From NCBI GenBank assembly GCA_965178125.1, contig OZ237755.1, forward strand, positions 186,001-250,000: 64,000 nucleotides of DNA. Reading direction: 5' to 3'. This stretch comes from Bilabrum cf. latius (taxonomy: Eukaryota). Below, in pieces: positions 1-64,000 of the stretch. Made by a program: the position numbers and the translations under genes. Each line of letters opens with the position of its first letter. The first letter of the stretch is position 1. The notes below the pieces were generated by a model that saw only the letters and a program-made list of their open reading frames with translations, was not told the origin of the DNA and did no database searches.

Positions 1-2
1 AG

Positions 3-2084
3 AATGGCTTGGATCCGCTGTTGGGCGCAAGGAACCGTTTGTTGCGAGGCGTACTCGGCACTCTAGGGTTTCCCACCCCTCACGAGCTGTACAGAGGCTA
101 TGACAAGCTGCCTATGAATCGATCGTACCTCGCCTAGTACATGCAATCGAACCGAATATCGCTGGCAGACAACCAAGGGGAAGCTTGGCTCGCATTCAAC
201 TCGAGGGTATCGGTCGGGAAAGGGTCCCTTGGGTCAGTCGTGGTCGATCTGCGGCCGCTCGGTAACGCGTAGCGCGATTTCCAAATCATTCTTGGGTCCC
301 TCAAGCGCGGGCTTGCCGAGTTGCAGCGCGGCGGTCGCCTCGTGGTCGTGTCGTCCGGCGCACCAGGCTCGCCGGCAGGTGCGCTGGGAGACACCTGGAC
401 GGCAGCGGTGCACGGGGCGGTTCTGAGCCTGCACTAGGAAGTCGGCAAGCATGGGATTGGCATCAATCACGTGGTTGACGCCGGGGGGGCAGCACCATTC
501 CCGGAGGAGAGCGACTCGGAAGGCCAGGAGGAGGAGGAGGAGAGCGATGGGGGGAGCGAGGAGGAGGAGGGGAGCGATGAGGAGGGCGATGATAAGGGCG
601 AGGAGGGCGCCGCTGCCGCTGACGAGCGACTCGAAGGCGTGGACAGCAATGAGGGTGAGGGCAGCGGTGCGGGCGGCATGCAGGCGCGCGTGGATCTCAA
701 CCTAAAGTTCGACTCGATGCCGCTGGATGACAACGTGTGGGAGGCCGCTGCCTTCTTGGCCTCGCCCGCATCTGCGTTCGTCACGGGCCAGCAGCTTGTG
801 GTGAACGCCGACCGAAGCAATGGCTGGGCAGGTGGTGATGTGGGCTATGAGTCAGAGGATGGCGTTGACGCGCTGCAGTATTCAACAGCGGCCCACCGAC
901 TGCTGCGAAGGTCTGCCATCAGAGCAGAGGTGATGCTGGCGAAGGAGATGTAGGGTGAGACAGAGGGCAGAGGGGTTACCCCATACGGCCGCGAGCAAGA
1001 CTGGCTCAAGAAGAGTGACGAAATTGGTGCTGCGATCGAACGCATGAAGGGCCAGCTGCATGAGATGGGAGGTACGAACAAGACCGACATCACGGCTCCC
1101 ACTCTGCGCCCACAGGAGGGAAGCATTGCACTCGTCACGGGGGCCGCCAGGGGAATCGGCCGTGCGATCGCCCACCGGCTCGCCACTGAGGGCGCCATTG
1201 TGCTGTGCGTGGACGTGCCAGGGAACACGGAGGAGCTGAGCAAAGTGGCGGCCGAGGTAGGGGGGCTGGGCCTCGCCCTCGACATCACCCGGGACGACGC
1301 CCCCGGTGTGCTGCGCAGGGCAGTGGCGGAGTTTTCGTCCCCTCTGCGGAATGGCTTGGCCATGGACCACTCCGAGCCTTTCATGCGTGTTGCCAGGGGC
1401 GAGGACGCCGGGGCCGACCCGTGGGAGTCGCCGAGGCGGTCCGCGAGTGAGATCCTCGAGCTGCCAGAGTCCCGCGGCGCGATGGTGGACGAGTCCGACC
1501 TGGCCTCCTACTCGACCGACACTAACAAGCTGGTCACGTCGGCAGAGGGCGGGCTTGACGTTTTGGTGCACAACGCAGGTGTGACGAGGGACCGATCCCT
1601 GGGGAACATGTCCGAGGCGGAGGCGCGGGCGGTCTTCGCAGTCAACCTGGAGGCGATCCTTCGGATCGAGGAGGAGATCGGGGCTCGACAGCTGGTGGAC
1701 GGGAGCGGCGCCCCGGTGCTGGCGGATGGGGCTCGGGTGGTACTCCTGTCAAGCATCGTGGGTCGCGCGGGGGCCGTCGGGCAGTGCGCGTACGCGGCAA
1801 CGAAGAACGCCGTGGCGGCCTACGCGAGCGAGATGGGGCTCAAGAAAGCTGTGGCCGACTTGGGAGCGACGGTGAATGCGGTTGCTCCAGGATTCATCGA
1901 GACAGACATGACCCAAAAAATCCCAGTGGTGGGACGGGAGGTTGCCCGGAGGATGAGCTCGTTCCGGTAGGGGGGCTTGCCGTGGGATGTGGCGAGTGCC
2001 GTGGGGTTCCTCTGCTCACCGGAAGCGGTCGGAGTAAGCGGCTAGACTCTGCGGGTGTGCGGCGGGCACATGATCGGCAGGTGA
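3..2084 (+). CDS. FabG4-like high-molecular-weight short-chain dehydrogenase/3-ketoacyl reductase (5' end probably outside window; 6 in-frame TAG)
   Basis: Frame +3 is open from 3 to TGA 2082-2084 except for TAG at 135, 270, 435, 951, 1968 and 2043. SDR motifs: ALVTGAARGIGRAIA, LDVLVHNAGVTRD, LLSSIVG, YAATK, NAVAPGFIETDMT. The C-terminus 'RRMSSFR*GGLPWDVA...FLCSPEAVGVSG*TLRVCGGHMIGR' resembles FabG4-type tails. The N-terminal half carries a degenerate SDR-like segment (GGRLVVV, FLASPASAFVTGQQLVV). Confidence 0.8.
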
Positions 2085-2270
2085 TCGAAACAACGAAGAT
2101 AAACTCGGAATTGTACGAGCACCGGTGTCACGACCACATGTTGTATAGCCAAAGAAGTGCATAGTTTGCAACTTTATATCCAGATCCAAGATTCCAGATC
2201 CGAGTCCAGGCAACTAGATCGTCCCATCATATCAGCTCGGATATCTGGAAGCAACTCCCGTGCCACTCGC

Positions 2271-4286
2271 TCACTCGATGATGAACTCATCCACCCCCGA
2301 GGCACGATCCATGCCCAGCCGCAGGGCCGTGCCCTCTGCATCCGCGGCGCCCTCCACCTCCAGCCCCCCGAGGGCATCCACGCATTCGAACCGCACAGTG
2401 ATGGGGAAGAAGAGATCCGCGTCGTCTCCGGGGGCGGTGAACACCATGTTGCCGCTGGCGTTGTCGGCCCCCACCGCCCCGATCGTCCACACCAGCGCGT
2501 CCTCCGAGGGCGAATGCTGCCACACGCCGTCGCAGTTGGACACCTAGGGGGCCTGCCCACCCGCGCCCTGCAGCGGGATCATCACCTGCACGTTCCGCAG
2601 CCCCCCGGGCGCCCGCGCCCCCGACTGGAACTCCCAGTCCACCGACACCTCGCTGCTGCCCTCCCCTTCATCCGCCCAGCAAGTCAGTAGGATGGGCACG
2701 TCCTCGGCTCGCTTGCTCTCGTACTTCCACCGCAACAGGCTCGCCGGGCGGCCCACGGGCATGGCCTTCTTGGGGACGAGCTGCTGGGCCGCGGCGAAGG
2801 CGTCCTTGTCCAGGTTGGGGTGCGTGGTGAACTGCACCCCCTGCTGCAGGGGCCCGCGGATCGTCTGCAGGCGCAAGGTGGCTGCTTCTGGCACCTGGCA
2901 CGTGACGCTGAGCGTGCCTTTGACCTGGAAACGGCTGCAGCCCCCGTCCCTGTCCATCCGCACCAGCATCTTCTCCTTGATGCTGGCCACCACCTGGTTG
3001 GCAGCTGCCGCAGCTGCCGCCCGCTTGGCAGCCTCCACAGCGTCCTCTGCCCCGCCCGCCGCGGACCCTGCCCCGCCCGCCGCACCCCCCGCGCCCGTCA
3101 TCGCGTCGGGCAGACGCACCCCCTCCTGCGCCAGCGCTTCCATGGCCGCCGCGGACATTCCCCCGTCCCCTGCCCCCATGCCCATGCCGGCCCCCGCGCC
3201 AGCCCTGCCTCCCCCTCCCAGTTTCTTGGAGCCCAGCCTGGTGCCTTTGCGCGCCCCCCCTCCCAAAGAGCTCGAGCCACCCCTTCCTCCGCTCGAGGAG
3301 GGCGCCCCGCCTGCTCCTACGCCCACAGCGGAGGACCCCCCCCCCTCCAATGCCGCCGTACGAGGCCCCCAACGAGCTAGAGCCCACGCCCGTGTCCGGC
3401 CGCGCATCCGAGGTGCCGGTGCGGGGCAGGCTAGGCATCTCCGTGCTGGCGCTGTGGGAGCCCACGCCCCCGTACTTGCCCGGCGTGGGCCCCTGCCCCT
3501 GCCCCCTCCTCCGGGCCACCTCCTCGGCGTGCTCGGCCGCGCGCACTGCCGCCTCCTCCTCCTGCTGCTTGCGGATGCGGATGGCTGTCTCCTCCTCGTG
3601 GGAGTACATTTCCAGGTACTCGGCCAGCTCCGGCATGGAGAGATGCTCGGCGTGCCCCCCTGCGGCCACGGCCTCGTCCATGGCAAAGATGATGGAGAAG
3701 GCGAACTCCTTCACGCTCTCCTCCGTCAGGCCGTCCTCGTACGACGAGCCGTACTGGAGCACAACCTTGCTAAGCAAAGACAGAGTTTCCAAATCATCCA
3801 CGATATTCGACCCCTTGTTCGTCGTCAGAACCAAGTAAACGTCGTCGAACGGATGAAACAAGAACCGGATCGAGTCCGTCTCAACGTACGTGTGCTGCTT
3901 GCCCTTGGTGGATGTCACCAGCTTTGAGAAAGCAGATAGAAGGCCTTCAATCTTCATTTTGGACATGGAAACGAACTGCCGGCTCATAAGAACTGCGACG
4001 GGCGACAGCGTGGGTGGCGGTCAGGTCGGACTGAGTGGTTGGGCCGGACCGGACGACTAACTGGGCTCTCGACGCCAAAAACAATTTACTCACCCCTACC
4101 ACGCGATTTAGATATCACCGAGGCAGCTAGAACAACCTGCGGTCGCTTGATAAGCACATTAAGATTGGCATCGTGCGTCGAGCAATATCCGGCAACGTGT
4201 TGCCGCGGTACCCAACTAGCAATCCGCTAGGACCCTAAAACCAGCGATTTATCGATAGAATTGAAGCAACGCGTATGCCTTACCAT
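2271..4286 (-). CDS. ARCN1: Coatomer subunit delta (delta-COP); exons 4284-4286, 4094-4136, 2271-3992; 1 TAG; apparent frameshift at C10 run 3336-3345
   Basis: The spliced N-terminus [41 protein letters not shown]...QHTYVETDSIRF...TNKGSNIVDDLETL is the delta-COP longin domain. The mu-homology domain follows (FTTHPNLDK, LLRWK, VPILLTCW, FFPITVRF). TAG at 2544 joins ORFs 2544..3686 and 2271..2543. Ends TGA. Confidence 0.9.
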
Positions 4287-4445
4287 GGTTGCAGGGTTTA
4301 ATGGTTTGCAATCCTGCGAAATCACGCAGGAGCGCTTCAGATGTTTGTAGCGAACAGTTAAACCCAAACTCTGTATTGAGATGATCGGATCATCGCTGAG
4401 GACCAGCAGGATGTGTTTCACGTTAAGTATCGGAAATTATCAATA

Positions 4446-5826
4446 ATGGTGAGGGCTGCAGCCACTTTTCGCTGTTTTGTGTCTAAATGTGTGTTTCAGC
4501 TCGCTGTGTTGTCAATATTGGCCGGTAGAGAGCCGCACAGGTAGCGCCTGTGACGTGCGATCGTTTTGTTGCCGTGTTTCCTATCTTATTATCGGCCTTC
4601 CGTCCACAACACCTTTTGAATCGCAGGCGGCTGCTCGTCCTATCGTGAACGTGTACAAGGCTTCCGGTGAGGAGGCGGAGGCCTCGACTCAGGTCGAGCT
4701 CCCCGCTGTGCTCGCGGCCCCCATCCGCCAGGACATTGTGCACTTCGTGCACACGCACATGGCCAAGAACGCCCGTCAGGCATACGCTGTGAGCAAGGAT
4801 GCCGGCCACCAGACCTCCGCCGAGTCTTGGGGAACCGGCCGTGCCGTTTCGCGTATCCCTCGCGTGCCCGGCAGCGGTACCCACCGCTCCGGCCAGGGTG
4901 CCTTCGGCAACATGTGCCGTGGTGGCCGCATGTTCGCTCCCACCAAGACGTGGCGCAAGTGGCACCGCAAGATCAACGTGAACCAGCGCCGGTACGCCGT
5001 TTCCTCGGCCCTGGCCGCGTCCGCTGTGCCCGGCCTGGTGATGGCTCGCGGCCACCGGATCGAAGACGTGTACGAGGTGCCCTGCGTGGTGGAGGCCGAG
5101 GGCGTGAGCAAGACCAAGCAGGCCATCGCGCTGCTCGAGGCCGTGGGCGCTGGCGCCGACCTCGACAACGTGAAGGAGTCGCGCGCCGTGCGCTCCGGCA
5201 AGGGCAAGGCCCGCAACAGGCGCTTCGTGCAGCGCCGCGGCCCCCTCGTCGTGTACGGTGACGAGGGCAAGGCCATCGAGCAGGCCTTCCGGGTGCTGCC
5301 CGGCGTGGAGGTGTGCCACGTGTCTCGCCTGAATCTGCTGCAGCTGGCCCCCGGCGGGCACATGGGCCGCTTCTGCGTGTGGACCAAGAGCGCCTTTGAG
5401 CAGCTCGACTCGATCTGGGGCGGCAACGGCAAGGCCTCGGCCAAGACCCACAACGGGCGCACCTACCGCCTGCCCGCGTCTGCCATGAGCAACGCGGACC
5501 TGGCCAAGGTGATCAACAGCGCCGGCATCCAGGGCCACAAGGACGTGCGCCCCAAGAGCGAGGCCTCCCACCGCGTCACCGCCAAGCGCGGCAACGCCCT
5601 GCGGAACCGGGCCCTGCGCCTCAAGCTGGACCCCTTCGCCGACGCCCGCCGCGAGGCCACCACCAAGGCCCAGGCCGCCGCCGCCGCCGCCAACCGCCAG
5701 AAGAAGCGCGATGCCAAGCGCCGCGCCGCCTCGCTGGCCTTCTTCGACCGCCTGCAGTCCGACGAGTGGAAGGGCGACTCCGTGGCCGAGACCTACACCG
5801 CCACCTACGGCAAGCCCCAGGTGTGA
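4446..5826 (+). CDS. RPL4: 60S ribosomal protein L4 (uL4); exons 4446-4448, 4627-5826
   Basis: ATG|gtgagg...tcgcag|GCG gives MAAARPIVNVY. Contains AESWGTGRAVSRIPRV, GAFGNMCRGGRMFAPTKTWRKWH and LNLLQLAPGGH. No TAG; ends TGA. Confidence 0.97.
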
Positions 5827-6117
5827 AGAGTCTCCGGCTCTCTCCCTGTGCTGACCGCGCCTCCTCGTGCCTGACTGGGAGGAGGGGCTCGGGCGGACTG
5901 CCAGCCAATGAGTGCGATGGCATTTGAGGGCGCCGCGCTTTTCGCCGAGTGCGGGCTCGCATGTGCTGCGTTGCTATCGAAACGGCTTTCTGTCTGATAC
6001 AATATAAGTAGCCACCACCGTAGTAATGCTCCTAGTTGTATGAAGCACTTGCCACCGAAATCCAACTCTTCCGGGTTTCGCTAGAAGACCACACGGCATC
6101 ACACTAGAGCTCGTGCA

Positions 6118-6566
6118 ATGGCCCAAAGCAAGAATCCTAAGGATGCTGTGTCATGCGTCACTTGCCTAAATTCCATCATTTTCTGTATTGGTGAGAGTGT
6201 ACTTTGCTACACCAGCAAGCAGGCTAAGCAGTGAAGCTTCACTGCTTCAGACGCAATACAACCTAGCAGCGCAGGTCCGTCCAATCAGTTCCACGAATTC
6301 TGGAAAAATGGGCATTTTACGGCATGCTCTGACAAGTTCAAAGAGCTGGCGACGTGTGCGAAAATCAAGACGAGCTCGGATGAAGACGCACAAGTGAGAG
6401 AATCGCACCAGGCCTTGCCACCAGTCGCCACCCTCCGAGGATACGATAATTTTCAACATTATATTGGCTGTTTGCGCAGAAGATGGTCGCTGAACTGGCA
6501 AAACCTACCCCATCACCGACGATCGGCCACATTTGGGAGGAACGGAAACAGCCGCCGACAGGATGA
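6118..6566 (+). CDS. DUF3128 / Emi1-like small Cys-containing protein (92 aa); exons 6118-6190, 6275-6393, 6480-6566
   Basis: Not in the ORF track; assembled from two GT-AG introns: MAQSKNPKDAVSCVTCLNSIIFCIGPSNQFHEFWKNGHFTACSDKFKELATCAKIKTSSDEDAQKMVAELAKPTPSPTIGHIWEERKQPPTG*. Cys spacing and the C-terminal 'IWEERKQPP' match my recollection of DUF3128. Confidence 0.7.
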
Positions 6567-7249
6567 GAGGATGTATTGCCCTGTTTGGAATAAAGTGCAT
6601 TTTATCGTTCAGCAGCATAACCTTGCCAGCGGAAACTGTCGAATCTATCCATAGCGAGGGCAGCTGCACTGATAGGGGGCAAAGGGGCTGATCTGCAGGT
6701 GCGCAGCAGGGAAGCAAGGCACCCTTGCTCGCCCCCAGCTGGAGCCGCATCGCCTGCTGCAGATGATCTATGCTCGCTTTGGTGCAGTGAAGTCGCTATG
6801 CCCTTGCGCAGCCACGGGGCAGCGCATTTGAGTGCTGCATGATTCACACCGTACTTCAAAGCGGTGTGCTGGGAGGCTTGTTGTGCCAACAGTGTTGGTG
6901 GCATGCCAGCGGAACGACACATGATGGTAAGGACGGGCAGGAGTGGACCCAATTGCACCCACCTTCGGCCACCGCTAAGCGGGTGGGAGCCCCGCAGATA
7001 GGCAGCTACGGGTCGGCGATCGTGCTGCAGCGTGAGGAGGCGACGTTGGTGTTCGGGTCCAAGCACAGCTTAAGCATGATCCTATAGAGAGAATTGTGAT
7101 GCTTGAGATTGCTGTGCCTTGTTGGAGTGCAGCGAAGACTGAGCTTATAATGCCTCACCAAGTGTATGGTCGATCGGAGTACCCGCGGACAACCCGGACT
7201 CTAGAATCTCGCATCAATCAAAGGTTGGCGACGTTTTTGTTCTGGCGCA

Positions 7250-8740
7250 ATGTCGAGCTGGTTTACATCACCAAAGGCTCAGCTGTCTAGAGCAGAAAAA
7301 GAGCGAGCTGCACTTGAGCAAGACAGACGTCTTGTTGGTGCTGACCGCGTGGATGAGATGGGACGAGGTGGCCGATATTTCGTAGTTGATAAGCCCGACG
7401 GATCTCAAGCGCACGTACTTGGAGTCGTGCCAGGTTCTAGCGTGTCTGAACGCGACCTTGATGCGTTGCTAGAGTTCGTATAGCCGAAGGAGGTATACGT
7501 AGATCTGAACAACTCAGAGCTAGACTTGTTACGAGACATGTATGGAAGCAATAGAACTATGCTGCAATCCAGAGAACTCGGTTTTAGTCTGGTTGGGCAG
7601 CATTGGATGGAATGGGGCCTGCTTGCGGCCTGTCAGATTCAGTTGCAGCACAACCAGCGCCAAGTCTTCCGCATGTGCGGACTGGATCCCGACTAGATCT
7701 GGAAAAAGGTACTCGAGACTTGCAATAGCGATAGAGACGATGCACCAAGACTTTCAGCAAACGGTGTTGACCTCAGAGAAACGTTTAACGAGTGGGACAT
7801 GGCGGCCGAGCGAGTGGGAGGCTACCAGTTCATCCCGGAAGGCCACTACGAGCCGACGGGGCCCCCCGCCGACATGCAGTTCACGCACTCGCTTGTTATG
7901 CGCGTGCGCTCAGATGCTATGGTGGAGGACGCGCGAAAGGAAGCCGCTTCGCTGTCCATTTCGGCGGGCGACCAGGGCCAGCTTGGCACCGACACGCTCG
8001 ACGAGTTCACTCGGCAGATGCGCAGGAAGCTGGACCTGTACACGCTGCAGTGCACTGCAGAAACGGAGGACGTGGAAGCGCGACTCAGCAAGATGCTGCA
8101 GCAGGCCGACAAGGAGGTAGCCGCGATCCTGAAGAGGGAGGAGGCGAGGGCGGGAGGGCAGGGGGTGGATGCAGAGGGCAAGCCCGCTGAGGGGCAGGCG
8201 GCGGAGCAGGCGCAGACGCAGGATGCCGCGAAGAAGTACGAATTAGCGCAGGTGGCTGGGCTAGCCATGCGACAGGTGGACGGAATGGACAGGCAGATGC
8301 GCGTGGCGGCAGGCATGGTGCAGCAGGCGGACGGCCCTGTGGTTGCGCTGGTGCAGATGCCCAGGGTGCAGCCGCTGCTCGCACGCTGGCACCAGCCGGG
8401 GGCGCTCCGGGAGCAGATGCCCGAGCGCAGCATTGGGACGTGGGCTGCCACTGTGGTGGCGCCCCCTACGGTGCTCGGCGGTCTGGCCCTCGGCCTGACT
8501 CAGCTCACCCGGGTGGTAGCACACCGCACGAAGTGGGGGGGCAGGATACTGGGAGGCACGCTGCTTCTAGGAAGTGCGCTCATCGTCGGGTCGGGCGCGA
8601 TGAATTTTGCCATGACGGTTAACCACTCCTCAACTGTGGGCCCGTTCATGCTCTCGGCATTGCAGCGACCTGTCCCCCCACTCGGGCAGACACTAAAGTC
8701 GCTGGGCGTCAGGAGGGGCGGCTCAAATCGGTCTGAGTAA
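7250..8740 (+). CDS. TraB-domain-like protein with C-terminal hydrophobic segments (2 TAG)
   Basis: One frame, with TAG at 7481 and 7694; ends TAA. 'AHVLGVVPGSSVSERDLDALLEFV*PKEVYVDL' resembles the TraB/TRABD N-terminal motif (VYLVGTAH..S...V...I..VQPDVVVVEL). Two hydrophobic stretches lie near the C-terminus. Confidence 0.55.
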
Positions 8741-8923
8741 GCCTTGGGGACCCTGCTTTGTCTAATTGTATTGAACAGTGAATAGCATGGGCCATAATTC
8801 GTTCAGTTTCTTCGCGCGACCATCTTGCGTCTGGCGACCAAACACTTTTTCTGAACCGCGCGAGACGGTGCGCGGTTCCGCTACAACGGACACTGCCCGC
8901 TTGCACAACTGCAAGTCTCTTCA

Positions 8924-11900
8924 ATGAGTCATCGTAGGGTCGTAGATCTCGCTGATGCAAATGGTTGGGTACCAGATGATGATAGTAGCATAACCAGTGG
9001 CATGACAGGCACGACTGGATCGTCGGATACTTGGGTTATTGAGAACGATGGGCATGCACGCGGTGACAAGCACACACGCCATCTCCCTATAGCTGATTTC
9101 TCACCACATGGATACGGCTCAAATACGTCGAAACCAATAGCACTATAGGGCAACGTGCGCGCGAAGGTGAACGCGAGCGGGCTGGCCGGGGCGCTGCTGG
9201 GGTCCGGCGGGGACGGTGCGTTCCGGGGCAGCACGGAGGCGCGAGACACGGCGGAGGCGATGCGTCGTGCGGCAGAGGCGAGCAAGCGGGACGGGGACGT
9301 GGGGGCGGGCGGGGGCCGGGGGCTGAGCGCGGCGGAGCTGGCGAAGCTGGGGCACGGGTCTGGGTCTGGCGTGCTGGCGGTGCCTCGCGGGGCCAAGTTC
9401 GACGGCACGACGGAGGCGCAGGACCGCGGTCGGCAGGGCGTGGGTCGCGGGGGCGTGGGTCGCGGGGGCCGCGGGGGCGAGTCGTTCGGGAAGCCGGCCA
9501 CGGACACGGCGGGGCGCGTGCTGGGCGGTGCGGCGGGCGCGTCTGGAGCTCCCACGCTGGGCCGGCGCGGGGAGGGCGTGGGGGCGTGGGACCCGGAGGA
9601 CGAGGCGGCGGTGGGCCCTCAGGAGGGGCGGTCGGGGGGCGCTCGCGAGCGTGCGCGGGGCATGGTGAACATCGTGGGCGGGCCTGGGTCTCGCATGGTG
9701 GGCGCGCCCGAGTCTCGTCGAGCGGCGGAGCTGGCTCGTCGTGCGCGCGGGGACGGCGTGGGCGGGAAGCCGGCGCTGTCTCGTCCTCGCGGGGGCAACT
9801 CGAGCGCGCGCGTGGTGGGCGGGTCTCGGCTGGGGGCCGTGGCAGGGACTCGTCGTCGCATGGGCGATGGGGAGGACGGGAGCGCTCTGGCCGAGTCGGC
9901 GGATCCACGGGAGCGGGCGGCGCGTACGCGTGACGCGGCGGAGGAGAAGAAGCTGCGGGAGCGTCAGCTGGCGGGGTCCCGTCTGCTGCCTGGGCGCGGT
10001 GGCATGGGCGGGGGCGAGGGGCAGGAGGAGGGGAAGGACCCGTCCGCGTTCGAGACGGAGGCGGGGCGGTCGTTCCGTCGTCGCGGGGGCGCGGGTGCGG
10101 GAGGTGCGGGCGGGCGCGAGGGCAAGCCGGGGGGCAACGTGCGCGCGAAGGTGAACGCGAGCGGGCTGGCCGGGGCGCTGCTGGGGTCCGGCGGGGACGG
10201 TGCGTTCCGGGGCAGCACGGAGGCGCGAGACACGGCGGAGGCGATGCGTCGCGCGGCAGAGGCGAGCAAGCGGGACGGGGACGTGGGGGCCGGCGGGGGC
10301 CGGGGGCTGAGCGCGGCGGAGCTGGCGAAGCTGGGGCACGGGTCTGGGTCTGGCGTGCTGGCGGTGCCTCGCGGGGCCAAGTTCGACGGCACGACGGAGG
10401 CGCAGGACCGCGGTCGGCAGGGCGTGGGTCGCGGGGGCGTGGGTCGCGGGGGCCGCGGGGGCGAGTCGTTCGGGAAGCCGGCCACGGACACGGCGGGGCG
10501 CGTGCTGGGCGGTGCGGCGGGCGCGTCTGGAGCTCCCACGCTGGGCCGGCGCGGGGAGGGCGTGGGGGCGTGGGACCCGGAGGACGAGGCGGCGGTGGGC
10601 CCTCAGGAGGGGCGGTCGGGGGGCGCTCGCGAGCGTGCGCGGGGCATGGTGAACATCGTGGGCGGGCCTGGGTCTCGCATGGTGGGCGCGCCCGAGTCTC
10701 GTCGAGCGGCGGAGCTGGCTCGCCGTGCGCGCGGGGACGGCGTGGGCGGGAAGCCGGCGCTGTCTCGTCCTCGCGGGGGCAACTCGAGCGCGCGCGTGGT
10801 GGGCGGGTCTCGGCTGGGGGCCGTGGCAGGGACTCGTCGGCGCATGGGCGATGGGGAGGACGGGAGCGCTTTGGCCGAGTCAGCGGATCCACGGGAGCGG
10901 GCGGCGCGTGCGCGTGACGCGGCGGAGGAGAAGAAGCTGCGGGAGCGTCAGCTGGCGGGGTCCCGTCTGCTGCCGGGCCGCGGGGGCATGGGCGGGGGCG
11001 AGGGGCAGGAGGAGGGGAAGGACCCGTCCGCGTTCGAGACGGAGGCGGGGCGGTCGTTCCGTCGTCGCGGGGGCGCGGGTGCGGGAGGTGCGGGCGGGCG
11101 CGGGGGCAAGCCGGGGGGCAACGTGCGCGCGAAGGTGAACGCGAGCGGGCTGGCCGGGGCGCTGCTGGGGTCCGGCGGGGACGGTGCGTTCCGGGGCAGC
11201 ACGGAGGCGCGAGACACGGCGGAGGCGATGCGTCGCGCGGCAGAGGCGAGCAAGCGGGACGGGGACGTGGGGGCGGGCGGGGGCCGGGGGCTGAGCGCGG
11301 CGGAGCTGGCGAAGCTGGGGCACGGGTCTGGGTCTGGCGTGCTGGCGGTGCCTCGCGGGGCCAAGTTCGACGGCACGACGGAGGCGCAGGACCGCGGTCG
11401 GCAGGGCGTGGGTCGCGGGGGCGTGGGTCGCGGGGGCCGCGGGGGCGAGTCGTTCGGGAAGCCGGCCACGGACACGGCGGGGCGCGTGCTGGGCGGTGCG
11501 GCGGGCGCGTCTGGAGCTCCCACGCTGGGCCGGCGCGGGGAGGGCGTGGGGGCGTGGGACTCGGAGGACGAGGCGGCGGTGGGCCCTCAGGAGGGGCGGT
11601 CGGGGGGCGCTCGCGAGCGTGCGCGGGGCATGGTGAACATCGTGGGCGGGCCTGGGTCTCGCATGGTGGGCGCGCCCGAGTCTCGTCGAGCGGCGGAGCT
11701 GGCTCGCCGCGCGCGCGGGGACGGCGTGGGCGGGAAGCCGGCGCTGTCTCGTCCTCGCGGGGGCAACTCGAGCGCGCGCGTGGTGGGCGGGTCTCGGCTG
11801 GGGGCCGTGGCAGGGACTCGTCGTCGCATGGGCGATGGGGAGGACGGGAGCGCTTTGGCCGAGTCAGCGGATCCACGGGAGCGGGCGGCGCGTGCGCGTG

Positions 11901-13144
11901 ACGCGGCGGAGGAGAAGAAGCTGCGGGAGCGTCAGCTGGCGGGGTCCCGTCTGCTGCCGGGCCGCGGGGGCATGGGCGGGGGCGAGGGGCAGGAGGAGGG
12001 GAAGGACCCGTCCGCGTTCGAGACGGAGGCGGGGCGGTCGTTCCGTCGTCGCGGGGGCGCGGGTGCGGGAGGTGCGGGCGGGCGCGGGGGCAAGCCGGGG
12101 GGCAACGTGCGCGCGAAGGTGAACGCGAGCGGGCTGGCCGGGGCGCTGCTGGGGTCCGGCGGGGACGGTGCGTTCCGGGGCAGCACGGAGGCGCGAGACA
12201 CGGCGGAGGCGATGCGTCGCGCGGCAGAGGCGAGCAAGCGGGACGGGGATGTGGGGGCGGGCGGGGGCCGGGGGCTGAGCGCGGCGGAGCTGGCGAAGCT
12301 GGGGCACGGGTCTGGGTCTGGCGTGCTGGCGGTGCCTCGCGGGGCCAAGTTCGACGGCACGACGGAGGCGCAGGACCGCGGTCGGCAGGGCGTGGGTCGC
12401 GGGGGCGTGGGTCGCGGGGGCCGCGGGGGCGAGTCGTTCGGGAAGCCGGCCACGGACACGGCGGGGCGCGTGCTGGGCGGTGCGGCGGGCGCGTCTGGAG
12501 CTCCCACGCTGGGCCGGCGCGGGGAGGGCGTGGGGGCGTGGGACCCGGAGGACGAGGCGGCGGTGGGCCCTCAGGAGGGGCGGTCGGGGGGCGCTCGCGA
12601 GCGTGCGCGGGGCATGGTGAACATCGTGGGCGGGCCTGGGTCTCGCATGGTGGGCGCGCCCGAGTCTCGTCGAGCGGCGGAGCTGGCTCGTCGTGCGCGT
12701 GCTGGGGAAAGTGATGGTGGCAGGGGCCGACCGCTGAAGAAGGGTGAGATCGGCCCCGATGGGCAGCCGTTCATGGGAGACACAGAGTACAATCACGAGT
12801 ACACGAAGAAGAGGGGGGGCAAGTCTGGGAGACTCGGTCGATTCGGCGGCGGTGTGGTGCTGGGCACTTCCCTGCCCGGGCCCATGCAGAGGACAACTGC
12901 AGCAAGGCAGGACTACGCCGCCAACGAGGACCCGGATGCCATGATGCTCAACCAGAGGCACAAGTCTTCCTACCCGGTGACCAACCGGCATGCAGGAAGA
13001 CGTGCGGTCCCACTCATGGAGGGGGCGATCCCCAGGCGTGAGCACAGGGCGGAGAGGCGAGACGAGCACATCAAGATCAAGACCATGAGGAGGTCTCAGC
13101 GACTCCAGGCTGCAGGATCGGTTACCAGTCCGCGAGTTCACTGA
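8924..13144 (+). CDS. Hypothetical Gly/Arg/Ala-rich protein (~1406 aa) with 3.6 tandem 328-aa repeats (1 TAG)
   Basis: ORF 8924..9148 and ORF 9155..13144 share a frame and are joined by TAG 9146-9148; ends TGA. Confidence 0.65.
9149..12699 (+). repeat. Near-perfect direct tandem repeat, 984-bp unit, ~3.6 copies (units start 9149, 10133, 11117, 12101)
   Basis: 'ggcaacgtgcgcgcgaaggtgaac' recurs every 984 nt. Only scattered substitutions separate the copies (e.g. RTR/RAR, REG/RGG, DPE/DSE). Confidence 0.97.
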
Positions 13145-13332
13145 TTGATTGAGTCTGCCGTACATGCTTGTTCTAGTTGCTGAAGAAAACGTACTGGAAA
13201 ACCCCAAAGGTACTGATGATCTGTGATTGGCGACAAACATCCATAGTCTACTAGTAGTTGCACTACGAGCTGCAGGAAGATCGGTTCCGCTACCGCGTCG
13301 CAGTTTGGCAGAAAAGCATACTGTGTATCAGC

Positions 13333-15867
13333 ATGAAATGTGTTATGCTTGGTGTTTTAGCACTTCTGGGCCTCTCAAAAGCACGTCAAGTGCCTCTGTA
13401 CAGGCAGGCAGGGGCACCGATCGAGGACAGGATAAGCGATCTTTTAAATAAAATGAACTTGACGGAGAAAATCGCACAGCTTGAGCATCCGTGGAAACTT
13501 GGCACGAATAATACACAAGAGTACATTCAGTAGTACCCCACTGGATTAGGTGCTGCATACATCATGTGGGTGGGTGAGGAGTCAACAGCGACTGGAACGA
13601 ATTTCAGTGCCAGGGCAGAACAGATCAACAATATGCAAGAGTGGTACCTGCAGAATTCCAGGCTTGGCATCCCCGTTTCTATCGTTGAAGAAACCCTCCA
13701 TAGCGGCTCGTACCACGGAACGATTTTCCCCATGCCCTGTGGTCTCGGAGCTTCTTGGAATTCGAGCCTGCTTTCGAAGGTTGGAGCCGTCATCGGGGCC
13801 GAGGCACGGGCAGGCGGTGCCGACAGGGGCTTTTCCCCTGAAATAAATGTCGCAACTGACCCTAGATTCGGACGAACGGAGGAAAACTTCGGAGAGGACC
13901 CCGCTTTGGTGGCCACTCTGGGTGCCGCGATGGCCCTGGCCATGCAAGGCGGCGCAGAGGGCCCCTCGGGCTACCTGCCCGACCCCCAGATACACGTCAC
14001 CTGCGAGGCGAAGCATGCTGCCGCCTATGCGCAGGGCGGACGGGATGCCTACCCCGCTGACGTGGCCCCGCAGACCCTGTTCGACATCTACCTGCGGCCC
14101 TGGCGCGACTTCCTCGCCAAATCGGGAGGCCGCGGTCTGATGGCCTCGCACAACTCTGTGAACAACATGCCCGCGCACGGCAACCACTGGCTGCTGAATC
14201 AGACCCTCAGGGAGCTCTTCGACGCCCCGGGGATCTTGATCGCCTCCGATGACAGCGACATCGGGCAGCTGACCGGCTTCGGAATCGTGCCCGATACCCA
14301 AGCCGCTGCTGTGCTTGCGGTCGAGGCGGGCATGGATCAGGATCTGCACGCGGAGGCATTCCCAATGCTGGAGGATGCATTCAAGCAGGGACAGGTGGGC
14401 ATCGAGCCGATCGACCGCGCAGTCAGCAACGTGCTGCGGCAGAAATTTGCCGCCGGACTGTTCGATGGCGCGTGGCGGGTGAACGCCAGCGCGATGTAGA
14501 GCCAGCTCGCGAGCCCAGAGCACCTGCAGGTGTCGCTCGAGGCCGCCAGGCAGGGCATCACTCTGCTGCAGAACAACAACGGTGCGCTACCCCTCTCGAT
14601 CGACGAGCTCAAGGGCAAGACCGTCGCCGTCATCGGGCCGAATGCGGGCTGCTTCGATGACCCCTCGAGCGACAGCTGCCAGGCCGCCTCCAACTAGCTG
14701 GGAGGTTACACGAACGGGGGGGCGGCAGTGACCACAGTCCTGGCCGCCATTCACGCCGCTGGAAATGTCAGCGGGTTCCAGGTCGTTTATTCGCAGGGTG
14801 CCGAGACGGATGCCACTGTGCTCAACAGCAGCATGCTGGATGCAGCCGTGTCGGTGGCCATGAAGGCGGACGTGGTGATCGCTGTCGTAGGAGACAGTGC
14901 CGAGGGGTACGGGCACGGCACGTGCGCCGAGGGCATCGACAGGGACTCGCTCGACCTGCCGGGCACTCAGCTTGATCTGCTGAGCGCGGTGGCAGGCAAC
15001 ATCTCGATGAGGCAGGCTATGGACCAGTCTGCATCCTCCACCTCCCCTGTCTTGGCTGTGACACTCATCCATGGCCGGCCCGTGACCTTTGGTGAGGGCT
15101 TACAGAGCCGGTTTGGGCCTCGCAACGACCTGCTCGAAGCGCTTCCTGCGGTGCTTTCTGCGTGGCGGCCGGGGGCGCTGGGCGGGAGTGCCGTCTGGGA
15201 CGTCCTGACCGGCGCTTACAACCCCTCGGGGCGACTGGCGCAAGGATGGCCCCGCACGGTGGGACAGGTGCGTCAGAGCAACCCGTGGTATCAGCTCAAG
15301 CATACCCCGAACAAGGACTACTCGCTCGGTGCCAAGTACGCCCCTCTCTTCCCCTTCGGGCATGGGCTCTCCTACAGCCAATTCGGGCTGCACGACGTCA
15401 AGATCCTATCGGGCGACGATAGCCCTGCCAGCGTGGCAGATGTCCGTGGGCTGGAACCAGCCCGGAATGTACCCAATGCGTACCGTGTGTCGGCTCGATA
15501 CGTGCGCGAGGCAGCAGCAGCAGTTCGATCCGGCGACTCTGCCGGTCTTTTCTCGGTGCAGGCGCAGGCCGTGGTGACCCAGGGACCCGACGGCGACCTG
15601 GTGGTGCAGGCGTACTACTCTCAGGACCTGTCCAGCAGGGTGCGGTTCGGGCAGATGCTCTTGGGCTTCGAAAAGGTCAGTTTGCAGGCGGGGTAGCCGG
15701 GGGTTCCAGTGACAATTGGCCCCATCACGGCAGACGCGCTGGCATACTACCACCCGGACGAGGGCGACTACGTGCTCGAGGCCGGTAACTACACCGTGAC
15801 TGTGGCCCAGAGCTCAGATCTCCACGGCGCCCCCGAATCGGTCAAGGTGTTCGTGCCCGCCCCGTGA
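13333..15867 (+). CDS. Secreted glycoside hydrolase family 3 (beta-glucosidase/xylosidase-like), 844 aa, 4 TAG
   Basis: Signal-like MKCVMLGVLALLGLSKA, then DLLNKMNLTEKIAQL, SRLGIP...EETLH, TIFP..CGLGASWN, DPRFGRTEENFGEDP, KH, MASHN, IASD, GITLLQN...LPL, NPSGRL, PLFPFGHGLSYS and an Fn3-like tail. TAG at 13531, 14497, 14695 and 15694; ends TGA. Confidence 0.93.
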
Positions 15868-16015
15868 CTTGGCGGATGGACCTGGTGTACGGTCGCCAGG
15901 GTCTTGAAAGGGGGCAAAGTCACGCAGCCGATGCAAAGTCGGTCGCAGTCGCTGGCGGTGATACGCGAAGTTTGCTGTGCTACACAACATACCATTTTCT
16001 TGCGGACAAGTCAAA

Positions 16016-19000
16016 TTAGCTCCCAAACTCCCTTGCCTTGGCGAGGCGGGCCTCTTCCTGCCGCCGCCTTGCCTCTGCGAGCCGCTGCGCGTGCTTGGAC
16101 AGCGAAGACGCTGTCTTGCTGGTGGGAGCCACGCGCTTCGGTCTCGCCTTTCTCTTCTCTTTTGCCTCCGCCAATTGGGCCGCTCGCATGGCCTCCTGCA
16201 AAGCACCCTGCCCACCGGCCCCCACGAGAGGCCCCGCACCCGCACCCGCACCCGCACCCGCACCCATAGGGCTCCTGTGCTCAGGGGAGCCCCTGGCGCT
16301 CGGGCCCCGGCTTGAGGAGTGCGGGTGGTAGGCAACCGGGGATTGTCTCCGCCGCTGCATCATCGCTCCGATAGCGCCCTATACGCTTGCCGAGGCTGTG
16401 CCGGGACTGATTCGCCTGGATTGGCCCCTGCTGCCGGGGCTCGATGAGGGCAGAGGAAGCCGTGCACCACGCTGCCCGCCTCTCTGCGCACCCAGTAAGG
16501 ACGGGGACTGCCTTGTGGCCGCAGTCGCAGCCGGTGGGCTTCTGCCGTATCCCGAGCTGCGCAGGCCGATGCTGTTCGCGGAGAAACCTCCATTGGTGTT
16601 GGAAGGCGCTGATGCCTGCACTTGACTCTGAGGGACCGGTCCCAACGCTTCAGCGAAAGCATCGGACTGTGGATAGTCTCCCTAGTTGTGCGCTGTGTAC
16701 GCATCGGCACCCATTCGCGGCCGCAAAGGCGCGCCCATGCCAGCTCGCTTCCTCCTTCGCGCCTCGACCCTGTTCTCGTGCTGTTCCTGCAATGACCGGA
16801 CGGCCAGCAGGATGGCAGGCGCATCCGAGTCCGGAATCCCGATGATTTCCAAGTGACGCCGAGTCAGCGAGCGGATGCGGCGCATGGTCGCGAATCCAGC
16901 CCGAGCGAATTCATCAGCGCAGTGGTAGCACCCGATGCTCGCCAGCCAGTCTCCCACGTCATCATCCACAGTGTCCCGCGGCAAGGTCTCGTCCCGTGGG
17001 ATGGGCCCCTCCTCCTCGTCGTACTCGTCCCCGGAGCCAAGGGCATCTGCACCCAGCCCATCATCGTCGAACGATGGGTAGTCTCCCATGCCCGGGCCAG
17101 AGGAACTTGCGTGCGCGTTCTGCCCGTCACCGCTCCCAAACCATGACTGCATGGCGGGGTCAGAAGCTCCGCCGCGAACAACGACGCCAGCATCAGCGTA
17201 AGCGTCAGCCCCACCCCCTCGCGCTAGCCGCATGGCAGCAGCGCCCATCTGCTGAGCGCCCAGCCCGGCGGCCCCCATGGCTGCGTCCCTCAGCGCGTCT
17301 TGCGCCCCCGAGGCTGCCAGCCTGGCGAGTTCCTCGTCCTCGAACTCGGCATCGGCATCTACCACGCGTCGTCCTTGTCGGGGGACAACCGCACCGGAGG
17401 GCGGTTGCGGCTCATTAACTGCGGGACCATCAACGGAATCCTCAGGCTCGTCCTCGATATCAGGACCTAGTAATGCGTCAATCTGCTTCTGAGACAGCAC
17501 ACCATTCGGCCCACATGCGATACTCGCGCCGAGGGCACTTCCCGAGGTCTGCTGGAGCACCCGCTGCAGGTCCTAGGACCGGCTGCTTTGAGTCGACTGC
17601 TGGTCTCGCTTGCCCCCTTCAGCTTCATCACGTCCCATGCTGGGTTGTGCAGTACTGGACGACGCCGAGGCATTCCCCACATACGGACCAGCGCTAGCGG
17701 TGGAGTCTCTGTGCCTGCCAGTTCCAGGCGCATTCTCTTGACCATCTCGTTTCTCCACGCTCTGCATTGGAGTCCCAGTCCTTGCTCTCAGCCGCTAGAT
17801 TCCATCCACCGCATCCACGATCAGGTCATCGGGTACGCCCAGTGCCCGAAGGTCATCTGCCTCGAGCGCCGCCACCACCCCAACCGACACGGCGACAGGC
17901 GCACTACCACCCGTGCCTCTCATAGCAGCGGCTTTCTGCAGGTAGGAGCTTAGATCCTCTAGCTCTTCCTCTTGCATCCACCTTCGCACCTTGCGCGAGA
18001 TGACGATATCTGAGGGGTTGGTTGCCGCCCCATTGCTTTCGATACGCCCGTGTTCAGCGGAAGGCACACTCGAACCAGAAACAGTGGCGCGCGGTGCGGG
18101 TGGGGAGCCCAGTGCGACAGCCACGTCTCTGCCCTCATCAAATGTGCGCGCTGTCTCGTCATCGTCGTCGTCATCGGCACCGCTTGGAACGCTCCAATTT
18201 TGATTGTAGCCATGGCCATCCGGCTGCTGTCGCCGCTGCACCGCAGCTGCGTGCATGCTAGGGTTGGCCCCAAATGGAGAGGCCAGCAGTGGCTCGGTGG
18301 GCCGGCGCTGCAGAGACGAGGGTATGAGCTGGGCCTGCGATGGCGACAATGGGGCAGCGACAGCCCCGTGCAGCGGGCTGCTATGTGGTGGCGAGCCAAC
18401 GTGTCTGTCACTGCCGCTGACCCCACTGCTGCTGCCCTTGCGACCCTTATGGCCCCGCGGGCTCCGGCTCTTGGTCGCACGGGTACCAGCGCCGGAGCCC
18501 CCCTTTGTTGGCGGCGCCGCCGGGGAGCCAGACTGGGCGGCTCGCGGACTGGATCGAGACTGAGGCGTACCCTTCTTCCCCTCATCCTTGCTTGTTGCGC
18601 CTACCTCTGCGATATCTCGAGGGTCAAAGGAGAAGCGACGAGGACGCCTTCCCCTGGCCTGCTGCTCCTGGCGATCCTTCTTCTGCTGCTCAGACTCGGA
18701 GACCACCGAGCTCGCAACGGACGAGCGGCGAGAGCCTGCGCCACTCCTCAGTGAGGAGTCATCTCGCCGCCTAGGTGACCGGCCCTTGCTTTTCCGCCCC
18801 TTGCTATCGCCTTCGCTGCGGCCTCCTGCGCCATGCCCCCCAGTTCCTCCATGCTCGCGGCCTGGCGACCCCCCAGATGCTTTCCGTTTCCTGCTCCCGC
18901 CCATCGTTGAGCTCCCCTGCCCGAGCGACCGCCTCTTTCGCTCGGCAGCTCTGCTTTCCTGAAGGATCTCCCTGACAGACTTCTTGGTCTTGCGGCGGCG

Positions 19001-22000
19001 GCCCTGGGGAGGCGCCTTCTTGCCGTAGGGCGTGTTGAGGCCGCTCACCCTGTCCACTGGCTTGAGACCGGAGGGTCGGGTGCTCGTGTTCCAGCCTCCG
19101 CGAGGCAGAGGAGGCGTCTTCTTGGTCTTGCCGCGGCGGGCACCTTGAGCCGGCTTCTTGCCATTCTTCGCAGACTTGCCCTTGGTCTTTGCCCTGGCCT
19201 TTGCCCTGCCCTCTGGTTTGACATGCCCGGTTTCAACCGATTTGTCGCCTTCCACCCGCTTGGAACCGTCTGCAGCATTAGATCGCCGGTCAGCGTCTGC
19301 GGCATCGGCTGCCGCATGATCGTGCTCGGTGGGCCCGCCTGTGCCCACACCCTGGCCCCTGCTCTCAGCCTGGCTCCTCCCCCCACCGGCATGCCGCCCC
19401 TCAGTCCCTGCCTCTGGCCCTGTCGCTGCTCCTGCCTCCGCCTCCCAGCCCCTATCCGACCATCGCTCACTCTCTGCCACATCGTGAAGCGGCTCAGGAA
19501 GGCCAGCACTTGCCCCGCCAGAGACGGAGGCAGGCGCGCGGCGGAGTGGACCGCGATTCCCGGAGCCTGCTGACCCACGGGACTGTGCATCGCCGACCGG
19601 GCGAATCGGCGCGTGGGCTGCCGCAGCACCATACGAGTGGGCCTGGGCCATCTGCGCTCTCCGGCCGTAGCTGCCTGCGCCTGCGCCTGTGCCCACGGGG
19701 CCACTAGTCAGCTTGCCAGCGCCTGGTGGAGGCGACATGAGCAGCCCCTCGGCGCGGCCTGCAGCAGGCCCGGCAGCGGAAGCTGGCAACTGCCCCGCTT
19801 TCTAGGACGATCCAGTCTCACTAGGCAGCGGCACACCGAGTCCCTCTTCAGCAGTCTCGCCAGTCTTGCCACCACCGACATCGCCATCTTCACCGTCCCG
19901 GCTGACACCGCCGCGGTCCTCCCTGCGGGCTCGCCCTGCATGTCTTCCGCTGCCAGTGCCGCCCGCCCTGCCATGACCAAGATCCTGGCGGTGCAGGGCG
20001 AGCAAATCGTCCTCAGAAGCGCCAGTCATTGCACCCTACGCTCCTCCTTGGGCAGGAGAGACCGGCCCCGATGCCCCGCGGCTCTCACCGCCGTCCCAAC
20101 CGGCCAATCGAGAGGGAGTTGAGCCCGCGCTTGTGGGATCAGCGACTGCTCCCGTCTCCGCAGCAGCGGCGGCCGCTTGCGAACGTGTTCTTGGCCTGGG
20201 TCGGCCCTGCTCAATGTCCTGCAGGATGGCTGCCTCCTTCCTGCGGGCCTCCTCCTCGGCGCGGGCAAAGGCCTGCTCGTCGCGCATGCGCTGCGAGGGC
20301 GGGGACCCGTACGCCATGGCTCGCTCTGCCTGTGCTCGTGCCACGGCGGACCTGTGCTGGTAGCCACCTGACGGGCTCGTGGCGGGCTTGGATCCAGAGC
20401 CAGGGCTGCTCGCTTGGCCTCTGGACCCGGCCATACGGAGGGTCCGCCTGGGCCTTGGGGCATCAGCCAGCTGCGAGTGGGAGGCCTGGTCCACACGGGT
20501 ATCGGCAGGGCTGGACGTGTCCCGTGGCCCTTGTAATTCCCCACTGGCCATGAGCAGAGCGTCCACGGCGTCAATTGAATCTCCCCTCGGTCTATCTTTC
20601 GTGCCGGCACGGCCGTGGGCATCATTAGCCTGCGCCTCTTGTTGTTTAGAACTGGAGAGAGAGCCGGAACTATGCTCTGCAGGCGCGGCACCTGGCGACA
20701 CAGGCGGTTTGGAAGGCTGCACAGACGGCCACGGCTGGGGCTCAGGGTGCGGAGAGCTCGAGTCCTCACGACCAGCACCTTCCTCCGGGGAATCGGAACT
20801 AGCACGCCCCGTCGCATTGGGCTGCAGCAGATCTCCACGCTTGCCCGTGTGTTCTTCATCGGACTCGTCTCTGTAGTGTCTCTCCGCTCGCTTTCCAGAT
20901 GCCCCTTGCTCATGCTCTGTGTCGAACACTCCATCACCTGGCAGCTCAACGGGTTTGACCATACCGGCCTCTCTGCTGGCCCCGGGCAGAGGCACAGGTG
21001 TCGGTCCATCCCCGGGACCATCATCATCCCCAGGTGTGGGGGCGATGTCTCTCTCCCGCACCCTGTCGGATAGACTGCGTGCAAGCATGGCTGGGTTGGC
21101 GCCAGGTCCATTGCCCTCCTCTTCATGATGCTCTTGTCGTCGCTGCGGTTGCCGCTCTTGTTGATGCCCATCTGCTGGTGTGCTCTGCGCGCTACGCATC
21201 TGAGCTTGATCTGCCGGCACAGGCTGCGGTGCACCTGAGGCAGGCTCGGGCATGGTCGGGTGCGGCACCACCGGAGGCTTTCGCGACGCATACGAACCCG
21301 GGACGTTGGACTCAGACTCTGATTCAGCACCCTGCTGCTGCTTGCTGGTATCGCCCGTGCTATCGCATACGTTACTCTTGTCCATGTCCCTGTTTCTGTC
21401 CGCCTGCACCTCGTACTGCAGCCTGGGTCCGCCAAGCCGCTCCGATACCAGCGCCAAGCCAATCGTGTCGGCCTCGTCTCGCTCCGCTTCGTCCTACACT
21501 GAGCTAGCGGCGGTGCCTGCATCCTGACCTTCAGACTCCATGGAGCCAAGCCCGCCCCTGCCACCACTCCGAGGAGCGACTGCGGTCACTCCGTCACGCG
21601 CGTCTTCTCTGTCATCGTCCTGAGGCGACCTCGTTCCGTCCACTCCCCCTTCATCACCCAGCAGTTGCAGCAGCTCTTCCATCTCGTGGCTCTCCAGCAC
21701 ACTGCCCGCTCTAGAGCTGCCCTTGGCACTAGCACCATCGGGGCCAGGTGCGGTGCCGTCCTTGGAGGCAGGACGCCTGGGCACCCTATGCCTATCCAGA
21801 ACCTAACCAAACCCAGAGGTAACAGCAGGCTACTCGCTGGAATAAGCAGCAGCAGCGGTAGCTGCAGTCGCAGCAGGCTACTCGGTGATCGGCCGGCCCA
21901 CGGGTGCGGGTGCGGGTGGGGCTACAGTTGAAGGGGCGCCGGACCGATTGCCCACGCTGGCACCCGACGCCATCGACACCACGGAGGCAGTGACGGGTGC

Positions 22001-25000
22001 TCGTATGCTCATACCTGGTGGATCTCTCACGCTGACGCTTCCTGCTCGTGAGTCTAGCTTGCTCTACGACTCCACGGTGTCGCCCGATTCGGCATATTCT
22101 TCCATTGGCTGCGCATCAGCATCCGAGGGAGAGAGTGTATCTGCGTCGTCCTGATGGGAACCAGAGGGCTTGGACTATGTGTGTATCCCGTCCTCTCCAG
22201 CGGGTGTTGCGCTGTCATGCTCTGCACTATCGTTGCAAACTTCAGCAACGGGACCCAACGCACCGCCGTTCAGGTCAGTCACGTGGCTGTGTTTCCGCTG
22301 CAACTGCCCGAACGGGCCACTCGCTTGCCTCAGATCTTTGGTTCTCAGCCGAGGAGACCCGTGGGCCGACTGTCTCCTGGACAATCTTCGGTCCTCCTCA
22401 AAAGCCTCAAGGTCAATGGATGCCATGGAGCCCGGCCGAGATTCGGGGAGGCCGGCTCCGAACCGCCGGCGATCCAGCTCTGCCTGCGAGGCGCGAGCCG
22501 CAGCAGCCATGTAGGCAGGGCTGCTGGCTGCGGCCGCAGCCGTGCCCTTCCCGCTGATCCCCCGGATGTTGGGTGCCGCGACTGAAGCTGGCCTTGGGGG
22601 GCCGTCCTTTGTTCTGTGCAGTCGGATCACGTGCCTGACAGGGGCCTCGTCGATGGTCGAATGCGATGAGCTAGGGGGCCGGGAGGAAGGCAGAGGATGC
22701 GGGGCAGCTTGGCTGTCCCGCGAGCTCTAGTCAGACGTACCTGTCCTCCCCCCCCCTCTGCGTCGGTCGGAGTTGCCAGCAACGTCCGTTCGCTCCATCC
22801 ATCCGCTGGGCACGCGCGGGGGGGGCCTCCTCTTCGGCTCTACCGAGTCTCCCTCCACCGAGGCCAGCGGCCTGTTGCCTCCGTACTGAGGGCTTGTCAC
22901 GGGACTCTCCCCCCACGGTCCCCTGCCACGCGCGCCCCCGTGTCTCGCACCTCTGCCTGCGCCCTTCCGTTGCCTCGCGATCCTCGCCTCCACGCCGCCG
23001 TCACCCACCTCGGTCAGCACGAACGTCGCCACGTCGCCGCCGTCGCCGCCCGTGTCCTTGCTCGTCTTGCCGTCGGGGAAGCTGCCCTTCCTCAAGGCGC
23101 TGCCAATCGCGTCATCATCACGGACTTCATCCTCGTTGTTTTCTGGCACCGGGTCTGTGTCTTTGGTGCCGACTCCGCCCGAGCTACCGCTGCGGCTGCC
23201 AGGTGTCTTGGTACCACTGGCAGACTTGGCTGCTGCACCGGTGCCGGTATTCACCGCATGCTTGAGGGCTGGCGGAGATCTTCTTGGCTTCAGGTGGACC
23301 ACAGCCAGCGGTTCAGGCGAGACGGACCGCTCTGACCTGAGTCGAAGTTGAGCCATTGAGCTCTGGACGGCGACCCCCACGGTAGCCGCTGGCTTGCTCT
23401 TGGGATGCTCTCCACCAGCAGCAACCCGCAGTGGTTTGCGAACCGGCGTGCCTGGCTGCGACTCCACATCGATATCGATTGCATGCGCCTCAACCGCTGC
23501 ACCCTTCCCAGCAGCAGCAGCAGCTCGGTTCTCCGCATCATCGAGCTCCGGTGCTCCAGACGCCAGGCTCTGCTTCCCAGATGGCAGACCGGGCAGAACC
23601 CCATCAGCGGGTACAGGCACAGGTAGTGGCAGAGCAAACGACATGGCACCTCCCGGTGGTGCGGCGTGCCTCGACCTCGGGCTCGGCACTGGGGGCGGCT
23701 GGGCAGGGAGGGCAGCCTCCAGGGGACCTGGTGTGGGATCGAGCTTCTTCTAGTTAGTCTCTTCCTGCTGACGATGCAGCTGCTCCAATGTTTCTTCGGG
23801 TTCGTGCGATTCGCTCGCGTTTGTAAGCAGGCTGGAGCCGGGCCTGCCTGCGGCATTCCACGGCTACGGAGCCTTTGCAAACGGGCTGTTTGCTGCAGAG
23901 CGCGGAAGGGGCGGGTCGGCGTGCTGTTGCTTTCTCTCCGACTCTTGGCTCTGGCCATGAGACGCGGGTCCTTTCATCGGTCCAGCAGCTGCAGCGCCAG
24001 GGCTACGGCTCGCAGGACCACTGCCCTGCTTGCTCGGCTTGCCTCCAGCACCCGCGGGCAGCCTTGGAGCCCTCCTTCGCGGACTGGGGCCCTTCTAGCC
24101 TACGGGGACGGGCGATGGTGGTGTGGTTGTCGGGCCCCCGGGATCGGATGATACTTGACCGGCCACTTGTGGGTCTGCCTGGCCTGGGCTAGCTCGACCC
24201 ATGCCGGGAGGAGAGTTCGAGTGCGAGTCCGACTGTCCAGCAGCTATGTTTGGTGAGCCATTCTGGCTCCCGCCGGAGCTTTGCACGCCCTGCTAGGCAG
24301 CCACGCCGCTGCCCGTCTGTGCTCCATCGAAGCCCGTGGAGTCCCTTGGAGGGGACAGCCCGGCTGCCTGCACGCCGCTCGGAGTAGAGGCAGCTACCTG
24401 AGCACTCGTGTCGCTAGCTTTCGGCAGCTTGCCCATCGCTGCTCTTGATGCGATCCTCGGCGGCTGCGGCGGGGGCTGCAGGTCAATGGGAGGGGGCATC
24501 TGCCGGCCCAGCATGAGCCCCAGTAGGGCCCTCCTCGATGCGGTCCTGTCCTCGGGGGGGTCCCTGGCGCTGGCCACTGCAGCGTCCGGGTGCGATGGAT
24601 TCTGGACGGTTGCTGCGTTACCGCCACCTCTCGTCGGCGATGTGGCGGCTTTAGTGGCATCGTTGCTGTACTCAATGGCGAAAGGGTCCGGCTCTGCCGC
24701 TGCAGGCCTATGGCTCGCGGCGGGGCCCAGCATTGCCAGTACCTGGGTAGGCAATGCAGCGTCACCGCCGCTATTCGAGCTGCTTGAAGACTTTTTGGCC
24801 CAGGGCAGCTGTTCACTTGGGGATGGAATCGACTTGCCCTCTTCGCGCACCGTAGTAGGCGCGCCCACCGCTACCTTTTCTCCGTCTTCCTCCTCCTCGC
24901 TTTCCGCCTGGGCCAGGAACTCCGCCTCCTCTTTGTCCACACCCGCGGGCACAACGACAAGCTGTCCGGACGCTCCATCGGCCGCCCGATTATTCGAAGT

Positions 25001-28000
25001 TCCCTTTGAGACTCGATCGGAGACTCTCTCCCAGCTCGATTGCAACGCGGACAGCACATCAGCAGTCTCGGGCGACTTTCCTTCCCGCTCACCCCGAGCA
25101 CTGGACAATTCGCCGACTGCTCTGCTAGCGTGACTGCTGGCTGCCCTCAGGTTCAAGTCGGCGGGCTGGTCTACCTTCGCCGTTGCATGCGACGCAGAGG
25201 GCGTATCGCCGGCACGCCTCACTGCAACAGACCCTGCATCCTGGGACGCCCCCGCTGCATCTGCTCCGAACCGCCGGTTAAGCATGCTGAGTGCAAGTGA
25301 CTTAGGCCTGCCTCTCAAATGGGCTGGCTTGCCGCCCGCATCCTGCGATGGAGCCGCGTCACCGAGCAATGGCCGGTCCTCGGTCGCAGAATCCGATTGC
25401 ATCGCATGCTGCTCCAGTTGACCGCCCTTTCCTGCTTCAGCCTCCTTCCCTTCTTGGTGCCAACCCACGCCGGACCCACTCAGGCCTTCCTGCCCCAGCG
25501 CAGCGCCCTTGCCTGAATGGGCAACGAGAGCACCAGATCCACTGGGCGCACCACCACCAGCAACGTGACCCATCCACGGAGACCCCGGTGATCCAGGAGA
25601 GCCCATGGCCCGTCGATCGCGCCGCATGCTCCCCCGCTGAGGCTGCGAGGAGGGCGACCCATTGAGGATGCCCATCACGGCGGCCAGCGGCGACTGGTGC
25701 TTCCGTCTGCCACTCCCCGTGCTAGCTCGGCGCACCCCGCTGCCTGCCGCCGCAGATCCGTTGGAAAGTGCGAGCGCAAGCTGACCCCCGCTGACCCTTG
25801 CCCTCTCCTCCTCCTCATGCGCCGCAGCTCGATGCACCAGGTCTTCGTCCCCACTCTCCACACCGCCGTCCGAATAGGTCCGCGCGCGATCGCCAGGGCC
25901 GCTGCCCCCGACACCGCTGCTGCTGGCGCTGCTGCTGACGCTGGCATAGTCGCCTCTCAACTCGTCACCCTCTCCCGACTCGGACCTGATACTCGGCAGC
26001 ACCTGCATGCCGGGGCCGCCCTCCCCCATCGCCCCCCTCTGCCCCTGCCCCTGTCTGTGCCTGTGCCTATGCCTCTGTGCTTGCCTCTATGCCTGCCTCG
26101 CCCGCTTCCTCTCCCTCCTCTCCTCCGCCTTGTGGTAGGATCCAGACTTGTACAGCGCCTCGGCTGCCTCGAGCACACGCTCGGCCCTGGCCATGATTAC
26201 CCCCGTCTCGTCCTCGGTCAGGCCATCGGCCGCCTCAACCAGCTGCACCAGCTGCCGCACCGCCTCCTCCTCCTCCACGGACAACTCGCCCGCTCCGCGA
26301 ATGGCCGCGTATCCGTCAACCAGCGGATGCGCCGCGGCCGGCCAGCGGTTCTTTCTCTGCACACTGGGCACGACCGGCTCGTCCTGAGACTGCCCGGACC
26401 CGGGCAGGAGCCCCCACCCGAGCAGCAGCGCCACCCAGCCCGGCCCCAGCGCCAGTCGCTGGCTCACGTCAACCTTGGCCTCCAGCACCTCGGCCAGGAC
26501 GGGCTCCACCAGCAGCGCCAGGCCCCTCTTCTCCTCCCGCAAGAACCTCGAGTGGGCCTCAGGCCCGTCCCACGGCTTGGGCCGCAGAGGTAGCGCAAGC
26601 ACGCTGGGCGCATCGCCACCGGACCGTTTCCAGAACTTGGAGCTGGAGGACACCGCTAGCGCCTGCATTGCATCTCTCGAGGCGCGGGAGGCTGCCGAAG
26701 ACGTAGCCCCCGAGACCGTGCTTGCGTTGCCGGGGGAGCGCCAGGGGCCTCCCTGCCCAGCCCCTCCCCCCAACTCGGGGTCATCGACCGACTGCTCCTG
26801 CCCCTCTAGCTGCCCATGCTCCTACTCACTGCCTTGCTTCCGCTCTGCCTGCATGTATGCCACAAGCACCTGCTGCGGGGTCATGCCTGCCTGCCTTGCC
26901 ACTGCGTCTGGGTTCAAACCCCTACCCTTGCCCCCACTGCCACCACCCGGCGAGACCCGTCGGCCGCCCCCTCCCTGCTCCCCATGTCGCTGTCCGTGCC
27001 CTGGCGAGGACATGGCCGCCGCAGGTGACGCGACAAGGGACCCGGCAGGGTTCACCTGCGTGTGCCATTGCCCCGCCTCCTCCTGGCTGCCGTGTCCAGG
27101 CGAGCCCGAGCCCGAGCTGGCCTACTTTCCCACCGCAGCTGGGCTGCGTGGCTGCTTGGTCCCGCGGTTCCTGCGCCCCGACCTGCCGCCAACGCCACGC
27201 GGCAGCAACCCCTTGAGCCTGGACAAAGAGGGCGAGGCCGGGGCGCCACTGCGAGGACCAGCTACCACCGCCGCCTGCGATCTGGCAGTCCAACCGCCCT
27301 CCTTGTTCTCTGGATCTGCTTCCTCGAGTCCTTCATCCTCCCTCGATGCCCCTTGTTCTCTGCCCTTGCCCTAGCCCTCACCAGCCCGCGGGTTACTCCC
27401 CAGCGCCTCGATCGCCTCGTCATCTACAAAGGTGGACAGGGTCTGCTCGCCGATGCGGCGTCTCGCGGCTGCCTTGGCCGAGCCACGGGGGGTCCCACTG
27501 GAGCCCAATGCTAGAGACGGGTCTCCTGCAGCTTCGTCCAGCTGCAAGGGAGGAGGGGCCTAGCCCCTCGGCACCCCCTGCTTGTGCGTGTCACCATCTG
27601 TTCCAATCGATCCCCCACGCCAGGGGGAGGGCTCGCTCGCTCTCATAGGAGACGCGGATGCCATGTGCCTGTCTCCCACGTTCTGGTCCTCCTCCTACTC
27701 GGAATCGGAATCAACGCGAGTGACACGTACAGCCGCATACCCCTTTCCGCCAAGATCCCGATCGTTTGGCCCCCCTACCACGCTATAGCTCACCCCACTC
27801 CCATTGCTATTGCCGTGCTGGCCATGCCCTGCCCCCGGTGCCACCTGCCCCAGCCCATTTGCCTCTTCCTCCCCATCCTCATCCTCCTCCTCATCCAGGT
27901 CGATGTGTCCATCCCCCTCATCGTATTCATCCCTACCGCTGGTACTCTGGCTCCGAGATCCTTGCCTTGGCAGCTCCGGACCCCTCCCGGTCGCCCCTCC

Positions 28001-28984
28001 CAGCCCCATGCCCATGCCCACGCCCACGCCCATGCCCATGCCCATAGCCCCCCCCACGCCAGAGGAGGCAGCACCGGAGCCACCAGCATCGCTGGTGGAA
28101 TCCCGTCCCCTATCCCTGTCCATGTTCCTCTCTCTCTCAGTTACGGACTACCCCCCCTTACTAGACGCTCTCGACCCCAACCTCCTGCGGTGCGGAGCGA
28201 CTGCTTGCTGCTGCTATGCGCTGGCGCCAGCTCCTGCCCGCAGCAGACTGCCGCCGTGACTTCCTGCTCTAGCTGAGGACACGCTCGGGCGGCGGCGGTG
28301 CGGAGCAAGGTCTGTGATAATCACTCCAGCGCCCGCTCTTGCTCCCGCACCTCCAGGGAGAGAGACCGATGCGCTGGCGACACTGCGGTTGGTGTCATCG
28401 GCTGCTGCCTCTGCGTCTGCGCGTCCAGGGGTCGAGGGCGGGGCTCCTGTGGCAGATTCGGGGATAGACACAACGGATCGTGCTGGTTCTCTGGAGGGAC
28501 CAGCGCTTCTGAGGCTGCGTAGGCTCCGCTAGCGCCCTGGTTGCGTCCTCCTGCCGCCGTCTAGTGGCGTCCCTGATCCAGCAGCCGCGGTCCTGGTACG
28601 CAGCGGAGGAATCGACACGTCTTCCCGCATGCTGTTAACAAAAGCTACTGAAGTGCGCCTGAGCGAAAGCAACCATTGCATCATGTCTTGCTTAGTCTCG
28701 GTCCGCAGAGATTGGAATCCTTGCTCATCGCCACTATCCGCAGCCTCTGGCGGATGGACTTCGAAGTAACCAGGATAACCCCTTGGGTGGCTTATTGCTA
28801 TAACACGTGCTCCAACAAGGTCAATCTCGGTGTGCGGGGAGCCCTATGCTGCTGCTAGCGAGCCGCTGTCATCAAACAAGAGTAACTGTGATTCTGTCGC
28901 CACAGCGTAGCACTTTTTCCAGTACCTGTGGAACATGCCATCCAACTTGATCTCCAATTTCCCCTATCGAATAATGTCAACCAT
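16016..28984 (-). CDS. Giant intronless protein (~4322 aa): N-terminal PH domain, long low-complexity region, C-terminal SAM-like domains (~28 TAG)
   Basis: Sixteen minus-strand ORF-track fragments share one frame. All but the last end in TAG, and I found no TAA/TGA in the gaps; the frame ends TAA at 16016. The N-terminus MVDIIR*GKLEIK..WKKCYAVAT..LLLF..IDLVGARV..FEV..LRTETKQDMMQWLLSLR is PH-like. DDDVGDWLASIGCYHCADEFARAGF..LTRRHLEIIGI is SAM-like. Confidence 0.75.
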
Positions 28985-29083
28985 GGTTAGGTATAGCAAA
29001 GCGCCTTCTATGGCTGCTGAAATTGCGAGCTATTGCTGGAGTCTAGCGAGTCGTTGGGAGGGTAAGGTGCTGTTTCGAGATGC

Positions 29084-33535
<4,452 letters not shown>

Positions 33536-33781
33536 AAGGTGCACGTGAACTTGCGCTGGTATGCGTGCGAGAGGACAAATCCCCTCTCCAGCTGCTGCAC
33601 AGGCGAAGTATCTTAGATCTTGACCTTCTATATTGGCAAGCACTTTAGTATTGTTTGCATTTGCATTCTGCCTCGAGGGTGCATCGCACTGGGATGGTTC
33701 AAGGACTCGTCTACAGCAATTCATTGAGGACGATCGGCCACAGGGTGGACGCACGACGACATGCACAAAATTAGGAGTCAT

Positions 33782-35588
33782 ATGCGGCGTAGACTCACGC
33801 AATCGTGGGGGAGAATAGCCCCTAGAGGCCGGTTTGTATCGGGGGTAGCCGGCTCACTCGGCGCTGGATTTGCGTTGACTGTATGGGCAACCAGGGGCGA
33901 ATCAAAGTGCGATGCAGGAAACCCGAGCTTAGATGTCACATCCGATGCCATAGTCCTCTCTCACACGCCAACTAGTCGCGAGATATTCATGGGTGAGTCG
34001 GACGGTCGCAACAGCAACACGCAAAGCCGCGATCCAAGCCAATTCCTAGACGATTGCGAAGCCTACGAATTCGTTCGCAGGCAATTATGAGAACCGGGTT
34101 CGGAGTTATAGCAACCCTGAGAAAGTTTTCGAGTATTTTGCGTCTGTAATTGATGAAAAAGGCGACGCTCAGATGACGCCTACTGACTTTCTTCGAGCAG
34201 TCACGCCCTATAACCCTGCAATAGGCGGACAGGTCGGGAGCAGAAATACAAAGTACCAATTCTCTGCGCACAAGGACAAGGCATCAGAAGAGTGTCGCAA
34301 GTAGCACCTAGTGGAGGTTACCAAGGCGCTCAGCGGGGACCACGGAGGTGCAAGTGCATCCCTTCGGGCGCTTAAAATCGACTAGAAAGTTGACCTTGGT
34401 ACGCATATGCACGTACTATCCGAGCTTAATACGTCCAGCCGCGCGTTCGAGGCCGCCGTCGTCTCTGCGCTGACTGGGGTCAGCAGCCTCGCGGAGTTTG
34501 AGGCGATGAGCGGCGAGCGTCTGGCCGAGATCATCCCCGACGTGACGCAGCGGAGGGCGCTGCTGCAGCTGCACGGGCTCGGCCACTTCCGGGACCTGGT
34601 GGACACCGACGGGGACGGTTTGATCTCCTTCGGCGAGTACGTTTTTTTCGTGACGCTGCTGGCGGTTTCCACCGAGCAGCTGCGCAAGACGTTCCGGGAA
34701 TTCGACCGGGACGGGTCCGGCACGCTGGACCGAGACGAGTTCTTGCAGATGATGCAGAAAGTGCGTGGTTCCATGGACTACGGGCGGCAGGTGCGGGACC
34801 GTGACCTGCTCGGTAGGGACCTGGGCCGCGTGCGCACGGGTGGCGACCTCACCCGGTTCTTCGGGGAAGACGGGAAGAGGGCGCTGTCGCTGGGCGAGTT
34901 TGAGGGGTACGTGGCCGAGGTGCGGCGGGCCGTCCTGCGGCACGAGTTCAGAGAGGCTGACGGGGACGGGAACGGCTGGCTGTCAGGGGCCGAGTTCGCC
35001 CGTCTGCTGCTGCCCTTCGCCTCCCCCGACCAGGCCGAGGCGTGGGGGGCCAGGGCGCAAAGGAGGCTGGTTGCCATGCAGGACAGGGCAGCCAGTGCCT
35101 CGGAGCGGGCGGACCAGAGGGTGTTGTTCCCTGAGTACGAGCGGTTCGACCGGCTGGTGAGGAGCCAGGCACTGCTGCGGGCGGCGCTCGAGGCGGGAGA
35201 GGAACAGAGTGGGGCTGGGGCTGGGGCTGGCCCGGGGGGGGTGGACCGAGCGTGGTTTGGGATTGCGGCAGAGGCGGTGCTCAGGAGCTCGAGTCCAGCC
35301 GAAGCGGCTGCGGCCGTGCGGGGCGCAGGCACAGCGACCGGGGAGCAGACCCACCGGGGCGCGGGGCTGTCGGCATACCAGGTCGAGGTGATCTTTGCGC
35401 TGTTCGATGCGGACGGGGATGGGACGCTGAGCAGGGAGGAGTTCCTGGACGTCGTGTCCAAGAGGGCCTCGAGGGGGCTTAGCGAGGCGAGGACATTCTG
35501 GCTGTGGGACAAGACGTCCGCGGCGCTTGGGTCTGCCAAGGAGACGATCGCTCAGGCGCTGCCGTCCGTGTTTGGTGGCAGGAGCTGA
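33782..35588 (+). CDS. MICU1: MICU1-like mitochondrial calcium uptake EF-hand protein; exons 33782-33992, 34081-35588; 2 TAG
   Basis: Arg-rich presequence-like N-terminus, then [30 protein letters not shown] and [22 protein letters not shown] hands [26 protein letters not shown] and [14 protein letters not shown]-terminal KRASRGL. TAG at 34302 and 34383; ends TGA. Confidence 0.85.
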
Positions 35589-35776
35589 AAACTGAAGCGA
35601 TGAACCGTCTCAATCGCTCATGTGTGTTTCCTTTACACAATATCAAGCTGCTGTATAGCAGCCATCAACATCACCACATGCAACAAACGATCCGGGCAAC
35701 CCAAGGAATCGTCACGCCGGCGGCCCGAGGCCAGGCCCGCTGCGTGACGGCAACCGCCATTTTTCCACAGTTTCCC

Positions 35777-37117
35777 ATGGAGTCTGAGTCAAGAGCAGAT
35801 TTTGAAGCGCAATTGGACTCGGTTCAGCCGCTGGTAGTTGTATTATAGGCTTTGTCTTCTGGTTTGAAGGAGCAAAATGCAACGCTGATGGCAGGAAAAG
35901 AGAGTGAGCAAGTGCTCGACCGTACGGCAGGGCCTTCTGGACAGGTCAGCGTCAGTACAACAATTACCCCTTGCTTTTGTTAAACGCAGAATTGAGAATA
36001 TGCGTCGAAGAAAGCTCGCGAGCCTCGTAGGCCGTGGCGGTTCTCTAGGTGAGTGGTGCGTTCCAGCCTAGGCTGCAACGAAATAGGCATCTCGTCCAAA
36101 GCTTCCCACTCGCCGCATGCTCCCTCCCGCCAGAAGCGCGCGCAGAGATCCTTTTTCCAAACTTACTACGCTTGCGATGTTCCTGACGACGTGGAAGAAA
36201 TTGATTCTGCGAAGTTTGCCGTGAATTTGAAAGCTCTCATCGAATGCCTCCAAATTTTTGGGTCCTCTAGCCTTGAACGGACCAGGCTTACGATGGCTTA
36301 TTCAGATCGTGACAAGCTGTTTCGACTCAGCCTGCAAGATGGCAGCGTTCTCACGCAATGCGAGTTCACCACGATGGAGAGCGGCCCGGACGTCTCTTTT
36401 CCCGACGACTTTAAGGAGCAGGGGCAGCGGCATATCGTCCAATGCCGCAGCAAAGCTCTTAGAGACGCTATTTCAGACGTGATTGACACCCCTGGAGCCA
36501 GCACTCTTACTTTGTCCGTGATTCCAGACCGTCGACTGGTGCGGATCGCAGCGGACGGGGACGACGGGCTGTGCCGCGTGGACCTTTCCACGACTGACAG
36601 CTCTCTGTTCCTCGGGTCTGGTCTCCACGAAGACGCTTCGACCTATTCGTACCGCCTCCGCCTCATGGCCGAGGCCTTCAAGGGCACGTCCTTCGCGCAC
36701 GTGACCACGATCCGGCAGGGGAACGCGGGCATGGCTGCCGTCCTTCACAGGCTTCACGTGGCTGCCCCCGTGGGCATGGGGGCGGATGCGGCGGAGGGGC
36801 TTGCATCTGCATGCACCATCGGGTACTTTGTGTGCGCGGACGAGGCGGATGACGACAGCGATGCGGGAGGGGCGGTGGCAGGGGCAGGGGGGAAGGCGGT
36901 TGGTGCGGGGAGTGCAATGGCCGGGAGCATAGGGGGTGCTGGTGCGGGGCCTGGCGCTGCAGTCGAAGGAGAGAGGCAAGGACAAGCGATGGGCATGGAT
37001 GAAGATGCAGACGAGGAGGACGAGGAAGAGGAGGCTGGCGAGCAGATGGCAAGAAGGGGTGCAAGGGGGAGGGGCGGGGCTTCCATCGGTCGCAAGAGGA
37101 GCAGAGGCCCGGGCTGA
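35777..37117 (+). CDS. RAD1: Checkpoint clamp (9-1-1) subunit RAD1; exons 35777-35903, 35990-36048, 36146-37117; 3 TAG
   Basis: Spliced protein: FEAQLDSVQPLVVVL*AL..KLRICVEESSRAS*AVAVL*RSFFQTY..FAVNLKALIECLQIFG..L.MAY....LFRLSLQDGSVLTQCEFTTME, matching the Rad1/Rec1/Rad17 family. TAG at 35846, 36028 and 36046; ends TGA. Confidence 0.85.
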
Positions 37118-37283
37118 GTGGATCACTACGATCGAATGAAAGGAAAATAATATCGACTTCCATTAAATGGCATGCATAGTGCATAGTATGGGCTGCGCGT
37201 GCATTGGCTTCATTCATTTCTGCCTGCACGGTGATGACTGGCCTGGGGCTGGTATCACATGCGTTGCCACTTTTTCGGCTCAC

Positions 37284-38432
37284 TCAGAATTCAGTCGGCA
37301 CTTTCACAAAGGTGATGTTCCCGTAGAGGTGAGAGGGGCACCCCTCGCCCCCGTGCTCGTAGATGAGGCCCAGCCACTCCCTGTTCCCGTCCAGCCCCTG
37401 CATGGGCGAGAGGCTGCTGTAGGCGGACGGCCCCGGGTCCACCACCAGCGCGCGGGGCCAGGTCCTGCCCCCGTCCAGCGAGGCCCGGACCGTCATGTTG
37501 CGGCGGGCCGCTGTGCTCGAGGGGTTCGAGAAGTACAACCGCCCTGCCCCGGTTCCGCTGCGCGGCGCCGCTACGGACCCCTCGCACTCCGAGGTGGGCA
37601 GGTCGTGGCTGAACTGGATCGCCGACCAGGTGGCACCCCCGTCAGCCGAGGTGGCATAGGCTCTGCACCGGCAGGGGGCCTGGATCTGGTCCGTGATGCG
37701 CAGGGAGAGGAAGAGCGTCCCGTCCGCAAGTTCCGCCAGGGAGGACTCATCCACGCCCCGGAGCCTGGCCGGTGACAGCGTCCAGGTGCTGCCCATGTCG
37801 TCGCTGTACCAGATCACGTCCGTGTTGCCTGGCAGCGGATCCGGCGTGCTGCCGTTCGACCCGAGCAGGGACGATCGATTCAGGACAGAGTAGCTACCGC
37901 TCATCACGATCCTGCCTCTGTGCGGCGATTGGGGAGAATGCAGCTGCACGCCGCGGCCAGGGCCCGGCCGCAGGCCGTTGCCATACGGCGCAATCTGTCG
38001 AGTCACCGGGCGCGGCAAACTCCAGTGCATGCCGTTGTCGCTTGATATCACTTGCTCAACCAAGCATGGTCGCGACAGGCAGTAAGTTCTATTTACCAGG
38101 TACTGCATCATATGGAATCGCTTCGCTCCATCGAGCACTAGGACCGTGTCCGGGTTCCACAGAGTACCGTTCCTACTTCCAAGGAACTGAAGGTCAGTCC
38201 AGGTCCGACCTTCATCCTCTGAACGCTTGATTGCAAGCTGTTTCTTGGTTTCATCGTCGCAGTTGGCTATGCGGGCTTCTGCAACTGCAAGCAAGCTTCC
38301 TGGGCTGGTGCCTTGCACCAAGGACGGAATGCGGTAGCAGGCGACTCCCCCCTCGCCCGCATAAAAGACAGTGCTAGTGAGAAGACTGGACGAGACAAGC
38401 GTTGCACCAGCGATCGCGACAGCAAGCAGCAT
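37284..38432 (-). CDS. Sialidase/neuraminidase-like (GH33), signal peptide, Asp-boxes
   Basis: Signal MLLAVAIAGATLVSSSLL; YRIP motif; Asp boxes SEDEGRTW, SSDNGMHW, SDDMGSTW, SADGGATW and SLDGGRTW; GPSAYSSL. No TAG; ends TGA. Confidence 0.9.
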   Translation of the reverse strand: MLLAVAIAGATLVSSSLLTSTVFYAGEGGVACYRIPSLVQGTSPGSLLAVAEARIANCDDETKKQLAIKRSEDEGRTWTDLQFLGSRNGTLWNPDTVLVLDGAKRFHMMQYLVNRTYCLSRPCLVEQVISSDNGMHWSLPRPVTRQIAPYGNGLRPGPGRGVQLHSPQSPHRGRIVMSGSYSVLNRSSLLGSNGSTPDPLPGNTDVIWYSDDMGSTWTLSPARLRGVDESSLAELADGTLFLSLRITDQIQAPCRCRAYATSADGGATWSAIQFSHDLPTSECEGSVAAPRSGTGAGRLYFSNPSSTAARRNMTVRASLDGGRTWPRALVVDPGPSAYSSLSPMQGLDGNREWLGLIYEHGGEGCPSHLYGNITFVKVPTEF

Positions 38433-38873
38433 CGAAGATTCTATCTTGGATCGCTCGATCGCCGAGAATTTATCTTCATCCTGCCACGTGCGAAGGCCAT
38501 CCTGCTTTCCGAGTCGCAGCATCCGGGTGTGTTGTGTCATGCCGCACCCACAGATGTCACGCCACGTCACCCGACTAACAGTTCAGCAGTGGTCCCATCC
38601 GCAGTGTAGAAGAAGGCCCCACGAGCGCCTATCTTGCCGTTGGTCGAACCGGATGCGCTCCAAGTCGCCCAGAGGCACTTGCTCGCCCAGAGGCACCTAC
38701 TCGCCCAGCAGTGCAGCGTTGCCGCACCATGTCACGAAATAACAGCCTCAGTGTGGCCCTTGCGAGTCGCATAGTCACACGATCGTACTAGCAAGCCGAA
38801 TGAGGAACCGCAAAAACAGGATTTCAGCGGCGCAAGTGCTGCTAGCATGCCAGTGGTAGTGGTCCTCTGGTCC

Positions 38874-40277
38874 TCACCCTTCGCCTTGCCCTTCCCCCGC
38901 CTGTGCCACCTTCTCCCTGCGCTCTTGCTCCTACCACATCCCAACTTTGTCCCGAAGCAGACCCCACGACTTGCCTCTGTACTCTTCCTTGCACGACGGC
39001 TGCTGGATCGCACCCCCGCCGCCCTGACCTCCTCCCCCTCCTCCTCCCCCTCCTCCTCCTCCTCCTCCACCGGGGACCCCTCCAGGCCCCACTCTCGCTG
39101 GCCTGAGCGAATCGCGGGGAGGAGGATACCAGCTACCTGGCACACGGTCCAGCACCCAATGCTCCACCTCGCAATGGCCGTCCTCTACACCCCGCGATCC
39201 CGCCCCGTTACCACCTCCACCTTGCATCGCCCTCATGGCGTACTCGAAGAAGAGCCTCAGCTTGTCCCGGCGCCCAGTGAGCCAGTCGTCGTATAGCCCC
39301 GCGAGGTGCAGGGCGAAATCCCCCCTGGAGTACTGCACGAACGAGGGGGCGCGGAGGGCCAGCTGTGAGCTGAGTCCGCAGGCCGGGAGCATCCTGAGCC
39401 TGGGTGCCCTGAAGGAGGGGTCGTGCTGCCTGAGGAACAAGAAGGCGCGCTGCTCGTACTGGAAGGGCTGGTTGCAGTCCCACGTCAGGGGCTCGAGGGA
39501 CCACGCCCGGGCGAGGAGGCGCCGCGCAAATGGAGTGTTCCGCACGGCAAAGAACCCCGTGTTGAGTCCGTTGCTGTCCCGAGTGGCGATGAAATCGGCC
39601 TGTCCCTGTCCCTGTCCCTGCCCCTCACCCGCCCCGCTGGCCAGCTCGGGCATGAGCGCGTCGAGAGGCAGGTCGGGCCGCATGAGCACGATGTCTGCAT
39701 CCACGTAGACCACCCAATCGTACCTCCGGCGGGCACCGGGCAGGTCAGAGTCGCGCTCCTCCATGAGAGCAAGAGCGGCAAGTATTTTGCTCCAGGCCAC
39801 GGGGCGGGTGTCGTTGATGGCGCTGTTCATGTTGCGGAAGTCGTAGCCGTGTCTCTCCGAGTAGCACTTGCGGTTGGCGTCGCCCAGAGGCCCGGCCCAC
39901 TCGGACCAGCCGCCTGCCCAGATCGACATGACCGCTACGGATGGACCAGTCGCGTGCAGGGCTTGCGAGCGCTGCGCATTGGCTCCAGCACCCTTGGATT
40001 CGCGCGGCTGCAGCGCTCCCGGCGGGAGGCCGCAAATGCTCTCTCTCGAGTACCCGCTAAGAAGTGCGATAGACATTGCAGGGTTGCTCTCCAGCAAAGC
40101 ATCTTTGAGAGAAGGAAATCCGGGAAAGACATGGTCTGCCCACCAAGCAATGCACAGCAGGCATAGTCCTACGAAGAACCACAAAGCCCATTGCCGCAGC
40201 CTGCTGGCCGAAATCCACCTACCGCAAAGTTGAAATCCCACAAAGCGCGGTCGGGCGACAGATAAAAGTCGTGCCAT
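38874..40277 (-). CDS. Glycosyltransferase family 34 (GMA12/MNN10-like) type II membrane protein
   Basis: N-terminal TM, then NRKCYSERHGYDF, WSKI, YDWVVYVDADIVLM (DxD), DSNGLNTGFFAVRNT, YEQRAF and GDFALHLAG. The ORF-track stop is TAG (38931); reading it as Gln extends the protein to TGA at 38874. Confidence 0.85.
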
Positions 40278-40457
40278 TCAAACGCAACGAACAAATACGA
40301 TGAGCGAGTGTGAATCAATGTAAATCTTTCTGGACTGAATAACCCGGAACCATCCAGGAAGTCAAGCTGTTCGGGCCAATCACGTTTCATTGCATTTTGC
40401 TAGCTGCCAGTCATGCTAATGTAGTGGTACAGTGTGACGACTTGAAAGAGTTTAACG

Positions 40458-41138
40458 ATGGAGCAGAAGCCGAAGCTCGGCCAGGGTGCGAGTAGGCTTG
40501 TTCGAGGGCTGCTGAGTGGGAATCGCAGGGCAGATCGCCGCCGAGAAGAGGCGCGTAAGCGAGCGATTGCACTCAGTGAATTAGTTGATGCAAGCTCTTT
40601 GAAGGAGAAGTCGTAGGGGGAAAGCACGCCTCAACGTAGTGAGACCAAGAGGGCGAAACCAACTGCAACTACAGCAAAATGCGAGTCTCTGGCTATGGCA
40701 GCTGGGGCTGCTCCAGTGCGAGACGAAAATAGGCGCGGCAAGTCCCGTGAAAGCCGAAGGGGCCATGCAGTGGCAGACGGAAGGCCATGCGCTAGAGCCA
40801 TGAAGGCGACTGCAGAGGTCCGCGAGCACCCCAGACTGTCACACACAGACGGCAGCAGACCGAGCAAAGCGCCGCGAGCACGCGCAGTGGCGGCCAAACA
40901 ACACCATGGCCGCGGAAGCAGCGCCCTCACTCGAGGAACTGCTGGACGAGGTGGGGCTGGGGCCGGCCACAAGCACTGGCAAAGCAAGACGGCGAGCACC
41001 CGAACGGCTAGCCGTTCTGAGCCCGCAGAGGCATCAGGACGAGCTGGTGCCACCGCTGGCATTGCCAGTGGTAGCTCAAAGAAAGTCAGAAGTCCAAGCT
41101 GGCGGAGTGCCGCAGCAGACCCTGGGACGGTGCCGTGA
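40458..41138 (+). CDS. Hypothetical basic protein (structure uncertain)
   Basis: ATG 40458, one TAG (40614), TGA 41136. An alternative downstream frame (40906 onward, 'SLEELLDEVGLG') may be the real 3' exon. No motif recognised. Confidence 0.3.
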
Positions 41139-41495
41139 CGTCCATCACCACTGGCAGGCTACTAGAAGGCTCGAAGAGCTCGGGAGGACGGAGCAAATGA
41201 ATGTGTGCGTGAGAAAGCGATATTCCGGAACACTGAGATAGGGAGGGCTTGGATTGCGCTTCCGAGTTTCCCCATTTGCTCGGAAAGCAGAGCACGGGCG
41301 CACCCGAGAGGGACATTTGAGCATTCCAGCTAGTCTTGCGAGCATGCATTTCACCCAACAAAACTGCCACTGCGACCCGCACACCCACCCAAATCAACAC
41401 AGATTTGCCTGCTCACAACAACCTACAGCAGTTGTCTTTCGGCAAGTGAACTGACCGCTGTGCTCCAATTTTCCTATGGTCCGCCAGTACGGTGC

Positions 41496-42047
41496 TTACT
41501 TGCCACCCTTGCGGCCGGCGCGGGCGCGACGGGCCTTCTCTCGCCTGGCGGCGAGCTGGGCAACGGTAGGCTTGTCGCTCTTGGAGACGGAAGCCTTCTT
41601 CTTGTCGAAGTCGCTGCGGGACATGCCAGCGAAGCCACGAGTGGTCTTGCCGGCAGCGCGGCGGCGGCGGCGGGCACCCTTCTCGAAATCCGTCTTCTTG
41701 TTGTTGAGACGGCGCCAAGCGGTAGTCCAAGTGAGCTTCGCTGGCTTCTTGCGCAGGAAGTACAGGGCCGCGGTCTTGCGGCCACTGAAGATAACCAGCT
41801 GCCCGTCACGGCGCACGAAGCGAGTGCCGCGGCCGGGGTAGATCTTGTTCTCACTGAAGGCGCACACCTCAGTCTGCGAATATAAAATAGACACATATAT
41901 CGAGACATTTCAGTGCATTCAGTCTTGGCGAGTGCGTGAAGCGGCCATGTTCAAAGTGCAACCAGGCAGCAGTTGACATTCAGAACGAGGTCACAGGGGC
42001 GAGGACGCCGGCCTGGCACATGCTTTCGGTCTAACCTTGATCACCAT
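41496..42047 (-). CDS. RPL24: 60S ribosomal protein L24 (eL24); exons 42036-42047, 41496-41873
   Basis: MVIK|TEVCAFSENKIYPGRGTRFVRRDG..KPAKLTWTTAWRRLNNK..GRKGGK; ends TAA; no TAG. Confidence 0.95.
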
Positions 42048-42389
42048 CTGCGATAAAAATGATTATATTGAAAGGAAGCACTGGGGTGGCTAAGGAAAGG
42101 TAGCTTGGAGCCCATGACGATCATTCCACCGGCATAACAACCCTACACATGGGCCTGCAGGCCCTACTACGCATATCTATGGACTATTGATCAAGCATGG
42201 AGATAATATACAAGCAAACAACAGCATAAGAGATTGAGAAACTCACAGTGCCTCTACGAAGCCCCCAATCGTGCGATTTCGGTGGTAGGTACGCTTGTGG
42301 TGATCCGATCGCAAGATTTTTGTAAAAACAATTCGTTACAATGACCATTCGGTCCGTTGGTGCAGACCACCAGTACCGGATCTTTTAGG

Positions 42390-44856
42390 ATGAGCGGGAT
42401 TTTACGAAGTTCGTATGCCCCTGGAGCTGGAAGATAGACATATCCTAGAGAATGCGAGCCATCCATGTTTGATATTTTGGCCTTCAGCAACGGCGGAGAT
42501 GGGTCTGCACCCGAAGAAGTTGTCGCTAGGGTCACTCGCGGAGTAGTGAGGGAATGATTTAGCTATTACGCTACTTTATCGACACACCTATGTATTATTT
42601 ACATACCGCCGTTTCTCTTGCCTTTGTTTGCAGGCGGAATCACGTGCACGGCCGGCGCGGCGAGAGAGGTTGCTGAGCAGGTGGACGTCTGAGAACCGGG
42701 ACGCATTCACTGTATTCGAAGTAGCACCAGCACCAGATTCTCTAGCGCAATCAGCAGCAATAATTGCACAGGGGCACCAAGCCGGGTACACTGCGGACCA
42801 GCTGCACGGTAGCAGGAGTGATCAAGCCGCTCGTTCATCGGGCGTGCAGGCGCAGGGCACCGGAGCAGCTCCTTCTAGAGCGCCGAGGGCGTCTGCTAGT
42901 TCGGATACGTCCAATCCCGCACAAAATGCTGCTGGAGAGAGCCTGGTGCGCTTTCAGGCCGACATGGGTCTCGGCCTCGAGGGAGCCGAGCAAGGCGCAC
43001 TTGCTGCGACCGGCGCGCAGCAGGGGCCGCGCCAGGGCGGGTCCTCTGGCAAGGGTGCAGCCGCAAACTCCTCGGCACCATCATCCGTGGGATCTCGAGG
43101 CAGAGACAACCACCGTGGTGGTGGTGGTGGTGGTGGTGCTGCCGATGGCGAGGGCGAGCGGGAGCATGAAGCTGCCATGCGCCGCAAGCAGCGCGCCGCA
43201 GAGAGGAGGGCAGCCAAGCGGAAGGCCAGCGCGGCCGCAGCAGCCAAGGGGCCCCGCTCTAAGCGGGTCACCACCGCCAAGGAGAGGAGGCAGCAGCGCC
43301 AGCGCAGGGTGGCTCGCACGCAGCTCACGGAGCAGGAGGTGCAGGAGCGGCAGCGGCAGAAAGAGACCGAGATGGAGCGGGCCAACAGCAGGACGCTGTC
43401 CAATTCCGGCTTCGCAAAGAGGTACCACAAGCCCCCGTTTGGGCTGTACGGCACCGGCAACCTCAGGCCGGTGGACGGAGGTCTCATGTACGGCAACTAC
43501 ATGGCCTCGTACAACGTGGCCCCGCTCAAGCACCCCGCCAACCCCAAGTCGGAGGAAGCCATGGACGCGGTGCGGTTCACGTACAACCCTGCCGTCCTAC
43601 GCTACAAGCCCCCCAAGCGCAGCTTCACGGACCGCCTGAAGCGGGCCAAGGAGCTCATGGCGGAGGGGCTCAGCCCGGAGGAGATCGAGAGGGCGCAGGC
43701 GGTGGCGGACGGGGCCGGGGCCGAGGAGGCCCTCATCGAGAGCGTCAGGCTCGAGCTCGTCGAGGAGTACGGCGCCGCGGCGGCGGAGCGGATCAAGCAG
43801 AGGGAGGAGGAGCGTGCAAGGGCCGCGCGTGAGAAGCAGGAGGCCATGTCTAGCCCCGAGGAGATGACGGAGGAGATGAGGAAGGCGCTGGGGGGCAGGC
43901 TGTCGGGAGATGCCACGCCGGATGGCAGGGAGCTCAGCGGGACCCAGGACCCCCACGCCATGGCCCTCGCAGAGGCGGAGGCGCGCAAGCCTGACTTGGA
44001 CGTAGAGGCAGCCACGGAGCGGCTGCAGCAGCTGCTGGAGCAGAAGGCCGCGGAGACTGGTCGCCCCCCCGTGCCGGCAGAACCCGTTCAGTGGAGGTAC
44101 GGCACCTGCCTCGCGCAGGGGCAGGGCGGGGCCTCGTTCAAGGTGAGCGACGTGTACGCGCTGCCGCAGAGCTACCGCCGGGACTTCAGCGACAGGGTAC
44201 GGTCAGCTCTCGCTTGGGGCGGGGAGGACGAGGAGGAGAAAGAAGAAGAAGAAGAAAATGAGGGGGAGGACGGCGATGGCGAGGACGTAGAGGAGATTCC
44301 GATGGCGGACGTAGAGGACACGTTGGAAACAAAGAGCAAGGGAGGAAGGAAACATGCCAAAGGCAAAAATAAGAGCAAAGACAAGGGCAAGGGCAGCGGC
44401 AGGAGCAAGGCCGCCAAGGGGACGAGCGGCAAGCGGAAGCAGGCATGGAGCACCAGCCAGCAGGACAACGAAGGCGAGGGCAAGAAGTAGAGCCAGGGCC
44501 AGGGCCAGAGCTAGAGCCAGCCGTACCAGAGCGTGCTGGCGGAGGAAGCCAGGGCACGCGCGGCCTACGCGTCGGGGGAGCTGGTGGAGTCCGACGTGCC
44601 TCCAGCCCTGTCCGTGTCCATGCCGGCTTCGAGCGGGGTGGCTGCGACGATGGGGCGCGCCACGGGGCGCAGCATGCTGGGGGCGGGGGCCGGCGCCACG
44701 GTGCGGCTGGTGGAATTCGATGCCTCGTTGCGATCGGAGCGGGACCCGCGCGTGTTCAAGTACCTGCCCAGGGGGATGGAGCGGAGTATCGCTCCTGCGG
44801 GGCGACCCACGGCCGCCTCGGACCACGTGCCCCAGCTGCTGGACCAGTTTGACTGA
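42390..44856 (+). CDS. Hypothetical charged/coiled-coil protein; probable exons 42390-42545, 42634-44856; 3 TAG
   Basis: ORFs 42628..44490 and 44533..44856 are joined in frame through 'KK*SQGQGQS*SQPYQ'. A GT-AG intron (42546-42633) links a 5' exon. Ends TGA. Confidence 0.6.
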
Positions 44857-45075
44857 GAGATGGGCTGTAATGTTCATTGGGGCATGTGGAGATTCTAGAC
44901 GGGTGGGTGTGTGTGCTAGCTTGCCAAGTCCAGACTATGCCTAAGCTGTGTGTGAGTAAGCCAGAATGGCGAAAGACATGTTATTCTTTAGACAAATGTG
45001 TTGTTTTGCTTCCCCGTGCTCGAATCGATAGAGGACCTACTCGTAGACCACACCATCCCTAACCGACGATTGGGC

Positions 45076-46001
45076 TCAGGGCCCCCCTCCCTTGGCTGCC
45101 TCGCTGGAGGAGGAAGACGAGGAGCCCGAGCCTGACGCTGCTGCCGCTGCCCGCCTCCTCGTCACCCTGCCGGTCGGTGCACTGGCGGCCTTGCCGCTGC
45201 CAGCCGCCGCAGACCCGAACACGGGCGCCTCCTCGTCCCCTGCGCCCGCCCCAGCTGCCATCGGAGCAGAGGCGGCCGAGGCAGCCCCCGAGCCGCTACC
45301 GAACGCGTCATCGAAGCTGAACGCACTCGACCCCGCGCCCTTTGAGCTGCCCTCTCCATCCATGGCGGCCTCCTTGGCCTTCTGGGTGGCCTTCTGCTCG
45401 TGCAAGGACTTGACGAAGCGCTGCCTCTCGCTGGGAGCCATCATATGCAGCGACTGCGCGATTTCGATCCTATCCTTGAGCTGCTCCTGCTGCTCTCGCC
45501 CTGCCATGCGTTTAACCCAGAATCGGCGCTCCCTAGCTTCCTTGATTTCCTAAACGCGCTGCATTACACGCAGCGACGCTCCAACCAGGTGCCTATCGTA
45601 CTTGACAGGGGCATTTCTTCGCTTCTCGAATTCGAACGACGAATCGATTGCCATTTCCTTGCCATTCGCTCTCCTATAAGCCTTTGTCCAACGCACATGC
45701 CTGGGGTTGCGCTTCTTCTTGAAGGCCTTGCTGCACTTGGGTCTGCAGAACCGGAACGCCTGCGATAGATGCGGTCGAATCGCAGCAAAATTTGGCTCAT
45801 GCAAGTTCGTTCAGATCGCATACCAAAGATAACCCCATTTTGAATTAGCGAGCACGCTGCTTAGCGCCAGTGATAACTGCGTGCGTTGCAGTTGCTGCGT
45901 TTGCAGTTGGGTGTGCTCACTTTGCTATCGTTGCGCACAAACATTGTACCGTGGCCCGGGTAGCACGGAGCCCCGCAGAAGTCACAGGGAACAATACGCA
46001 T
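45076..46001 (-). CDS. RLP24: Ribosome biogenesis protein RLP24 (RSL24D1); exons 45921-46001, 45076-45759; 1 TAG
   Basis: [100 protein letters not shown] at 45550; ends TGA. Confidence 0.93.
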
Positions 46002-46197
46002 CCTAACGCAACCGCTTGCTTACGCCAATGCACGTAGATCAAGCGGTGCAATTCCTCTGCTTGCCGGAACGAGAGTACAACCACGGAAGGCGCCGCGCAA
46101 ACTGCGGAACCACCAAAGTGCAACTGCTCGACAAAGCCAGTTACAAGCGAATGCTCGTCATGAATGAAAAAAACATGTCGGCGCTGAATACTACGAC

Positions 46198-49100
46198 TTA
46201 GTCCATGTCAGATGCAAGGCTCTGCTGCGACGCCGAGGCAGACCCCCGGCCCGTGGCGTGGCCCACCTCCGCCGCCGCCGCCTTGGCAGCCGCCCGCCCC
46301 GCCCTCCCGCCCTGGGTGGTCGAGTTCACAGAATCGCTCCGAGCCAGACCCCGAGGGGGCCCGCCAGTGGCAGCCGCCGCGGCGCTCTGCCTCCTCCGCC
46401 TCCCCAGCGCACCGCCCCTGGACACAGCCTTGCCCTTGACAACCGGCCGGGCGCTCGTGCGGCCCGCAGCATCCAAAGACTCAACGGCCTGCATGCCCAG
46501 CACCGACCGCTCCAGCTCTGCCTGCGCGTCCTCGATCGACGAGGAGCCCATCATCCCGTGGACGGCCGCAGCGGAAGAGGACGACGACGAGGACGAGGCA
46601 GCGTGCTGGCCCTGCCCCTGCCCCACGCCCACGCCCATGGCTCCACCGGCGATCGAGTGCCGGAACACCCTCGACTGGCGCTTGCCCCCGGCACCCCCAG
46701 TGGTGCCCGTGCCCTTGGCCCTCGCCGAGTAGAGGCTCACCGCCCTGGGCCCCACGGACTTGGCCATGTCCGGCAACGAGTCGAAGATGTCGTCCTCGTC
46801 TTCGTCCTCGTCCTCATCCTCACTGTCCATGCCCCCAGCGCGGTTCTTCTGCCTCGCAGCAGCCATGCGCCCGGCAATGTCCACCAGCGAGGTGTTCAGC
46901 CCGGCCCCCGCCCTCAAGGCATCAGGAGACTCATCGAGGAGGCCGCCCGCGGACGTGGGCTGGCCCATGCCCTGAGACTGGGACCACTCCCCCGCAGCCG
47001 CGGCCTTCGATCCCTCCTCCTCCTCCTCCTCCCTGTCCAGGGCAGCCACCATGGCTGCTGGGTCGGGGTCACTCAGCGAGGCAGACAGCGCAGGCTCGCC
47101 GCCCTTGTCTTCATCTTCATCCTCATCTTCATCCTCCACTGCCCCTGCCACAGCTTTGGCTCTCTTGCGCTCTGGTGCACCATTGGCAGCCTCCTCGCCA
47201 GTGGCCTCCTCGCGACCAGATTGCTAAGCACCTGCTTCCTCGCCCATGCCCGCCTCCGGGGCCTTGCGCTTCCTGCCCCTGCCCCTGCCCCCAGCCCTGT
47301 AAGGAGACGTTCGGCGGGAGCTTGCTTCCTGCTCCTCCGAGGCATCGCCAGCCCGGGTTGGTGCCGACGCAGCAGCAGCATCATCGGCAGCAGTGGCACC
47401 GGAGCCGGACTACGCCGCGGCAGCGGGAACGGTGAGAGCCTGTCCAACGCTCTGCCGCCCTCGGCCCTTGCTGCCCGCCGAGCTGACCACTTCCACGTCC
47501 ACGCTCTCGTCGATGGCCAGCGCGGCGTCCTCCCCGCCCGCCTCCGCGTCTACCTCCTCCTGCACGTCGAGGTCGTCCAGCTCCAGGCGGGGACTGCCCG
47601 CAGGAGACAGTGGACTCGAAGCTGCAGCAGCAGCAGCAGCAGCAGCGGCAGTGCCTCTCGCCCGGCGAGGAGCTCGGCGGGCCCTGGGGGCGGGTGACGG
47701 CGTGCCCGCCGCCGCAACGTCCTCCTCTTCCTCTTCCTCGTCCTCTTCTTTGTGCTCCTGTTCCCCGTCTGATTCTGGCTCCGAGTCGTCTTCCATCGCG
47801 GCGCGGCGCCTGCTGGACCGCCGCGTCGGCTTGCGCTGGTTCTTCGTTCCCTTGGCCTTGCCTTTGCGCTTTCCATTCCCCTTGGATTTGGACATACTCT
47901 GCTTGGCAGCCTTAGAGTGAGATGATGAGGCGGCAGATGCACGCAGCGCCTCATTCACGTCCTCCAGGAGCGCCGCGGCGTCCTCCGTTGTTCCCTGCAC
48001 CGCAGGCGCGGCCTGCAGCGCCCCGGCCTCGCCGCCCCCAGCCGAGGGTGCCCGGTAGTCGGCGATTCCGTCGTCTGCGCCGCCCCGACCGGTCCACCGG
48101 AGCATGAACTAACCCTTGTGCGCGAAGCTGGAAGGAACGTCATCATCGTCGTCCTGCTGCATCCGGAATCGCCTGGAGCCCGCGTCCACGGGGTCGGCCG
48201 GTCGGTCGGCTGCCCCCGGGTGGCACAGCCTCACTGCACCCGCATTGGCCAGCATGAGCGACGCCAGGAAGCACCGACACACCTCGTGCACGCTCGACCC
48301 AGGCCCATCGTTCACTCCTAATTCGTCCTGCTCTTCTTCTTCTTCCTTGCTCTCTCCCGCTGCCGACCCCTTCGACACCACGGCCCCGAAGTCCACAGCC
48401 ACCACGCGCCCGCCCTCGGGTGCCTGCTCCTCCCCGCCCGCGAGCAGGGCAACGGCGGGATCCGCCAGCGCAGCCTCCTCGTCCGCCTCGTCCTGCTCCA
48501 CGCCCAGAGCCCTCATCCTGGCCTGCTCCTCCCGGGCCTCTTGTTCCCCGAGGAGCAGGCCCTCCCTGGCCGCCCCCTCGCTCAGCCTCCCGACGATGTC
48601 CCGGCCGTACCCGTGGATGTCGAAGGCGGGCCGCCTCTTCTCCTCCTCCAGCACGGGAACGACGCGCTCCTCCCACGCAGCCACGCGCAGCGCCAGATCC
48701 GACCGACGGACGTATTTCTCTGCCCCACGCTGGAACTCGGCCACGTGGCGCCGGACCAGTGCCTCGTAGCCCTCGCCCTCGCCCTCGCCAGCAGCCCCGT
48801 CCCCGGCCCCACCGATGCCCATGCCCACCAGGTCGCCAGCCCCGAGTGCAGCCTCGTCAGCATCCCCAGAGCCGAAACCTGCGCCCACGTCGTCCTCGAA
48901 TCCGCCACCAACCCCGCCCATGTCAGCGTCCCCGAAACCCCCCCCATAGTCGTCATAGTCGTCATCTCCCCCGTCAGCGTATGCCATGCCGGGGTCCTCC
49001 CCGTCCTCGCCCCCTGCACCATGGCCCTGGTCCTGGCCAGCCTCACCGGCCAGGGCGGCCTTCATCCTCGCGCGGGCAGCCAGCTTGCGGTCCTGCTCGA

Positions 49101-50929
49101 AGACACCCGCCAGCTCGGGGAACAGCGGCGCCGCGCGCGTCACAGACACCGAGGTTCCGCTGCAGTCGGCCCCGCCCAGAGCCAGGATGCCAGAGGTCCG
49201 TAGCGCCGCCGCCGCCCGCGCCCCCTTGTTCCCTGGCAGGATGCCCCCTCCGCCCGCGGCCCCTGCCGACGCACCCAGCAGAATGTCCGCGTCCTCGTGG
49301 GCCCTCCCAGCGGCCCCGTGCCTCGCGATCATGGAGGGGTTCTTGGGCACGTGGAAGGTCTTGCCCCGCCGCAGCTTGCGCTCCCTGCCCTGGGGGGCGT
49401 CCACGTCGAGAATGGCCCATGGGTCCGAAGCACGGGCGGCCTTGCGGGCGCGCCGTGGCCGGCCCGCCCCGGCCCCTGCAGCAGCGGCACCCCCCTGCTG
49501 CGTCTGCGAGCCAGAGGCAGCGGCTGCTGCTGCGGCCCATGGATCTTCGGACTGCTGCCCCGAGAACGGGTCCGATCCGGAGCCGAAACCTGCACCCACA
49601 TCGTCCTCGAATCCGCCCCCGATCCCGCCCATGTCGGCATCCCCGAAGCCCCCCCCGAACCCACCATCCAGGTCCATGTCGTTGTCCTCGCCCCCGCCCG
49701 TGCTGGAGGACGCTGTTCCCTGGGCCCCCTCTCCCGCGGCCTGCACCGCGGAGTCTCTCAGGAGGGCCGAGGGGCCCATGGCCAGGCCGCCCAGCGAGGC
49801 ATCCGCTGCGCCAGCAGCCGCCGCACCGCCGGGCACGAACGCCCCGCTGCTGCCGCTGCCACCCAGGTGCGCCCCCGCTCCCGCTCCCATCAACATCATC
49901 GCTTCGTCGTCATCGAAGGCCCCCGGCGCATCGCCCAGAGAGGCCAGCGGGTCCGCGTCCCCTCCCGCCAGCAGCAGGGCGCCCGTGCCCTCGTCCACCT
50001 GGCAGCTGCCCAGCTGGAAGGCCTCCGCCCCGCGGGCGTGGTCTGTGCGCTTGGCCGATAGACGGGATAGGGGAGTCCTGCAATTGGTTTTGGAGAATAG
50101 AAAAGAACGAAACGGATGCACGGGTGGGGGAGATAGTGTCGGGCTGCGATCTACAAGTGGCTCCTGGATCCAGCGGGCGGGTTGCACCGAGATTCTGTGT
50201 GCCAGCCATCCATCTCACTTCTGCCTGCGGTTGCTGTGAGTGGCCTCCACAGCTCGCCTCGGGGTATTGGCCGGCAGCTTGCGCCCGGAAGCCACCAGAG
50301 ACACGGCTCGCATGGCGCCGCGCGGCGCTCGCATCTGGACGTTCTTGCCCTCGCGGACGATGTCATCGAGCAGCAGGAACTCTTCCTCGACTGTGGCTTC
50401 AACGTCTGCATCTTGGCCATTCTTGTCATCGATTGAGCTGTTTTTCTGCTTCCGATTGCGCTTGGCGAAGATCATGTCAAGAGCTCCGTAGATCAGCTTG
50501 TAGAGCAGCTCAACTTTCTTGCTGTACACGCATGCCGAGTTCTAAATGAGCATGGCAGCCTCGGCGAAGTTTACTCCTTCTTCTCCATCAAAGCTGATCG
50601 TGATTGTGTCTGTGCACGGAAGCAGAAGGCAGGTTCAGACAATCAAGCCGGGTATTGTGTCTCTCTGCCTTTGCTTCATCCAATCGAGTGGTGCAGCATT
50701 CTTACCGAGCGTATCAATATACTCTTCGAGTTCATTTGCAATGGAGATTCCCCATACGTCAGTCAGATTCCTGCATTGCAAAGAGGTGGAGCTGGACAGG
50801 TGCGACGGGTGGATCACACCGCGAGGTTGGGCATCAATCTTGTAGTATTCGGAGTATGTCGCACTTAATCGGCTCAAGAAGGTGCTTGTATTTTGCATGC
50901 CTGTCTTGCGTTTCCTCATCAAGCGCCAT
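46198..50929 (-). CDS. NCAPH2: Condensin II subunit CAP-H2 with long C-terminal extension (~1466 aa); exons 50865-50929, 50706-50770, 50219-50609, 46198-50077; 4 TAG
   Basis: N-terminus [59 protein letters not shown]. C-domain YEALVRRHV..LALRVAAWEERVVPVLEEEKRRPAFDIHGYG..HEVCRCFLASLMLANAGAV. TAG at 50542, 48109, 47410 and 47224; ends TAA. Confidence 0.88.
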
Positions 50930-51088
50930 GTCGGCAGTTGAGACCTGTATTGGTTGCACCAAGCTCCAAACGGCTTGGAACCGGTTGGTTGCGTGTACTT
51001 CTGAATAATTGATTTTCAACCCGAACTGCAGCCAGCTTTCAGGAATGGCGACCCTTCCAGAGTAAATGAATGGATTTCTATTGTCTTT

Positions 51089-54000
51089 TCATGATTGCCC
51101 TCGCATGGCAGCAGCAAGGACCGCATCCCCGTCGTCCTCTTCGTCCAGCGCATCCAAGTCTTCTTCGGCTGCCGTCCCAGCCCCAGCACCGCCTGAAGCC
51201 GCGGTAGGCCGCCCGGAAGCCACGCTCGCCGTGCCCGTAACATCCACATCTCCCTTGAAAGCGCTCTGCAGCAGCTCCTCGTCCGCCAGCTCCTACCAGA
51301 CCCCTAGCACCGCAGCACTGCCCCTCTGCAGCTCCAGAGCGCCCATGCCAGCACCCTCCGCATCTTCCACCGAGTTGCTGCGGGCGCGCCTGCCGCCCGC
51401 CCCGGCTTTCACCCGGCCGCTCATGGTCACCTTCACTTCGGCCCACTCCCGGAGGAAGAGGGGAAGAAGACCCCCTGGACCCGAGACGGCGGCAGCTGCC
51501 GCGCGCCCCACCCCCACCCCTGCCCCTGCCCCTGCCCCTGCCCACTCCTCTTCGTCCTCCACCCCACTCCCAGCGGCTTCGGTCTGCACAGTCCCCGCCT
51601 CCCCGCTCCGGAGCGCACCCAGAGCCGACACGCCGATCTCGCTGTTCCCCAGGTGCGCCAGGGCCCGCACGGCCAGGTGGCATATCCTCAGCTCGCGCGA
51701 GCTCCAATCAGCCGGGAGCCCCCTGATCCTAAGCAGCGCGTCCATCACGGGGGCGCGAGACCTGTTCCCTGGACTGCTGTTGTTCCCTGAGGCGGAAGCA
51801 GGGGCCTCTAATGCGCCCCTACCTGGATGGGAAGCACCCGCCTGCCCGAAGGAATGCGTGAGGCCGTGCGATGCTCCTGCCCCGGCGGACACCTCCTCTG
51901 CCTCTGCCCCTGCCCCTGCCTGCTCCGCTTGCTCCCTCGATTGGGCCTGCTGGGCTAGGGCACGCCTGCGAGCAGCACCCGCAGCCACAGCCACCGCGGC
52001 CAGATCCAGGTGCAGTCCCATTTGCACCGCTGCTTCGTGCGCGCCGGGTGGGGGGCTTGTTCCCTGGTCTCGCTGCCGGAGCGCCCTTTCGATCTGTTCG
52101 CAGGCCCTTTCAGTCTGTGCAGGGTCCCCGCTGCCCAGCATCAGCTGCAGCGGGGACAGGTCAGTGACTTCCACCGGTGCACCGCCACGATCGGCACAGG
52201 GTGGGGTTGCTTCCTCTCCCTAATCGCCACTATTGCCACCCTTTCCTCCTTGGTGGCCTGGCCCTTGCACCTGCCCCCACACCTGCCTTGCCGCGGATGG
52301 GTCCCACCCGGAGCCGGCGCCGGTCAGGGGCCCCAGTTTTCCTGCCATAGCATCGGCGGGCGCGCTGGCGAACCCCTTGAGCGAACCTTCGCTGTCCTGG
52401 AAGAGGCTCCCCGGGTGCGTGGCCCAGGTGCTCAGCGCAGTGGCCTTGGACCTGGACGAATCCCTTGAGCTCGAGCGGGGACCGTCCCCCAGGGTGGGGG
52501 GCAGGGCGGACCCCCCTGAGGGGACATCACCCCAGGACCCGTCCGCTTGCGAACTCGTCACACCGGCTCCGTGGACACCTGGCTCCTCCGGGAGAGACGG
52601 CAGCAGCATGCCACTAGGAGAGCGAGCGCCCGATCCGGCCGACCCGAAGCTGCCCGCTGGGGGCCGCCCGCTGCCGCCACCACCCACGCCTTGGCCATGC
52701 GCACCGCCGCGCTGCGGGCTGCTGTCAGCTTGATCCAGCAGCACCCATCCACCGTCGATATCAATGGAACTAACACCAGGAGCTGCATCGCCCGCTTTGG
52801 CAAGCGGTGCGATGGGCTGCACCGGGGTTGTCCTAGACCGCACGAGCATCCCGCGACCACCCCTCCCACGGCCCGCGATCCCTCCAGACCCAGATCCAGG
52901 GGCAGCACCCAGCGTGGCATCGGGCGACATCGCAGCGCCCGCGGCAGAGCCAACGGACCCGTTCCCGGACACACCCCCACTGGCGGAGCCTGCCCCGCCC
53001 TCTGCCTGTGCCCTGGCGGCGTGTTCCCTGGCCCGAGGGCTGCCCATGCTGTCGTCTTCCCTTACAGGACCCGAAGGGGGCACCAGCCCCAGGCCCTCGC
53101 CCAGCCCGCCGTACCCATCACCGGCGGCCCCCGACTCGGCCCGCTTGCGCTGCATGTCTTCATCGGCGGCGCGCTGCAGCCTTCGGCCCGCGTCTGGGCG
53201 GCTGATGCTCTGCAGCACGTCCACGTCGGAGTCCACGGAGCAGAAGAGGCCCCGCTGCGGGTCGTCGGACATGATGACGCGGGCCTGTGGCAGCAGAGGG
53301 GGCGCCACCGAGTGCTGCAGGGGGCCCCTGCCCCTGCCTGATCCGATCCTCCCACCAGGCGGACCCACCAGCCCGCGCCGGGATGCACTGGCGCGATCGT
53401 ACGCGTCTTCATCGCTACTTGTGCTCCCGTCGCTGCCGTACCCGCCCCCGACACCGCCACCGCCACCGCCACCGCCACCGCCACCGCCACCGCCACCGCC
53501 ACCGCCACCGCCACCGCTCCGACTGGCATGCCGCCGCCCCACTGCCTCCAGAGCGGCCACCACCCCGCTGCGGGGGAGCAGTGGAGAGTCCGCCAGCGCG
53601 TCCAGGGAATCGGGGCGCACGATGCGAACGCCCAGCTTGCCTAATCGACCCGGGAGAGCTCTCATGACCCGGCCAAACGCCAACGACCCGCGCTCGCTCC
53701 GCCTGGTCGAGTAGCAGTCGAGCAAGTGATGGTTCGCCTGCCTGTCCACCGTCCCGACACGCACGTTGAACTCTGCGTACGAGCCATCTCCCCCTAGCAT
53801 GCAACGAAAGGCCCAATTCTATTCATCGAACCGGGATAGAGCGCCAATGTCATCGAACACGCGGTACAAACCAGACGCGAGCTGCTTTGACGGGGCAAAG
53901 GCGAACAGTCCCTGCGCAATAGTGCCTTTCTCGAGAGCACGGGTCTAAGCGCGCACTGGGGGTGCGCCAGCTACAGCTAGTTGCATGTCTGCGGAACAAG

Positions 54001-54726
54001 CGGGCAAAGTACGCGATGAAGACAACACCCGTGCGACTGGTACACCTCTACCGGAATACCTGTCTTTGTGCGCCGGGTCAATGCACCAAAAACGAGACCA
54101 TGCGCGAGTAAACCGCACATCTCGAAACATATAGACATATGGTCAAACCGAGGCGGCAACGCATCGCGAATTAGAAGGGAATTCTGGGCGCGGGTATGTA
54201 TGTGCTCACCAAAGCTGCGCTGGTCCACCAGCTTTGCTAGCGGCCTAGGCACACCGGTGCTCTCTAGGACTACATCGGAGAAGTCCAGCAGTATTTTCTA
54301 ACTGCTTCCAGCCGATGCTAGCTTCTATCGTTCGACGTACCTCGTCTGTGCCGCGAGCACGCCATGTGCTGAAGCATGCGAGCCCGAGGCGGTCACACTC
54401 GAGCCCGACGGAAGTCGCGTAGGAGCAGCTGTGACTGACCCACTATGCTGTGAAGAAATATCACTGGGTGAGGCACTGCTCCTGGGACTGCCCTAGCCGC
54501 GTGAACTGGCGATAGTTGGAGCCTCCTGCGGTACCGTGGGCATCGCATCCAGCCCTACCAGGGTATCGCTGTGCCTCAACGGGTGTCGTTGTTGCCTGCG
54601 TTCATGTGTAACCTATCTTTGAGCCTCCATTGCGAAATACTCCGCAGTATCTGTTGGGCACACGGAGAAAATCTGGGCGATTCCGATGCAATCGTCGCAC
54701 TTTCCGCGGATTTCCCCGGACTCCAT
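51089..54726 (-). CDS. Hypothetical protein; probable exons 54060-54726, 51089-53988; ~8 TAG
   Basis: ORFs 52220..53800 and 51293..52174 are joined by TAG in one frame, ending TGA at 51089. A 71-nt GT-AG intron (53989-54059) links an upstream TAG-containing frame. No family recognised. Confidence 0.5.
53453..53516 (-). repeat. (GGCGGT)n microsatellite encoding poly-Gly
   Basis: About 10 tandem ccgcca units on the + strand, within the hypothetical CDS. Confidence 0.85.
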
Positions 54727-55120
54727 TTTATATTCCGGGTTGTTTTGCGGTTTCGGATGCTGCTGCAAGCTGCAAGCTGTCATGCCGTATGCAGGTGGAA
54801 ACAGCGAATTTGGGCAAGTGAAACTGTAGCAGTCCTCCAATTATTGGACTGGGGAGTTGTACGGATGCGTCCAGCGCTCTGTAGGAACTGCAAACTCATT
54901 TCTTTCGATGCACATGCCAGGCCAGAGGACCCGCCATGCACCAACCGGAATTCACAGCACACGCCCCTCGATAGCCCCGTGCTTCAGCCTGAACCATTAT
55001 GATCGACTTTGCATTTGGCACCGGGCAACCATCCCTCCCACACCTCCCCGAGCAGCGCCCCCCTCCGTATGCACCGCTGCACAGCCGCTCCACACTATCC
55101 AACTAACTTTATGGCATCAC

Positions 55121-55832
55121 TCAAGCCTTGATGGCCTTGCGCACAGCCTTAGACACCTGCGAACATAAATAAAAATAGATAGACAAGGAGCTGCCTCGAG
55201 TGAACTCGCGCCGCTGGCAAACCCCCCAGGCAAGCTATTTGCTGTTGTGATCTACCGGTGCCGCAACAAATCTCACAGCCTGGCGCTTGCGCATAGCGCG
55301 GAACCTCTCCAAATCAGTAAGGGAAGCCTTGACCTCGCGCCCCTCGATCTTCTTGGCCCACTTGGTGGCCTTCCACTGGTCCAGGACAGACTTCTCGCCG
55401 TCCTTGGCGGTGGTCAGTGCCTTCACGATAGTCTTCGCGCGAGCGTTCAGGCGGATGTTCAACCGGAAATCAGTCAACTGCAGGTCGTTGAAGTTGATCA
55501 TCTGGCGCTCCACGCCGTTGAAAGTCTTGGGGCCGTCCACGAGAGCCTGCAATGCAAGTAGGTTGTTTCGAGTGCTTGGTGAATCATGCCATCAACAAAG
55601 CCTTGTCACATGATACTTGAACACACTTTATCACAATGGCTGTAGCAGATGCGCAGCTTAGCAAAGAGTAGGTTTGCAGTACTCCAAGTCTCACGCGGTT
55701 CCTGTCGACAACATCCACGATGGTGCAAAGCTTGCCCTCCTCGGCACCCTTGCTGATAACACACAGGCGGCCAATCTGCACGTACCTCTTGAACAGAGTC
55801 TTGCGCTGGAAGCTCCCCTCAGCCGCTGCCAT
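55121..55832 (-). CDS. RPL14: 60S ribosomal protein L14 (eL14); exons 55695-55832, 55277-55546, 55121-55156
   Basis: FKRYVQIGRLCVISKGAEEGKLCTIVDVVDRNR|ALVDGP..VERQMINF..LTD..WKATKWAKK..LTDLERFRAM..KRQA|VSKAVRKAIKA*; ends TGA; no exonic TAG. Confidence 0.95.
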
Positions 55833-56089
55833 AGTTGAGAAAGTAGCAATATACAGCCGGGTTGAGGTTTGTGGTTGCTTTGGCGGGCCTGATCCGATCT
55901 TGCGAACGTTCGACAGAACCTGTATCAACTGCACCCATTTTGAATGGTTCAAACGAAGCAAACAATGATGTAACCCTGTCTTGTTTTTGCATGCATCACT
56001 ATCACATTGTGTTACGCGTGATATGTCGATCCGTACGGTCTAGGGGGAGAAGGGTGCTTTCCAGCTCGGCCAGGTAGCCACTCCAAGCC

Positions 56090-59000
56090 ATGCTGCAAGA
56101 CGTGGCAACAGAAGAGCTTTCCAATGCACTGGGCTACATGTCAAACGGTTGCTAGGCGCAACATGAGGCCCGTGATGAGCAGCAAGTCACACCCTTGCTG
56201 AGAGCCGCAATAGCTTGCAAGGTATGTTTGGAACCAACTTCTACTAACAACGAAACTCTGCAGGAAGCTTACAAGGCAATTAACTTCACCGGCAAATCAA
56301 TGAAGTGTTTTGCATCCCACGGCTTGCTTCTGATTGCTGCCGCTGAAGTACTCGAAGGGAGGCTGCTGACCGAAGGACTGCATCGGGCAGGGTGGGAAGC
56401 AGCTCGCGGAATTCTCCCGGCCCTCCGGGTATCCAGAGAGCACGGCCTATCTTCATCAGTCGCAGATTAGGATGTACCTCCTCTCCACACCGTTGCTGCA
56501 TCCCCAGTTGCGGCTGCCGTTGCTGCGGGAGAGGCCCTTGCCCGGCTCGCCTGGAGCCACGATGCGCTTGCATCGTTCGGGGCAAGCTCATTCTCAGATC
56601 GGCGGCCCGCGCCTGGCATACCAAGGGGCGGCATTAGGAGTGCCACATAGGCCATCACATCGGCAGCTCTAGATCTTGCCCAGATTGCCACTGCATCTGC
56701 GCAATTTTGCAGCAGCGGTGCTGCTTCCATCGGGCCTGCCGTGCCCACGCTGTGCCTCCACCTGCAGACAGGAATGGAGCTTACTGAAAACCTGGCGCGC
56801 GATATCCTGAAGGGGGCGCCTCGGGATGGCCTCGGCGGAGCCGCCCTGCCAGAGGGGGAGGGGTGGGGGCTGGTCCCGCGCGAGACGGGGGAGCACAGGG
56901 GCACTCGACCCTAGCAAGCCATTGATGTCATCCCTCCTCCTCCTTCTCCTTCTCCTTCACCACCTCCGCCTGCAACAGCGCCCTTGGTGCCTGTGCCCGA
57001 CTCGGAGCTAGACACCTTGCGGTCTGGGCTGCGTGCCATGCGACTCGGCGGGGCGGATGCTGCCCTGGCTGCAGCGTCAGCGGCACGACGCGCGGCAGGT
57101 GGCCCAGCCTCAGTGGAATCACCCGATGGTGCCTTGGCAGCTAGGGGCGCAGGGGAAGCCGCGGTCCTCGGCGCTGCTGCCTCTCGGCTCTGCCTGACTT
57201 GCCTGGTCTCTGCTGGCGTGGGTGCGCAAGGAGATCGGGAGCGCCGTTCGGTCGGGGCGGCATCGTCGAAGGCCGAGCACTGGCAGGGTGGATTGGCCGA
57301 CGCGGGGGAAGAGGAAGTCGCCAGTCTGCACGAGGGCCTCTGGAGCAGCTTGGTGGCTGGTACCCGGGCACTCGAGAGCTAGCTGGACCCGCTCCCACAC
57401 GACGTTGACGTTGCCTCGAGCATCTCGCTCGACGATTCTGCGCTTGCCCTGCAGTCCGCTTTGTCCATGCTGCGCACCCTGCATCGCACGAGCGAGAGTA
57501 GAATATCAGAGAGCACAAATTCCCGAGCGGGGAAAGCAGCGAATCGGATGGCAGGGACCGGCCGTGGCGCTGCGAAGATGCTAGCAGCCTGTGCCCGGTC
57601 TATCGGTGCCATGGGTCCGCCCATGGTGCAGGCCGGCTTGCCCGGCATCCGGTCCGCCTGCATGGGCGGTCTGGAGGAAGCGCGGGAGACACTGGAACTG
57701 CTTGCCGCTGCTGATGCGAATGCTAGCAGGGGCGGCGATGAGGATGGCTGGAAGGAGGCCTGGCAGGAGCTCGCGCGAGCCTCGTGGCTGCTGCTGGATG
57801 CCGTTGCGTGCTCTGACCTGGCGCCGGAGGCAGGCCAACCCGCTGAAACTGGCAGTGGTGTTGCCGCTCAACGTAGTGCCAACGGATGGCAGTCAATGGG
57901 TCTTTATGCTCTTGCTCGCTGCACAGGGCTAGCAGCAGATGTGGCAGTGGCTTGCAGGAGACAGTCGAGTGGGGTCGAGCCGTCAGTTCATGCGGCAAGA
58001 GGTGCTCCCGATAGTTTCAGGCAGTGGCTGCCAGCGCATGTCCTGGCCAACACTACGCTGGGTGTGAGGAGCGGTGCTGCTGAGCACGCAGCAAACGATC
58101 ACACTAGCAGCCTTGATGCGGCTGCATTCCTGGCCCTGTCGAGGTGCATGGAGGCTCGCAGTGGTCAGGAGGTCGATGCATCGAGTGCTTCTCGTGAGAT
58201 CGTGTCGGGGCTGCTCGAGACGGAGATGACCGTGCAGCGCTTCTGGCGATAGTGGACACGAGCAGGAGCCGCCGCACAGGACGCCTCACCGCATCCATCG
58301 CATCGTTCTGAAGAGGCAGAGCAGGCCCGGTCCGGAGACTTTCACTTCCACAGCAGTCAACCTGATCAGGTGAGTCCACTGGGGCGGCAGAGGGCCATGA
58401 GAATGGACGCGCTGGAAAGTGCCCGGCGTAAGCTGGAGCCATGGACGAGAGCCGCAGACGTGCTATTTTCCCGAGCTGCAGCGGGGCAGGCGGCCCGTGC
58501 AGCCAAGAGAGCCGGAATGCACCGAGGCAGCGCCTCATGGGGACGACTCGATCAGGTGGACGGCGGGGATCTCTCTGCCCCCGGTGCCGCATAGGCAGAG
58601 GTAGATACGAAGGTAGGACGGGAGCTCAGTCTTATCTTGGCTCAAGAGGGCGAGCGCGCTGCAGCGCAGGCCCACCGGAGAGGAGAACCTCCCAGCAGCC
58701 GGGCAAGCACCCTCGCCGACCCGACTCTGGGGCTGGCTGAGGCTGCAGACGTGCTTCTGCGGTCCGGTAGAAGGATTCTCGGGTCACCTGAGAGCACTCC
58801 AGGCGTCGAGGATGCTGCTGTGTCGTATCCTGCAGTGTCTAGAGCCGCCCGCCGCGCGGCCTCAAGACTGGTGGCAGGGATGCGCAGGTCCGGGCTGGCA
58901 GCGGCGGGGAGCAGGGCCAGCGGGGGCGTGCACGTCGGACCTATGCCCACGGGATTAATCGCTAGATCTAGCGAGGAGGACTCGTCTAGAGCTCTCAGTG

Positions 59001-59839
59001 AAGCGGGTGACCAGCAGGTTGAGGTGGAGATGAAAGGGCTTCAGCCCGCTGTGGTCGCTGCTCCGATGCATCCACGAGGGGTCGCTTCGTTTGACTGCAT
59101 TGCATTGCACCGCATGAACGACTTGGTGATGCCGATGCTGCAGCTGCTGCAGATGCAGATGCACGAAACCAGCGAGGGTCCCAGGAGGCAGAGTGTGGCT
59201 GTACCTGAGACGGCTGACGACCTTGGCCCGCTCGCTCTGTGCGCCGCGCCGCTTGCGGGGGCTGTGTATACTGCGGTGGTAGAGACCGGCGAGTTGGCGG
59301 CATCTGCTGCTGAGTGGGCGAGCAGCGGGTCCGGACGGTGTGACGAGCTGGCCGAGGCAGCAGCTGGTCTAGCCGACGGTGTCTTGGTGAGCAGGTCGGC
59401 GCAACGGGCGCTTGGGTTGGGGGCGATCGAGGGTAGTGATGGTGATAGGGGTGCAGGCAGGGGTGGTAGTGGGGCTGGGGCTGGAGGATCCGGAGGGTGG
59501 GACGGGAAGCGGGGCCGAGCGGTGCTGGACGCTGCCATGCTTGAGGCCGGCGTGCTGGCTGGGGGTGCGGCGGAGCTTGAGGCAGCAGGGGGCGAGGCTG
59601 CCATGCGCTGTGTGGCGGCCTTGGAAGTGCTGGCGCAGGCAGCAGTTGGGGCGCTGCGGGCCGAGGTTGGGGCGTTTGGGGAGGGCGAGGGCGGCGGGTC
59701 GCGAGGTGGCAGGCCCGCTGGTGCAGGTGCGGTGCAGAGGGCGGTGCGGTCGTGTCGGTGCATCGCTCGGCTGTGCAAAGCGGTCGGGGCGGACTGCAGG
59801 TAGCTGGAGATGGAGTTGGTGCACCTACGGCGAGGGTGA
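56090..59839 (+). CDS. Hypothetical Ala/Leu-rich, probably alpha-helical protein (~1249 aa; 8 TAG)
   Basis: ORF fragments 56195, 56984, 57461, 58370 and 58637 all lie in frame +2, separated only by TAG. ATG 56090; TGA 59837-59839. Confidence 0.6.
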
Positions 59840-59997
59840 ACTCTGCCGGAACGGGTTTTGCCTCTGCATAGACACATGATCCTGATTTGTTGCAATTTTG
59901 CGTGGATTCGGAGCCACGGTACTTGCGCAACGGTTCAGATTCGAGCCTGCCAGACCTTGTTTGTGACTATAGTTCCGAACAGGACTGCATCTATATA

Positions 59998-62900
59998 ATG
60001 ATGAATCGTGTTTAGTCGGTGCGGTGAATTGGATGGCTCGTATGAGGGCCTCACTGCTGCGTTAAACAACTGTGCAAGCACACTGTCTTTACATGTCTTC
60101 GATTCCTTGTGAGACGTTTACAGCCGGCAGTCTGAATGTGCACCATGTATCTCTTGCCGCAACTTGTATCTGCACTTTCTCTCTTCGTCTTGCTGCTGCA
60201 GCCTCCGGCCCCAGGCGGCCGGAGCTTAAGCTGTCATTGCGAGCTTACCCCCTCAAGAGATCTGACAAAGGGCATTGGGAGCAGCTTGATGCTGGAGACA
60301 AACTCATACTACCGCCTGCAGCATTTCAAGAGGCTGCACGGATTCGCCTCCCCATGTCCAAGGGCGTTGTACTCAGGGTGTAGAACGAGCGCAACAAGAC
60401 TAGAGGCGCGATACCGGGCCGGGACGGGAAAATTGCTGAAACTATCCAGCAGTACGCGGGTGTGTACGAGTTCAGCGCACCAGAAGGCACTTGCTACATT
60501 CCCGCTCCAGTCATGCACAACGTAGGGCTCCGCGCTGGTTCCAAGGTGCTGCTCACCTCGGTGAAGAACCCTCCCAAAGGCCAATTCGCGAAGTTTCAGC
60601 CGGACAGCACCGCCTTCATCGACCTTGCCGCAGCCTTTGGCCCCAGGGAGCTCATGGAGCAGGCCATGAAGCACTACTCGGTTCTTTCCAAAGGCCAGGT
60701 CCTTGACGTGCGAGCAGCAGGGGAGGCGCATCGCCTGACCGTGCTCGAGGTGAAGCCGGGCAAGTGCGTGTCCCTGTACGGCGACCTGGACCTGGAGGTG
60801 GACTTTGCACCTCCCAAGGACATGCCGGAGCAGGGCGGCATGCGGAGGAGGAGGCCGTCTTCGGCGCGGGGAGCAGCCCCTGCCAGTGTCGGTGCCCCCA
60901 GTGGTGGCGGTGCTGATGGTGCGGCAAGGTCTGGGGAAGGGCCCGGCGACGACTAGATCTAGTAGCGCAAGGCCAGCGGGCCAGGCAAGATCACTGGCGC
61001 AAGCAGTGCCAGTGGACCGAAGGACGCAGCCGCTGCAGGTGCATCGCATGGGGGTGCACATGGGGGCGATGATGACCAGGCTAAAGCGGCACCAGACCCG
61101 TTCGCCGGCCCTGCCCGGTCGGTAGGGGCGAGAACAGACCCCAAGACTGGGCTCACAGCTGTGGACAGTCGCGGTCGGAAGCACACGAGCCTTGCAGTCA
61201 CCAAAGATGCAGCAAGGCTGCGTGAGCTCGCCTTGGAGAGGAAGAGGAGAGCCGCCTCGCTGAGGCGGAGAGCGGCTGCAGCCAACAACAGCAATCCCAA
61301 GGTTGGCGGAGACACGCAGGGTGCTGGTAGCGGCGGCCTGTTTGACGATGGACCAGGGCAGGGGAGTGCGCGAGAAGGCAGTGCGACAGGTCTTCAAGAT
61401 GCGCCGCTCGTCGGTCGAAGAGTGGGCGAACCGCCAGCCTCAAGCGCAGCACGGGTCGACGGTTGTGAATCGGACGCTCGCGCCCGCGAGATGCACGCAA
61501 CCTTGTCCCAGCTGAGAAACCTACGGATCAGGCGGAAAGGGACACCCACACCGGCTCTGCCCAGCGAGTCGGGCGCTCTCAGCAGCATGGCCCTGGGGGC
61601 ACTCAGGGAACAACTGGCTAGCCTCGGGGCAGCAGTACAGTCCATGCCGCAGCCGCACTCGCCCGCCAACCCTGCCTGGGTCCGCGGCCAGCTCCGCATG
61701 CGGGTCCTGCAGAAGCGCGCTGCCATGCTGCAGAAACATCTGGATGCAACTCCGGTCACGTTCGAAGCGCGTGTGAGGGGAGGCGCGTCTGCAGCCGGCA
61801 GAGATGCAGCGGCAGGCGTGGGCGTGGCTGCGATGCCGGGGGCGAGCCAGGCCCGGGTGCGAGGTGGGGGCCACAGCGCAGCCGCAGAGTCCCTCCAGGA
61901 CATGGAGCAGGATGCGAATGGAGCTGGCATGCTGGGCTCGACTGCTGCGAGGGGCAAGACAGTGCATGTGGCACGGTACAGTGGCAACAGCGACGAGGGT
62001 GCGCCGACGCTGGCTGCTGCGCGCGCTGCGCAGGCCGCGATGGTTGACCCGTTCGCGAGAAGGTCTGGGCCAGGGAACAAGGGTGGGTCGGGGTGGGGCC
62101 TGCTTGGAGCGGGGAACAACGACCGGCAGGAGGAGAGTCTCTCGAGTGGCGCGGAGCTCCGGCAGCTCGCGACTCGGCTCGTCACAAGGCATCATGAGGG
62201 CTCAGGGTACCAAGCGGTGGCGACCTCGAGCAGCACATTACCATCGGCGCCGGCACAAAGCCCGTTCCGCGCCCGTCCACAGAGCGGCCGCAGGGTCGGT
62301 GCGAGCACGCAAGGCACAGGTAGCAAGAGCACAAACATGAGCATGCAACAGCGGGGGTCACCAGCTGGCCGGGCCGCAGGGCCGCGCTCCGTGGACACCG
62401 GCGTGCCTCGTCCCCGATTGCAGCATCAGTACCGTGGATCCGTCAGCCACGGTGGAATGGGGGCCGCAGCTGGAGCACTGAACAGCGAGTCTCCCGGGGA
62501 TGCATCGGCAGACATGTGGGGTGACCCCGGGGAGGCCGAGCTGGCAGAGCGGGTGTACGCGCGCGTGAAGGCGACCAAGGACGTGATCTGGGCTGCCAGC
62601 GAGGCGGGCATGCAGCTGGATGGATCCACTGCGGCACAGAGCGCCCTGCTGGCAGCGGCCATCGAGGCGTCCTTGCGGACACCGCCGCACCACAGGGGGC
62701 AAACGGGTGCGTCATCCGGAACGGGCGGCCGGGCGGGCGGGCCTGCTAGTCGTGGCGGAAGCAGCAGCAGGGCTGAGCGTGTACGGGGGAGGGCCAGCGG
62801 GCCGTCCCCGTCTGGGGGTCGCCTGTAGAGGGGGGCTGTTGGGAGGGGGGCAGGGGCTGGGGGTGAAGTTCGTCGCGATCTGGGCGGACGGCATGACTAG

Positions 62901-63992
62901 GGTGGTGCGTCGTCGCGGGAACGGGGAACCGGTGCAATCGATCGGTCAGGTGGGGGCGGGTTCATGGCCCGTTTGGCTGCTGGCCGGGCCCGTGGGCAGG
63001 CAAAGCTAGGGTCGAGGCCTGGGTCTGCCAAGAGCTAGAGCAAGGGACCAAGTGTCCCGGTTCATGTCCCTGGTTCGCGCAAAAGGGGCACGGGGAGGGA
63101 AAGGCGAGCAGGAGGAAACAGACCGATTTCGCTGGGGATCCAGGGAACAGGGGCCAGCGCAGCTCTGGCAGGTGGCTCACCTAGGGAACACGAGGCGGAT
63201 GAGAGCAGTCCCACTGCGGTGATGGCCCGGCGTGCGGGCGGTGGGGGCACTGGATCGGCGCTTAGACGAACTGGTTCAGGACGAGGATCTAGGCAGAGCC
63301 AGCAGCACCAGCAGGGGGACAGGAGCAGATAGCGGGTTGCAGCACCGGCTTGGCGGGACCGAGCACCTGCAGCTGGTGCCAGTCGGGACTCGCTGGGAAC
63401 TGGCTCTTCTTCACTTACCGGCGCTCGGGGGCCGCGACGCAGCCGACCCCCCAGCGGGGGCAGGACTCCAATTGGGGGCAGGTCGAGACCGCAGACTCCG
63501 CAAGGGGAGGACAGGGCGCTGCAGGCCGCGCTGCTGGCCAGCATCGGTGGTGGGGGTAGGAGCGGGGCTGTTGCACTCAGTCCTCCTACTCCTACTACTA
63601 GTGGCACCGCAACTGTTGCTGGCGTGGCGCGTGAGTACACCTCGTCTGCTGCAGCTGCACCCGGGGCAGATGCGGAAGATGCCATGCTGCAGGCCGCGCT
63701 GCGGGAATCGCTCGCTTCGGGTTAGGCAGGGAGCGACGGTGTGCCCGGGGGCGATGGGGGCGGCTAGAGGACTGCCGGTGGGGCTCAGCAGAATAGGGGC
63801 GCTAGAGAGGGAGGGAGGGGCCCTCCGGTGCGCACTGGCAGGGCTGGGGCGAGAACGGTTCCGTCGCAAAGAGGAGCAGGTGCACTGCATGTAGGCGCAG
63901 GCTCACGGTCGGGGCTGGGGCTGGGGCGAAGCGGCACGCTCGCAAGTCGCAGAGGACTTGGGAGAGGCTCCGGGAAAGAATCTAGCTCGTAA
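59998..63992 (+). CDS. UFD1-domain protein with SHP-like box and UIM-like motifs (5' exon structure uncertain; ~10 TAG)
   Basis: UFD1 N-domain: LDAGDKLILPPAAF..PM..VLRV*N..YAGVYEFSAPEGTCYIP..M....L..G..V......PKGQFAKFQP..F......RELMEQAMKHYSVLSKG..LTVLEVKP..CVSLY..DLEVDFAPP. Frame +3 is open from ~60200 to TAA 63990-63992 except for TAG. Later motifs: DPFAGPARSVG, EDRALQAALLASI and EDAMLQAALRESL. Confidence 0.75.
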
Positions 63993-64000
63993 GGTTGTAT

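Follow-up and report, generated by a model that had tools for sequence, protein, structure and literature searches.

Changes of the nuclear genetic code are rare, and changes in which UAG is reassigned without UAA are rarer still. Reassignment of UAG alone to glutamine is described for the fornicate Iotanema spirale, the ciliate Protocruzia tuzeti and two lines of phyllopharyngean ciliates (PMC5304391, PMC11687900). The joint reassignment of UAA and UAG to glutamine, translation table 6, is described for many ciliates, some ulvophytes, hexamitids, Streblomastix and Amoeboaphelidium protococcarum (PMC11687900, PMC5304391, PMC6299283). UAG is read as serine in the green alga Scotinosphaera (PMC8271138) and as leucine in the rhizarian exLh (PMC5304391), and crAss-like and Lak phages use code 15, in which TAG encodes glutamine (PMC9523058). 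In this study we analysed a stretch of 64,000 nucleotides, referred to below as the window, and we consider it very likely that it comes from the nuclear genome of a eukaryote with high GC and few introns, in which UAG encodes glutamine and only UAA and UGA terminate translation. The code pattern is that of NCBI translation table 15. This is a real reassignment, of a known code type. The same code, UAG as glutamine with UAA and UGA as stops, is found in Iotanema, Protocruzia and the phyllopharyngean lines; the organism here looks different, however, since the window has 64% GC, is a 64-kb contig with many genes, and contains spliceosomal introns and a MICU-like gene. With the table 6 lineages it shares UAG as glutamine, but only here is UAA a stop. 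In Scotinosphaera and exLh, as here, UAG alone is reassigned, whereas the residue here is glutamine and not serine or leucine. Finally, the crAss-like and Lak genomes are those of phages in bacteria, unlike the window, which is a piece of a eukaryotic chromosome with introns and polyadenylated mRNA.

Eighteen gene frames, delimited by Pfam hits, length and RNA contigs, comprise 17,868 codons, or about 84% of the window. They are given below with their in-frame TAG codons and their stops.

3..2084, plus strand: FabG4-like two-domain short-chain dehydrogenase (SDR; Pfam adh_short_C2, 8e-39), 5' end outside the window; six TAG (first bases 135, 270, 435, 951, 1968 and 2043); stop TGA
2271..3987, minus strand: delta-COP (PDB coatomer delta, 8.8e-29); one TAG (2544-2546); stop TGA
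4630..5826, plus strand: ribosomal protein uL4 (RPL4), main exon (Pfam Ribosomal_L4; PDB uL4, 3.5e-132); no TAG among its glutamine positions, 16 ordinary Gln codons; stop TGA
7166..8740, plus strand: gene without a Pfam family, seen in X5 and X6 contigs; three TAG; stop TAA
8924..13144, plus strand: Gly/Arg/Ala-rich repeat protein, from its translation; one TAG; stop TGA
13333..15867, plus strand: secreted family-3 glycoside hydrolase (GH3), three Pfam GH3 domains across the protein; four TAG (13531, 14497, 14695 and 15694); stop TGA
16016..29221, minus strand: giant low-complexity protein, 4401 aa from the first ATG; 29 TAG; stop TAA
29084..33535, plus strand: low-complexity protein, 1483 aa; 17 TAG; stop TGA
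33912..35588, plus strand: MICU-like EF-hand protein (Pfam EF-hand); five TAG from the frame's first ATG; stop TGA
36053..37117, plus strand: RAD1 checkpoint clamp subunit, main exon (Pfam Rad1, 6.4e-23, from profile position 51 onward); no TAG; stop TGA
37284..38570, minus strand: BNR/sialidase-like protein (Pfam BNR_2, 3.3e-20); no TAG; stop TGA
38874..40277, minus strand: GT34 glycosyltransferase (Pfam Glyco_transf_34, 4.6e-13); one TAG; stop TGA
41496..41900, minus strand: ribosomal protein eL24 (RPL24), main exon, from its translation, ending ...GRKGGK-TAA; no TAG; stop TAA (41496-41498)
42628..44856, plus strand: gene of unassigned family; two TAG; stop TGA
46198..50187, minus strand: condensin II subunit CAP-H2 (Pfam CNDH2_C, 4.6e-24); three TAG; stop TAA
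51089..54130, minus strand: gene of unassigned family; four TAG; stop TGA
55835..59839, plus strand: gene of unassigned family; ten TAG; stop TGA
60072..63992, plus strand: UFD1 N-domain protein with a long disordered tail (Pfam UFD1_N1 and UFD1_N2; PDB UFD1, 3.4e-19); ten TAG; stop TAA

Within these frames there are 96 TAG codons and not a single TAA or TGA, which agrees well with the sequence-only reading of about 100 TAG codons in about 17 genes and no internal TAA or TGA, although the zeros arise partly by construction because the frames are bounded by TAA and TGA. Judged by the two remaining reading frames of this DNA, about 110 TAG, 33 TAA and 277 TGA would be expected. The comparison of in-frame counts with this off-frame expectation reveals that TAG occurs freely in frame, and does so in essentially every long gene, whereas both TAA and TGA are kept out. 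Taking TAG as sense lengthens the longest stop-to-stop frame from 1331 to 4423 codons; taking TAA as sense leaves it unchanged. Frames of this kind cover 53.6 kb of the 64-kb window, which cannot be the product of chance. The 18 genes also use 145 CAA and 576 CAG codons, and TAG makes up about 12% of the glutamine-type codons. Conserved domains continue across TAG in the GH3, the SDR, the UFD1 N-domain and delta-COP. In the GH3, all three Pfam domains match when TAG is read through, and PDB alignments with TAG entered as X extend beyond the TAGs. Five conserved genes had been put forward as carriers of such codons: delta-COP, CAP-H2 and the MICU-like gene do contain them, whereas the main exons of RAD1 and RPL24, like those of RPL4 and the BNR gene, have none. 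Moreover, the gene previously labelled "RLP24" is instead the ribosomal protein eL24, a family that we take to be the right one from its sequence motifs.

The gene ends confirm that TGA and TAA serve as stops, as had been proposed. Thirteen of the 18 genes terminate at TGA and five, RPL24 included, at TAA. The status of UGA as a stop is supported by these 13 ends and by the lack of any in-frame TGA, and that of UAA, within the window, by the five ends and by the lack of in-frame TAA. If TAA is read as sense, tails of only 2 to 37 codons are added to real genes and no coding frames are joined. All 18 genes can do without TAG as a stop; since the frames were read through TAG, the statement that UAG never terminates is partly circular. 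The TGA stop of the SDR coincides with the C-terminal end of its homologues, and TAG shows no depletion near gene ends, four of these codons lying 12 to 22 codons upstream of a stop.

Over positions 1-20000 of the window we compared contigs from a DNA run, X3, and from two RNA-like runs, X5 and X6. The mRNA evidence consists of assembled contigs and not of raw reads. X5 carries the automatic label 'RNA? (probably DNA)'; we read it as RNA because of its depth, its poly(A) end and its spliced joints. The depth is gene-dependent, with 3224 in X5 and 539 in X6 for RPL4 compared with 9 and 3 for the SDR. At the RPL4 poly(A) site near 5999, X5 has a loose end with 25 A. GT..AG joints are found in the RNA-like runs and are absent from X3. 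The X5 and X6 contigs are colinear with the DNA, and at least 15 of the 20 TAG codons in this part of the window lie under the listed X5 contigs, with no other letters and no gaps at these sites. There is no differing letter anywhere in 1-20000 among the listed contigs of the three runs. Individual X5 contigs span the SDR (591-2145, no differences), the GH3 (13334-16007, no differences and no gaps) and part of the giant protein (16274-20000, no differences). UAG is therefore present in mature mRNA. Two doubts raised along with the sequence-only reading, that the codons might be edited to CAG or might lie inside unrecognised introns, are answered for the sites covered, because every TAG covered has the same letters in X3, X5 and X6 and the covered sites are colinear and free of gaps in the RNA-like contigs. 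A metatranscriptome run with a small share, X24, covers the RPL4 area only, with differences among the pieces listed, and carries no information on TAG.

The identity of the residue was judged from homologues. At residue 656 of the SDR, the homologue column is glutamine in 120 of 120 sequences, and at residue 681 in 58 of 120. Residue 455 of the GH3 falls in a column where glutamine is more frequent than any other residue (33 of 99 non-gap rows) and is present in both of the two closest homologues. A metagenome contig, L001, encodes an orthologue of this GH3 with 68% identity and 10 in-frame TAG codons of its own. The two genes together offer 14 TAG sites, at which the partner residue is Gln seven times, Ala twice, and Ser, Arg, Gly, Asp and Leu once each, but never Glu. 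In the same pair, 24 of 43 ordinary Gln residues are conserved, and only one of 36 ordinary Glu residues faces Gln. We also scored 20 TAG sites with family HMMs built from homologues. Glutamine ranked first with +22.2 bits, followed by lysine (+18.4, a gap of 3.8 bits), glutamate (+10.6, 11.6 below), serine (+5.7, 16.5 below) and leucine (-8.1, 30 below). Taken together, the invariant column, the L001 partners and the HMM ranking bear out the earlier assignment of UAG to glutamine. Serine and leucine, each a partner at one of the 14 sites, are disfavoured as candidates by the same scores. The summed Pfam bits are 632.8 for Q, 633.8 for K and 631.3 for E; these broad models cannot separate the three residues, and on the two GH3 genes they disfavour only L and S. 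Two sites speak against glutamine: human and yeast both have Thr opposite the TAG of the UFD1 protein, and the coatomer delta chain that matches delta-COP best has Val opposite its TAG. The TAG sites of the MICU-like gene lie in unconserved stretches and are uninformative; one of them faces Q in Cafeteria.

It is quite improbable that UAG is a sense codon for glutamate, or for glutamine and glutamate both. It is suggested by P0196, a relative 87% identical to the giant protein, which has Glu opposite both TAG sites spanned, while none of 10 ordinary Gln residues faces Glu (read off the printed alignment). In addition, one GH3 TAG is opposite Glu in two PDB homologues, and the Pfam bits for E and Q are equal on the window's GH3. 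The glutamate reading conflicts, however, with the invariant glutamine column at SDR residue 656, with the seven Gln and zero Glu partners in the L001 pair and with the 11.6-bit deficit of E over the 20 sites. Because a change from GAG to TAG takes a single step, the two sites in P0196 are explained by Glu-to-Gln replacement in a disordered protein. Still less probable is that the organism uses the common code in which UAA and UAG both encode glutamine, with UAA just rare in a GC-rich genome. That code is known for several lineages (PMC11687900), and of the three stop triplets TAA is indeed the least frequent in the window, with 143 occurrences compared with 408 for TAG. Yet no TAA occurs in frame where about 33 would be expected and where 145 CAA and 96 TAG are found, five genes terminate at TAA, and a sense reading of TAA yields short tails only.

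A context-dependent code of the Condylostoma type, in which UAG would be glutamine internally and a terminator for some genes, has as small a chance as the glutamate reading. All 18 gene ends were defined by reading through TAG, which leaves room for such a code; on the other hand, no gene requires a TAG stop, the SDR has its TGA at the homologous end, and no depletion of TAG is seen close to gene ends. The least credible of these explanations, to which we assign almost no weight, is an artefact produced by assembly error, UAG-to-CAG editing, hidden introns or pseudogenes. One likely assembly error does exist. The delta-COP frame is interrupted in the window at a C-run at 3336, where X3 has one base fewer; once that base is removed, the delta-COP frame is open for 571 aa. 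However, the X3 DNA contigs and the X5 and X6 RNA-like contigs agree at all covered TAGs, an independent metagenome contig has in-frame TAG codons in its orthologue, and 96 TAG codons with zero TAA and TGA are unlike what pseudogenes contain.

With UAG read as glutamine, and UAA and UGA as stops, the codon would be decoded by a tRNA-Gln with the anticodon CUA that is unable to read UAA, and eRF1 would no longer recognise UAG. We infer such a tRNA and an altered eRF1 because they are established for other UAG-only reassignments, and do so by analogy since the 64-kb window contains no tRNA gene, with no match in Rfam, and no eRF1 gene. Judged from the L001 sequence, the trait is common to a second, related organism, and the two differ by 32% at the protein level in the same gene.

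The affinity of the organism had been described as SAR/stramenopile-like. The MICU-like gene, of the mitochondrial calcium uptake type and with homologues that carry the name 'calcium uptake protein', has Cafeteria roenbergensis and a EukProt record as its closest named homologues. In a single-gene tree the window is placed beside Cafeteria (95/95), with long-branch and composition warnings. This grouping with a stramenopile is in keeping with the description and weakly suggests a stramenopile affinity. The closest chains of RPL4 are ones that we take to be from plant ribosomes, its lowest-scoring chain is presumably that of Tetrahymena, and an Atlas search with RPL4 returned the label 'Eukaryota' only. 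The organism is unlikely to be an anaerobic fornicate, or a ciliate whose chromosomes are gene-sized, because the contig is 64 kb long with many genes and 64% GC, and because of its spliceosomal introns, the MICU-like gene and the low Tetrahymena score of RPL4. Two further candidates were considered and rejected. The plant-like match of RPL4 prompted the idea of a green alga with UAG as serine, a residue that is disfavoured as described above. Amoeboaphelidium came into question because a code change has occurred there and because algal runs contain the sequence. Its genomes, however, have about 40% GC (PMC10608142) compared with 64% here, and its code reassigns UAR and not UAG alone.

In the literature available to us, which was full text with few subscription papers, there was no report of UAG alone as glutamine outside Iotanema and ciliates. 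We see about even chances that the window represents an independent change of UAG to glutamine, with UAA and UGA as stops, in an unreported clade of GC-rich, stramenopile-like protists with at least two members, and that it is the first outside ciliates and metamonads. Each independent case is a test of how a stop codon is captured; the ideas at stake include a CUA tRNA unable to read UAA, an eRF1 that has lost recognition of UAG, and a role for GC pressure. The GC-rich genome here is the opposite of most ciliate cases. Judging by its genome and transcriptome runs, the organism is apparently cultured. An organism with both kinds of data is a usable model, and more so if it is cultured. Annotation with the standard code would break most long genes in this genome, and protein fragments of relatives, predicted with the standard code, are already in public collections.

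Several features of individual genes were also observed. A metagenome scan with a segment of the giant protein as query found no relative, and the relatives of this protein are 87% and 81% identical to it. Upstream of delta-COP on the minus strand there are introns at 3993-4093 and about 4135-4281, with CT..AC joints in X6. The gene at 7166..8740 has spliced exons upstream, with introns at 6190-6273 and 6394-6479 and GT..AG joints, and is covered without differences by X5 (7219-8119) and X6 (7217-8124). In the Gly/Arg/Ala-rich protein a unit of roughly 328 codons is repeated about four times almost without change, and off-frame open reading frames recur every 984 nt. The 1483-aa low-complexity protein contains a coding microsatellite, (TGGCAC)x37.7, at 29839-30064.

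Within this window, whose GC content is 59-74% per 4-kb bin across 64 kb, the longest stop-to-stop frame has 1331 codons under the standard code versus 4423 when TAG is read as sense, and reading TAA as sense leaves the standard-code figure unchanged. Many frames also lengthen with TGA as sense, TGA being the commonest stop triplet in the window (634 TGA, 408 TAG and 143 TAA). We fixed 18 gene frames, comprising 17,868 codons, and derived the expected counts from the remaining two reading frames at these genes. These gene frames contain 96 TAG but no TAA and no TGA, against an off-frame prediction of about 110 TAG, 33 TAA and 277 TGA, so that TAG is as frequent in frame as off frame, whereas TAA and TGA are absent. 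Thirteen genes terminate with TGA and five, RPL24 included, with TAA; TAG accounts for 11.8% of TAG+CAG+CAA in the 18 frames, and CAA occurs in frame 145 times versus none for TAA. Reading TAA as sense adds tails of 2-37 codons to real genes and joins no two coding frames. Four genes carry a TAG 12-22 codons ahead of the stop; nothing therefore points to a code that depends on position. Pfam matches give names to many of the frames that run through TAG.

Genes and sequence features of the window
3-2084 (+), SDR, a two-domain FabG4-like short-chain dehydrogenase (Pfam)
2271-3987 (-), delta-COP (identity from a PDB match)
4630-5826 (+), RPL4, main exon (Pfam)
8924-13144, protein rich in Gly, Arg and Ala; a ~984-nt unit is repeated about four times with little change
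13333-15867 (+), GH3, a secreted family-3 glycoside hydrolase (Pfam, all three domains)
16016-29221 (-), giant protein
22726-22728 (residue 2187) and 22174-22176 (residue 2371), TAG codons of the giant protein facing Glu in its relative P0196
29839-30064, perfect (TGGCAC)x37.7 microsatellite in a coding frame, giving a long Gly-Thr dipeptide run
41496-41900 (-), RPL24, main exon
Also named by Pfam: MICU-like EF-hand protein, RAD1, BNR protein, GT34 transferase, CAP-H2 and UFD1-domain protein

Comparison with homologues bears on which amino acid TAG encodes. All 120 SDR homologues compared have Q at the position of the TAG at residue 656; in the same set, the column of residue 681 holds Q in 58, R in 27, E in 10 and N in 8, and that of residue 145 holds K in 103. 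Among 150 GH3 representatives, Q outnumbers every other residue at the TAG of residue 455 (33 of the 99 rows without a gap) and is found in both closest homologues. The UFD1 site stands opposite Thr and the delta-COP site opposite Val. When each of the 20 residues was scored at 20 TAG sites with HMMs built from homologues, Q ranked highest (+22.2 bits), followed by K (+18.4), E (+10.6), R (+9.2) and S (+5.7), with L at -8.1. A GH3 68% identical to the window's is encoded on the metagenome contig L001 (3876 nt, 56% GC); it ends in TGA and has 10 TAG, no TAA and no TGA in frame, and the more distant loci L002-L004 have no in-frame TAG. At the 14 TAG sites of the window/L001 pair, the partner is Q at seven, A at two and S, R, G, D and L at one each; with tblastn in place of global alignment, L001 sites stand opposite Q four times rather than five, and two face gaps. 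By our own arithmetic, seven Q partners in 14 would arise by chance with a probability of about 2e-6 (Q = 5% of residues). Ordinary Q is kept at 24 of 43 sites in this pair versus 7 of 14 at TAG, and thus TAG behaves like Q. The invariant Q column, the Q partners and the HMM ranking bear out the assignment of UAG to glutamine made in the sequence-only reading. Compared with the protein of the window, the L001 GH3 (868-3450) also contains 15 inserted residues and, although GC is lower in L001, carries more TAG codons (four in the window GH3).

It is very improbable that UAG encodes glutamate, or both glutamine and glutamate, rather than glutamine alone. P0196, 87% identical to the giant protein, does have Glu opposite both TAG sites it spans, and broad Pfam models do not distinguish Q, E and K at TAG sites; however, Glu is the partner at none of the 14 sites of the window/L001 pair, and in the homologue HMMs E gains less than half the bits of Q. 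In our reading, Glu and Gln have replaced each other at these two sites of a disordered, rapidly evolving protein through a one-base GAG/TAG exchange. P0196 and the relatives P0123, P0197 and P0200 are public-assembly fragments 81-96% identical to window proteins, whose starts or ends coincide with TAG or CAG codons of the window, the end of P0200 falling exactly ahead of a window CAG codon. This pattern suggests that closely related organisms share the code and that their genes were annotated under the standard one.

Window sequence, whole or in part, is contained in 24 public runs, four of which were compared over positions 1-20000. Run X3 is DNA-like, with a flat depth of about 83 and a single contig spanning 1-9177. 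Depth in X5 and X6 steps from gene to gene (RPL4 3224/539, SDR 9/3), X5 depth is 0 between delta-COP and RPL4, a 25-A loose end in X5 lies 173 nt past the RPL4 stop, and X5/X6 contain GT..AG joints at 6189/6274 and 6393/6480 as well as minus-strand CT..AC joints. Both runs behave as RNA, a call based on depth, poly(A) and splice joints, the automatic label of X5 being the uncertain 'RNA? (probably DNA)'. At least 15 of the 20 TAG codons of 1-20000 lie unchanged under X5 contigs, with no other letters and no gaps, and all four GH3 sites fall within one 2674-nt X5 contig, which places UAG in the mRNA. No base differences from the window occur among the listed X3, X5 and X6 contigs over 1-20000, and this agreement excludes editing, assembly error and hidden introns at the covered sites. 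The sole DNA discrepancy is one extra base in the window at 3336, in the C-run 3336-3345, relative to an X3 contig; dropping it merges two delta-COP frames into a whole 571-aa ORF, and the assembly probably has a homopolymer error here. The RPL4 3' UTR is about 173 nt (5827-5999), with neither AATAAA nor TGTAA close upstream of the poly(A) site. Over the repeats at 8924-13144, short-read contigs fragment and X3 depth reaches about 450.

The 64-kb window contains no tRNA gene, Rfam family or eRF1 gene. By analogy with other UAG-only cases discussed in PMC11687900, decoding would involve a tRNA-Gln(CUA) and an eRF1 blind to UAG. The code type itself is already known: PMC11687900, PMC5304391 and PMC8271138 describe UAG alone as Gln in Iotanema, Protocruzia tuzeti and two phyllopharyngean ciliate lines, UAG as Ser in Scotinosphaera, UAG as Leu in a rhizarian, and UAR as Gln in many lineages. 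Full-text searches of a collection with few subscription journals found no report of UAG alone as Gln for any GC-rich lineage outside the ciliates, stramenopile-like ones included.

For the affinity of the organism, the MICU-like gene matches Cafeteria roenbergensis and a EukProt record best among named sequences, and in a 23-row tree, subject to long-branch and composition warnings, the window and its 94% relative adjoin Cafeteria with support 95/95. The best RPL4-scoring chains are presumably plant ribosomes and the worst-scoring presumably ciliate and Plasmodium. Amoeboaphelidium was ruled out by GC. Sequence without differences from the window is present in runs X1-X7, which belong to three studies and carry three organism codes; co-culture, contamination or inconsistent naming may account for this. 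Small shares of window sequence also occur in algal and protist metagenomes.

Among the matches listed, the named closest homologues of SDR are all bacterial, at no more than 54% identity over the C-terminal domain, with no close eukaryotic homologue; judged from these matches, the gene may be of bacterial origin. TAG is absent from both ribosomal protein genes (RPL4 has 16 CAG and no CAA) and makes up 13-20% of Gln-type codons in long disordered proteins; in this small sample, highly expressed genes may avoid TAG.

Follow-up and report, generated by a model that had tools for sequence, protein, structure and literature searches.

The locus examined here raises the question of how a TAG triplet can lie within the N-terminal kleisin motif of a condensin II subunit (CAP-H2) gene and, if it is a codon, which amino acid it specifies. 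The preliminary description of this DNA placed the triplet about 65 codons into the protein and proposed that, through its aligned residue, Gln, it identifies the amino acid. Retranslation of the window (i.e. the whole 64-kb stretch of DNA analysed) confirmed that minus-strand positions 50542–50544 read TAG within an uninterrupted CAP-H2 motif, with the frame open on both sides. The triplet is preceded by NFAEAAMLI and represents codon 66 of 1,466 in the gene model, consistent with its proposed position. Its assignment to the invariant Gln of the motif draws on the sequence, the Pfam family CNDH2_N, the human structure chain 9f5w_H, the family column and transcript contigs.

With the TAG masked as X, exon 3 of this gene matched Pfam CNDH2_N (PF06278) with an E value of 1.1e-24 and 87 bits (cut-off 32.3), and human condensin II subunit H2 (9f5w_H) with an E value of 1.8e-18, the X being placed opposite Q. 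Exon 3, with TAG translated as Q, was then searched against 1.84 billion representative proteins, yielding 636 matches at E≤0.001, including 144 at E≤1e-10. A family alignment of the best 150 of these 636 relatives and the window sequence, with X at the TAG position, was used in place of the Pfam consensus. Among these 150, the TAG column contained Gln in 149 and a gap in one, and is thus essentially invariant, as had been proposed. The surrounding columns were similarly uniform, with F in 147, A in 146, A in 146 and I in 141 before the TAG, and, from the TAG onwards, Q in 149, G in 144, S in 142 and, further along, K in 150, V in 148 and E in 148. The residue following the TAG is Asn in the window, where 144 of the 150 relatives carry Gly, a departure from the family motif quoted in the preliminary description. 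The match of the flanks is far beyond chance, as they represent contiguous halves of a near-invariant motif, are separated by just a single codon, and share one frame that is open on either side. The single gap in the TAG column is due to P0123, a protein of 104 amino acids that is 99% identical and starts at query residue 28; from this start position, it is probably a gene call on another public assembly that was restarted just after the CAP-H2 TAG.

The CAP-H2 coding sequence was modelled as four minus-strand exons comprising 1,466 codons, with TAG at codons 66, 830, 1063 and 1125 and with no internal TAA or TGA. Exon 1 (50865–50929) starts with an ATG at 50927–50929 and was assigned from this start codon, the reading phase and the GT donor that follows position 50865; its boundary was deduced from N-terminus homology and GT..AG ends, the 9f5w_H match spanning exon 3 only. 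Exon 2 (50706–50770) was likewise deduced, the frame being kept between the flanking introns, i.e. intron 1 (50771–50864; GTGCGA..ATGCAG, 94 nt) and intron 2 (50610–50705; GTAAGA..GCACAG, 96 nt), both of which are predicted. Exon 3 (50219–50609), which encodes the CNDH2_N motif and contains the TAG, is separated from exon 4 by intron 3 (50078–50218; GTGAGA...TTGCAG, 141 nt, with one ambiguous G), which was observed in a transcript contig. All three introns are of the GT..AG type. Exon 4 (46198–50077) encodes the CNDH2_C domain as well as a long, low-complexity extension at the C-terminus, includes the in-frame TAGs at 48109–48111, 47410–47412 and 47224–47226, and ends with a TAA at 46198–46200, as supported by Pfam, codon usage and contigs.

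In addition to the CNDH2_N domain of the condensin II kleisin at the N-terminus, exon 4 was shown to contain the CNDH2_C winged helix (PF16858; E=4.7e-24, 85 bits, cut-off 32), although only profile positions 2–66 of 130 were matched in one stretch owing to an insertion. No middle-domain family was detected by Pfam in exon 4 at E≤0.001, and low-complexity sequence either takes the place of the middle region or masks it. The protein resembles human CAP-H2 (PDB 9f5w chain H) in its N-terminal kleisin motif, which aligns over residues 37–135, and in sharing the C-terminal winged helix. However, compared with the 640 residues of the human chain, the 1,466-codon window protein contains long Gly/Ala/acidic insertions and about 636 extra C-terminal codons past a TAG.

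Sequencing contigs were used to follow this gene into RNA. Four runs, all from a single sample, contained the stretch in full, and another study, filed under another organism code, contributed two runs with 47% and 26% of the words of the stretch; contigs of four runs were compared with positions 45900–51200 (5.3 kb). The RNA origin of the runs X5 and X6 is on record only as a guess; they were treated as transcript-bearing because their contigs are spliced. X5 contig 15 (760 nt) matched 50218–50609 and 49850–50076 without mismatch and skipped the intron at 50078–50218, and both this contig and X6 contig 23 left the genome at 50609, the acceptor that had been predicted beforehand from the protein alignment and that delimits exon 3. 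Both contigs span the TAG at 50542–50544 unchanged, and the spliced mRNA therefore carries UAG. The copy is thus transcribed and spliced with its TAG intact, which removes the possibility that it represents an untranscribed relic. Nor would the reading hinge on a CAG-bearing paralog, given how general in-frame TAG is in the window (see below). X5 contigs 10 and 11 were found to cross all three exon 4 TAGs unspliced. The X5 and X6 sequences are assembled contigs, and their 100% match to the genome may mean that they derive from the same strain as the assembly. Run X7 yielded low-complexity matches and two exact 151-nt contigs at 50866–51170, which stop short of the TAG.

These contigs also bear on the notion that the code is standard and that the triplet is restored to CAG in the RNA, as U-to-C editing might do. 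Across 50542–50544, neither X5 contig 15 nor X6 contig 23 contained any other letters, and the sole difference listed over the 5.3 kb compared was a C>G at 50374 in one X6 contig; RNA correction is accordingly considered exceedingly improbable.

Across the window, TAG alone among the stop codons is reassigned, and the CAP-H2 triplet exemplifies this pattern; it is not a peculiarity of this gene. Under the standard code, the longest stop-to-stop frame in the window comprises 1,331 codons; it reaches 4,423 codons when TAG is read through, compared with 1,436 when TGA and 1,331 when TAA is read through. Frames obtained by reading through TAG include those of 4,423 codons (30 TAGs), 1,489 (17), 1,429 (one), 1,348 (11), 1,338 (three), 1,308 (10), 1,017 (four) and 904 (seven). 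The 4,423-codon frame (minus strand, 16016–29287), which encodes PH and SAM domains, ends with TAA and lacks internal TAA or TGA, is the strongest single sign of TAG as a sense codon. The other two frames of the eleven long stretches contain 464 TGA and 62 TAA triplets (526 in total, ~1.8% per codon per frame), a rate that predicts ~80 TAA/TGA for the 4,423-codon frame, where none was observed. In total, the eleven long frames contain 98 in-frame TAGs in 14,388 codons, representing 14% of the 713 putative Gln codons. TAG accounts for 0.68% of in-frame codons and for 0.67% of those out of frame, and there is therefore no selection against in-frame TAG. Among the 17 frames supported by length or homology, 14 contain at least one TAG, the exceptions being those encoding RPL4, Rad1 and a BNR protein. 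A GC3-periodicity filter for coding frames was dropped, as it proved too noisy in GC-rich low-complexity DNA.

Given this distribution, a one-off CAP-H2 defect under the standard code, be it a nonsense mutation, a misassembly or a pseudogenised copy, has next to no credibility. A change from CAG to TAG would require just a single transition; however, such an event leaves the TAGs of the other long frames, including those of 4,423 and 1,489 codons, unaccounted for. Furthermore, the same CAP-H2 TAG is present in contigs of the four runs of one sample and of the two runs of the other study, splicing of the transcript is seen, the gene retains both of its CAP-H2 domains intact, and a relative (L001, see below) displays the same TAG habit in its GH3 gene. 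The condensin II kleisin gene is thus, with high confidence, intact, spliced and expressed, with the TAG at codon 66 serving as an ordinary Gln codon.

The reassignment does not extend to the other two stop codons. The 17 supported frames terminate with TGA in 13 cases and with TAA in four, with those encoding the SDR reductase, GH3 and RPL4 stopping at the same point as their homologs. As frames were defined as free of TAA and TGA, their lack of internal TAA/TGA is a partly circular observation, and frame length provides the independent argument. In the eleven long frames, A-ending codons represent 21% of CAR (CAA), 24% of GAR (GAA) and 23% of AAR (AAA), so that, were TAA a synonym of TAG, about 26 to 31 TAA would be expected beside the 98 TAGs; no internal TAA was found. 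A UAR-to-Gln code (NCBI table 6) was consequently rejected, given the absence of internal TAA and the four of 17 frames that end with it. Reading through TAA extends the frames that end with this codon by at most 53 codons. A code without dedicated stops (Condylostoma type) was also discarded, as frames are not lengthened when TGA or TAA is read through. TAA and TGA thus very probably remain terminators, with UAG as the sole reassigned codon.

To identify the amino acid, the family columns of further in-frame TAGs were examined. A FabG4-type short-chain reductase gene (plus strand, 3–2084) contains six TAGs and ends with TGA. Its TAG at 1968–1970 falls in an invariant Gln column, with Q in all five PDB alignments displayed and in 120 of 120 homologs. 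A second TAG, at 2043–2045, lies 12 codons before the TGA in a conserved C-terminal strand, where the homolog column (n=120) contains Q in 58, R in 27, E in 10, N in eight, S in seven, A in six, D in two and H in one; this TAG is predicted to be read as sense, because homology runs past it to the terminator. The columns of two N-domain TAGs favour other residues (V in 70 and L in 20 of 120; K in 103 and R in 15 of 120), and the remaining two TAGs, located in insertions that none of the 120 homologs shares, were excluded from the likelihood calculation. In a GH3 β-glucosidase gene identified by homology (plus strand, 13333–15867), which contains TAGs at 13531, 14497, 14695 and 15694 and ends with TGA, comparison with 120 homologs revealed one column with a Gln plurality (49/120) and three variable columns, with two favouring Ala or Gly. 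The UFD1 TAG falls in a variable column, with T in the PDB alignment, and the MICU1 TAGs are located within unaligned insertions. Log-odds summed over the nine usable columns were +11.5 bits for Gln, –7.0 for Lys, –7.7 for His, –17.3 for Ser, –20.7 for Glu and –30.1 for Leu; when the two invariant columns were omitted, Gln still led with +1.9 bits.

An independent comparison was provided by an ortholog. Scanning of metagenome contigs with the GH3 sequence yielded L001 (3,876 nt, 56% GC), which encodes a full-length GH3 ortholog with 584 of 842 aligned residues identical. Its GH3 frame consists of 887 codons with 10 TAGs and no TAA or TGA and ends with TGA at the same place as the window gene, and the other two frames contain 26 and 21 TAA and TGA triplets. 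Across the 14 TAG positions of the pair, seven TAGs were found opposite CAG or CAA and none opposite GAR or AAR, the other seven partners being GCA (twice), TCA, AGG, GGC, GAC and CTA. For the window gene, the TAGs at 14497 and 14695 correspond to CAG, and those at 13531 and 15694 to GCA. Ordinary Gln codons of the window gene face Gln in L001 in 24 of 43 cases, so that TAG pairs with Gln as ordinary Gln codons do and thus behaves as a Gln codon; at least seven such pairings in 14 would arise by chance, at a Gln background of 5.5%, with a probability of 4e-6. As a control, six standard-code metagenomic GH3 loci with a clean frame were shown to contain no in-frame TAG. These six are among the 11 GH3 loci identified besides L001; of the others, L006, with one in-frame TGA, was not classed as clean, and L002, L003, L005 and L011 are without a clean frame.

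Decoding of UAG as another amino acid, such as Glu, Lys, Leu or Ser, is very unlikely. UAG specifies Glu in peritrich ciliates and Blastocrithidia, and one GH3 TAG of the window is indeed opposite Glu in the three PDB chains shown; Lys, in turn, would suit the reductase column in which it occupies 103 of 120 positions. However, all 149 residues at the CAP-H2 column and all 120 at the invariant reductase column are Gln, the summed log-odds favour Gln over Lys, Glu and Leu, and Glu and Lys codons are absent among the partners of TAG in the GH3 pair. Glu at the TAG of the GH3 Fn3-like motif was itself set aside as saying little, as the column turns to Gly/Ala/Ser in the 120-sequence MAFFT alignment. 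The proposal that the CAP-H2 TAG identifies the amino acid as Gln is therefore supported not only by its own column but also by the second invariant Gln column, the TAG/CAR exchanges between orthologs and the nine-column likelihood.

Taken together, a nuclear code in which only UAG is reassigned, to Gln, with TAA and TGA retained as stops (the NCBI table 15 pattern), is strongly favoured, because TAG occurs in most genes, falls at invariant Gln columns, exchanges with CAG and CAA, and is kept in mRNA.

A further question is whether UAG might have retained a terminating role in some contexts. Context-dependent codes occur in Condylostoma and in karyorelict ciliates, and an ambiguous code of this kind, in which UAG would specify Gln inside genes and end translation close to the 3′ end of some mRNAs, would leave codon 66 as Gln. 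The exon 4 TAG at 48109–48111 is consistent with such dual use, as it is located about where CAP-H2 homologs end, 17 codons past the last conserved block. It also stands in a splice-donor-like context (AAG|GTTAGT), and four of the 17 frames have a TAG 12–22 codons before their TAA or TGA terminator. However, the 635 codons past this TAG score +0.31 bits per codon, compared with –0.37 and –0.25 in the other frames; coding-like usage was observed in every 300-nt slice (46201–48105); and no TAA or TGA is present, compared with seven and 14 in the other frames. An RNA contig moreover crosses this TAG unspliced. The number of TAGs near frame ends likewise represents no excess, as, at 0.68% of codons, about two of 17 frames would carry one in their last 25 codons by chance, and the reductase TAG located 12 codons from the end is sense by homology. 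No frame in this one window requires UAG as a terminator, and its one candidate site is followed by coding-like sequence, which is better explained if translation continues through the TAG into a long acidic/basic extension. McGowan et al. (2024) observed no dual use in phyllopharyngean ciliates with reassigned UAG (PMC11687900). We therefore regard an ambiguous code as improbable, and reassignment of UAG to Gln throughout as the preferred explanation.

By analogy with other UAG-reassigned eukaryotes (PMC5304391), UAG would be decoded by a cognate tRNA-Gln with a CUA anticodon, and eRF1 would no longer recognise UAG efficiently. Within the 64-kb window, no tRNA genes were detected by ARAGORN, no Rfam families were identified, and an eRF1 gene is absent.

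Codes of this type have been reported before. The decoupling of UAG from UAA was first shown by Panek et al. (2017), with UAG=Gln in Iotanema spirale and UAG=Leu in a rhizarian (PMC5304391). McGowan et al. (2024) added Hartmannula sinica and Trochilia petrani (Gln), reported TARA ciliates (Leu), and cite Protocruzia tuzeti (Gln) and Scotinosphaera (Ser) (PMC11687900); this 2024 survey lists four cases in which UAG alone became Gln, one of them in a fornicate and three in ciliates, and three in which UAG alone was given to other residues. Iotanema spirale (Metamonada, Fornicata) shares the code table deduced here, with UAG=Gln and with UAA and UGA as stops (PMC5304391). The window differs from this anaerobic fornicate, known from a transcriptome, in its 64% GC, its spliceosomal introns and its MICU1 homolog. 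The ciliates H. sinica, T. petrani and P. tuzeti are alike in UAG=Gln, in UAA as a stop and in most genes carrying the codon, and their code was also deduced from conserved Gln columns (PMC11687900); a contiguous 64 kb with at least 17 genes at 64% GC would nevertheless appear unlike ciliate macronuclear DNA. Table 6 codes (UAA and UAG=Gln), known from many ciliates, hexamitin diplomonads and ulvophycean green algae (Cocquyt et al. 2010, PMC2984419), are similar in that a stop is reassigned to Gln, presumably via a mutated tRNA-Gln anticodon, but different in that TAA is not sense in the window. The UAG-only codes of the rhizarian exLh and TARA phyllopharyngean MAGs (Leu) and of Scotinosphaera (Ser) likewise split UAG from UAA (PMC5304391; PMC11687900), yet differ in the amino acid, as reflected here by the strongly negative log-odds of Leu and Ser. 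In the full-text literature covered, which lies largely outside subscription journals, no GC-rich non-ciliate with UAG=Gln was found to be reported.

The gene content of the window points to a host of a different kind. At least 17 genes are present, including those encoding RPL4, Rad1, UFD1, MICU1, an adaptor mu-homology protein, a GT34 transferase and a BNR protein. RPL4 is most similar to its counterparts in plants, algae and stramenopiles (56–64% identity); apart from one metagenomic match at 91%, all others listed are at most 64% identical and are distributed over streptophytes, algae, stramenopiles and a ciliate, the latter being the sole named ciliate among the 120 matches listed and, at 56%, no closer than plants. 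The best named GH3 matches are protist transcriptomes at ~40%. The MICU1 homolog suggests that the host may possess classical mitochondria, and similarity of this kind, as distinct from a phylogeny, is consistent with a deep-branching protist that is probably neither a ciliate nor a fornicate. While the code type is already known, the lineage looks new. We tentatively advance, with slightly less than even confidence, the reading that the UAG-only-to-Gln code arose here independently and hitherto unrecognised, in a lineage that would be deep-branching, rich in GC, mitochondriate and outside ciliates and fornicates. This lineage would have at least two members, which are ~69% identical in GH3 and 91% in RPL4, a divergence from which the reassignment would be old and fixed, in a high-GC genome where, of the two UAR triplets, TAG is commoner than TAA.

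Few nuclear codes treat UAG and UAA differently, and a further origin, in an unrelated GC-rich lineage that has a relative in environmental data, would add to the evidence on how eRF1 and tRNA-Gln change when the two codons part, and on whether GC pressure favours the capture of UAG. The value of the CAP-H2 TAG accordingly lies in what it reveals about the code of the genome, not in CAP-H2 itself. In practical terms, table 15 has to be used when this genome and those of its relatives are annotated, as standard-code gene callers cut such genes apart, and all TAG-containing frames, i.e. 14 of the 17 supported, would be truncated. Judging from where it starts, right behind the CAP-H2 TAG, the public P0123 call is probably one of the resulting pieces.

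The GH3 enzyme encoded in the window (13333-15867, plus strand) has an ortholog on a 3,876-nt metagenome contig (L001, positions 787-3447), in which 10 in-frame TAG codons were identified. The GC content of this contig is markedly lower than that of the window (56% versus 64%). The presence of these codons in the ortholog indicates that, as judged from sequence, the same genetic code is used in a second organism, although its base composition differs.

A public protein related to the condensin II kleisin CAP-H2 (P0123; 104 aa) exhibited 99% identity to CAP-H2, with its first residue located five codons past the TAG at 50542-50544. This public gene call has the appearance of a truncated piece left when genes of Bilabrum cf. 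latius, or of a near-identical organism, were predicted under the standard code. Furthermore, CAP-H2 appears to carry an acidic/basic, low-complexity C-terminal extension of ~636 codons (46198-48111, minus strand). This region displayed coding-like codon usage and was spanned by transcript contigs. The extension starts with a TAG, positioned at the usual end point of the homologs.

No TAG was observed in RPL4 (4453-5826, plus strand), Rad1 (36053-37117, plus strand) or a BNR/sialidase-like gene (37284-38582, minus strand), a set of three that is too small for judging avoidance of this codon by highly expressed genes.

The best 120 matches to the FabG4-type two-domain reductase (3-2084, plus strand) were bacterial-type relatives only. 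The nearest relatives of the GH3 enzyme were metagenomic sequences and protist transcriptomes. Both genes may represent old gene transfers. The reductase also contains a large acidic insertion, which is missing from all homologs.

A frame of 1,429 codons (8855-13144, plus strand; ~79% GC) encodes a Gly/Arg/Ala-rich protein for which no Pfam match was obtained. It is made up of four tandem units, 99-100% alike and spaced at 984 nt, starting at 9148, 10132, 11116 and 12100. The hexanucleotide TGGCAC is repeated perfectly 37.7 times in tandem at 29839-30064, and within the 29066-33535 frame this array is translated into a Gly-Thr repeat run of ~75 residues. The minus-strand frame at 51089-54142 harbours a run of ~23 Gly codons with an adjoining dinucleotide-type repeat (53400-53560), for which the opposite and shifted frames give (Ala-Thr)n, (Arg-His)n or (Arg-Trp)n. 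The repeats at 53400-53560 are typical of the Bilabrum cf. latius genome, the coding DNA of which is microsatellite-rich.
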